Source of the DNA: Phallusia mammillata
Lineage: Eukaryota
Assembly: GCA_965637545.1 (NCBI GenBank)
Contig: OZ281496.1
Location: 4,712,001-4,776,000, forward strand
Reading direction: 5' to 3'
Length of the DNA: 64,000 nt
Positions 1 through 64,000 of this stretch are shown here, piece by piece. Both the position numbers and the translations under genes were made by a program. The notes below the pieces were generated by a model. The model ran no database searches. It worked only from the letters and a program-made list of their open reading frames with translations, and was not told where the DNA came from. Each line of letters opens with the position of its first letter. Positions within the stretch are counted from its first letter, which is position 1.

Positions 1-717
1 CAAGTATGGGGGAAAGCCCCTTACCGTGATATTTTAAAGGTATGGCCTGTTACCATACATAGCCTTAAAAGTGTCCTCTGTGGCAATATAATGCCCAACC
101 TTGCTCTCGAGATCACTAAATACAAATGTTACGGAATTATTTTGGTAACCTCAAAATTTAGAGAAAGTTGTTTGGGTGCGAGATCTTTAACGCTAAACCT
201 TCCCAACTGTCCCGATTGTATTCTAACACTCGAGGCTACCTCCCTAATTCGTAAAACGGTCCAAGACCCTGCAGTAACGGCTTATCGCTAAAACCAATTG
301 TTACAACGGTGACTTTACAACTGGCAAAAAACAATATATATTGTAAAAAAAAGTAAAAGTACAAAAAAAGATATTAAAGTGAAAAAGGGTGAAAATAGAA
401 CACAAGAAGACAACAGCGGAAAAACAAGTAGTGAAAAGAATAACGTGAACATAAATACGGCTAAACAAAACTAACAAACATTATGAAATAAACAACTAGT
501 ATATTAATGGGTAAATAAAGTTGCAGTGAAAAGCAAGTGCAATAATTAAATATTGAATAAGGGTATGTCAAACTAAATAACAAAGTGAAACACACATATA
601 CTCATAGATAATAAAGTTACCGTGAAAAGTGCAATAATGAAATAGTAAATAAGGATATGCCAAACAAAGTGAACACAGTGAATAGAATAAATCAAGTGAA
701 CACCGGTTCACGTTACA
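1..717 (-). repeat. 3' LTR of the Gypsy element (distal end not defined)
   Basis: Minus strand reads GCAGGCGGGGGAG (PPT) then TGTAACGTG..., a canonical LTR start about 85 nt after the integrase stop. No second copy in the window. Confidence 0.65.
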
Positions 718-802
718 CTCCCCCGCCTGCATTAGTCCTACTCCCGGAGGACGCTTTCTTTAACTCTGGTAGAATTCCGTCTGTTTACGCATTCTCTTTG
801 GT

Positions 803-3160
803 CTAGTTTCCAACACGTCGCTCATAATCCGCGGACAAACCCGACCGTTTGGAGCCGCGTTTTCCTGAATCGTCTTCGGTGCTCGGAACCATCACCTGGA
901 CAACAACAGTTGGTAACTGCTTGTCGGAACCACGTGCTTGTTCACGTGAAGCTACATCTTCTTCGTGACGCTTCCCAACAATTTCGTCTCCATCGTTGTT
1001 CTCATCAAAATTGGCCGATGTTTTCTTCAAGCGATTGAAGTGCACTACTTGGGTTTTGCCGGTTTGATCAACAATCTTGTAGTTGACAGGTCCTTGCTTC
1101 TCTACTATCTGAAAAGGACCTTTATAGGGCAGGTGAAACTTTCTACATTCGTCCGGCGCCACAACCGGGTTTTCCAACAAGACTGAATCGTTAACATTAA
1201 GGGTGTCACTGCTTTGCTTACTGTTATATTGCTTCTCTATTTGCTTGCGCTGACACTGGAGCGTCTCGCGTGCCACTTCCCTGGCTAGTGCCAGCTGATC
1301 TCGGAGTCCTTCCAGATGGACCAATGGCGACTGCTGGTCATGCGGCGAAGGCTCATGTATCAGGTCAGCGGGTAGACGCAAAGGAGATCCTGTAAGCAAG
1401 TAGTGGGGAGCGAAGCCTGTGCTTTCGTGCCGACTGGAATTGTATGACAAGGCCTCATCCCAGTGCTTTCCATCATGTTGAACATAATTTCGTAGCATGT
1501 TTAAAATTGTTCGGTTATCCCTTTCTACTCCGCCATTTGCCGAAGGCCGGTACGGGGTAGTTCGGGTTTTCTTGCAACCCATCGGGCGGGTTAGTTCCTG
1601 AAACAGTGCGCTTTCGAAATTACCGCCCTGATCAGAATGGACTACCTCGGGGACCCCGTGGACGGCAAACCAGCGATGAAACAGCAAATTGGCTGTTTCT
1701 GTCGCTGTTTGGTGACGCATGGGCCAAGCCCGGACGTACTTTGTGAACAAATCGCACGCGACAAGGACATAATGGTAACCAGTCCTCGTCAACGGAAAAG
1801 GGACCATCACGTCTATCTCAATCCGTTCTAAAGGCCGAGTCTCTTGAGAAGGGACTAAAGATGCGCGTAGTTTTGTACTTGGCTTCTTATTTGATGCACA
1901 TTCGGCACAACGGCGACAAACCTGCTCGACATTGTGGCGCCATTTTGCCCAATAAAATCTTTCTGACACTTTACTAAGTGTTTTCGCAATGCCAAGATGG
2001 CCGCCTCCATGAGATTGAACGTGTAACGCAGCTAGAACAGTAGGGCGCATAGCAAAGGGAACCAACATACGCTCTGTTCTGCCATCGAGTCTAACCGAGT
2101 CCTCATCTCGGAGGTACAATATGCCGTTCCGACTAAACACACTTCCGAAAAGCGACCAATAATGTCGAATCGTTGGAGACATTCGTTTCACGGTTTTAAA
2201 CTTGGGCCGGACACCCCGATGCAACCAACTAGCAACTACCCTCAGGTCGGTATCAGCCCCTTGAGCTTCTCTAATTTCGTCGAAGCTACAGCCAAGAATA
2301 ACGCGAAAATTCACATTACACACTTCCGACGCACCTCCCGCCTGCCGCACGGGATATGGAAAGTCCGGGTCACTTTCGGGCTCAAGTCTACTTAGAGCGT
2401 CTGCGTTCCCATGTTTTACTCCCGGTCTATGAACCAACTCAAAGTTGTTTTCGGCTAGGTGCTCGACCCAACGCGCGCATTGGCCGTAGAGCTCTCTAGA
2501 TTTCCATAGCCATCGCAAAGAAGCGTGATCTGTGCGCAGAATAAAACTGTTACCCAGTAAATAACAGAGGTATAGTTTCGTAGCAAAGATCACAGCCAAC
2601 AATTCCTTGCGGGTGGTCGAATAATGCCGTTCAGCTTTACTCAGGCTCCTACTACCATACGCGATCACATGCTCTTTGCCTTCGATCTCTTGGTTTGGAA
2701 AGCAACATATTGCATAGTCAGAAGCATCAGTGTCTAATATAAAGGATCGCCTGAAGTCTGGGTACTGTAGGATTGGTGCGTTGGTCATTATATGTTTAAG
2801 CATAGAGAAAGCACGTTGGCAACTCTCGTCCCAGTCAAAGTTCTTCCCCTTTTCAGTAATCCGGTGTAGCGGGGATGCGATCTGCGCATAATTTTCGACA
2901 AATTTGCGATAATAGGATGTCAATCCCACGAATTGTCGAACGTGCTTAACAGTTGTGGGAATAGGCCAATTTGCAACAGCGCGAACTTTTTCGGGGTCGC
3001 ACAGGATACCCGCCTTGGAAACAACATGGCCGAGAAAATTAACTTCGCTCTTGAAAAGGCAACACTTTGAAGGCTTCAAAGTTAACCCTGCGGACTCCAA
3101 TCGTCTTAAGACCAAATCTACGCGGGCTAGATGTTCTTCAAATGTGCGCGCATTTTTAAT
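803..3160 (-). pseudogene. Gypsy pol 3' part: RT C-terminus, RNase H, integrase
   Basis: ARTFEEHL and FLGHVVS (RT); DTDAS and TDHASL (RNase H); H..GGH..CRRC zinc motif; D (EID), D (HSDQG), E (GGVER) triad; KGPF motif. Out of frame with the upstream RT at about 3155. Confidence 0.93.
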
Positions 3161-5087
3161 ATTATTACGTCGTCCAGGTACGCAAGAACTCCGCTCCATT
3201 CAACCCCATTAAGGACGATAGGCATTAACCTTTGAAAGCTGGCAGCTGCATTGCATAAACCCATCGGCATTACATTAAACTCGAATAGACCCATGTGGCT
3301 AGCGAATGCTGTCTTTTCGCGAGATTTTGGGTCCATAGGAATTTGCCAATAACCTGATTTAAGGTCGAACGTGGAGAAATAAACGGAACCGGCCATCTCG
3401 TCTAAACTATCGTCTATACGCGGTATGGGATAACTGTTCTTTTTGGTGACGGCGTTAAGGTCACGATAATCGATACAAAATCCACCTAACTTTTTCTTCA
3501 CAAGAACAATTGAACTGGACCAGGGAGACGTAGACGGACGGACTAAACCTTGTTTGCGCATTTCATCGATGATCTCTTTAACTTTGTGCTTGTGACGTTG
3601 CGGCATCCTCCTAGGAGCTTGGCGCACTGGTCGAGCATCTCCTGTGTCAATAAAATGCTGCGTAATACTAGTTTTGCCAAGATCAGTTGCGGATGTAGAA
3701 AAGGCGCGCGTATGTGCCGACAGAACTTCAAGCACTTTGCGCATTTGGTCTGCAGTCAATTCATCACTCATATTTACGCCGGAGACTATATTTCGCCAAT
3801 GTTCATCAACCTGGCCGTCCTCTGCTTTGTGTGTGACGCTGGAAACTTGCTCAGGTTCGAAAGTCTGCAAACAGTCGTTACAACTACATTTAGCAACATT
3901 GGCACCTAATAATACACGAAATGCGGGGTTGTAACATTGTACGTGGCCAAAAGCTGCCACTCGGTACAGGCATGCGACTTTGAGCCCAGCAGGCAACTCG
4001 ACGTCGTCGTCACTTAAATTGGCAAGTCGTATGGGTACAGTTAGCCCGGCAGTAGTGGTTACAGCGGTGGCAGTAAGAACTCCAAATCGTGCAGTAATAT
4101 CTAGGTTTCGTTCAACCACAGCAGTAAATGAAGACAATGACTCACCGTTACGATCGGGGGAGAACTCTCCCATCACTTGCATCTCCGTTGATGCATGGAC
4201 TCGGGTCAGTTCCGCTAGAAAGACTTCCTTTTCTTCAGGAATAAAGGACTGGTTCAGCAACGGCACTCTTGCTTTCCCGGCGGTCATAAGTGCGGTCTTG
4301 TAGCAAAGAGAGCAGTTATACTTTTTCAGGAAGTCTAGGCCTATGATGCACTCATGCGCGGAGTGGTTGCATACATAGAATCGGTGGCTCACAGTTAGTC
4401 CACCAACTTTAATGTTTACATTAGCTATCCCAAGAGAATTCAACTGCGTGCCGTTTGCAGCAACCAGGCCAAAATTAGTTGGACACGACTCTAGGTTCAT
4501 ATTACCAACGTTAGAAAGTTTTCGCCGCAAGTGTTCGGATAACAAAGATACAGTTGCCCCCGTGTCTACTAAAGCACATACCGGCACGTTTTCGGTCACA
4601 ATCTCAATAAACCGCGGTAACACTTGCTTTCGGTGGACGGTCGGAGGGTCGGGGAGTTGTTTGGTAGTCGTCATGGCTTTTGTGGGGGCCAGTCTAGAGG
4701 TTGCTCTGAGCACAGAAGAATAATTAAGGTTTTGTTTATCAACGGGTTGCATAGGAACGCGTGAACAGCGCGTCGTTTTTTTACCACGGTGACACTGGTG
4801 TTGGAGATGACCGGACTCTCCACAATTAAAACACCTCCGCTGGTTAAAGGGTCGGGAAGGGCGCACATCGGAACGATGTTGAGCCAACGCCAGCGACCGA
4901 ACCTGTTGCTGCAGATTCTCGCACTGGGCTTGCAAACTCGCAACAGTGCTTGTTAAATGTTCTGTGTTTTTGTGTAAACCCTGCTTCAGTTCATTCAGGG
5001 TAGTAATTACAGTATTGTCAAAATCGCGTTTGTCCTCTACAGACGTAGTGACTGTTGCGACAATTGCCGTGGGTTGTTCGTTTAAAC
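3127..5087 (-). pseudogene. Gypsy gag C-terminus, zinc knuckle, aspartic protease, RT N-terminus
   Basis: CFNCGESGHLQHQC knuckle, LVDTGA protease, RT motifs FCIDYR, DLKSGYWQI, MPMGLCNA and YLDD. The ORF-track start at 5100 lies inside the hAT TIR and is an artefact. Confidence 0.93.
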
Positions 5088-5437
5088 CAGGGGCGGGCAA
5101 CTTCTCCAGTCGGCGGGCCTGATATGGGAAAATGAAGTACTTGGCGGGCCGGATTCCTGAATCGATACATTAATCGCGTATTTATCCAGTGATTTAAAAC
5201 GGATTTTTGACCACCTAAACCAAATACATTCAAGAACATCACAAATACAATACAGTCCAAACAATCTAACTGATATAACATAAAATTATTCACCACAGCA
5301 AATTTAATGCATACACCACAGACTTAGATACTGGTGAAACACTTACTAGGCTATACGTGTGGAAACAAAGGAAACCGTGAAAGCAGGCCACACACATGGT
5401 TGGCAGTTATGTCGTAACAATGGACGTAAGGTGCAAT

Positions 5438-7900
5438 TGTAACATAATGATGTAATATTCGCATTGACGTCACGAGTAAGAGCGGACGTGACTTGTAAGT
5501 TTTCCCATTACGTGATTTATATACCTCAAGTGTTTGATTGCGTGAGACCGCAGAGGTACATTCCATATAATTGCTAATTGATGTTTTGAACACAGGATGG
5601 AAACGTTCTGTACCTCCAGGCCAATAACAGATCCCATGTGCGTAGTTTAATGACGTTGTTTTGATATGTGTTTATATACCGTGTCTTGCAACTTCGGTTG
5701 GCCACAGGGGCACAAGGGCTTCGCCCTACCCTTGCCATTATTCTATTCGATTCGACTTCGGTTGGGCGTATGAATCACATTACGTCAAGCCACGTTTAAA
5801 CTGCATTACCGTTGTTGTCAACCGCACAAACTAAACCAACGAAAGCTTCGTGCTTGCAAACCAACCAAAGCTTCGGATTTTTGGAACTTCAAACGTCAGA
5901 ACCCTGCCCAATATTTCCTACAATTTGGTGACCTCGACTGCGATAGCTTCCAGCAGCAAAATAACGACTAAGAAGAAGACGAAATACATCAAAGAAGAAC
6001 AACTGTGACCCGTCAAGCAACAATCAAGCAAGCGGTACAATTTAACCCCGCAACCATCAAGCATCGCTTAGACTACGACGAGTCGACGAACAAGCACTAA
6101 GCCTTGCCAAGTGCTAGAAGGTTACTATCAATCAATCCATCCATCCACAAGAATTCAAGAGCACGAGCTTTCAATTTCTTGACGAATCAATCGAGCTCGA
6201 GCCACTGAGGAGGACACTATCCATTCGCGTACGTTCGGAGACGGATTCGGTTTGGAGGTCGCACTAATTCGCGTGAGGATATCACACATCATTCGTGGTA
6301 CGGATATCGGAAACACGAACTGTCTATATTATAACTGGATTACGGAACAAATGGAATAAGCAAAGACGACATCAAGCTACGTCATGAATCACTACTTCAA
6401 CGATGACGCTTCTTTAAATCTTACCAGTTAAGTTTTACCTTTTGTTTTTGTTATGTCATTAAGTTCTTTGCCTACCCCATTCTCGGGATATGTTATACTA
6501 ACACCTTTGTTTGTCTCTTTATTTGTAATGTGCTAGTTTAAAAGCTACTTGTTGTGAAACACACACTTAATTTGAACTATTAATTTCGAAACTAAGCTTT
6601 TTATTATCGCTTTTGCTTGTCTCGATATCCATTAGCTTCGTGGAGACTCGACTTTTCGAGTTGAGACACTTTATTCTCTAGTATGCCACCTAGGAAAAGT
6701 TAGCTCTTGGTAGCGATTGTGACTGATCAACACAATTTTTACTTTTCGTGGTTCTGAGAAATACGTTAGCTTCTCGCGCGTACCTGCTTTACACCAGTCC
6801 TTATTGTCTGCAAGCAACATGCTCTATTTTTGACGGGATGAGCTTTTCCCCGCACTTATATTCTCCCATGACACTTCACAAGGTTGCTATACCTTTACTG
6901 GCTAGATGGCGTCCCAATTGGAAACATGATGCATTAAACACTAGACCAGATATCTTTACTAGGCCATAGCTGCCTCAGATGTTGCTTACCGAAGCATATT
7001 GCGTGAATAACTTTGACCACGTAGAGTAAAAGCGATTCTTATTTAGTGATGTTTTGTTATTTGTAATTGCATCTAAATTTTGCTCTAGCACAAAGCAAAC
7101 TGTTTATGTACGTGTACTGCTGTTTATTTTATTGTTACAGAAATGTGAATTCATACAACTACTTGTGGCACAATGAAGGAGGACATTTGAATTTCCCATA
7201 CCACTGCTGAGCCCGATTCTCGAATTTTCGGATAACTGTCGACAACCGAGCTCGAGAGACGCGCAAGCGTTATGACAAATTGTACTGTTAACGCGTATCA
7301 GTTTTGGTGTGGTTAATTAAATGTTTTTCTTTCGTATCGTCACAATTGTTTTCACATGTTTTTTCGCAATTCTTTCTTGTGAATGTTTCTTGTAAAACAC
7401 TTTTTGGAGGAAGACTAATGTAACATAATGATGTAATATTCGCATTGACGTCACGAGTAAGAGCGGACGTGACTTGTAAGTTTTCCCATTACGTGATTTA
7501 TATACCTCAAGTGTTTGATTGCGTGAGACCGCAGAGGTACATTCCATATAATTGCTAATTGATGTTTTGAACACAGGATGGAAACGTTCTGTACCTCCAG
7601 GCCAATAACAGATCCCATGTGCGTAGTTTAATGACGTTGTTTTGATATGTGTTTATATACCGTGTCTTGCAACTTCGGTTGGCCACAGGGGCACAAGGGC
7701 TTCGCCCTACCCTTGCCATTATTCTATTCGATTCGACTTCGGTTGGGCGTATGAATCACATTACGTCAAGCCACGTTTAAACTGCATTACCGTTGTTGTC
7801 AACCGCACAAACTAAACCAACGAAAGCTTCGTGCTTGCAAACCAACCAAAGCTTCGGATTTTTGGAACTTCAAACGTCAGAACCAAACGTATTTCCTACA
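5438..7900 (+). mobile_element. Non-autonomous, non-coding LTR retroelement (TRIM/LARD-like), 2463 bp
   Basis: LTRs 5438-5922 and 7419-7900 (TG...CA), near identical; 4-bp TSD CAAT at 5434-5437 and 7901-7904; PBS after the 5' LTR; purine tract GGAGGAAGA at 7406-7414; no retroelement ORF in the 1.5-kb interior. Confidence 0.95.
5926..5944 (+). promoter_or_regulatory. Primer-binding site, tRNA-Trp-like
   Basis: TGGTGACCTCGACTGCGAT 3 nt after the 5' LTR, close to the complement of the eukaryotic tRNA-Trp 3' end (TGGTGACCCCGACGTGAT). Confidence 0.75.
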
Positions 7901-8120
7901 CAATGGTAACAACGGCGGGAAAGTTTTTTGCTATTGGGGAGCGTTAATGTCCGTTACAACCATAATTTGACGCATTAAGCAAGTAGTGGGGGATTGCGGC
8001 AGACTGTGGCCGCGGGCCACATTATCATGTAAGACCTGGAACTGTCTGCGGGCCGCTCAAAATCCCGTCGCGGGCCGGATCCGGCCCGCGGGCCGTATGT
8101 TGCCCGCCCCTGGTTTAAAC

Positions 8121-8552
8121 CAACTCGGAAGCGGCCCAAAAGTCACGCTTATGGTTTAATCAATTCGAAATATTAGCGGCAAGGTTTTGATCTAACAGTC
8201 CAGACAACAACACAGTGTACATTACTTTTCTCTTGATGTTTTCTTCCTTTTCCTCGGGGTGCGCTTTGTCTCCCAGCTCCTTGATTGCACGCACAAATTC
8301 TCGGGGCGTTTCGCGAGGCATCTCCCGACGTGTAATCAATCGATGGCGCAGTTTATGCAAGTAAGCGCCGCCGGTACTGTTCTTTAGAGCTCGCTCGATA
8401 ATAACTGAGTAATCCAGGTTGTATACGGAACGGTCCTTGCCTTGTATTCTCCAGCGGAGCTCGTCATCAATAGTAGACAGGACACTAGGTTTACCTCGCC
8501 ACTGTAACTTAACTGGGCTAATAATACCATTTATTATGCGAACATAAAACAA
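8121..8552 (-). pseudogene. Gypsy gag N-terminal fragment
   Basis: ETPREFVRAIKELGDKAHP...LLSGL resembles the retrotransposon gag motif; abuts the hAT TSD; in-frame stop at 8160-8162 and a frame offset to the downstream gag. Confidence 0.75.
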
Positions 8553-9517
8553 CTCAGATAGTAATCGGTTGTGCAGCTGCGACCTCCGCCTTTAGTACGT
8601 TTTCGTATCCTATGTGGTTTAGGAAATTGCCAGTTTAAGAAATTACGTTCACAGAGGAATCCCTGCCGTGCAGAACGGTGGAACAAAGTGACGCATTCAT
8701 GTTTATTACACAATGCCTGTCGACGACGTATGTCTCTGCTACTTTTCATTTGTGTTATTACTTGTGCGGTTTTTCAACGGGACTCTTTGTTTACTTTGAA
8801 TAGACTAGAGCAGCTTTCGTGTTCGAAACTAAGGTGTTATAGAGACCACACAACAAGTGAAATATCTATTTTTCACACCATAGCGACCCAACAGAAACCA
8901 CAGGTATAAAAACGAAACATTAACCCGTAAAATAACGTTTGTTTACACAACACGCCAGATGACGATTTACATCGCAATAAGCGTTAATGAAAATCTTGTT
9001 GCAACAAATTGAACTTTTTTCATTGGAAGTAACTGATCAAAGTCTTATTAGTGCACAGTTTTAATATGGTCCTTGTGTTGTCCGGGACGTTATAATCTGT
9101 AAGTAAATAACAACATAAAATTGGCCCTACATTTGGCAGGCTTTGGAAAGACGTAATCTCAAAACTCACTGCCAAGCCATAAGAAAAGCATCAAGCAATT
9201 TTCGATTCAGCGATATGTTGCGTTATAGTTGACAGGGTTTAAACAACTAAAATAATTTTTTTGGTTGAATTATGACAAGGTTCAACATTTGCTGTTCTGT
9301 GTGGACATTTTTCTGAAGTTTTCAACTATTTGCAAGATTCAAGTTCGGGAAATGTTTATTTCCAGGCTAAAATCAGTGTTGACAGTGCTGTAAAAACAAA
9401 TTAATTTCGCTAAAAAGCATCTTCAGTGTCTTATTCAAATAGAATATATTTGCAATAAATTTGAAATGCCTTAAATCTGCAGTGTTTTTTCTAGAGTATG
9501 TATCATAATGTGTTTTA

Positions 9518-10385
9518 TCAATGGAATTTGTCTTTATTGTGTGTCGTTATGTGACTTTTCAAACTCCCACTTGCGGTGAAGCATTTTTACCAAACATCAC
9601 ATCGATAAGTTTTTTCTTTGGTGTGTGTCACCATGTGCCTTTTCAAATTTCCACCTTGCTTGAAGCATTTTTCACAAACACAACATCGATGAGGTTTTTC
9701 TTTGGTGTGCGTCAACATGTGCATTTTCAAGTGATCACGTCGGTTAAATCTTTTTTCACAAACACCACATTGATGCGGTTTTTCCTTGGTGTGTGTCAAC
9801 ATGTGTGTTTTCAAATGACCAACTTGGCTAAAGCATTTTTCACAAACATCACATCGATAAGGTTTTTCCTTGGTGTGTGTCAACATGTTTGTTTTCACAT
9901 TTCCACTTGTGTTAAATCTTTTTTCACAAACACCACATCGATGCGGTTTTTCTTTGGTGTGTGTCAACATGTGTATTTTTAGGTTTCCACCTTGGTTAAA
10001 TCTTTTTTCACAAATATCACATCGATAAGGTTTTCGATTGCTGTGAGTCAACATGTGCGTTTTTAAAACTTCAACCCGACTGAATCTTTTTTCACAAACT
10101 TCACATCGATAAGGTTTCTCTTTGGTGTGTGTCAACATGTGTCTTTTCAAATTTCCACTTTCGCTGAAGCGTTTTTCGCAAACAATGCAGTGATGAGGTT
10201 TTTCTTTGGTGTGTGTCAACATGTGCCTTTTCAAACTTCCAACTTGCTTGAAGCATTTTTCACAAACATAACATCGATGAGGTTTTTCTTTGCTGTGCGT
10301 CAACATGTGCATTTTCAAGTGATCAAATTTCCACTTATTTCAAATATTTTGCACAAACATCACATTTATATAGTTTTTGTTTAGT
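9518..10385 (-). pseudogene. C2H2 zinc-finger array (84-bp repeats), probably pseudogenised
   Basis: Eight CxxC-x12-H-x3-H units (one with H>N) with HTKEKP linkers in 9587-10318. The last finger is broken (TGG TAA in place of TGT GAA); the upstream finger has a stop plus frameshift at about 10320-10340. Confidence 0.8.
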
Positions 10386-10511
10386 GTGACACAATCATAC
10401 AATAAGAATACTACGTGAAAGAAAGTTACAACTTGCAACCTCAGTTCCGTAATACTTTTCAATTAACTTATGTGTGTAACTACAATCCTAATACTCGAGT
10501 ATTGTTTAAAC

Positions 10512-11035
10512 CAGTGGTTCTTAACCTTTTTGGTGTGGTTTCCCATGAAAGTTAATCACCAAGTTCGAATTTCCCCCTCTGTTATTTTTATAATCATGTT
10601 TTGTGCCCTACATTAACAAAAAAAATTCTTTAATCGTGATAATTTTGTGAAGCGATTTGGTCACGATCTTAATTGGTCACGACACTGCAATCTTATTTAG
10701 TTTAAATAGTGATTTCGTGACATGTGATTGCATCAGTCATTTTTGGCATCACAATCAACAGATCAAATGCATTTATTCGCGAACAATAACACAGTCATTG
10801 ATACTTTTAGTAATGTATGTGACGTAACAAACGATTTTTGAATTTTTATGCGCCTTGTTAAACTAGGTGAAGTTAATCTTATGTGTTGTTGCGGAAAATA
10901 GTGTATTAAATTAACTTTCAACGGTTAATTTCAACTCACGGGCCCGAGTTTGGTGACTTCTGACTACCATAATTTTCATCCAAAAACATTAAATTTCCCA
11001 CTGGTGGGAGATTTCCCACCGGTTAAGAACCACCG
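10512..11035. mobile_element. hAT (Charlie-like) MITE, 524 bp
   Basis: TIRs CAGTGGTTCTTAACC / GGTTAAGAACCACCG (1 mismatch); TSD GTTTAAAC at 10504-10511 and 11036-11043. Confidence 0.92.
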
Positions 11036-12287
11036 GTTTAAACCTAACCGATGTCAAATGGCTTCGCAATGCGGACAGCTGTGCATCAATTTCCTTTTCC
11101 AGCGTGTCCGATTACAAGCATCATTTATATCGGTCACAAACTGGGCCAAACAACTGATCGGACATATTTCTGTGGCACTGTTGAAATAGCCAAATCGTTC
11201 ATCCAGTATTAAATCAATTTAACCTACAAAGGTAACCGAGCAAATGTAGTTATTTTCGCTGAAATATGTCTGAAAATATTTTTATGTTCAAAAGTTCTGA
11301 TCTGTGCTTAAAGCGGTCGATGTCACATATGCAATACATTTGTTCTATTCAAGACAAGTCATTGTTTCCTTAAGAGAAATGGGTCTTGAACTTTTTCAAA
11401 CCCTCGAAATTACAACAGATGTGCAATAAATCAAAACTAATATACACGCAACAGTTAAAGTGATTTAGCTTGTTGTAAAAGTAAACTGAAGTGATCCTGT
11501 GTTCAAAACAAACGTATAGATGCATCAAGCCAACAAATATTACATATCAGTGTTTCCAAGTATCAACACTTAAGTCCAATGACATTAGAACCAGGTGTAA
11601 TAATAATTCCACGTCGCTTGTTTGATTCAAACTGCAATTATGAAACGCCCTTAATGGCATTTTTACTTTTCCGAATCTAACCCAACATAACAGACCAGTG
11701 GTAAAATGATTGAAACGGTGTGTTCTAAACATAACAGACATAGAATTTGTCCTCTAAAATCTAACTATTAACACGCTAGCTTTCCCTCGCTACTGCAAAC
11801 CTTAACTGAGCTACAAAGTCCACTTGCTGCGCGTAAACGAAGTATTTTAGACATTAAAGGGTAATGCAGCTGCGACATAGGGCTTTACCACGTTCTCGTA
11901 TTACAGGAAGCAATTCGACGCATGGCCAGATTAGCTAGCTTCCACGAAGTTAGAAACTAAGTGAACAGGCAACTGTTGGGATTTTGAAATTGATTTCATA
12001 AACAATTAAACCATTAAGACTGACACGCAAACATTTAACATAGTTTAACCCCACTACTACACACCAAATGACGATTTACAATGCGTTATTTTGTTTAGCG
12101 ATATGGATATTAAAAAATACAAATATATTCGCTGTTTAAGTACAGAAGATTTCAACATTATTCTTTAATGTTACAAACATCACATCCAAGAGTCTGTATG
12201 AACACAAGTTGTGCAACGCTTTGTTACGCGATAAACCCTCGTGGAGCAATTTTGTGCCACAATAATGGGCAAACTTTAGACAAGTGC

Positions 12288-12452
12288 CAGCGGTGGGATT
12301 CAAATTTTTTGTTAGCCGGTTCTATCACAAAAGTCATATTTTTCAGCCGGTTCTGTTATAAGTTGCATAATGCTTTTGCGGTTCGCTGATCACATAAAAT
12401 TTCGTGAGACGGTTCTATTGAACCGGTGCGAACCGACTGAATCCCACCACTG
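12288..12452. mobile_element. Short hAT-like MITE
   Basis: TIRs CAGCGGTGGGATTCA / TGAATCCCACCACTG with internal (A/G)CCGGTTC repeats; no matching TSD. Confidence 0.65.
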
Positions 12453-14059
12453 GGTTGACTGCATATCGTTGGTAAAGATACCTATGCTATGCAAGTCGAC
12501 CACGGGAGGGCAATATAGACACTTTAGTATGGTGTTGTTTTTTATACCGACTTCATTTATGTTTCAATGATGACAAAAAATCTCGGTATAGATCTGCACA
12601 CGACACATAGGAGGGAACTAGTTCATTTTCCATTATTTATACCAGGGGTCACCAAACTCCGGCCGGCGGTCCGGATCCGTCCGTCGGCCTCGTTTTATTC
12701 CGCTCATGAAAGTATTTTTTGTTTAACAAAACGTGTGAAAAGTTTTGTAACGTATTACGTTAAAGATGGTACAAACCTCTATTTGTAATTTTTGTAATTT
12801 TATCTGGACAAACAGAATTACAACGCATAGGTATGATTCAAAAGCGGTTTGTAAAATCACAGACAAGAGCAAAGAAAAGTGATTATGCGCGAACAAGTGA
12901 CTTCCTTTGTTACTTGTCATAGAATTTGTTTGGTTACTTGTAAAAGAAATAGGCACACTAATAAATTCTTCGTAATTTTAGTTGGACAGCGGTTGCGGAG
13001 CATATGAATACAAATAAATTATGGAAAGACAAAAATCCTTAACCGTCCCGTCAAAACTGCCTTGCGAGTTCCAATTTGGGAATAGCTGCGCAAGGGCTTG
13101 TAAGCCATCCGGCCCTTGTGCGTGATTATTAAAATAATCCGACCTGCTGTTTATACAATGCAAAATCTATTTTCTGAATGTTGTCCCTACTCTTCACGAT
13201 GTGGACGTTTCGGTTCCGCAAATGGAATACTATGACATAATTTTAACTGTATAACTGTGTATAACTATAAATAACTGTATCCAACTCAAAAATCAAAAGC
13301 ACAATATATAAATAAGAACCTGTGTTGCGACGAACAGCGAATATATTGGTATGGTACCTCTTGTTTATAGCGTTTGACTTCATACAAATTGGAAGTCACT
13401 GCTTTTCAATCCATTCGTATGTTTGTTGGTTCTAATTAAGCCTTACCACATTTTTGAGTTTGCAAAGTAAACCTCAAAAAGAGAAGAAATCGCTACCAAA
13501 CCATTCAAATCTCGATGGATGAAACTTTGTTGTGGATATGAATAACGCGACTTTGTCTGTTTAGACTTGGATTTAACACTGATTGGGTTTATTCTTGTTT
13601 GAAACCGGAAACTGATTGGATATAAAGGGTTAAGAAACTGTACTTTTCCATCCTTATTTAAACGTTATTGGAGACTTGTTGATACACTTTCTATGCTTCT
13701 TTAAAAAGATTACATTAGGCAAATTACCTCCTTGTTCCATAATGCTGTTGCAAAGATTACTATGTTGAAAACCAAACACAATTTATATTTAAAAGAAGAT
13801 GGCCCATGTGCAGAAAGCCCATGTGCAGAAACCCTAAACAAAAACACAGTTACAAGCCTCTATATATCAGTAAATTTGGTTGATTATTTAAACTTTCTAA
13901 CAGCAAACAGTTATTATTCTTTCAAACAGCACACGATGTAAAGCTGGAAAAGCCTAAACTACAAGTAACACACTCCAGTAATCGCCTTACAAACTGAATG
14001 CACAAGGTACATGACGTTGCACAACAATAAACACAGCTTGCGTAAAGGTAATAGTAATC

Positions 14060-15350
14060 ACTTTCGTTTGCGCGATATATTTACGACATGTACAACTAGC
14101 GACTGTTACTTTTTTACCGACGACCGCAACAGGTTACGACAGACTGCCAGTAAAACCAAGATGGTTGCTTTACTAAAACTATTTTGTTCATGAAACATTG
14201 CCTTTGAAACGACGTAAATTTTTGTTGTCCTACTTTAGCATCATAATGGAAAACAGACAAAAATAAACTTTGTTGCGTACCAAGTTGCAAATACTTTCAC
14301 TACGCTACTTTGTCTCGCGCCTAGTTTATGCGTGAGTAAGGACTTTTCCTTTCCTGTCCGCTATACAGCAGGATAACTGAGGTTTTCGTCTCTTTAATTG
14401 GTCACAAGCATCTACACTGCAAACGACCTAATACAAAAACAGTGATTTAGCAAATAAACTGTACAATACTTTCGAAATTGATTTAGCGAGTCAATTCGGA
14501 ATCGTTAAGAAAAACATGTACTAATATCACATGCATTGTACTCATATCACATGCGTTTTTATGACCTTATCAATAGTTTTTTTTACAGCTGGAACCATAT
14601 TTTCTAATTAGATCTAAATGCTTTTGCGGTTCATATGGCTGTAGTAGTAACTAATATTTTCATAAGCAAACACAAATATTTAAATGATATCAGGAAATAA
14701 ACGCAATCCCTCAGCAAATCTGAAACTTAAAACATCAAAGACATGTCATCAGAAATATCTATTACAGCAAAGTGATAAACATTTATGTTTGATACAAATT
14801 CAAGTTCTCAAGTACAAAGCATAATTACAACCCTCTATAAATCATACAACACATTAGGTGACAAACCAGAAAATGCTCCTAAATCTGAGTTGAACATGAT
14901 ACGCTATAAGCTATGCTATACAACAGATGGCTTTGGCAAACAGAATATTTATTGTTCGAGTATGCGTGACGATGTTCGACATGAACAAATAACAACTTAC
15001 TTTTTACGCCTACGACAGATATACTTTTTTACGCCTACGACAGATTTACGAGTGACTGCCAGTAAAGGCAATATTGTTGCTTTACTGAAATAGTTGTATT
15101 TACATAGGTTTTTTCGGGTTAAAATCAAATTTTAGTCGTGACGTACTATTATCACAATAACAGAAAATAGACAGAATAACATCGTTGCGTATTTCTCTGT
15201 AATAACTTTTCCTACATGAGTTCCAAAAAGTATTATTAACTTTCGTGTGTGAAGACTTTTGTTTTGCTGTCGGCTTTACGGTGTAATATCTTCACTGTTT
15301 GTCTGCTTGATTAGTCAAAAGAAATTACAATATAAAGAGCCTGACACAAA
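14060..15350. repeat. Diverged tandem duplication (about 14060-14460 vs about 14990-15350)
   Basis: Shared blocks, e.g. GACTGCCAGTAAA..TTGCTTTACT, TTGCGTA, GACTTTT; both copies end at a minus-strand splice-acceptor-like site. Confidence 0.6.
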
Positions 15351-16468
15351 AAGGCGTAAGGCTCCGGAATTAATGATTAACTGGTATAATACACTTCAGT
15401 TCATTGCGTCTCCCCTGGACTGACAAGCATATTCCAATTTGGCAAAAAAAAAACAGTTCATCTGTGGTTGTAACAAAGTCGATGTTTTAAATTTGCCTGT
15501 TAATCGACCTTAAATGATATGTTTGGCATTTGGTGGATGACAATAAATGTAGGATTGTTGACGGAATAAATGTTTTTATGCTCGAGTAGAAAGGCAACAG
15601 CTTGGTTCGGCAAACAAGTTGCAAAAATGCGAACCCTATTTAATCAGATATAAGCTAGAAAATAAATTAAAATGATTTCAGGTAAATTGTGTACAATTAC
15701 GTAAGCGGTGCGCTTTATAAATTCTGGATGCGTGGAGTTATCCTACACAGCCATGCTCTTGCGATTGGTTCTTGATCAAAATTATATCATCGGTATCCAA
15801 TCACAGCACAATACAAAGCACAAAGTTAAATTGCGTAACCACCATATCACAAAGTCGCATCTGCATCCTTATTAACAGCAAAAAAAATTCACAGATGTTG
15901 AATAAAACCGTTGCACCATTTGACTTCCTTGCGAGCTTTAAGCTAACAAGTTAACGAGTTAATTACGTAAGCTACCATTTCGAAATTTGAACAAATTATA
16001 TCACAACCGCTGCAAGTACATGACAGTTGCGGAGATTTTCACTAACTGGGCACGTGAAGTGCATAGTTTTGGGAGATTTGTTTTTTTTACAAAAACAAAT
16101 CATGGTTTAAATTGCCATGATAAATAATAGTTTTGATACAGCTTTTGTGATTCATGCATGCGGACAGAAACGGAAAATCGCATAGCGGTAAAAGTAAAAA
16201 ACTCAACAACCACACAATGTACATGCGATTAGTGAAGTTGCTTGGGTAATGACATAGTTGGCGGTTGAATGACCGTATATGTGTTACGTTATACAATAGA
16301 ATAGGAAACACCGGTATTAAATATAAAACTAGAATTCAATTTCTTTAACATTGATAAAAACACGAAATTTGTAGACTATTTACATAAAATGATTACTAAA
16401 TTTAGTTTTATTGCGCTTATAACCACCATTAGTTAGTTAGTTATGCTCGTATAACAACCATTAGTTAG

Positions 16469-19400
16469 TTAGTTGTTTAGGGGCAGGTTTCGTTCTGGTT
16501 GCACATGGTTGTCCGGGTTTCGTTCTTCACCATCTATTTGTACTGGTTCCTCTGCTGGAGGTCCATTAGGATCGAAAACATCAAATGCAAATGGGACTAA
16601 AACATTAATCATATATTGCAAAATGTTTGAAATGAGTTTTAGTTACGTTGAAGACAATCATAACCTAAATTTTCCTCACCTTGATTTACACGTGGTAGAA
16701 TGTGTCTATTGTCTTGATGCTGAAACCTATTCAAATCCTAAAAACGAAAATATTTTAATGGTATACTTTCTCTCATTTAAGACAAAACAAAGCATAAATG
16801 CGGTGCATTGTTTTACAGCACGTTTTTGAACACTTTAACACATTTGTTGTTACCTTTTTACGCTTTCCGGGTGGTGTTGGCATTAAATAAGCTGTCTGAA
16901 AATGAATAAAAAAAAAGCAGTGATAAGAGCAGCATTATCAACTTTAACTCGTTCTCAATATTTTTATTTGTGGATTGGTTAACGTTTAACGAAGAATTTA
17001 ATAACAAATTAACATAAACTGCTTCTGAGTCAAAAACATGGTTGTCGTGATAATTGTTAAATGATAAAGGCAACTTTTTCAATAAACATAAGTAACGTAA
17101 AGCAATTTAAACCCTGATTTCGGTTTGGTAATTAGTTTATTACTTCTACCTGGATTGATGATGAAATTATTTTTCACGAAATAATCATAAAATTTTGTCT
17201 TGCAGGCATTTTTTATTTCTTTGACTTGATGTGTTTAAAAGTTTTAAAATGCCTTAATTTTAAAATTACAGGAGGTCGCATGTCACCAGCTTGAATTAAA
17301 TTTAATGGATGAACCATGTTTACAAAAAAAAATAATTAACGAAATATTTAACACTTTGATGACATATATGAATCCATCTAGTGTCATTTGCAATTCAGTC
17401 TTAACTCATAAAAATAAAAAAATGATTTCTTCAGTGATTGTTGTGGAACGAAAGTGATGTGTCAAAACGAATCAGATGAAATCAAATTTGTTTTTCTCAA
17501 ATTTTTTATCAATTCACAAAATGCTTAGAAGAACGTTAATGCGAAAACATTGTTAAAGATTCAGGCTGGCAAACTCATTATTGTCAACAAATGTTAAGCA
17601 TGATTAATGTTTCGGTATGCTGCAAGTAATGCGGATTAAAAAGATGCAAAACCGTCTTTTAAATTAAAATTATATCTCAACAATGTTGTATTTTTTACCA
17701 GAGAATGTAATTTTTTTACTTACCGGGGGTATATGTCTCAGCGGCTGAAATAAATAAAACACAATGTTGAGGTATTTATTACAACGTCCTGTCGATTGCG
17801 GTTATAAAGTTCAGAACGAGACTGGTATTAAAAACTAAATACATAGCAAACATTAACCAAGCAAACCATAATTGTTGACGAAAAATATGATTAAGTAACG
17901 TACTTGTAAGACACGCAAATAACCTTTTAAACTCTGATTTCGGTTTTGGTGATCAGTTTATTACTTCTAACGGGATTTATGATGAAATGATTTGCACACA
18001 TTTTGTTTCACAAAAAGTTCATATTTTATGATTCTTTGTGTGATGATATGACTTGTGTTCAAAAGGGAACAAGAAAGTGTTTCGCATTATCACGGTTTTC
18101 ACTCAAGGGCTTTAATTCCACCACTCTATGGTTAACCCAATTTATGGTTAACCCAAAGTTAACAAAATAATCACAAAATTTTGTCTTGTTGACATTTTTT
18201 TTATTTCTTCGACTGGATGTGTTTAAAAGTTTTTAAATTCCTTAATTTTAAAATTACAGAAGGTCGCATGTCACCAGCTTGATTTAAATTTAATGGGTGA
18301 ACCATGTTAACAAAAAAATAATTAACGAAATATTTAACACTTTCATGATATATATGAATCCAAGTAGTGTCATTTGCAATTCAGTCTTAGCTCATGGTGA
18401 AAAATAATAAAAAATAGTTATGTTCAGCAATATTTGTGGAACGAAAGTGATGTGTCAAAACGAATCAGACGAAATCAACCTTGTTTTTGTAAACTTTTGA
18501 TCAATTTACAAAATGCTTTGAAATCGTTAATGCGAAAACATTGTTACAGATTCAGGCTGGCAAACTCATTATTGTCAACAAATGTTAAGCATGATTATTG
18601 TTTCGGTATGCTGCAAGTAATGCGGATTAAAACAATGCAAAATCGTCTTTGAAATTAAAATTATATCTCAACAGTGGTGTATTTTTTACCAGAGAATATA
18701 GTTTTTTTTACTTATCATCTATTTCAGCACCTGAAATAAATAAAACACAGTGTTGAGGTATTTATTACAACGTCCTGTCGATCGCGGTTAGAAGTTCAGT
18801 ATATATGAAACTGGTATTAAAAACTTTGTTGGTGTTTTGTTGTTTTTATTTGGAATTTTTAAAAGATTTAATAGCGGTCCTTAAAAACTTTACAAAAACA
18901 AGATAAAAATATCACATCGGCCAAAACCAATAAGATGAGAACTGCCTTTTTTATGTACGTTATTTTGTATGTTTATGATTGTCAACAATTGTTAAGCTAG
19001 GTTTGGTATGCAAATTACGATTCAGAGAAAAGCAATTCGTTTTTGCCCCAAAATTATCTTCCAACAGTGTTACATTTTTAACGCAAAACGTATGCTTATA
19101 CTTACCTTATATTTATCTTCGGGCTCATCAACATCCTGCTGAATGGAACAAAACACGGTATTAAGGCATTTATATTACAAAGTTTTGTGCTTTGCGAGTT
19201 TAAAGCACAAAAAATTTTAAATTGCTAACTAAATACCCAGCAAACATTAACCAAGCAAACCATAATTGTTGACGAAAAATATAATTTTTTTAATTTCTTT
19301 ACCGATTTAATGCTTTCGCTGCCAGCATTCGGAGAGTAGATTGGCTGTTCCACTGTTTGTCCTTTCAAAGTTAGTTTCACCATTTCTTTTTCCGCTAAAT

Positions 19401-19550
19401 TAGATGAAAAAGAACCTTTAGTTTTCAATGCCTATCATTTCTCGTATAAAACATTAGCCAATATGTAACATGAGAAAAACTGACCTTTGCTTGATACCGC
19501 CATATCTTCAGGTTTCTTTTGTGTTTGCAGTCGTTTTGAAATACGTGCAT
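16469..19550 (-). CDS. Micro-exon family gene A, about 158-aa uncharacterised protein
   Basis: Phase-compatible GT-AG exons: 19485-19550, 19303-19431, 19106-19138, 17724-17744, 16854-16895, 16680-16737, 16469-16596. Ends VPFAFDVFDPNGPPAEEPVQIDGEERNPDNHVQPERNLPLNN*. Start codon uncertain. Confidence 0.65.
17085..19283. repeat. Intragenic tandem duplication in gene A (about 17085-17890 vs about 17895-19283)
   Basis: Long high-identity stretches (17200-17840 vs 18200-18822; 17845-17888 vs 19240-19283). Confidence 0.9.
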
Positions 19551-22500
19551 CCATAATTTAGGCAAGGACTAAGCAAAGTGAATACTAATACGGAATCAAT
19601 GACTTTGCCAATATGATGTTAGCTATTTAGGTTTTGTATTGGTTGGAAACTGACTTAACATCTGAAAACCTAAACTAGTCACATGAAATCGACAACAGAG
19701 ATTTCAACAATCAAAGTTTTAAGAAAATATAAAAACATGATAAAATTTTACAAAAATCAACTTTAGTAGACGAATACGCCTGCAAACAAACCTTGAACTG
19801 TAGAGATCTAACACAAAACGCTTCATACATTGTAAGCACAAGAACTGAGTTGACGCACTACAGCAAAAAAAGACACATTTGAACTACGACACGTTACACC
19901 TCAGCGCTTACGAACGCTTAATAAGATGGGCGTGTACGCGTGAAGCGGCCTGGCCTCTTTAGCGACAATGTCTATTTACGTTATGGTTGAGCGGGTCTTT
20001 TCTAGTCTTGCCCAAGTGGGTTTGGCAGGAGATGCGTAACTCAAAAATCCAGTCGAGTTGAGAATGTTCAGTAAATATAAAACTAGTGACTATATGTACA
20101 ACTAGAAATACCCAGCAGACATTGCCCGGGAGATTTAAACCCAAACCCTATTTTTTACGAAATACTGTTCACTATTTAGGCGTTGCGGAATCAAACCTAA
20201 GACGTTTTATCGATACTTTTTTACCAGTATGTATTGGCTGAATGAACATATTGCCAAAAGTTCACTCAAATCAAATTTTTCGACAATATTAGTAACGGAA
20301 AACATAAATAAACAAAATTTATGTTATTGACTTGATCTAAAAGTTGAAAGTTGCTACGTTATTTGCTATAGGAGTTATATGAGAAATATTCATCATTTAT
20401 TAAAATCTAATCATTACAATTATGATTAAAAGTTACCATAAGATCTAACAATTTTTGTTTCACTTTTTCACCAAACCACCACGTCTATGACGTTTTGTTT
20501 TTGTTAGATGATTATCAACTAAACATAATAATTACCAGTAAATCTTTTTGTGATAAGTTATATTACTGTTCATTTGAAGTACAATTTTCAGCTAAACATT
20601 TTTAGGTGTCTAAAACAACTAACCTGAGAACTTAAAAAAACTTGTTATTATTTTCAGAAGCCGCACATACAAAATAAGCCCACATGCAAGTAATATTATG
20701 AGAAATTCATTTCGCTTCAACTTCCTTTTACTAACACGAGTGGTCAGCCTGGTCCCACGTGACTGATTATATCAGCAGACAAAAATATAGTATCCGGTCT
20801 TTAGATGCAAAAAAGAACTTGTGTTGCGATTGTGAATCTCTGTTGGTTAGCAAACTTTTATCGTCCCGAGGTGTAGCATTATAATTACCAAGTCATTTAA
20901 AGTACTTGGATGGGAAATTAATTTACAATATATTTGATAACATTTAATTTCTGTTAAACAGACCACGAGATTAAATTGAACACTGATGTGTGTGAAACTG
21001 GGCCACTGATAAAGTGGGAACAGTGCGTAGTTGCCGTCACGGTCAAATACACAAAAATAATGAACTTGCGTTATCCTCACTTTACCAATCAACTTCAACC
21101 TGGACATACAACAATAAGTTCCGTATGATACTGAATTCTCTCTGTTGCTATAATGAAAAAAAAACTACAATGACTTTGTATCAATAATTTGAGAAAGCTT
21201 AGAGTGGCGTGAATTGGTTTGGTTTTGCCATACAACACATGAAAAATTGACAATATCGCCATTACGTTACAACTATCTTCGTTGTTTAAAATACGGACCT
21301 AATTTTAATAATTAGAGCAAGTTTGGGAAATGTTAAATAGGGTAATCTGTCAAGGGTAACAAACAAAAAGAGGATACATTATCATTTTCGGTTCAACAGA
21401 AACATGAAGTAATTTATACAGCCCTTAAAATATTCTCTAACTTTACGAACACGTCTAATACTCCAACTATTCTTTACGATTATCAGTGGCACCTAATCTT
21501 ATCCAGCGACCCATTCAGTTTACACAGCGATATGGGGTGCCTACCTAAGTATGCTCAATAACATGCTCGGCGCCATTTTTTGCCCACAACAACGGTCGAT
21601 GACCATAAATCACTAAATAAATTTATTGTTACCTATTTTAGATTCGAAAAGAGTTTGTTTGAAATAAAATAAAATAATGTTCTGCATGAAAGTAAGATAA
21701 ACATGATTTTGCATCTTGGTAATCATTGTTTAAACATCTCAATTAAGATGTTGTTGTTTAGATTAGTGGCATGTTTATGTTACTTTCAAGTTTTCATGCC
21801 ATGTAGTCACCTGTGCTAGATGGATTGCACAATTTAAATGCACTCAATTACAATATTAAAACACAGAAAATACTATATGCAACCATAGCAATGATATAAA
21901 TACATAAATTTAAGGCAAATAACATACCCTCATTTATTTCTGCTAAATAAACCAACCTTTCAAGTCAGAAACCCGCACATAACGATAACATTAACCGTTT
22001 TGAGCAGGTTCAAGCTGCTTGATAGGCAGAAAACGCTCGATAGGCGATCGCTCGTTCATTTCTACGAGACATGAGCGCCCGAAATAAGTCAAGCGCGAAA
22101 CTAGACAGTAAAAATGAAATAAATACACAACGCAGGTTTGAGCGAGCGCGATATGCACGGTGTAAATGGGCTATTATGTTCGTTCACGATCCTTATGTTC
22201 CTCTTAGCCGCACACATGAGGTTTTGCGGTTTCCGTTGCACGCCTTAGGTTACCAAACGCTGGTCTGTTGCCTAATATAAAGGAAATCGTTAATATTTTC
22301 AGGATTATCAGAATTATTTTCCAGGCATTAACATTTTTCTGAGCTCAAATCAGAGATACATGCTTTGCATCTAATCGATTACTTTTGTACAAGCACAATT
22401 CAAATCTTACTAAGAGTCAACGACTGTTTATTTTTTTCTATTTAAACACGATTATTTGATCAAACAGTTAAGTGGTTGTCCTTGTTACCGGCACTCTGTA

Positions 22501-24443
22501 CTGAAAGGAGACAAAAAAATCTCGCGCACCTTCTATTGTTTTTTCGGCTGGCAACAGTAAATGTTGTTTTTCACCTAGGTACTATCTTATGCATCCACGT
22601 GTTAGAGTGTGTTTTCCAATTACAGTGTATATCGGCGAATAATTTTGCATTAAACTCGAGTTTTTAATAAAGCTCTTCTCAAACGAAAGATGCTTTATTC
22701 CATTTCTAAATTGCAAGCATAGGTATCGTCGGTTCTTTTCGTTACCACTATTTGTCTGATAGTCGAAATAAACTTTTGTGCAAAAATTAAAAACACAATC
22801 AAATTTTGGACCTAATTTCTAAAGAACTGATGGCAAAGGAACATCAAATCGAGTAAAAACGTACGCCTGCAAACAAGTCTAAACTGTAAAACTCTCACAC
22901 AAAATGCTTAATACATTGTAAGCAAAAGAACTGAATTGACGCACAGCGCACAAAGACACAAATGATCAACCACATGTTAAACCGTAACGGTTTCAAACGC
23001 TTCATAACGTGTGTCTGTGTGTAAGCGACGTGATTTTATCGTTAAAACGAAACTTTCAGTCTGCAAGCTAAACATTCATTTTATCGCAGACACTCCAGGA
23101 GACAAAGATGAAGTAGATGAAGCAGCTGACAACATCTTCCTACTTGAGATGTTTGTTCTTCTGGCTGCTCTAATTATCGCAGCCGGTTACCTGAGTTGGG
23201 GCAAAATTGTCCATTTCTGAAATCTAAGCAAATTGGTCTGTAGATAACATTTCACAATAACTTTCCACAAATTACATTGTACTGTTTCTGACCACATAAA
23301 AACTTTTAAAAGTTTTCCCAAAACAACAACTAGATTTCAACCTATAGGTTTAAAATCTCGTCATTACATTACATGCAATATTTACTGCTTTATTGTTGTC
23401 AGAAAAAGACCTTGTCAAAGTGTTTTTGTTTCTATAACTGTAGAACAATATAATCGGATGCAATTGATACTGTGTGTGTTGATTATATGTCCACCAAAGT
23501 CACATTCCAGTTTAGAGTAGCATATGTCTCTTAATTAAGTTGTGATAGACAGTATTACGAAGTTTAAAACATTGTTTACAATTTACAGAAATTTGCTTGT
23601 GACACAATTTGACTCTATTTCAAACGAGCTGTTTTTTGGAAATAATTGCGAAATTTGCACAATTCATGTTAACCACTAAATAAAACCGGAATGGAAGTTG
23701 AGAAATGGCAGTCACAGGCAGAATGAAGTTTTATGGTCAAAGCATTTACTGGTTAAGTATTAAACAAGTTTTTGGATGTCGAGAGGAAATAATCTTAACT
23801 CTAAAGCTTATTTGTGGTGGATTTGGTTTGCAAAGTTGGAATTGTTTCTTTTGAGGACTTGATACGATTTCATGTACAACTTAACGCTTCCACCTGGTGT
23901 ATCGAATGCATTCAACGTTTTCATTTAGTTTCAGATACAAACCAACCTACTGCAAACATATATAATCTGTTGAATCAACATATTTACTAAACAACAAACA
24001 ATTAATCATTTTACATGTTATATTATATTCACAAAATAATCATCATTTTTCATGTTATTGTTTCGAAAAAACTCAAAATGAATTTCGTAGCTTTTATTAA
24101 CTTTAACGGTTCATCTTTATTATTCAAATGGGTATTTGTTGATGTTTGTACTGCTTTGAACCAAAGTGGATAACCCTCTGGTCAATCAAGAACACTTTCA
24201 TTCGGAAAAAATAGTAAGGTGTTAAGGTGCGTACAACAAACTTCGCTTTGTGCACTAAGGAAAAATGCAACCAAACATTAACAAGGTACGAAAGGTGCGC
24301 ATGGTGCTGCTGTTTTGAGCCCAATTGTATAATTGCTTAGTTTACCTGTTTAATATTTTAATCAAGGCGAAAACTCAATATACAACTTCATGTTTTTGCA
24401 GGTTTGCTTGTTGCTGTATGGTTTAATTGCGATGAAGTAAACA

Positions 24444-27057
24444 TTAGTTGTTATGAGGTTGATTTTGTTCTGGTTGCAACTGGTTGTCCGAGTTTCGACC
24501 CTCATCGCCACCCATTTGCGCAGTTTCTTCTTCTGGAGGTCCATTAGGGTCGAAGTTTTCAAGTGCAAATAGGCCTGAAAAAACACCCACAAATAATTGT
24601 GTTTAATTATTTTGCAAGGCAATCTTCGAATTACATTTCCTACCTTGGTTTGGAGGTTCACGGTTTACGTTGTGTGGAAGTTCCACGATATTCTCTATCT
24701 ATACAAGAAAATTTGATCTGAAATATGAATTTGTTTTAAGTTCGCAGTTTTAATCATTTTTTAATCAATCCGACAGTATGTTCGTAAACTGAAGATAAAA
24801 AATATTTGGAATGTGGAACAATTTTTCAGCGGCAATACGGAACAAGAAACACCTAAAAACCATTCCATTAAAAACTATATATTTTTTGTCAAGGGTTTTC
24901 ATAAGGTACTTGGCGCATTTACCTCTTCGGACGAGCTGGACGATGATCGCCTAAATAACGAAGACTAAAAACATAATAAAAATACACGGTTATCAGTAAA
25001 AACACTGGTTGCACTCTGAGACCTTGCTGCTCCAGGGGCCTGCAACGGCATCATCATTTTAACCAAAGTTGTCAACGTAATGGTAGGAGAAGGTATTAAA
25101 CCCGTTTGGATTCTTGTTGGTAACATACCATATAATTCTAGCAGTGTAAATCCAAAAAAATGATGTTTTCTATACCTAGTGTGTAGTGTGCATTTTTTCT
25201 CCTAACAAACATTTTTAACTAGATTGTTTGTTGATTTATTGTTGTTTTAATTTTGACTTTTGGCGATGTAAATTCAATAGCGGTCCTTTAAACTTGACTA
25301 CTTAATGTATTAAAAAATGATGAAAATATCAACGACCCAACTTTTTTTACGTATGTTTTTGTTGTATGTTCTCGCAAAGACGTGAAAGAAATTGTCGATA
25401 GTGTTGCATTTTTACATCTGAATGCATTATTTTCTGTTACCACCTTAAGATACTTATTACAAAGTTCTGTCCTTGACGCGCTTTAAAGCTCGGTAACTAT
25501 AGAACTAATGACAAAATGCCTCAAACATTAACCGGGAGTTATAAAACCCAATATAATTTTTTGAAATCATAATTCTGGAAAATGCACCAATCAACAAACA
25601 ATTTTTCGAAATTTCCCACTGCATATAATTTTATGAAATATCACCCATTGTTTTTACTATATCTCACCTGCAAGAAGCCTATGTCTGATGAAAGTAAGAT
25701 ATCCTGAGAATAAAATGCCCAAGGTAAAAATACAGACAAATTAGGTTGTGTTTTGCCCATTCTGTGTTTTGTTGGACTTTATCACTCTACTGTGTTGCTT
25801 TTTTATCTCAGAATATAAATATCATACTTACCCTCGGTTCTAATACTTTTGATCGATCGATTTTTTTAAAAACATTTATGGCTGCATGATACGTTGCAAA
25901 CAATATTATTCAAATGAAATTGTGTCAAAAATATTCTTACCATCGGTGGGCCATCACGTCCTGATGATGGTTTGGGTGGCGATGATAGTTGTGATTGTTT
26001 TGGTGGCGATGGTGGTTTTGGTGGCGATGATGGTGGTGATCTTTTTACCCTCGAAGGGAATTTCTGTCGTGGACCTAATGATAGATGAGCCTCATCCTTA
26101 CCTTTAATATAACAAACTACAATAAAGTGGCAGCAACCTCGGAGTAACATTCAACGTCTAGTTGTGTTAAATTGATCAGGTAAACTTCTAACGTTATTCT
26201 TTTGATGGCAAAAAAAAAAAACGATGCAGACAACAAATGATAAAACATAAGTTGTATATTTATGTTTGTACAAAAATGGTGTAAAGTTAAAATGTATTGC
26301 ACTTCTGTTTGACCAAAAATGGTAAAATCTATTTTTTATGTAATTTAGTTGAGAAAAACCGAAAAGAATCAGTTTAAAAAGGAAACAGGGCATTCCTTAC
26401 CACATATTATAATTCCTACACGAGTTTGCACCGGTGAAAATGATGTGCGTGATGGTTGTGTTTTTTTCACCCTCGGAGCAGCTTTCCGTGGTGAGCGTGA
26501 TAATGTAAGAGACTCATCCTTACCCTACACGCAATAATGATAATAAAATAGGGATTTTACTACTAATAATAGTCTTCTTACTTGAACAATAGCATCGTCT
26601 GATAATGATGGAGAAGGCAGATCCTAAAAATAAAATAAAAAACTTACCACATAGGATCAACCGAATTTTGTTTCACTTTTTAACCAAACGAAAATGTCGT
26701 AGTTATATGTTTACTACGTGATTCTACATTTTGTAATATGTTTACTATTTTGGACTATCGAAAAATAAGAACCCACATTTAACAGAAATAAAAAAACAAT
26801 TTAATTTTTGAGGAAGGCTGAACTTGCTTTGATCGAAAACGTATTTAAAATGTTAACAAGCAACATCTTAATTTAAACTAATACTATACATACTAAAATA
26901 AACCAGTCAACCTGTTTTGAAGTTATACTTACTGCCATGAAGTAACAAGCTGGACGTAACAGACTATTCACAGCCTATAAAAACAATTATTTAATGCTTT
27001 CCAAAAACTGTCTGACATATTTTAAAGATTACTTACAAAGTTTGTGTTATTCTGCAT
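24444..27057 (-). CDS. Micro-exon family gene B, Ser/Pro-rich uncharacterised protein
   Basis: Exons 27037-27057, 26933-26974, 26582-26623, 26401-26524, 25941-26101, then either 25668-25703 or 25832-25839 plus 24923-24950, then 24644-24698 and 24444-24574 (GLFALENFDPNGPPEEETAQMGGDEGRNSDNQLQPEQNQPHNN*). Middle exon usage uncertain. Confidence 0.6.
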
Positions 27058-27887
27058 ATTTATTAACAACTTTATCGTCTCTGGGAATAGTTTCAATCCA
27101 GTAGATAAATCGCATATAATGTGAAAATTGTGTTGGTGCAGAAATTGTTAATTCTGACTTTAATCAGCACCCAGACTTATAGATGTACTCCTGTACACTG
27201 CAACAGCTGTTTAAAGCGCGATGATAGGGACAAAAGCCTTCACTCAGTGGTGGAATCGTATTTCTGCGAAAACAATACATCGCGTAGAATGGTACGTCAC
27301 AAATATTTTGACATATTTTCACATTGGTTAGCGAGACTAGCGGAATCATTTGTATCATAAGCCACTTGCAAAAGCTTTAATACAAATTGTAGAGCAAATG
27401 GAATTAAATTCCTTTTTTATATTTGTTATTTTGGCAATATTCCGCATTATTCGAAAATAACATTAGGCACCATTAACTTTGATCGAAAATTCCACTACAA
27501 ATTTATTTGCACATAATTGATTTAGGTGAATAAACATGAAGTAGCGCAACTTCAAGATAATAATAATCTTTTTTCTTCTTTTAACTTTTTTATGTCTTTG
27601 CTTTACCTAAAAGATCAAAGAACCATTAAAACTTTCAAGTTTGGTTCCACAGTTAAGTAAGTTTATGTCACATTGTTCACGACTGTGTGCCCGATTTGGT
27701 GTTGTATAAAGTTATTATTACTTTTTATTTACACGGATCACCGTAATCTTACTCAGCCACATGACTCCAAAAATCACACAAATGTTTGAACCATTTACAG
27801 TGTCGTCCATAAATCTTTCCATTTACGCATTAAAATAAATGCATTTTTATGGTGGATGTTTTAATACAATAAACGACACGATTTTAT

Positions 27888-28040
27888 GTTTATGGACCTC
27901 TTCTGGCAAATGTACTTTTATTCCGACGTTGTGACGTCTTAAATAGGTCGTCTTCATCAGGGTAAATAACATTGAATGCCATTCAAGTTTACAGAGCAGA
28001 AGAGCTATATAAACTTGATACCATGCCTAGCAGCAATATC
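27888..28040. mobile_element. Penelope-type pseudo-LTR fragment, family 1
   Basis: Homologous to 30955-31170; degenerate hammerhead-like motif on the minus strand at 27918-27969. Confidence 0.55.
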
Positions 28041-28505
28041 TCGTAAAACACGATTTTGTCTGTTTAGACTCGGACTTAACGCTGATTAGGTTTATGCTTA
28101 TTTTAAACCGGATATTGTCGGAATTTAACATGTTCAGCGGATTAATGTTTTCAAGGTGCGTTTTTGGCAAATCCTTTTCTTTTAATTTAGCGGAAATGTA
28201 CATTTTACAAACCTACGCTGTTGCAACCCAGATGACTTGAACCGTATTGGTATGCTGATGTCATATTGTATGACGCACAATTGCGTTTCCGCTTTTCTGT
28301 GACGTAACATTGCCCAAGGTACAGGTGTTGTTGTGTTTCGATTTGTTGTTTTGATTTATGTCCCTACCGAGTATTCTTTCTAATGTAAACTGAGACTATC
28401 TTGCGATTGCTTGTGTGTTTTCTCTTTATATCAGACATAGTTGACAGGTTCTGGTTTATATTTTGCATTGCAGCTGTATTTTCTTTCATTTTATTAGAGA
28501 ACAAT

Positions 28506-29203
28506 ATGGGTGCATGTGCTTTACTATGTTTGCCAAGAAATCAAGAGTGTAATAAACCGCCACCAACGTAAGTTTTAAAATGCGTTTTAATTGACTTGTG
28601 AACAACATATCTATGCATAGCTTGACACAGGAGGATATACTAAAAGAAAGAATAGAAAAAAGACAACACGAAAAACAGTGACACTCTAGTCTAGCAATAG
28701 TTTAGCAGAAACCTAAATGTGTTTTCAGTATTAAATCACTGGTTGTGTTTTTACTTAACCAAACTAAAAACAAGTTAGGAAAAAACTGGTTTTCACCTAG
28801 CAGCATTTAACACGTATTTTTTTTGTTTAGTATACTTCGAATATAGGAAACAGTTCGTCAAACACGGTAAACTTTGATTGATTGTGAGAGTAATTGTTTG
28901 CCTCATATAGCTTTAATATTGTCGTTTTCAGCTTGCGTTACCTTTTATAGGGTTTCTTTGAGATGAGACATCAAGGATATCATAATAAATTCGACAGTCA
29001 AAACAATGGTAGGAAGAATTCACATGAATATTGTCTGTGTATTTGAGTGAACATCATTGTTATGTTAAACTATTTATAGCCCGAAATGCGTTCTCCAATT
29101 TCGACCATAATATGAGCAGAACAACCAACACGTATAGATGGTGATGAGGGTCGAAACCAGTTCAACCAGTTACAACCACAACAAAAAGACACTCAAACAA
29201 CTA
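28506..29203 (+). pseudogene. Micro-exon family gene C, terminal exon frameshifted (pseudogene or altered C-terminus)
   Basis: Exons 28506-28567, 28729-28741, 28831-28866, 28951-29008, 29080 onward. The last exon is homologous (ARNAFSNFDHN / AEQPTRIDGDEGRNQFNQLQPQ), but a 5-nt deletion gives an early stop at 29142-29144. Confidence 0.6.
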
Positions 29204-30954
29204 ATGCTTGCTGTATTGCATTCAAACAAAACATAGCTTAATATTTGAAAAATCTAACTTTTTTAAGTTTTGTTCATTTCAAACAACCATATATACTAAG
29301 TTGTTATGTTAGCAAGACCGGATCCTACAATTAAATTTGATCAAAGAATACTAATGAAATGGTTTGCAATATTTCTTTTTTAACTTTTTTAAACAATATC
29401 CAGCATTTCTTCTTTTAATGCAATCTGAAGAACAAATGCATCATTGTGCACTGTATCGCGTGACTTGCTATCAAAAACCAGAGACAATATTTATTTTTAC
29501 ACAAATAAATGCTATTTTTGTTTTCAATTTTGTCATCGAACGTTTTTTATTTGCTGTAGATCATTTGCATGTATGTCTGGTCATCTGTACTTTCAGGTGA
29601 TGTTGAACCGCATAATATTCGTTCCGTACAACGTTTATCATGTGTCATTTTGAGTCAAATAGACACGCAAATATACAAAGTCTTTTGTAAATTTGTATAG
29701 TCATCCAGGCTTGTTTGAACTGCTTGAGGCAAAAGTGTAATCAAGAGTTTGTAGCAACATCTTTTATTATGTTGCACTTGAACCCGCAAAGAATCGAATA
29801 AATTGCCCTTTTTGTTTTGCTCTTTTAAGGTGAGCGCACTGTCATATAACGTATTGGAATGTTTCCTTCTGCATCTACAGCTGTGCCACATGTCAGCGGT
29901 TATTTTTAAACCTGCATTTGCTGTATATTTTGGTCAAAAAAACAGAAGAAAATGTTTTAGCCCAGACGAATCTGAATTAAATCAATTTCTAGTATTATAA
30001 ATATTATTGCACTAAAAAGATTAATTTGCAAGCCCACTTGGATGATCAAAACATGTTAAAGCAATATTCTACCTGATTAGGATAATATTGTATTATCCAG
30101 CAGTAATATTTTATACAGCCATTGCAAAGTATTTTGCAGACATAAGGGTGGGATATACAAATTAAAAATTGCCATGTTCAAAATGGCATTGCTTTCAGGT
30201 TGTAAATATTTTCTACATTTACTTTTCATTTGTACTTATTATGCAATGAATCTTGGCTGAGCAAAAACAAGAATGGTTGAGCTTTAAGTTTTTATGTTTG
30301 GTAATTTATCAACCTTTGTTTCTACGGAATTTTTTATCCATGTTGATTCATATTTGTCTTTAGGTGCAGGATTAAAAACAAGCACTCCGTGTTCAACAAT
30401 CAACAAAGTCTGTGCATCTGGAATGAAATTAATTAGCGTCGCAATCAATCAAGTGTGGACACCAAGACGTCATGGTGGCGGGTGGCATGGAAAGCATGTC
30501 AAATGCTCCATTTGATGCCACGACTGCCACCGGCGTATGGTGGCGTAAAAATGATCGACCTTATTGTTCATGATGGCTTGACTGATGCTTACGGGAAATT
30601 TCACATGGGTATATGTGGATAGAATACTGCAAAAAACATTCAATATCTCGTCAAGAGCAAATGCATATGCCATTGAGTCATATACAAGAAGTGCAAAGGC
30701 TACTGAAGATGGGCAGTTTAAAGATGAAATTGTTGATGTTGTTATTTGTAGCGTCTCACTCACGCTTTGCGGGATTATACCAGATTTATTATGTTGCTGT
30801 CCAATACGCAGCACACCATCAGCACACGCTAGGTAGAATAACCGGCACATTATAAAACACTACATTATTGAAGGTAAATTGTAAAGTATATTTTACAAAT
30901 ATTGGATAAAACTTCCTGTACAATTTGATTGCATATGAAACATGTTTGATAAAT

Positions 30955-31170
30955 CAAGTTTATAGAGCTCTTCTTGCAAATGTATTTTTATTCCGACATT
31001 TGATTTTCGAATTCATGAATTTTCCTTTGTTATTGTGCTCTGTACTAGTCGCATTCAGTGTTATTTACCCTGATGAAGACGACCTGCAAAGGACATTGAA
31101 ATGTCAGAATAAAAATACATTTGCCAGAAGAGCTCTATAAACTTGCTATATGCCTGGCAGCAATAGCTTA
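30955..31170. mobile_element. Penelope-type inverted pseudo-LTR, family 1
   Basis: Inverted arms CAAGTTTATAGAGCTCTTC..TTATTCCGACATTT / AAATGTCAGAATAA..GAAGAGCTCTATAAACTTG plus a short unpaired tail; CTGATGA..GAAA motif at 31070-31105. Confidence 0.6.
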
Positions 31171-31459
31171 TATATGCATATGAAACATGATTGATATATA
31201 TGCTCTATTAAACACTTTGGTGACAAGACATTGCTTGTACAAGCTAGCATAGCCATATACACCATGCCAGATTGTTACAGAAGTAAAAGGCTTTAAACCC
31301 ATACCCTACCAAAATCTGCTGTATTGATAAGACATTTTGTGTTAAAACAGCATGTACTGTCTGCAGCTTACTTAAATGTCAATTAATGGCTTTTATTTCT
31401 GTTGTGTACTGTTTCATGTTTAAACTGATAACTAGTAAGGTCACGTTTCCAGTCGTTAC

Positions 31460-31715
31460 TTAATGGTAAAAAATAATGGCCCAAATAGACAAAAAAAGCA
31501 ACATGCTTTATTTTTTCAAATGTTTCAGCAAATGCTCATGCCATCATTTGTGATATAAAGTGTATATAAACGGGTGTAACTGATGTGACCTTCATATTAC
31601 TGATGATTGCATGAGCATTTGCCGAAACATTTCAAAAATAAAGCATGTTGCTTTTCTATTCGGGCCATTATTTTTACCATTAAATTATGAACAGATCCGT
31701 ATATAGTGTTCAAAA
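31460..31715. mobile_element. Penelope-type inverted pseudo-LTR, family 2
   Basis: Inverted arms of about 95 bp (31460-31683) plus tail ATGAACAGATC..; CTGATGA..GCCGAAAC at 31600-31628; second copy at 49170-49395. Confidence 0.6.
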
Positions 31716-31733
31716 TTTATTATTTGATCATGA

Positions 31734-32321
<588 letters not shown>

Positions 32322-33224
32322 TAATGTGTTTGACCTATTTAAAGATGTTATCTTTCTATCATGTACAGTAATGTTTTGAAATAGTTCCTTTATGTGATTT
32401 TTACATAACCTCTTAACTTTATGGTTTTTAGGCTTCGTATATTTAAAATTTAAATTTTGGTATGCCTTGTATGTTCAAAAGCCAGTCACAATCAACCATA
32501 GCATTTGTTACATATATTTTTCACTAAAATGGTTAATTAGGTACTTTAATGAGCTTATAAATGCATTGTTTTAGCAAGCTTTAGCAAAATCTTTGCCAAA
32601 CAAATGGCTTAACCAATTTTTTGCCCACCTATATAAACCAATCTTCATTAAATAATGTTATTCATGTTACCACGCAAACTATTTTAAAGTGGTACATACT
32701 TTGATTGTATTTTTTGCCTTACCTAAAGTGTGTCTGTTCTGTTTAAAAGATGTGTGGAACAAAATTATATAAAAGTTTTTCGATTATTTTGTGCTGTCTA
32801 ACAATTACACAGAAATGCTATTCAGTTTGAAAGCAGATATTCGAAGTTGAAACATCAATCTTGGATTGTATGAGTTTAGAACAGGATTTTTACATTAGAG
32901 GCCCAGCAGACATACTTAAGTGCTGTTTTTTATTTACTCTTAGTGTACACATAATCATTTTTTCGGCCAAGACCTCTGGAATAAGACCAAAAAGGTCGAT
33001 TCTGGCCGGAAACGGGCCAACCTGGCAAGCCTGAACACATTGTCGGCCGTTATTGAAACATAGACCTGTGATGCGGCCGTCAATAGCGAAAGCCAAAAAA
33101 CGTCCCCTTTTATCTACGGCAAAGAATGTACTTTGGATGGCACCGTAATAGTTAGTTAGCATGTGGACTTTTTCTTTTGAAAAAGACAATCTAAATCTAC
33201 TACGTCTAATCTACTGCATGTAAC

Positions 33225-34625
33225 ATTTGTTTTGAAACATGAACGACTTTGCACGCTTTAAGCGGGTTTCCTAACGAGCTTCGTGCAGTCAACCGCAGCG
33301 CTAGTTACATACATGGCCTTGCAAGCGTAAACGCGGGTTTCCTAACGAGCTTCGTGCATTTAAACATAGCGCTTGTTACATGCATAATTTGGCCCACTTG
33401 AATCCGGTTTCCTAACGTGCTTCGTGCAATCAACCATGGCGCTTGTTACATCTATGACTTTGCAAGCTTGAACAAGTTTCATAACGAGCTTCGTTCAGTC
33501 AATCATAGCGCTTGTTACATCTATGACTTTGCGAACTTAAACGAGTTTTCTTTCGAGCTTCGTGCAGTCAAACACAACGTTTGTTACATGCGTGACTTTG
33601 TACGGTTAAAGTGGGTTTCTTAACGAGTTTCGTGCATTCAACCATGGCGCTTGTTACATGCCCGATTTTGCAGGCTTAAATCGGATTTCCTAACGAGCTT
33701 CGTGCAGTCAACCACAGTGCTTGTTACAAGAACGACTTTGCACGCCTAAAGCGGGTTTCCAAACGGGCTTCGTGCAGTCAACCATGGCGCTTGTTACATC
33801 TATGACTTTACAAGCTTAAAGCGGGTTTTCTATCAAGCTTCGTGCAGTCACCCATTGCGCTTGTTGCATGCACGACTTTGGAAGCTTAATAGTTTGCTAA
33901 CGAGCTTCCGGTTTCCTGGCGAGCTTCGTGCAGTGAAACATGACGCTTGTTTTAAGTATGACTTTGTACGCTTAAAGCGGGTTCCTAACTGGCTTCGTGC
34001 AGTCAACCATAGCGCTTGTTACATGCACGACTTTGCAAGCTAAAAGCGGGTTTCTTAACGAGCTTCGTTTAGTGAACCATGACGCTTGTTATATACACGA
34101 CTTTGTAAACCAAAACCGGGTTTCTTAACGAGCTTCGTTTATAGTCAACCATGGCGCTTGTTACATGCACGACATTGCAAGCTAAAACGGGGTTTCCTAA
34201 CGAGCATCGTGCAGTCAACCACAGCGCTTGTTGTATGCATGACTTTTTACGCTTAAATGGTTTCCTAACGAGCTTTATACAATCAACTATGGCCTTTGCA
34301 GTATGCACGAATTTGCAAACTTAATGCGGGTTTCCTAACGAGCTTTGTTTAGTCAACCACAGCGCTTGTTATATGCATGACTTTGATCGCTTAAATCCGG
34401 TTTCCTGGCGAGCTTCGTGCAGTCAAACATGACGCTTGTTTTAAGTATGACTTTGTACGCTTAAAGCGGGTTCCTAACTGGCTTCGTGCAGTCAACCATT
34501 GCGCTTGTTACATACACGACTTTACAAGCTTAAACGGGTTTCCTAACGAGCTTGGTGCAGTCAACCGTAGCGCTTGTTGCATGCACGACTTTGCAAGCTT
34601 ACGAATTCCCCTCGAGCTTAATGCA
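33225..34625. repeat. Satellite, about 70-bp unit, about 20 copies
   Basis: Consensus GTTTCCTAACGAGCTTCGTGCAGTCAACCATAGCGCTTGTTACATGCACGACTTTGCAAGCTTAAAGCGG, head-to-tail. Confidence 0.95.
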
Positions 34626-35892
34626 GTATTCTTTTCAATTAATCAAAATTCCCCTTTTTATAACTTCACGTTGTTGTGCAACTTTCAATTGTGTCTTATC
34701 GCTCATGCCATGAATATCCTGTTTGGAAGTTTTCATGTGAGGGGTTGATTGTATCAAGCAACCTACAATATAGATGAAGTAATAGATTGTGCTTTAGTTA
34801 TTGTCTGCAAAGTCCATTGTAAGTTTCAACTTCCTTATTTAAGTCAATAGACTTCATCATCTGTCTATTGTCTGTTGCGCACACTTAGGGGAATCTTATA
34901 TATCCGTCTTTATAACTTACTGGTTTCGATAGGGATTTCCCTTCTTGGTACTTCCGTGCTATACAAATCATAGAGCTATAAATATACCGTAAGAACCCTG
35001 AGCTTTCTGATATGCTGGCTAGAGTAGGAAGATGCAAGGTAAGGATTAGATATTGAGTTTCAAACTTTTTATACAGCAGCGGTTTTCAAACTAGGCTCCG
35101 CGGTCCTTTAGGGGTCCACTACATGAATTCAGAAGGATCGCGAAACTGAACTAAATTCAACCATCATATTGTTATTGGAATAATTTTGCAAGGCATAAAT
35201 TAACGCCTATAGTTGTTATAACTGTAGGTTTTGTTTCGCTTAGGTATGTTTAGTTTCATAAATAAATTTATCCTGGACCGCGAGTGCTCGAGAAAATTGC
35301 GAAGGGACCAGTAAGGCACAAAATGAGTACCACAGTGCTAGAAAAAGAAATTGCTGGTTTGTAGCATATTCGCACTGTCCAAAAAAATACAGGCACAAGA
35401 CCCCGGTTGATCCGGACTCGTTGAAATAAAACATTGTCGGGATAGGCGAACTTTCGAATTTACATTAAAAATCATTTGTACCTCAAGTTTTGTACGAATT
35501 AGGCGAAAATTCGGATTAATCGAATTCGGTTTGACCGAATAGTACTGTATAAGTTATCTGTTATTTGTATGGCATGCGTAAAAACGAAGTTTTAAAGGGA
35601 AATAAGTGCATAAACGGTACCTAAACTTGGGAGTAAGGACCACCTCTTAGGTTTTCAAAGATACAAGAAAGTGCTCATCAAATTAAAATGTATAAGAACA
35701 CACTGCATGAATTACAAAGTTTTAGCCCTGCTTGTTGTTTTATAGTTGCTACGGCCGATCAAACTTAAAACAGCTCGTTTTCTACTAGCCTAGCCTATTT
35801 ATAGTTTCTAAAACGTAAATAGAAAGGTTTGTTGTTAAAATTAAAACATGTCGAGACACCTCAGTAAATGGGCCATTACAGTTTATTTAGGG

Positions 35893-36197
35893 CAGTGGTT
35901 CTCAAAATGTAGTACACGAATCACTAGTGGTACGTCAAGGCGTTTCAGGTGGTACGCGAGTAGCTTTCTTCTAAACTTACTTCAAGCCACATCATGAATT
36001 GTTGCTCAACTGACCCAACTGATCAGCCATGATTTGGCACAACCACTGTCTTGGACGTTTGTTAGGCACTGCTAACATGTTAGTTTTATAAATTAGCTAG
36101 TGTAGTCAAGAAAAACTCTTGGTCTACCCATTCAAACAAGATTTAGGTGGTACACAGCATTAGAAATATCCGATCAGTAGAAGTTTGAGAACCACTG
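35893..36197. mobile_element. hAT (Charlie-like) MITE, older copy
   Basis: TIRs CAGTGGTTCTCAAA / TTTGAGAACCACTG; GTGGTAC subterminal repeats; TSD degenerate (ATTTAGGG vs ATGTAAAG). Confidence 0.8.
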
Positions 36198-36404
36198 ATG
36201 TAAAGAATTATTCATTTGAAAAAAAAATTATTTTTTTATCCTAGCAGAATTTATTGCGATTTTGTATGTCAGCAAATGGTTGCATTTAGGTCCAAGCAAT
36301 TGTTGTCATTTTCTCCATGAATTAAAGTGTGAGATTTCAGTTAGCTTTTCGTTAATGATGCACTGTGAAGCGGTTGTTAATTCGTTGTTCTTAGTGCTTT
36401 CACT

Positions 36405-39400
36405 TACAAATACTAACTCAGTCAAACAAAATACATTTAGTAATACTAATTCAGTCAACTAATATACAGTAACTAACAATAATTCAGTGAAACGAAATAC
36501 ATAAAATAATGCTAATATCAATTTAATATCTAGTCAAAAAAAAAACGATTATCAACTCAGTTAACCAAACTACAGCAACCAATACTAATTCAATCAAACA
36601 GAATACAGTTATTAATACTTATTCAGTCACACAAAATACCTCAAATAATACTAATTCAGTCAAACACAATACAGTAACTAATACTTATTTTAGTCACAGA
36701 AAAAAACACAAAATAATATTAATTTAGTCAAACAGAATACATTTAATCACACTAATTCATTAAATCAAAATACAGTAACTAATACTAATTTAGCCACACA
36801 AAAAACACTAAAGATTATTAATTCAGTCAATCAAAATGAAGTAACTAATATTAAATCAGTTATTCAAAATATAATAACTAATACTAATTTAGTCAAACAA
36901 AAACACTAACCAATATGAATTTACCCATACAAAATACACTTACTATAACACTAATTTAGTCAATCCAAACACAATAACTAATACTAATTCAAGTAATTGC
37001 AGCAAGTAATAGAAAACTAATCAAACAACATACACTAACTAATATCAATTTATTTAAACAAAAAACGAACTAATATTAATTCAGTTAACCAAAATACAGT
37101 AATTAATACTGATTCAACCAAACATAACACATTTACAAATATTAACTCAGTGAAAACACGTCTTACATCAATTTAGTCACCCAAATTAATATAAATAATA
37201 CTATAATTTAGTTAATTTAAATACGCCAAGTAATACTTAATTTAGTCAAACAAATGACAGTAACTGTAACACTAATACAGTGTAATAACCTCATCTCCTC
37301 TGAACCGAGAGTAGTTCTTACAAGAAATCTAAATCTATGACGGTTACTTGCTCTCGTTGTTGCGCAGCTCGACGTAATGCGATCCAACACCGACAGCGAC
37401 GATAAACTCTCTGGTGGAAACGCAGAGCTTCTCTCACAATTGAAACGCCTTCCCTGGCTTGCAGGTTTTCCAAAGTGTTGCTCAAAATTGTGTTCTTGTG
37501 GACTAGTTCTCTGTTCTGCTTCAGTCGTTTGTACACTACTCGAATTAGGTCGTGCGACTTTGGTTTAACGAACTCGTCTGCAGCAATCGCGTTGTTCAGC
37601 GAACACTTCAAATAGTACTCATTAATACTCTCCGTTTATTCGTTATCCCAAGCAATCGTGGGAGTACAATCATCAAAGGAACGCCAATGTCATATCTCTA
37701 GGCGAACTAGGTAAGACAACGGTATGGACTAACTTACATGTGCAACAGTTATTAGGTCAGTCTGAGTGCTGCTATCGGTAAAAACTCCTAGAATTCGAAA
37801 TGGTTTAAACCGTACTGTAATTCTTGCTGCCTTTTTGACTTGAACTACAGCGTCATTAACTAGAGACATTTCTTATATCAGTCAAACAGAATACACTAAA
37901 TATAATACTAATTCAGTCAAATAGAATACACTAAGTAATACTAATTCAGTCAAACAAAATACAATAAATAATACTAATTCAGGCATACAAAATAACACTA
38001 ACTCATACTAATTCAGTCAACTAAAACACAATAATTAAGACTAATTCAGTCACACAAAATATCTTAAGTAATACTAATTCAGTCAACTAAAATGCAGTAA
38101 CTTATGCTAATTTAATCAAACAAAATACAGTTACTAATACTAATTCAGTCAACCAAAATACTGTAACTAATACTAATTCAGTTACACAAAAACACTAAAT
38201 ATTATTAATTAGGCGAACAGAATACACCAACTATTACTAATTCAGTAACACAAAATACATTTAATGATATTAATTCAGTTACACAAAAAACACTATTCAA
38301 TGCAATTTAATCATACAAATTACACTAACTATAATACTAACTGAGTTAATCTAAACACACTAACTAATACTAATTCAGTCAAACATAATATATTTAATAA
38401 TACTAATTAAGTGAACCAAATCACAGTTACTAACACTAATTCAGTCTCATAAAATACCTGAAATAATACTAATTCAGTGAACCAAAAAATCACTAATAGT
38501 AATTCAATCAAACAGAACGCACTAACTAGTACTAATTCAGTCAAACATAATATGCCAAGTAATACTTAATTCAGTCAAACAAAAGACAATAACTCTAACA
38601 CTAATTCAATTAATTAAAATACCATAACTAATCCTAATTTAGTCAAACGAAATACAATTACTAATTTTGATTTAGTGACGCAAAATACAGTAACTAATAC
38701 TAATTCAGTCAAACATAATACATTTAATAATACTAATTCAGTGAACCAAAACAGGGTAACTAACACTAACCCTGTAACACAAAATACTTTAAACAATACT
38801 ACTTCAGTCAACCAAAATACGCAAAGTAATACATAATTCAGTCAAACAAATGACAGTAACTGTAACACTAATTCAGTTAATCAAAATACACTAACTAAGA
38901 GTAATTCAGTCAAACAAAATACAATAACTAATACTAATTCAGTGATACAAAATACAGTAACCAATGCTAATCCAGTCAAACGAAATATGCCAAGTAATAC
39001 TTGATTCAGTCAAAGAAAAGACACTAGCTATAACACTAATCCTCTATCAAAAGACAGTAACTGTAACACTAATTCAGTTAATAAAAATACACCAAATAAT
39101 ACCAATTTAGTCAACTGGAATACACTAACTAATACCAATTTAGTCGAACAGAATACACAAACTAATACTAATTCAGTCAGTCAATTAAAATACACCAAAT
39201 AATGTCAATTTAGTCAAACGGAATACACTAACTAATACCAATATCTTGTCAAACAGAATAAACCAACCAAAACTAATTCAGTCAAACAAAATATGCCAAG
39301 TAATACTTAATTCAGTCAAAGAAAAGACAGGAACCATAACACTAATTCAGTGTAGCTCCTTCTTCTCTGAACCGGGAGTTGTTCTTGGACGGGGTGCAAT

Positions 39401-40745
39401 GAACAACCAAATCTATGACGGTTGCTTGCTCTCCTTGTTGCGAGGACCAAAAGCCAACGGAGGGCGGAGCTCGACGTAATGCGATCCAACCAAATGACGA
39501 TCATCAACTCTCTGATGTAAAACGCAGAGCTTCTGTTACAATTGAAACGCCTTCCCTGGCTTGCAGGTTGTCGAAATTGTTACTCGAAATTGTGTTCTTG
39601 TAGACTGGTTCTCTGGTCTGCTTCAGTCGTTCGTACACTACTCGAATTAGGTCGTGCGAATCTGGTTTAAGAATCCCGTCTTAAGCAATCAAGTTTTAAC
39701 TCATACTAATTTAGTCAAACAAAATACAATAACCAATATTAATTCAGTCATACAAAATAACACTAACTAATACTAATTCAATCGAAATTCAGTAACTGAT
39801 ATTAATTCAATCATACAAAATAACACTAACTAATACTAATTCAATCGAAATTCAGTAACTGATATTAATTCAGTCATACAAAATCACACTAACTAATACT
39901 AATTCAATCGAAATTCAGTAACTGATATTAATTCAGTCATACAAAATAACACTAACTCATACTAATTTAGTCAAACAAAATACAATAACCAATATTAATT
40001 CAGTCATACAAAATAACACTAACTCATACTAATTTTAGTCAAACAAAATACAATAACCAATATTAATTCAGTCATACAAAATAACACTAACTCATACTAA
40101 TTTAGTCAAACAAAATACAATAACCAATATTAATTCAGTCATACAAAATAACACTAACAAATACTAATTTAGTCAAACAAAATACAATAACCAATATTAA
40201 TTCAGTCATACAAAATAACACTAACTCATACTAATTTAGTCAAACAAAATACAATAACCAATATTAATTCAGTCATACAAAATAACACTAACTCATACTA
40301 ATTTAGTCAAACAAAATACAATAACCAATATTAATTCAGTCATACAAAATAACACTAACTCATACTAATTTAATCGAGATTCAGTAACTGATGCTAATTT
40401 AGTCAACTAAAACACAGTAATTAACACTAATTCAGTCACACGAAATACCTAAAGTAATACTAATTCAGTCAACCAAAATGCAGTAAGTTATGCTAATTTA
40501 GTCAAACAAAATACAGTTGCTAATACTAATTCAGTCAACCAAAATACTGCAACTAATACTAATTCAGTTGCACAACAACACTAAATATTATTAATTAGGC
40601 GAACAGAGTACACCTACTATTACTAATTCACTAACACAACATACATTTAATTATATTAATTTAGTCATACAAAAAAAAACACTATTCAATGCAATTCATT
40701 CATACAAATTACACTAACTATAATACTAATTGAGTTAATCTAAAT
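36405..40745. repeat. AT-rich satellite, about 33-bp unit, with two embedded non-repeat segments and a homogenised 67-bp dimer sub-array
   Basis: Unit about AATACTAATTCAGTCAAACAAAATACAGTAACT; interruptions at about 37281-37875 and 39350-39695; near-perfect 67-bp repeats at about 39955-40370. Confidence 0.93.
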
Positions 40746-41399
40746 GCAACTGGAATGGTGGCTTTCTGATGTACTTCCATTTTATATATTCTATGCGAAA
40801 TTTACCAATTTACTATACACATCATTTCATCTACACATATGATTGTTTTTGCCAGCAAAAACGAATGGGTCCCCACATGCGCGTTTGTGCGGATTTACGG
40901 TTAACAAACGTCCTGGTTATTTCTAGATTATTAGGGAAAAACCTAACCAACTTTAGCATTCACCCCAATTTAAAAGTTTTGTTCGTATTCTTTTTGCATC
41001 ATCGTTGTCATATAATTACAAAAAAACAGTAAATAAAAACAGGAAAAATACTTTCAATTTAATCTCATGCTTTGACCTTGATATTGTCGTTCAAGATCAG
41101 TTTTTAAACACAATTTTTCAAAACTGAAAATGTGCATGATAACTTAATAAAACGACATAGCATGCTGCGCAAAAACAGCTGATATCTAATCACCGACACG
41201 ACCGTCTCGTAAAACGTCCGTCTGGACGTCAAGCTGAGCATTCCCGCTGCATTCACCCGCCTTAAACGTAAACAAGTGAATTACTCCCTTGAGAGTTATG
41301 ACTTCTATCTGACTGACAGTATACACATATTATGGGCTGCACAAGTAACTATTTGGCCGATTAAGGCAAATTTTTAAATACTAAACGAATAGCCTACTG

Positions 41400-41616
41400 C
41401 AGGGGTTCTTAACCTGGGGTGCACGCACCCCCAAGGGGTGCGAGAACTGTTCCTAGGGGGTGCGGGGATGATGAATCATTAAGGTTGGTTAGGTCTATTC
41501 TATTTAAACAAATTCAGAAGGGGGAGCGAAAATTGGTTAGTGATTTGAAAGGGGGTGCGAAAATTGGTTGGTGATCTGAAAGGGGTGCAGCAAGGAAAAA
41601 AGGTTAAGAACCACTG
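41400..41616. mobile_element. hAT (Charlie-like) MITE, 217 bp
   Basis: TIRs CAGGGGTTCTTAACC / GGTTAAGAACCACTG; perfect TSD GCCTACTG at 41392-41399 and 41617-41624; GGGGTGC repeats. Confidence 0.93.
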
Positions 41617-41977
41617 GCCTACTGCAACCAATTGTTTAACATTTCAGCACATTAGGGCTTGTATTTTTGACCTTAAACTTATTAGTTTGGGGTTTAGGGG
41701 GTAAAAACGGGTGAATCCAAAAAACAGTTACAAAATTCTTTAGAATAGCTTACATTGCACCAACCAACAAAGCATGAAATCCTCAGATTATGTCATTTAA
41801 TCATGCAGTACAGATGTTTTATTTATTTTTTTACGTAGAAATGGACCCATAATACTAATCATAATTCGATCAAAAAAAAAATTACAGCAACTAGTATTAA
41901 TCTAACAAAATACACTATTAGTTTAGTTGAAGCTATTAGCCAGTGGTTATTATACTAGAGGCCACAGACCTTTTAGG

Positions 41978-42098
41978 CAGGGGTCAGCAATCTTTTTTGT
42001 ACCGTTGACCCCGGGATACATGGGCAAAATGTTTCAAAGCATTTAACCTGAAAAAGTACACTGCCCGGTAACGAACGCTTTGCGGACCGGCACCACTG
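41978..42098. mobile_element. Degenerate hAT MITE remnant
   Basis: Starts CAGGGGTCAGCAA, ends ACCACTG; flanks CTTTTAGG / CTTTAGGG are an imperfect TSD. Confidence 0.45.
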
Positions 42099-42196
42099 CT
42101 TTAGGGGTTCACAAAGCGAGTTACGTAGGACCACCAAGATCTCATGGCTCTACAGTCATACTTTTTGTCAGATTCATGCTCATTTTTACTAATAGA

Positions 42197-42440
42197 GGTC
42201 TCCCAAGCATTCCCAACTGAGCTACACAGGCCCGGTGAAAAAAAAAAGCCGAAAAAAAGTCCCGTTGCCTGCTTTGTATGGTGCACATGTTAACTTCGTA
42301 GTAGGGTATTCGTAGTAGGGTATAACGCCTGTAATAGCCAGGCCTGGTGTACTATGTCTTTTCGATAAGTATGCCGTGATCGCTTGCCTGCATCAACGCT
42401 TCAGGGCTGATCCCAGTAAGAATATATTCATCTTAGCTTG
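42197..42440. repeat. Copy of the tRNA-head repeat family (see 59017-59445)
   Basis: CCAACTGAGCTACACAGGCCC, CCGTTGCCTGC..CTTCGTAGTAGGG and CGCTTCAGGGCTGATCCCAGT blocks shared with the 59-kb copy. Confidence 0.75.
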
Positions 42441-42712
42441 AATAGTTAAGGTTTCGTTTTGCCTAATTTTTTTTATGTGCTTTCAACATTGTAATAAGTT
42501 TTGACCTGGAATTGGACAAATTTTGTTTTGTGGTTTATCGCGACCAATGAGCATGAATTTCTACTATTTTGGTTGTATTTTTGTCTGCATTATTCGTTGC
42601 GACCCATAGGTTGGAAAATACTGTCCTATATGACATGCAAAAGTTGTATGTTTTTATAGATCAATCAAGGATACGTCTTTTTGATAGCTGTTGCATAGAA
42701 ATCTTATACATC

Positions 42713-45700
42713 ATGTGGTTATTGTTTCTATTGTTTTTCGTCGGATGCGTGGAAGGTGAATGTCCGGGTGAGGATCTCAGTCTCGCTCCACGACCTTATA
42801 CAAGTAAGAAATCATTTTATTTGATAAACCTTCAATGTTAGGCTTTAGTCTTTAATATCGCTATTTGAACAAAAACTGAAATCTATTACACGAAAAAAAA
42901 CGATATTATTTATACAATGAAAACAAATGCACGTGTTTTTCTTTTTGCAAACCATAAATATATATGAATGTATTCATTACCGACTGAGAACTTATGAAGT
43001 CGGGCCAAAACACATTTCCATTTCTGCTTTATTTCTTATTGACTTAGACTTCCGTTGATTATTATTATTACAATTTATTCAAAGCTTTTTTTATTGACAG
43101 AACCCGAAAATCTCTCGGTTTGCGAGGAACCGTATCGTGGTCCCAACTGCACCTGCCCTTCTTCAATGTTCGAATGCGCTTGTCACAAGTTTGGTCGGTG
43201 TAAAAATCCAGGATGCATTGAGATGTGGTGGGTAAACAACTGGAATAACCAGTGTGGTGATTGGAGTGATGAGTTTGGTGATTATTGTCCCGAAGGCAGG
43301 TTTCAGTGTGACTGCTTCAATACTACTTGTAAAGGTGTAATTGGGTGTGGGCCATATTGGGCAGTGCAATGTAATGGAAACACAGAATGTATAGATGGCA
43401 GTGATGAAGTTAATTGCTCTTGTCCAGCTCATAAGTTTGAATGTGGTTGTTTCAAAACTAACAATTGTACAGAAGGTCGTGGTTGCCTCAAAATAGACCA
43501 CCTTTGCGATGGAATTAATGACTGTGGAGATTGGGGTGATGAAGTTAATTGCACTTGTCCGGCTGATACATTTGAATGTCGTTGTTACAAAACAAAGAAC
43601 TGCACAACTAGCAACGGTGGTTGCATCAAGAAAGACAAGCATTGTGATGGAATTAATGACTGTGGAGATTGGAGTGATGAAGTTAATTGCACTTGCCCAG
43701 CTCTTAAGTTTGAATGCGATTGTTACCAAACAAAAAACTGCACAACTTACAATAGTTGTGTTGGCAAAAACAATCAATGTGATGGATATGATGACTGTGG
43801 AGATTGGAGTGATGAAGCAAATTGCACTTGTGCAGCAGATGCGTTTGAATGTGATTGCTACAGAACTAGTAACTGCACAAATAAAGTTGGTTGCATCGAC
43901 AAATACTATCAATGTAATGGAGTAAATGACTGTTGCGACTTGAGTGATGAAGTTAATTGCACTTGTCCAGCCGAAAAGTTTCAATGTGCTTGTGTTGGAA
44001 CGAAACAATGCATTGGAGCAGCGGGAAGTTGTATTGACCGATCTTTGTTATGTGATGGTAATGATGACTGTTTTGATCGTAGTGATGAGACACATTACAC
44101 ATGCAACTGCTCTGGAGTTCACGCAAGATGTCCGCGCGATCCTGGTAACCAACTTCGCACATCTACTGGCAGATGTTTACCTGTAAACTGGATTGGTGAT
44201 GGATTTAAGGATTGCATTGATGGAAGTGACGAACTGTGTTCAATCACAAACTTTACATGTCAATCTTGCACAATGTTTGCCACCACTTGTAAGAGTGAGC
44301 AGCTTGTCAGGTATCTTGTACATTCTCCAGTCCCACAAGAGTGCAACACGGTAATCCAACCGTCGTGTGTTGATGACATCAACCGTTGTGAAAACAAGAA
44401 TGTGATTTGTGTCTCATCAAACTGCAACGAAAGGAAAAATAAATATTGCCAGAAGGTTTTTATTTGTGAAAATGAAGAAATGATAGCTGGTAACAACTTC
44501 TGTGACTTAGAAAGTAGCTGCAGTGACAAAAGCGACGAAATCAAGTCAGGATTTGGATTTAAATGCTCTGGATCATCGAGACTAGGTGATTGCGTTTTGC
44601 CCCAAGTTAACGTTTACGATTCAGTGGCTCAATGTTCTGATATGTCTGATCTTTGTTTTGTCAACGGACAGTTCAAATGTTTTCAGTGCCTGGATAAAAA
44701 GTTAATCATATCACCAAAGCAAGTTTGTGACGGTATTGTGGATTGTTTTGATATGTCAGATGAGTGTTTATGTTTAAATCAAAGTTTGTGTAAAGATATA
44801 AGGGGTTCTTGTCCGTCAAATCAGATGCATTGTCAAAATAAATCTGTTTGTTCGGATCAAAGTGGAAAGTTGTGCAATTCAAGTGTGCAATGTGTTAACC
44901 AAATGAACACGAAATACTGCTCGGTTACTAATAACTTGAAACAAACTCAGTGTTTGCCAGAAGACACCAAACACCTTAGACTTGACGAAGTGTTTAGGTG
45001 TGCAAAAACTGACAACCCACCATTAAGGTATTGGTTTCAGTATTGGTTCAAGGGCGATGAATTTGACCTTTTGTTTAACTCAATATGCGATGGAATAGTG
45101 GACAAGCTTGGGATGTTTGGGGAAGTGAATTGCCCAAACAGATTTTATTGTTTATCCAAAGAAAAAATCAGCATAGACATCTCGCAGGCTTGCGACGGAA
45201 AAATTGATTGCGATGATAGTTCAGATGAATTTTTAGGACTTTGTCACAATGTTCGCTTTTATTGCAAAAGCAAAAATAAGATTTCCATTGACAGAAAAAC
45301 TCTTTGTGATGGAATTATCGATTGTGACAATGAATCTGATGAAAGCAGATGCCGTTGTGAAAAAGTGAGGTTTTATTGCACAAATAAACAACCTTTGTCG
45401 GTTGAATGGAAACTGGTGCAGAATGGAATTCGCGATTGTTCAGACGGAAGTGACGAATGTGTAAACTTGGCTGGAGACGCATTTGCAGATGTCAACGAAA
45501 TGATTGCTAATTCAATTTACAGAGCAATTTTTTGGATAACAGCTGTGTTAGCCTTGGGTGGAAATTTGTTTGTGTTCATTGCAACTGCCTACAGCTTATG
45601 GAATGTAGACAGGAACAAACATGTTTTTATTAACACCAGTATTTTTATTCTTAACCTCTGTTGCTCAGATTTCCTCATGGGAATTTATCTGCTTGCAGTT

Positions 45701-46669
45701 ATAGTGCAAGCCACACAATTTTCGGGCTCGTATTGTCTATTTGATAAGCAATGGAGATCAAGTAGTTTGTGTTCAGGACTTGGAGCACTTGCAATTATTT
45801 CCTCAGAGGCTTCAGCGTTTACTATGACGGCCATGACTACTTTTCGCCTTGCATCAGCCTTCAAACCGTTTACAATTCGAAATATGGGTGCTCTTAAAGT
45901 TTTCCTTGCTGAATTGTTTTGCTGGATTTCAGCTGCGGTTTTGGCAATCATTCCCTTACTTCAAGTCAATTCAGAATACTTTACAACTGATATCTGGTTT
46001 CCAAACAACATTTTCGGAAATGACTTTGTTTCCAGGGAAAACATATCACTTCTTGCACAAAGAATTACCAGTATAGAACCGGAGAGTTGGGACCAAGTGA
46101 AACAAACAATTAAGGAAACATTTCCCCGCAACCCAATCAAGGGGGAGTTTGGATATTATGGAGAAACAAGCGTATGTATGCCACGTTTGTTCGCCACAAC
46201 CAGTGAATTTGCTTGGGAATATTCAACTTTCCTCATCACAATCAACTTTCTTATGTTCATCTACATGGTGGTTGGATATATTCTCATCTACAAACAAAGC
46301 AATCGGATGAAAGAAGCCAGAAGCAATGACGTCAGCTCCAAGATGCAGAAGAGAATCTCGAGGTTGATTCTGACCGACTTCTGTTGCTGGATTCCGATTT
46401 GCGTCTTGGGATATTTGAGTATTGGAGGAATCAAGATGCCACCAGATGCTTATGTGTTGAGTGCTTGTCTGTTGCTTCCAATCAACAGCGCTCTCAATCC
46501 ATTGCTTTACTCAAAAGCAATAGAAGATCAACTTACTAGGGCCAAAAAATATGTGAGACAAAATGTATCTTCTATCGAGGCAATTACAAGTCCCCCAACG
46601 GAATTGACTGTGACCTACAATGCTGGTGCCGTTCAGGAAGGCGACAGAGTCATTGAAGTGGTTGGATAA
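42713..46669 (+). CDS. LDLa-repeat class A GPCR (GRL101/RXFP-like 7TM, no LRRs), 1219 aa
   Basis: join(42713-42803, 43101-46669). Signal peptide MWLLFLLFFVGCVEG; phase-1 GT-AG intron; about 14-15 LDLa modules (CDG..DC.D.SDE); 7 hydrophobic helices with GN (TM1), NLCCSDFLMG (TM2), TDFCCWIP (TM6) and LPINSALNPLLY (TM7). Confidence 0.93.
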
Positions 46670-46852
46670 AGTTTCATCCTTGGACACAAAAACGTATACG
46701 ATATTTTGCTTTAAAATCGTTGCATTTTTTGAGGGATTAATCATGATAGCTTTTATCTGATTTTCTTACGATTTACAAATGTTTTCGATAAAGTGTTAAC
46801 TATTTGAGCATTTTGAGACTTGAAATTTAAATGCATTGTACTCAAAGTTTGT

Positions 46853-46947
46853 GCCTGGCGTACTTTGATTTATGTATATATTCGCCTTGATGGTTGGTGT
46901 GCATGGACGCTTCAGCGCTGATACCGTTTATGAATTTATCTTAACTT
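46853..46947 (+). repeat. Isolated B module of the tRNA-head repeat family
   Basis: GCCTGGCGTACT..GACGCTTCAG.GCTGAT..TTATGAATTTATCTTAAC matches the reverse complement of 59347-59445. Confidence 0.7.
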
Positions 46948-48089
46948 CTTACAATTGACGAAATAATTCTTTGCTTACTGTGAACAATTCGAAAATGGTA
47001 GTCGTTTGTAACATGTCGCATTCTTTGATGGAATAGCATATCTAATCATATTGTTATGTTTGTATTAATGCCATAAAGTTTAAACCGTAAACTGCCAGTT
47101 TATTTGAAACAGAATGCTAAGTATTTGTTGCGCAACCACAGTTAAAAAACATTCATTTATTTGTAACTTATAGCTTGTTGTGTTTTATTTAATGTGATTA
47201 TTTTATTTGTTGTGTAACTTGAATGTTGTGAGAACTGCGTTGTATGCTGCGTAATCAAGATTAAAATGCAAAAAGCTGATCAGCATGTGTACAATGTAGT
47301 TTTTACAAAGCAAGTTTACATATTTTGATAGACTTTTGCAACTTCAAATCCAAGTATCGTAAAACGTTTATAATCAAAGATGTTTGGGGGAATTACCTAT
47401 AATGGTTAAAATTGGAATGCAAGGAAAAAACAGGACTGTTATAGTTATGTTTCGTTTTTAATTATTATTAAATCTTAAACAAGACCAGATATTTCTAAGA
47501 ATTGTGAAAAACATGTTTAATTCAAAGTAAAAGCATCCAGCCAATAAATGATAAGCTGCCGACACAGCACACTGTTTTAACCTATAAGGTCTCCCAACAA
47601 ACTAAAGTGTCGTTGGATAGCTACACCAGCCAATACGACCGATCTCTCGTCACCAGCTGCACTAATGATACTGCAGCTTATGTTTAATGCTTTCTAAAAT
47701 ACTTGTTTGACATTGATTTTATGATAAGAAAATCTGGACTGCTTGCCAATTGTGGGCCTGGTGGGAACGGTATATTTGTACTTATAAAGCATACAGAAAT
47801 CCAACAAAGGGTCACACAGCTTCTTGTTCACTACAAAAAAGCAAACCGTCTCAGTAAGAAGTCAACCACAATTATTGGGCTTTAATACGATTAAACGTAA
47901 ACGGCTATAGGGGCATCCTTAAAGTCACTAAAAATGTTAATAATTTTGCGCAATTTGTGACGATGGGATCGCAGTGTGTTTACGAACTAATATATAATCG
48001 GGGGAATTAAACTAAGAGCGGTGTACCCCGGGCGTACTTGCATTGAATTATAATATCGAATAAAACACTATTTGTCTTATTTATTTATA

Positions 48090-48428
48090 TAGAGTTGTAA
48101 ACGGGCCTGACATTGGAGCCCCAACCCGGCCCGAACCCGAATCGTTTCTGAGTAGCTCGTTTAGGCCCGAAATGTTGATTGACAAGCCTAAACATTGAAG
48201 CCTCAGGAAAGACCAAGGCAAGGAACTCAATAGATAATTGGTCTTAAACAAGGCGTTTTTGGGCTGTTTGACATTAGGCCAGTTTCAGCAACTGGCTAGT
48301 TTAATTAATTCAACTTAGCTAGTTAAATTAGTTCAATAAATACTATAACATAGAGTGTAAAGTAAGGCCCGAAAAAGGCCTTTTTTAATGAAACCTAAGC
48401 CCGAACCCGAACTCTACTTACAATTCTG
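48090..48428. mobile_element. MITE-like element with CCCGAACCCGAA subterminal repeats
   Basis: Imperfect TIRs TAGAGTTGTAA / TTACAATTCTG; related copy at about 62325-62555. Confidence 0.55.
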
Positions 48429-48914
48429 TGTCATTAAACGTTATTTGTACAATTGTTTAACCATTTTACCAGAGGCACTTCAAAATGACGTCATGTGCGT
48501 GGTTTTGGTGGTACTTTATATCAGCTGAAAAATTGGAACAATCGAAACAATATTTTGATCAATAACAGACTCAAAACGTCGGTTGAAACGATACAGTTGC
48601 CAGAAGGGATTTAGGTAATATAACTAAGTTAAGCTACTTGCATTGGTCGGCTATAGGGAGTGAATAAATGTCTTTGAATTGGATTACTTTGCTCGGCTAC
48701 ACATTACCTATTTTGCCTTAAAAAACCATTGATTTGGGCCACAACGTGGTTTTTATTAAATGGATGACATGTCCTCAAACTGCCACCGATAATGATGTAG
48801 TATATTTAGATACAACAATACGTAATATCACAAAACCGTGCAAATCATCGGAAACTCTATCAAATTCACGATAAACATTATGTTAGTATATGTAGATGTG
48901 CACCGCACTAACTA

Positions 48915-49911
48915 TTAGGTTCCAACAGGTCGGTTTTGTACAGGTTGCAGATTGTTTTTTAGGTTTCTATTCCTATTACCGTCCATTTCAGCTAGTTCTT
49001 CTTCTGGTGGTCCGAAAGTTGGTGGCGGTATGACTGATTCCTCTTTGTATGCAAACTTGTCAAAAATATAAACAAAACTTTTTCCTTTTGTAACATTTTT
49101 TGCCAAATTAGCAAATAGTTAGTTTGCTAGAAGCCGTATTTGTTACGAATTGCAAATAAATTTATAGTTTAATGATGAAAATAACGGCCCAAGTAAACGT
49201 AAAAAAGCGACATGCTTTTTTACAATAAGTGTTTATAAACAGGTGTAACTGATGTGGCCTTCATATCGCTAATGATAGTATGAGCATTTACCGAAACGTT
49301 TGAACGCTTAAGCATGTCGTTTGTTACGTTTATTGAGGCCGTTATTTTCACAATATAATTTATGAACAGATCTTTATATAGTACTTCAAAATTCATCGTT
49401 ATATTGGAAATTATAAAAGGATTATGAATGAAATAGTTCTTGCCTGTACATTATTACCTTGGACATGTATCGCAATGTATTACCACATCTGAAAGTTGTA
49501 CCCTTGGGATATGCATTGCCTGGTGCCCGTGGTGCTGGTATTGATTGTAGATGTAACTGCGATGGCAATGGAGGTGCTGGTGGTATTGGTTGTAAATGTA
49601 GTTGCAATGGTTGTATATGTGGTTGCAATGGTTGTATATGTGGTTGCGTCGATGGTGCTGATGGTTCGAGTTGGTGTGGAAAATTCCGATTCTGAAAAAC
49701 ATCAGATTTAAACATTTTGATTCTAAGAACAAAAGCAAAACTGATGACAGCGCTGACAAACTGTGATGTTTATCTTAAACTACTTTAAAGATCCAAAAAC
49801 ATCAGCATAAACACATGTTACCACTTAGCAGGATAAACACATGTTTCATTTCGCATTAATCGTACTTACTTCATTTGTATGTAGTGAATGCTCCATTTCT
49901 TCATGTGACAT
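48915..49911 (-). CDS. Micro-exon family gene D (diverged, Pro/Gln/His-rich), about 138 aa
   Basis: Exons 49870-49911 (MSHEEMEHSLHTNE), 49458-49691 (QPHIQPL repeats) and 48915-49055 (..GPPEEELAEMDGNRNRNLKNNLQP..*), all phase 0. Confidence 0.6.
49170..49395. mobile_element. Penelope-type inverted pseudo-LTR, family 2, second copy (intron of gene D)
   Basis: Same core (GGTGTAACTGATGTG..CTTCATAT..ATGAGCATTT..CCGAAAC) and tail as 31460-31715. Confidence 0.6.
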
Positions 49912-51341
49912 TGTTGTATTCAACAACTTCTTCGATGAATCAAATCAGACAAGAATGTTTAGATTTTAAACAATTTGCTAGAAACTCACTCATGTAAACT
50001 ATAACACAATATAATTGTTTTTTTGAATAAATTTTGCATAGAAAACGTTTAAGTTTTGTTTTAGAACGATTCAAGCAAACCGGTAGGAAAAGTTCTGTTC
50101 GTTGTGTAACAAAGTCCGCTGAAAAGTGAAAGAATGAATTTACTGCGCAATATGTATTGTTTCCCTAATACTTACGTTTACACAAAGTGACTTGTCATGT
50201 CACTAATGATCAAACAGTCATATGTAGAATAAAAAAGGTGTTCAATTCTCAGGTAACATTTAAACACAATTAGAAATGGTTTGAAAGTTTTTTTCATCTT
50301 TGGCAACAAGTCACATGTTTAATTATATATGTCGTCTTCGTTTATCCAACTTCGAACACATTCACCCACTGTGTACAAAGGGTGTCATATTTAAATAATA
50401 TACTTGCTTTAGTATTGCAAATGATTTGATTGTTAACTTCTAAACCTTGTTAAATATCTAAACCCCATGTTCATAACACTTAACACATTGTTCTATACTG
50501 GTCTTGTGCAAAAATGTTCATGATGTCGCAACTTATTTATTGTTTTACACAACTTCGGAAATAGAGTTTTTGAAGGAACTTTAGAAACTTGAAAGGCCAG
50601 CAATTATACAGGCAAAAGTCCGTGCCCTTCAAGTACGTCTTTATACATGTAATAGCTTTCAACATTAGCAATATGAAATTTCGTAGCCATCTCATATAAC
50701 TTCTCAGTTTATCCTGAACTTTTAAAACGCACTTTTATTTTTTACCTGGTCTCTGTAGAACTGATAATTTGCACATATAGAAGTGTAGACAAGTGCTGTA
50801 GAGGATTTAACCACGAGAAACATGCAGACGCATAAGAAACAAAATCAAAACATTGGCCACGTCATGTCACACTTTGACGCGCAACTTCCAGGATATGACG
50901 AAAAAACCTTCTCAAAATGAAGTGTATATATGGTATCGTACTTCCAACAGGCGCTCTTGTCAGATAAGCTGTACATTTTGCATGGTTTTTAGCTTGATAA
51001 TTTTGCGATTTTTAATTCAGACAATTAGTTCAAAAGCCACGCATCAATATATTAATAGCTACTAGAAACATTTATTGATGGAATATTTTATAGATACATG
51101 CATGATATCTAAACAACATACAGTTCTTCGTCCAATGAGAGTTTAATCTTTACATCCCCTAGCCACATTTATGACAGAAGCTTTTCCAAATAGTGAGAGA
51201 AGCTTTTTTAAATAGTAATAAGGTTAATACAATAAGGTGTATTACAAGTTCATCCATCTGCATTGGAAAGGGCCAACAATATTCTAAACCTATGGCAAAT
51301 AAACGCAAAAGCATAGTTTTTAATGTACATTTAGGCAAGCA

Positions 51342-51900
51342 TTAGTTGCTACGAGGCTGATTTCGTTCTGGTTGCAGCTGATTATCCGGGTTTCGACCCT
51401 CATCGCCATCTATTTGTGATGGTTCTTCTGCTGGGGTTCCATTAGGGTCGAAGTTGTCAAATGCAATTCGGGCTGAAATGATTGTTTGGTAACATCAAAA
51501 ATAGTGTCCAACGACGACAGCAATAGTTTTTCAACATAATCTACTTACATTGGTTTACAGGAAGCGGTGGTGGAGATGGAATGTTTGAATTAAATTCCCT
51601 CATCTTAATCTTGTTGAAAATCTGTACAGAATAATTTGAGCTTGACTTCGTGTCATAGATTTGTGACAGTTTTTAGTCAGTTTGTTTGCTCCTGCTAAAT
51701 GTTAAAATTATTAACTGAGATTCAAAAACACCGTTCAAACAAAGTTAATAGAATAGAGAATATTGAAGTTATGCGGTCTTCATCTATGATTAAAAATTGC
51801 TTTAAATTTTTTTTGTACATTTTTATATTTTTACTAAATACTGTTTTTTAATTATTATTCCTACTTGGTTTGCTGGCTGAAATGGTGGACAAGGCAGAAC
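51342..51900 (-). CDS. Micro-exon family module E (3 exons; own start exon not found)
   Basis: Exons 51865-51900, 51549-51621, 51342-51472: VLPCPPFQPANQ | IFNKIKMREFNSNIPSPPPLPVNQ | SRIAFDNFDPNGTPAEEPSQIDGDEGRNPDNQLQPERNQPRSN*. Confidence 0.7.
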
Positions 51901-52701
51901 CTATAAAACAAAAAAGCAACAAAATTTCAAAAGAGTAGGTATATTACAATGACGTCCATCAGCCATAATTTACAGCTTTCTGAAAGCCCCTAAAAAGGAT
52001 TCAGGGCACCTATAATCCTGTTCAACATAGGTGCATACATTGTAGGTATTTGCTGATTTGTTTAACAATCGGGCACCAATTTTAGACCCACATCAAATCT
52101 TTTTCTATAATCCAAACTAAAACCCGAAAATAATCAAGGTATACAACGATTAAATTAATGTGCCGTTGTTGCAATTACATAAATGATTTTGGAAGTCGAG
52201 ATGGCAAAAAGATAATAGAGTTAATACAATTATAGCAAACAAATCAATACATGAAAAGTAACTCTGCTAAAACTAATAATATAGAAACTTTTAATATACA
52301 GGATTGCTAAGTTCCGGTATGTGGCACACTCAAACATGTTAAAAGCAGTTTGTGTAAAAAGTGCTGAGAGTTAAGATCACTCGGTTTAGTCTATGGTTCC
52401 ATAATAATAATAACAATAAAATCAAGTCAAAACTCAGTTTTTTATTAAATTTAGTCCCCAAATCTATTCTAGTCTTACTGTAAATTTAAATAACCGCGCT
52501 CTTTACGTCATTTGTCGGTATTTGTTAGTAGCTTTGAAATGAGCTTTTGGATTTTCTACCTATTTTTCTGTAATTTTAACGCAGTCCCCTTAGAAAAGTG
52601 GCCAGCTTCTTCGGACAGCGCAACAGGTCACCTCTGCAATCTCCGTAATTACTGCAACGTACGTAACCAGAACACCGACAGACACCATCAAATGAAATGC
52701 T

Positions 52702-53330
52702 TTAAATCGGCGGTGTATGTTGTGTATCTTTTGGGATTTGATCCTCATTGCCATCCGATTGCTCCGGTGGGTCTGGGATTCCGTTTGGGTCAAATTTGTC
52801 AAATGCTATTCGATCTGATAAAAGTGACCCATTACATACACAAATTTTTGCAATGTCTATCGTTTTTTAACCTTGGTTTGGTGGTGGTCGGTGAAAGGTA
52901 ATGTCACATTCTTCGCATGTAATCTTGTTAGAAACCTGAAAAATAAAAAGTTAAGTTGTTTCTTCAATGACAACAGTGTGTTGTGTATTTAGCGAAAAAT
53001 AAAAACAAAAATACGTCACCTAATAAATACCCCTCATCTTCAGTGGTTGGAACAATATTTTGGAAGCATTTTTAATGCAAACTATAAAACTATTCATTTA
53101 CACATATAACTTTCGACAATATTTCTTTAGAAATCAAGTTATTACTGTCGGTACCATTTTGCAACTGCAGAATGTACTGCCGATATCGCCAAAATGTTGT
53201 TAATTATAACCTAATTCAATTAAATGGGAATTAAATTTTGCAAAACATTTGCACTCACCGGTATTTTGGTATTTTGCTGTTCATCCCACACCGAACTTTG
53301 TGGTTCTTTTTCCGACGTGTTGAATGACAT
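52702..53330 (-). CDS. Micro-exon family gene F, 82 aa
   Basis: Exons 53259-53330, 52872-52935, 52702-52814: MSFNTSEKEPQSSVWDEQQNTKIP | VSNKITCEECDITFHRPPPNQ | DRIAFDKFDPNGIPDPPEQSDGNEDQIPKDTQHTPPI*. Confidence 0.7.
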
Positions 53331-54704
53331 TTTCTTATTTGCTTAAGTAATTAATTGTACTTTATTTTAGTGTATCAATTAGCTGCAGACATACAGGAGG
53401 GCATAGCTCGCAATAAAGTAATGATAAAGCGAGGGGACGCATTAACAGGACTGTAATCAAATTCCATTTATGCTGCCGCTATTGGTTTAATTATAGATTC
53501 ATAATTTTTGTAAAATCAACACGGCCTTTGTAATGAGGGTATGACATAAAAAGAACTTTATTATTAAAAACGACTCAAGCTATGGGGTGACAACTTATTC
53601 AAATCATTGTTCAGCAAATTCTAAAACTGCTTTTAATAAGTTTGAAGCGTGCTTTTTGTTATATCCTAAAGAATTTTTTGACATTATTATAAAACTATGC
53701 AATTTTACTTTGCTGAACAAATCATCGATTAAATAGTTTATTGACTTATAATTTTGAATGATTCTGCCACACGCTTTAACAATTTATTTTACAAAGTTTG
53801 AGAAACAGATGCATTCATTTTGACCACTCAACAGCAAAATTATTGTACAGCCATCGCACACAACATAACTGTTGAATACACCACCTACAAAAAGCGATGG
53901 TACACACGAACATTAATGAATTCACACTGCTTACTAGAAGTCGTAGTAAATGACCTCAACAAAAGAAATGAATATATCTAAACTAAATAGTTCAAAGTAT
54001 ATCATTGCCATTCGAACCAACCTTCACAACTTAATTAATGTGCATATTTACACAAATTAATAAAACCTTTCTGAAAAGTTAACCGTACATAGATCCTTAG
54101 AATTCATATAACTGCACATAAACTTGCACTATAAAGTTTGTCATAAAATATCTTCTTTTAAATAATTTCACTGCCATGTTGACTATACTTAATAACTTAC
54201 TAGATGATGATAAATGATAAATGATCTTAAGATAATAAATAAATATCCATCTAAACCAATAAGTTATAATCATTGCCATGCCGTCGCAACGTATAAATGT
54301 ACAAATTTACACAATTTAGCATTACCTTCTTTGAAGCAAAGCTTCACAGATCTTAAGTATTCATTAAGCTGCACATATACTTGCACCATAAAGTTTTTCA
54401 CAAAGTTTCTCTAAGAAACAATAACTGTACATACTCACTTCAACAGAAACGTCAAAGCATTGAATACGTCATGTCACACTTTTCTGACTAATTGGAAGTG
54501 ACATGTCATAATCGTGAAAAGGAAGGGAGTGAGTGCAAGAAGTTTTACCCAATGTCCGAGAAAAGACACGAATAGAGAAAATCTTTCACTTATGAAATCA
54601 AAAAGGTAGTTGTTTGCCTGAGTCATAGTAAACCGGGCATATGAAAAGCGTCATATCGAATCAGTCGAAGTATTACAACATATGCGAGACGTAGTCTTAA
54701 AAAA

Positions 54705-54845
54705 CAAGCCTGCAGTGGGATTTGAACCCACGATACGTGCCTTTACGGGACTTGCGCTCTACCAACAACTGATCTCAATTGCTGATTGGGTATGAATTTT
54801 TACTGGCCTTGCTTACTAAGATTTATATATGAGTGTACCGTGTCG
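54705..54845. repeat. Degenerate copy of the tRNA-head repeat family
   Basis: GTGGGATTTGAACCCACGA..GGGACTTGCGCTCTACCAAC followed by GATTTATATATGAGTGT. Confidence 0.65.
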
Positions 54846-55689
54846 TAACAAAATGTAAATTAAAATAAATGATATAGAGACTCGAGTCGGTGACTGGACT
54901 CCAATGCAACTTGATTCGTTTCTTTTACTGACTTGACGTAACTTAAGTCTCAGCTGTGAAAAGACCCGGACTCGTTGCACTAGAAGGAAATTTCCTAACA
55001 TAAAACCTGTTCAGTTGGTTTAAACCAAACAACAACCACACTTAACGAAATCGCCATTGTCAAGGCAAGTTTGCATTTTTGGGTTAACAAACGATCTTGC
55101 GCATGCGGTAAAAATGTGAATTTTGGATTTTTGAAAAATTTCTAAGGGTTGACGTTGTTGTCTCTTAATAGATGAATCGCATTTCTAGCACCGTACGTTG
55201 CTCCTTTGGCTGCACACCAAACGGTATAGCAGGGAGAAACATAATCAACTTAATAACTGTAGATTCGCATTTAATTACAAATAAAAAGTTTTCACAAATG
55301 TATCTCACAACATTTTACATGCATTAAACATTTTTTGGAATGAGTTACGGTTGAAACGGGGTGTGCTTTTCGTGTAGATTTGTGGATTGATTTTTAATAA
55401 ATAAGGCCTGACTTTATAATTGGTCATTTTTTGATGTGGGTAGTAACAATGCAATAGAGATATATTAGGTTTCAAATTTAACAAGGCATTCAATGGGAGA
55501 TAGTTTATTTAAAAAAGAACAGCAAATACTGAAATATTATGCTTTTTTTACCGAATATTTTGAGGATTCAAGTTCAAGCTTCATGTTTCAATTTCAGTAA
55601 TAAAACCAAAACGGTTTAAAGTTTAACAAAATAATTAAACACAGGTTCCATAATACAGTCGAACCACATGAGTTATGTGTTACGCGCTA

Positions 55690-56975
55690 AATCCAGTTGT
55701 ATAAAGCGGCATCGTTACCGCATAGGCGCCGCAAGTGTATTGATCCGGTTTGAATCACCTGCATTGTGTTACGAGGTTTGTGATGGTTTGCGCTGGCAAT
55801 CTCTAAGTAGGCCGCAGTGTGTTCGGGGTATATGAGGAAACAAGAGATATACAAAGCATTTTAGCTGAGATGTAGCATTATGATACTGGTATAGCTGAAA
55901 CGGTTTAAACAAAGCTTTTGCAACACTTGACTCAGCAATTCAGTCACTGACCGATTGATTCAACTGTAAGAACTGGTATTGGACAAAGTTTGCTAAATAC
56001 CGATAGATGGCACAAAGAGCATTTGTAAATTGTCAAGGAAGATTGTATGAAAACGCTGACGGTTTATGCGATTACAGTTGAGGTGAGGTTTTATACTGAA
56101 AATAATTTTAACCTGCAAACTTAGTTCTCGTGTTAAATTTAGCCCCTAACTCTATCCCAGACGATCTGTAGTTAAATAATTGTGCTCTTTACGCCATCTA
56201 TCGGAACTTAAGAAACTTTATCTGTCGCAAGTTTATTAGTAGCTCTACCCTCGTATACACCCTTGTATAGCAAACAATTTAAAGGTGTAAGTAAAAGAGG
56301 GGGTGGCCAGTCGTGGGGAGCCCTGCAAGCTAACCAACCGTGTTAGGTAAGGGGTGGGGCTTTGATCTTTCTCATTTCAATTTTAAACTTGGGCTCCAAA
56401 GGACTTGTGAGTTTTTTTGTGTAATGACCAGGGAAAAAATGCTGTCTTGCCAAATAACATTAAAAATCGTGCAAACTGCTGTAAACACTAAAACGTGTTC
56501 TGTAAAGCTTACTATTAAACCTTTACTATGAGTTTCAGTACATATAGATGGTTAAAATCTTAAATGGTACACTTTATATCAGACTGTTACTCCCAACAAA
56601 CTCGAGTGGCGTTACAAAAAAACAGCAGCTGCAATGACGGGACTTGTGGATTAAAACAATGGGCACTGTCTGCAGCTTGCTTCCGCGGAGTTTGAAAAAA
56701 GAACGACGACTCACGTGAACAACGTAATACGCGTTTTAACCCAGTTAGATGTAGCGGCATCGATACAGGGTAAGCGTCGCAACTGTATTGATCCGGTTTG
56801 AATCACCTGCGTTGTGTTGCGGGGCTTGCGGTGTGTACGACTGTTTATTAGACCACAGTGTGGTATAATGTCGAAAAGGAAATTGGCGCATACGAAGAGT
56901 TGCAGCTGAGAGGTAGCATTATAAGACTTGTATTGCTAAAATGATTTAGGCAAAGTTGTTGCCACACTTGACTAA
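55690..56975. repeat. Dispersed duplication of about 240 bp (about 55690-55935 vs about 56740-56975)
   Basis: Identical core TGTATTGATCCGGTTTGAATCACCTGC plus shared AGCGGCATCG, AGCTGAGA.GTAGCATTAT and ACACTTGACT. Confidence 0.8.
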
Positions 56976-57167
56976 ACAAGTTCAAATAAAACATGTTTAA
57001 ATATAGAAAAGCAAAAATATGCGTACGTAGTATATGTGCAAATATATATAGTTGTAGGTTATATTGGTAGTAGTAACTTAGTATGTTTAATGATTTATAT
57101 GTATTGTATATTAGCAGGTATAGTTGATGTATCAAACAGTTGTCTTTTGTCAAACAAAACGTCCAAA

Positions 57168-60100
57168 ATGTCAATTTTGCTGGTAAAGTTTGCTCTTTTC
57201 GTGAGCCTAATGACTTTATTGCATCGAGGTAAGTAAGTTTTGGCAACTATAGCAATAAAACATAGCCATTCAAAAAAAATTGTACTCGCGGCATATAAAT
57301 TTACAAACTAAATATTGCAATTTATCAAATAAAACCATTGAACAATGTGTAAGTTTATTTCTAATGGTAAATCTCATGTTCAGTGTCGGACGGTCAGTGT
57401 CACGAAGCGGAAATAACTACAAGTTCGCTAGGAGTGAACATTTTACCTCAATGTACCACATATACTCGACGTGTCATCCACTCACTGGGGGCCACAAGAA
57501 TGATTACTTATTTTGGAAGTGGAGAGCTAGCTGCAGACAACTTTTGTAAGGTAAAGTCTTATGAGTATAACCTTTAACTTCGGTACACAAAATGCTGTTG
57601 GTGCATTTCTTTTTAAACTGTAGGGCGGACAGTTTGCACACTTTCGATCTTTCTACATCTTATTGCAAGCCGTTGATTATTATTTTTCGATGTTTTAACC
57701 AGAAAAAAACAGTTTGTATGACACACGTGCGCATATAACACATTTATCTCAACTAGACGATTAAAGTAACGAACCAAAATCACTTCTTTTTAAATACTTT
57801 AACTCGATTTCTGGCTTGTTTCATATTGCCTGCTTGAAAAAAAAATTGTCGTAGACTTGATTTGGAGTTTTAATTGAAACAAAGTGGTTTTCGGAAAACG
57901 TTCGAAATTTGGTTTTGAACAAAACAGGCTGAAATTAGCCTTGACTTTTTACTCGGCCACATTTCTGTCGTATTTGTTTGACTTGGTTTAAACTGACGTG
58001 TTTTACACAATAGTTCGTTCAAGCTCGGTAAGAAGTCTTAACGAAACAAATTGTCATGAATGTGTAAATTTTAACCTTTAGCCTCATTGTGTTTAACCTA
58101 GATTTACGAGGGACCCAACGAGGAAGGTACATTGGCTGGATCGTTGGAAGGTGGAGGTTTATCTTTTCCGTTTTTTATTGAAAGCTCTACTGTTTATATA
58201 GCTTGTGTCACAAACCTCACAACGGGAACAGTAAAAATCGTATTGCACGCTGGTAAGTCAAATTTAACACGTTTTCCAAAAAGGTTTCATTTTGTGCAAT
58301 TCTGAAAAGTCACTTCGTGAACTTGGCCATCCTCTTAAGTTTATGAATTCGGAGTCAAGAGAATATGTTTATTGTGTGTTATTTTAAGGTTAATACAGGC
58401 AAAGACTTTCATTCTGTTAAGTCGCATCAGTGAAACGGGTGAACATTAAGGGTAGAGGTTTGCGCAGCCAGGCCAAACAAGTCTCATGTTTTTTGAGTAA
58501 CAGTTTAAATACATGTGGTTAAGTAACTAAGTAACTGTTCAGGATTCACAGTTGTTTTTATCGGCTGTAATGTGTGCAGTTGAACTATCAAACAACTTAC
58601 GCTTATTGTGCATCAGCACGAAAGCTCCTATGGAGTTTTACATTACTGTTTTCTATGTATTTTAGCTACTTTGTGCGGAGAAGATGCTACCGGCCCGGTT
58701 TATAACTTACAGTCTCCAAACTTTCCGAGTAACTACCCAGCTACGTCTGGTTGTGTTTGGAGATTTCGCATGGAAAGCAGCACGTCCTTGGTGTTTCAAT
58801 TCTCCACTTTTACCATCGAAAATAACTTTGACCTTTTATACGTAAGTGAGTGGTTATTTCTTTTTAAATTACATTGCAGAACCAAAACGGACCGAACCAG
58901 GTTTTAATCAAGCCTCAGTTTGTTCCGAGTTTGGATTTTTTTTCAAACATGTTTTATTGACACAAAAGCCGAACCTGTTTTGAAATGCCTGGCTCCAAAC
59001 AAAACTTTTATCACAACTAAGATGAACATAAATTCATAACTGGGATCAGCCCTGAAGCGTCTATGCAGACCAGCCATCACGACACACTCATATATAAATC
59101 ACAGTACGCCAGGCCCATTGAAGGCGCTATACCGAATCAGCCGGTCACCAAGCATTCACCACCATATGGCAAGGCGGTGGGATTCGAACCCACGACAGGA
59201 GTCTTTCCGGGACTCGCGCTCTACCAACTGAGCTAAACAGGCCCATTGGAAAATCCGCCGAAAGTCGAATCACAAGCACCGTTGCCTGCCTCGTATGCTG
59301 CACATGTCAGCTTCGTAGTAGGGGATCGCCAGATTGACCAGTATCAGTTAAGATGAACATAAATTCATAACTGGGATCAGCCCTGAAGCGTCTGTGCAGA
59401 CCAGCCATCACGGCACACTCATATATAAATCACAGTACGCCAGGCCAGGTGTGTGAAATGACGTCACAGGCGATAACAGGGAACTGGCGTTTAGAACGGT
59501 GACGTAGAAAAAAGATAAGAACCGAAGAAATAGGTCAGGTGTTGAACAGACGCAATGGCATGGAAACTGTGTCGATGTTGAGCTCGGAGTCATGCTTTTT
59601 GAATAGAAAGCGATTCGAGAAACAACAGTTTTACGCGGCCTTGGCTCGGCAAAATTAACTTTATGTGTGGGATTCGAAAAAATGTGCCGACACACTTCTG
59701 ATTTTTGGTCCATGCGATGTTCTTAGAGTCCTACAGCCAGATTTGGTCGCGTTTCCCCAATATATGAAGCGCCATAGTTGCAAACCAACCGGTAAACAAC
59801 GTTAGTTCTCTCGATATGTTCCTGGTGCTTTTTTATAGGAAAATACTGTGAAAGTTTGTTCGTTTCATGGATAAGACGCAAGCGGATGTTGGCCCTGGTT
59901 CGACAAATATAACGCTCCAATTTCCTATTGACTCTCACATCACAGATCGCCATTTTACCAACAGCATTTTTGTTTTGATTATCTAACTAAACCACTCAAA
60001 GAAATCCATTTTACCGTTGCCTAAAAATCTAGAAAAAAATTGTTATTCTTTCACTCGTAGATAGAGATTATTTTGAGTGCAATCACGTCCTGACTGTTGT

Positions 60101-63100
60101 TTATTTAGTATTTTTTCCCAATGGTTACTTAGCCGCTAACAAACTCTCCAGGCACTCGAAACCCAGTCAGAGCGATTATTACACCCAAATTTCTGTGAAA
60201 AGCAGTTTTATTCCATTGACCAACCCCAGACATGTTTTTGCGGCGTCATAACTTCCCTTTTTTCTCCCGCGCCTTATGCACCCCCGATTTAAACCAGAGT
60301 TTTTCCACTAGATCAATGGAGCGAAATTATTTTCAGTTTAAAGACGACCAAGGAAATGTAGAAAGATTGACTGGACATTATGGTGGAGGATTGAATCACA
60401 CAGTTACTGCGACAAATCTTACTCTTATCTTTATCAGCGACGTTTCCGGTACTCAGCAGGGATTTAATGCGACGGTCAACCTTCCCTCAGGTTAGTGCTA
60501 TTTGGTTTTAGAAAGCAAAAGACAAAAAACAAATCGGACAATGAATGTTTTAGGTACATTTTCAAAGGTTGATACTGATGGAAAAAAATTAAACTTTCCG
60601 AATTACCCGTAAAGTAAATGAGATTATATTAAATTGATTTGCACCATATCATGTTCATTATTTGTCATTTTGTCAATTCAGTGGCATCGAGCTGTAATTT
60701 TTTAGGTTGTGAAAAAGGGAAAACAAAACCCATTAGGTTCTTCTTGTAGAAAACTACAAAAATAGTTTTGAAACGCAAGTTTAGTGAAATGGGCTGAAGC
60801 AAAATTTTATCTATGCAATGCGGAAATGCAGATAATTTAATCAATCTTGTTATTTGGTTCAAAAACTTTATCTATCCAATGCAGCAAGGTGCCTGTTATT
60901 TAGTTCAAAAGGGGTAACCTAACTAAAAGTAATGTAATGTTTTTTGCAGGAACGGAACAATCAATGAGCGTGTGCCAGACTGAAAGTTTGACCATCCCGT
61001 AAGTTTTTTTTTTTTTTCTTTTTGATTGATGTAACATTAATAAACCTTAAGAGATTAGTAATGATTGGGTTACTTTAGATATTTGATTTTTGGCATAGTG
61101 TTTTTAGACATCGCACAAAAACTTCGATTGTACAAATAAAATATAAGCTTTAAAGGTATAAAGAAGGAAGAATTGGATTCAAAGTTTCCAACCAAATAGT
61201 TAAAAAACCAGTTACGTTACGCATTGAGCAAAACGCAAACGTATCAAGTATACTGTCACCGCTATAGTTGCTATTCGCAGGGTAACAGCTGATGAACAGA
61301 CCACATTAGACTATGAACTCGGTGACACACTCTACATCGCATTGGACAGGGAAACTCCCCTTTCTCTACTTAATGACAACTGCAAGGTCACGGGGGCAGA
61401 CCCGGTGTTTGTGTTTGACATTGGTCAGTGTGAAGGTGCCTACAAGGTAACATACGATTATTTTATATATTGACGCTGCATAAACTGATTAACAACGCTC
61501 AGGCAAATCATCGGTTACTTATTTAAACAATGAAAAAACATAGTTAGCAAAGATGAATGGTATTTGAATTTAACGCGCCAATAAAATAAAGGATTAACAT
61601 TGTTTGGTTTTGTAAACTTTTTTTGCGTTTGTACTGAGAATGATTACGTACATTTTTTGTAATAACAGAATGAGAACGATATGGTGTCAGTGTCGTTCCT
61701 GATCTGGAGATTCCTAGCTCCGTCTACTGCCGTGATCCAACGCGACGTGCAAAACAAGCTCAATGTGACTTGTCTATTTGAAGCCGATCAACTTCTCACG
61801 TCATCCAACGTCCAACCTCAAGCTGGGTAAGGCGACAACAAAGGCACATGCCATATGTTACTTGGCACACGACATCAGTTGGTAATTATTTCATTGTGCA
61901 ATGTTAGTTTTATCATCACTAGTACTGGCCAAACATTATGAAAAGTAACCAATAAAAACAAGAAAATGAAACTATAGTTCTAAATCCCTATAGAAATATG
62001 TTTAATTATCTTCGAAATAACAATGTGCAGATCCGTTGAAATTTCGGCCGAGAATACAGGAAACTTTGACGTCGCTCTAAATCTTTTTACAAACGAACAT
62101 TTCAACGAAAGCTTGTCTGGGGAAGTCACTGTGCCCAACTACATTTTTGCTGAAGTTAAACTTGAAGAAATTTCTCCAAGCAACGATGACTTTATTGTCC
62201 AGGTAAAAAGTAAAACAAACTTATTGAAGCAAAATGGATAACAAACTCACATGATACACTTGTGTTTTTAGTTAAACAGAATTGTGTTACCTGTAGTCAT
62301 TGTTTTGCTTTGTATGCAACATAGTTGAGATCTGACCCGAAATTCAAGCCCGAACCCGAATCGTTTTGAATAAGCCGGTTAAGGCCCAAAAGTTTGTTTG
62401 ACAGTCATATACATCAAAGCCTGCAAAAGTACAGAATATGTAATTACAATGGTTACGGTCATACAATGTGAAGTCAGGTCCGAATTAACCCAGTTGGTAA
62501 AAAATAACATCCGAATCGACCCAAAATGTCCGGTCCGTACTCTGGTGTGTAACTTGGTTTTGTATTTTAAACATAACTCCATCTTTAAGCCTTCCTTTAA
62601 ATAAAAATTTTGAAACCTATCTAAAACAAACCTTATTCCGTGATTTAATATTGAACACCCAAACAATATATAATATACTGTTCATATGAATTTGGTACAC
62701 TGTTTGTGCACAGCTTGAAGAATGTTGGGCGACACGAGTTGAAAACGCCAGTGGTTTGCCGAACTACCTTGTTGTAGCAAGCGGGTAAGCAGTAGTTGTG
62801 TTTGACATGCTCTTGCTTTTCGAACGGTGCATTCTATTTCAACTTTTTTTTTCACGGGGTTCGAACCCAGGACTCTCCCGGGGACGAATCCCGATCAGGT
62901 TTTTTATGTCTGTATATGGGTCAGGCGCGCCAGACCGTTCGGCCAAGTTCCTGCCCTATTTCAACTTGCTTACATTGATGTGAATATTATTAGATGCATT
63001 GCGCCACCCAGTGGAGGCGAGGCTGCCGATGCAAAGATGTTAATGCGGAATTACAAATCCAACTTTGCGACGTTCAAGCTGATGAGCTTTGTGTGGACAA

Positions 63101-63576
63101 ACTTTACCGACGCAGAACAATTTATCTACATCCACTGCGACGTGACCATCTGTCAAAACTCAACTGGACAATGTCCTGGACAGGTGAGTTGAGTTTGTTT
63201 GTTGTGTTATGCTCATAATAAGTACTTCGTCCAGCTGCTTACATCATTGCAAGTAAAGTGGATTATATTTGATTTACTTATTTGTCAATAAGTTTGCTTT
63301 AATTGAAATGAACATAGAAAAAAACAAGATGTTTGAGTTTTTTCAGATTACATTTAGCTGCTTTATTTATCCTTAATAATACTTATATACATCAAAAAAA
63401 ATTATAAATATTTTACTGATTTGCAGATGTGTGGTGGGAAAAAAAGACGATCTGTTGACAACAATGGACGCAGCCATCGAATTTCTGCAGGGCCAGTGCA
63501 CATCTTACAAACTACCAAGTATTTGCTTATGCAAGGTACCAACACAATAATTAAACTCTTCTACATATTAACTTAG
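57168..63576 (+). CDS. Secreted CUB-CUB-ZP domain protein (CUZD1-like architecture)
   Basis: Eleven phase-consistent exons: 57168-57228, 57384-57550, 58102-58252, 58666-58841, 60337-60490, 60950-60998, 61281-61446, 61669-61826, 62031-62202, 62714-62784, 62994-63183, plus a last exon from 63427 (to 63576 if unspliced). Signal peptide; CUB (SPNFPSNY..CVW..FISD); ZP (ECWAT, YIHCDVTIC); furin site KKRR and hydrophobic patch ISAGPVHIL. The 3' end is uncertain. Confidence 0.88.
59017..59445 (-). mobile_element. tRNA-derived (SINE-like) composite repeat with direct repeats of about 100 bp
   Basis: Pseudo-tRNA at 59168-59244 (A box TAGCTCAGTTGG, B box GGTTCGAATCC) between near-identical repeats at 59018-59114 and 59348-59445. 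Confidence 0.75.
59446..59955 (-). mobile_element. Penelope-like retroelement 3' remnant (GIY-YIG endonuclease)
   Basis: NVVYRLVCNYGASYIGET..*EH..H, then after a frameshift KLLFLESLSIQKHDSELNIDTVSMPLRLFNT* (stop 59535-59537), a typical PLE C-terminus. Confidence 0.85.
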
Positions 63577-64000
63577 TTCAGGACAAATTACTGCAGTTGC
63601 CTATGTTTCAAGTTATTAAATTGTTGTATTTATCAAGTAAAACCATTGGGGACATATTTACTACAGCTATATTAGGCCTCAATTATGAAATATTTCTCCT
63701 GTTTCTATGACAGTGAATTTGTTTTTGAATGTTTTAATTTCATCCTCGATGGGCCGGCAACGCCTAAATGCGTTAACTAATAGTCATTAGAACTCACAAA
63801 CTATTGAACACAAGTCGGTTGTACTAAACCACTCGGCCAACTTGGCTAACTTATGCATCGCTTTTTTGAAGTTTTATATAGGAAACATTCTCGGCCTTGA
63901 GTTGACCAGAAAACAAAAAAGTTACTTTAAAAACGAAATACTTAGTACTGAATAATGGTATGCGATGGGTTCGAATCCCACCATCAACTGAATGTTTAAT

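Follow-up and report, generated by a model that had tools for sequence, protein, structure and literature searches.

A multi-copy gene family of Phallusia mammillata with a conserved last exon, a candidate docking tail, and variable N-termini

Closest described systems

In the micro-exon genes (MEGs) of schistosomes, the bulk of the coding sequence (up to 75%) lies in exons no longer than 36 nt, and the genes combine signal peptides, documented exon skipping and high dN/dS (PMC8293314, PMC4015677). The ascidian genes analyzed here, found in a window of 64 kb (the whole stretch of DNA under study), share with MEGs their organization as multigene families of small lineage-restricted proteins, their short symmetric exons and the birth of exons through local duplication. 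However, exons of this size contribute 0-16% of the coding sequence per gene (none in genes D and F), no signal peptide is seen in the frames with modelled starts (A, D and F), and the common part of the family is a C-terminal exon under purifying selection. Moreover, the host is an ascidian and no protein relatives were found, whereas MEGs are restricted to schistosomes. The likeness to schistosome MEGs drawn in the original prediction thus fails on both micro-exon share and signal peptide (no hydrophobic segment), and membership in the MEGs was rejected on these grounds, together with the lack of any MEG homology.

A second point of comparison is offered by TRAF-binding adaptors and receptor tails, such as TANK, CD40 and LMP1, in which the motifs Px(Q/E)E, Px(Q/E)xxD and PxQxT lie in disordered regions (PMC6125299). 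All five intact ascidian copies likewise carry a TRAF-like motif within acidic, Pro-rich and apparently disordered sequence, but they share with those proteins no sequence homology, coiled coil, TM segment or other domain that could be recognized, and so short a motif readily arises by chance.

Orphan tandem families of small disordered proteins under birth and death form a general class. The ascidian locus resembles them in its tandem cluster, in the pseudogenes and relics beside intact copies, in having no detectable relatives and in its moderate purifying selection. It differs in that conservation is confined to exactly one terminal exon, entered through a fixed phase-1 junction after NQ or NN, and in that micro-exons are caught in birth and loss. 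The reading that we favour, with a probability of about 0.6, is that of an ascidian birth-and-death family whose products, disordered and probably cytosolic, would dock through a conserved C-terminal exon behind loose N-termini.

Six homologous last exons

The last exons and those that precede them are as follows.

16469-16596, minus strand: gene A last exon, phase-1 entry, 41 codons plus stop, strong acceptor, homologous to B-F
16680-16737, minus strand: gene A penultimate exon, 58 nt, phase 0 to 1, ends NQ
24444-24574, minus strand: gene B last exon, of the homologous set
24644-24698, minus strand: gene B penultimate exon, 55 nt, ends NQ
28951-29008, plus strand: copy C penultimate exon, 58 nt, ends NN
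29080-29204, plus strand: copy C last exon, frameshifted, stop after 20 codons
48915-49055, minus strand: gene D last exon, most divergent copy, phase-0 entry
49458-49691, minus strand: gene D 234-nt exon, Pro/Gln/His-rich, holds a 21-nt tandem repeat
51342-51472, minus strand: gene E last exon, of the homologous set
51549-51621, minus strand: gene E penultimate exon, 73 nt, ends NQ, homologous to F 52872-52935
52702-52814, minus strand: gene F last exon, 36 codons, C-terminus shortened
52872-52935, minus strand: gene F penultimate exon, 64 nt, ends NQ, homologous to E 51549-51621
23090-23250, minus strand: probable decayed seventh last exon, bounds approximate, nhmmer E=1.4, beats all control windows

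The six terminal exons (A, B, D, E and F on the minus strand, C on the plus strand), which agree in position and strand with the original prediction, constitute a single homologous set, with DNA identities of 73-84% among A, B, C and E, and more distant D and F. As had been proposed, five of the six are entered in phase 1 from an exon of 55-73 nt ending in NQ or NN (58, 55, 58, 73 and 64 nt in A, B, C, E and F), D being entered in phase 0 from its 234-nt exon. The frame of the last exon is intact in A, B, D, E and F, where it closes open frames of about 80-210 aa. In copy C, a 5-nt deletion followed by a 1-nt deletion causes a frameshift, and this copy is probably a pseudogene; the consensus claimed for the whole set is therefore encoded by five copies only. 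The region near 23,100, which with three different queries scored above 300 of 300 control windows, is a probable decayed seventh copy. The window would hold five intact copies, a frameshifted one and a probable relic, with further copies elsewhere.

The dN/dS of the terminal exon, a measurement that the original prediction had called for, is not near 1: omega is 0.34 (likelihood-ratio p=3e-5 against omega=1), indicating purifying selection, which over about 42 codons is moderate and often not significant in single pairs. The intron and UTR sequences that flank the last exon do not align between copies, and the five intact copies, which differ at 26-77% of synonymous sites, retain open frames and canonical splice sites. 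The genes show codon-position bias, which together with an omega below 1 indicates that they are coding; on this basis, and because the genes gave no Pfam or Rfam match, readings as a transposon or as a structured, non-coding RNA were rejected.

Searches for relatives were negative throughout. Pfam gave no match for any exon at E<=1, and an HMM of the five last exons gave none among 1.84 billion representatives at E<=0.001. An alignment-based homologue search, with a range of proteins of query-like length, returned 7 candidates, none at E<=10. No relative appeared in two metagenome scans, among PDB sequences or in the ESM Atlas, Rfam gave no match over the genes, and a literature search did not find the family described. 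In leave-one-out trials, A/B/E-like sequences were recovered with E of 1e-11 to 1e-17, and D (E=0.06) and F (E=9) were missed, so these negatives cover A/B/E-like relatives, and those diverged like D or F would escape, in other ascidians included. Within that range, the claim of an unrecognized multi-copy family stands, and no match to an already described family or transposon came up. As for the neighbouring genes, an ACAT1-like gene is broken as well, and its homologue search yielded general thiolases only. The last exon had no match at five loci, one of them in Ciona, where relatives of the neighbouring LDLa-GPCR lie, a weak negative because this receptor family is multi-copy.

The stretch AFDxFDPNG is reminiscent of an EF-hand, namely of its entry helix and the residues that open its loop, a lead for regarding the last exon as a degenerate EF-hand remnant, or as some other known domain missed for being too short. 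Such an origin is highly improbable: profile tests were negative (nothing in Pfam at E<=1, and PDB matches at E<=10 that included no EF-hand), loop positions 5-12 misfit and no helix is predicted, for which reasons an EF-hand identity was rejected. AlphaFold, given a five-row alignment only, predicted no secondary structure (pTM 0.16), and the open frames of A, B, D, E and F contain 65-77% of disorder-promoting residues. The contrast between a constant last exon under selection and variable, disordered N-termini is borne out.

Small symmetric exons and variable N-termini

Upstream of these exons, the following features were modelled.

16854-16895, minus strand: gene A 42-nt symmetric exon, positional match of B 24923-24964, weak (exon z=2.5)
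17724-17744, minus strand: gene A 21-nt symmetric micro-exon, duplicated unit 3, top splice score among small exons
18716-18730, minus strand: gene A dead micro-exon copy, duplicated unit 2, acceptor intact, donor GT changed to AT, in-frame stop
19106-19138, minus strand: gene A 30/33-nt symmetric micro-exon, duplicated unit 1, tandem acceptor CAGCAG
19303-19394, minus strand: gene A predicted 92-nt exon, phase 1 to 0, frame kept
19485-19554, minus strand: gene A candidate first coding exon, ATG start, 5' end uncertain, yields a 146-aa open frame
24923-24964, minus strand: gene B 42-nt symmetric exon, Ser-rich
25668-25703, minus strand: gene B 36-nt symmetric micro-exon
25941-26101, minus strand: gene B 161-nt exon, Pro/Ser-rich, phase 1 to 0, duplicate of 26401-26524 (z=9)
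26401-26524, minus strand: gene B 124-nt exon, phase 0 to 1, duplicate partner of 25941-26101
26582-26623, minus strand: gene B 42-nt symmetric exon, homologous to E 51865-51900 (z=5.2)
26933-26974, minus strand: gene B most 5' candidate exon, uncertain, 42 nt, in-frame ATG near its end, weak donor
28831-28866, plus strand: copy C 36-nt symmetric micro-exon
49870-49911, minus strand: gene D first coding exon, 42 nt from ATG, 138-aa open frame
50845-50875, minus strand: 31-nt block upstream of D, shared with F 54452-54482, TGACATGACGT core
51865-51900, minus strand: gene E 36-nt symmetric micro-exon, start-codon exon of E not fixed
53259-53330, minus strand: gene F first coding exon, 72 nt from ATG, 82-aa open frame
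54452-54482, minus strand: block upstream of F, partner of D 50845-50875

The exons of 21, 30/33, 36 and 42 nt are all of phase 0-0, removable without a frame shift, and bounded by strong splice sites, with a GC content of 0.435 against 0.294 in introns. Strong in-frame candidates number 7 in sense against 0.2 expected, and none in antisense, in gene spans that were drawn after the exons had been seen. The strings of tiny phase-0 exons described in the original prediction are thus symmetric and above chance, but restricted to A and B; a single such exon occurs in C and in E, and D and F have no internal one. The further claim that upstream exons are mostly unalignable holds in part, since the B 42-nt exon at 26582-26623 aligns with the 36-nt exon of E (z=5.2), the 73-nt exon of E with the 64-nt exon of F (z=5.2), and the 124-nt and 161-nt exons of B with each other (z=9). 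The 31-nt block upstream of D and F (87% identity, E=1.6e-5) could be a promoter element.

Gene A contains an exon-plus-intron unit present three-fold by tandem duplication, one copy of which is dead. Among these units the flanking introns can still be aligned (z=9.6 and 7.1), and the exon has been altered from 30 to 21 nt. The predicted homology between introns of gene A (18835-19270) and gene B (25230-25560) was confirmed (z=14, with 0 of 300 shuffles as good).

These same units could be taken as signs of somatic diversification, in which symmetric micro-exons under diversifying selection would be skipped in many combinations before a constant tail. The exons do look real and lie above chance, introns remain alignable where an exon has changed, and the 30/33-nt exon has a tandem acceptor. 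Such a system is nonetheless unlikely, as no gene has more than three or four exons that could be skipped, D and F have none, the smallest exons (36 nt or less) make up so little of the coding sequence, and the mapping of D-F revealed no skipping. Symmetric phase 0 would be expected after exon duplication without regulated skipping, and homologous small exons differ by compensated frame shifts, which points to weak constraint. The variation of the N-termini, whose small exons are too short and divergent to be aligned by codon, suggests a relaxation of constraint, together with duplicated exons and compensated frame shifts, rather than demonstrated positive selection. The description of the exons as freely skippable parts of a diversification system was accordingly not upheld, and the fullest form of that idea, an intracellular chordate counterpart of MEGs that would couple a constant docking exon, perhaps one that binds TRAF, to N-termini varied both by rapid micro-exon birth and by combinatorial skipping, and would serve as variable immune adaptors or decoys in ascidian cells, appears quite improbable.

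Transcription, location and possible docking

Other members of the family are transcribed: probable RNA runs from three studies contain gap-free contigs of expressed paralogues, three in number, from outside the window. Matches to the last exon of E, at 87-88%, are other paralogues, and the expressed sequences differ from A, B, C and E. In four runs, a mapping that covered the exons of D, E and F found no contig of their own for these exons, and no window-copy junction or exon skipping was seen in it. The paralogue contigs reach 27-206 nt upstream of the last exon, unitig ends not being transcript ends; some end at 51474 and only one exactly at the exon edge, 51472. Ends at 51474 are no proof of splicing, because positions 51473-51474 are the acceptor AG, common to an unspliced paralogue.

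This pattern might also be expected if the window copies were largely decaying duplicates, as pseudogenes or silent copies, of one or a few active genes elsewhere, with a selection signal inherited from the active lineage. The frameshift in C, the relic, the broken ACAT1-like neighbour, the expression of sequences other than A, B, C and E, and the four runs devoid of D, E and F contigs would all fit. However, five copies so divergent at synonymous sites have all kept open frames and canonical splice sites, and contigs show presence rather than absence, from runs whose tissues are not on record, which makes general decay unlikely.

In the modelled frames there is no hydrophobic segment (maximum 19-residue hydropathy 0.76), and the products are probably cytosolic, as originally proposed. 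The absence of TM segments from these frames, and of Pfam domains, likewise held; that of signal peptides holds for A, D and F only, since B, C and E lack a settled 5' end. Exons for a signal peptide, TM segment or lipid anchor might have been missed upstream, in which case these would be cytoplasmic tails of membrane-anchored adaptors or receptors, LAT-like or TNF-receptor-like. TRAF-type motifs are indeed typical of receptor tails (PMC6125299), an upstream candidate exon of C contains a hydrophobic stretch and, after it, an MGxC-like start, and A and E have hydrophobic candidates too. But such candidates (5 in sense, 2 in antisense, 2.1 expected) are not clearly above chance nor homologous between copies, that of C is out of phase with later exons, D and F run complete from ATG to stop without one, the RNA contigs extend only the short distance given above, and tyrosines are few in the predicted proteins. 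Membrane anchoring is therefore very unlikely.

Under the favoured reading of a cytosolic birth-and-death family, which would be young and restricted to ascidians, copy number would vary by birth and death, and the functional unit would be the last exon, of about 42 residues. This would carry short linear motifs, in the order aromatic FDxFDPNG, acidic P-x-E-E and RN-P-DNQ-x-QP, docking onto a folded partner. The N-termini would be loosely constrained Pro/Ser-rich spacers that lengthen or shorten via tandem duplication and loss of small exons, phase-0 symmetric exons surviving because they leave the last exon in frame. As for the partner, a TRAF/MATH domain is the leading guess, a tentative and rather doubtful one, which would make these proteins adaptors or decoys in immune signalling. 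Px(Q/E)E occurs at the same position in A, B, D and E, and PxExxD in F, in agreement with the published TRAF motifs (PMC6125299). Shuffling these exons, however, produces TRAF-like motifs in 3-27% of the shuffles; the copies are also not independent of one another, and conservation is no higher in the motif columns than beside them.

Without TRAF binding and skipping, this would be a well-supported orphan family of moderate interest, undescribed within reach of the searches and missed by ORF and domain scans, in which gene A offers a clean case of the origin of small symmetric exons in disordered proteins. If the tail binds TRAF, the family would bring to immune signalling, in the sister group of vertebrates, a new class of adaptors with fast turnover and, if skipping were also shown, would be a cytosolic analogue of the micro-exon diversification of parasites.

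The last exon and its copies

The six last exons described in the original prediction, which proposed a micro-exon gene family with variable N-termini and a constant acidic end, are indeed present in the window, each of them preceded by an AG acceptor and closed by a TAA.

Last exons of the family
16469-16596 (-): copy A
24444-24574 (-): copy B
29080-29203 (+): copy C
48915-49055 (-): copy D
51342-51472 (-): copy E
52702-52814 (-): copy F

Their pairwise homology lies far above chance (z of 16-25 vs about 0-1.5 for the flanks), and a last-exon profile finds these six exons plus a single weak trace at ~23,090-23,250, which scored above 300 of 300 control windows and is probably a decayed seventh copy. 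The consensus, claimed for all six, is encoded by five of them, because copy C has lost first 5 nt and then 1 nt, so that its frame closes 20 codons in. A penultimate exon of 55-73 nt, ending in NQ or NN and followed by a phase-1 intron, occurs as predicted in A, B, C, E and F, with D as the exception.

Differences among the last exons concentrate at third codon positions, and their dN/dS, which had been suggested as a check, lies significantly below the neutral value (omega 0.34 under a codon model; omega=1 rejected with p=3e-5 for five copies and 2e-4 with D left out). A reading of the window copies as decaying duplicates seems improbable. AlphaFold gives the last exon a pTM of 0.16 and zero secondary structure, and its origin as a degenerate EF-hand is very unlikely.

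Small exons and predicted proteins

Splice matrices trained on the CUB-ZP gene nearby pick out, within the gene spans, 7 strong exons of 15-75 nt in sense that keep the frame and are free of stops, where control DNA would predict 0.2; in antisense they pick out 0 (10, 1.6 and 0 at a looser cut-off). These spans were drawn once the exons were known, so that the p-values are somewhat flattering. The GC content of the small exons equals that of the other exons (0.435), unlike that of introns (0.294).

In gene A an exon-plus-intron unit is present three times: once with a 30/33-nt exon, once with one of 21 nt, and once in a dead form at 18730, where GT became AT. Gene B shows a separate duplicated exon pair (z=9). 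The intron homology first noticed by eye is real (z=14). That upstream exons are mostly unalignable between paralogues stands only in part, as B exon 26582-26623 aligns with E exon 51865-51900, and E exon 51549-51621 with F exon 52872-52935. The gaps in the first of these alignments are small and compensate one another, shifting the frame midway, a pattern which suggests stronger guarding of the reading frame than of the residues.

The family has its symmetric small exons and the birth of exons via duplication in common with schistosome micro-exon genes (MEGs), to which its architecture had been likened, but it falls short of the MEG-defining share of micro-exons, no signal peptide was seen in the modelled frames, and MEG membership was rejected. 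Exons of <=36 nt make up 0-16% of the coding length, with none in D and F.

Joining the predicted exons yields unbroken frames in A (146 aa), B (210 aa, counted from the most 5′ candidate exon), D (138 aa), E (79 aa, start not fixed) and F (82 aa). The predicted proteins are Pro-rich, with 65-77% disorder-promoting residues. No hydrophobic segment was found in these five modelled frames, and membrane anchors that had been missed are a rather remote explanation. Upstream of C, a candidate exon (28435-28567, +) with a hydrophobic run and an MGxC-like start mismatches the later C exons in phase and is not clearly above chance.

Transcription and genomic setting

Four probable RNA runs, their kind being guessed by the tool, were mapped onto 48860-54850, where cover over introns and unique intergenic DNA was zero, which fits RNA. 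In these runs and this interval, no contig represented the exons of D, E or F themselves, and no joint between family exons was found. Regulated skipping of the small exons, on which this mapping of D to F speaks neither way, is an unlikely account of the family. Gap-free contigs 84-88% like the E last exon appeared in three runs from three studies, one run holding three distinct ones. Since the sequence differences of these contigs are at odds with A, B and C alike, they indicate that further paralogues, located elsewhere, are transcribed. One terminates exactly at acceptor 51472, as expected of spliced message; those terminating at 51474 are ambiguous as to splicing. In the shared contig, both the frame and the P-A-E-E motif survive the changes listed.

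Directly after the F stop, 129 nt (52577-52705) show 0 differences to contigs in 4/4 runs, and the flanks of these contigs match nothing in 48860-54850. Read on the minus strand, this piece is bounded by AG and GT (52699 to 52581), and its open frame is rich in Cys and recalls somatomedin B. Pfam gave no match for it, and no partner exon was found within the window. Candidate origins are an exon belonging to some long host gene and a recent insertion by which F would have been shortened.

The family sits in AT-rich animal DNA (36.5% GC and zero N over the window) as two groups: copies A, B and C occupy 16.5-29.2 kb, and copies D, E and F occupy 48.9-53.3 kb. Between them lie a broken ACAT1-like gene, satellites and an LDLa-GPCR, and the CUB-ZP gene comes after the second group.

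Neighbouring features
9527-10326 (-): C2H2 zinc-finger array, 84-nt period, ~9 fingers
29560-32324 (+): ACAT1-like thiolase, broken within, 3′ ORF kept
33237-34601 and 36399-40745: 70-nt satellite; long, strongly skewed 33-nt satellite
43055-46669 (+): intronless LDLa-repeat rhodopsin-type GPCR, 1204 aa, 12 repeats, of an expanded ascidian family
57300-63600 (+): multi-exon gene with CUB-like exons and ZP-C domain, source of the splice-matrix training
59177-59235 (-), 54712-54766, 42213-42438, 46850-46942: tRNA-like SINE family copies

The thiolase, with several stops and frame shifts at 30365-30800 and an unbroken 3′ ORF (31743-32324), is probably a pseudogene or part-duplicate. The best relatives of the GPCR share merely 40-46% identity, the nearest named ones being from Ciona and Clavelina, which marks the window as ascidian DNA. 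Ty3/gypsy-like retrotransposon ORFs at 803-5100 (-) show gag, protease, RT and integrase by eye, near a 485-nt direct repeat (98.6%; 5438-5922 and 7419-7900). Near A, B and F, blocks lying upstream are duplicated (19775-19924 vs 22862-23007; 20437-20485 vs 26650-26698; 53947-54153 vs 54218-54410); some of them terminate in splice donors, and they may represent first exons without coding function or copies of a promoter.

Relatives and proposed function

Searches run exon by exon found no relatives in Pfam, the 1.84-billion representative set, the homologue database, metagenomes, PDB, Atlas or Rfam. Because leave-one-out trials indicate that they would miss sequences diverged as far as D or F, other ascidians may harbour members that escaped notice. 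The family is real and, within the reach of these searches, undescribed, with an architecture in part as originally seen.

A TRAF-type motif, as defined in PMC6125299, lies at one shared place in all five intact copies (Px(Q/E)E in A, B, D and E; PxExxD in F). Since this motif is short, appears in 3-27% of shuffles and occupies columns not better conserved than those of FDPNG, RN and QP, TRAF is a tentative docking partner of the tail. The family would work like a lineage-specific motif adaptor family, its membership among TRAF adaptors being a candidate assignment from motifs.

The reading we favour, at roughly 60%, is that of disordered proteins acting via short linear motifs in a 42-residue tail, their sole conserved part, whose N-termini would be spacers turned over through exon duplication and loss, phase-0 exons surviving because they would leave the tail in frame.
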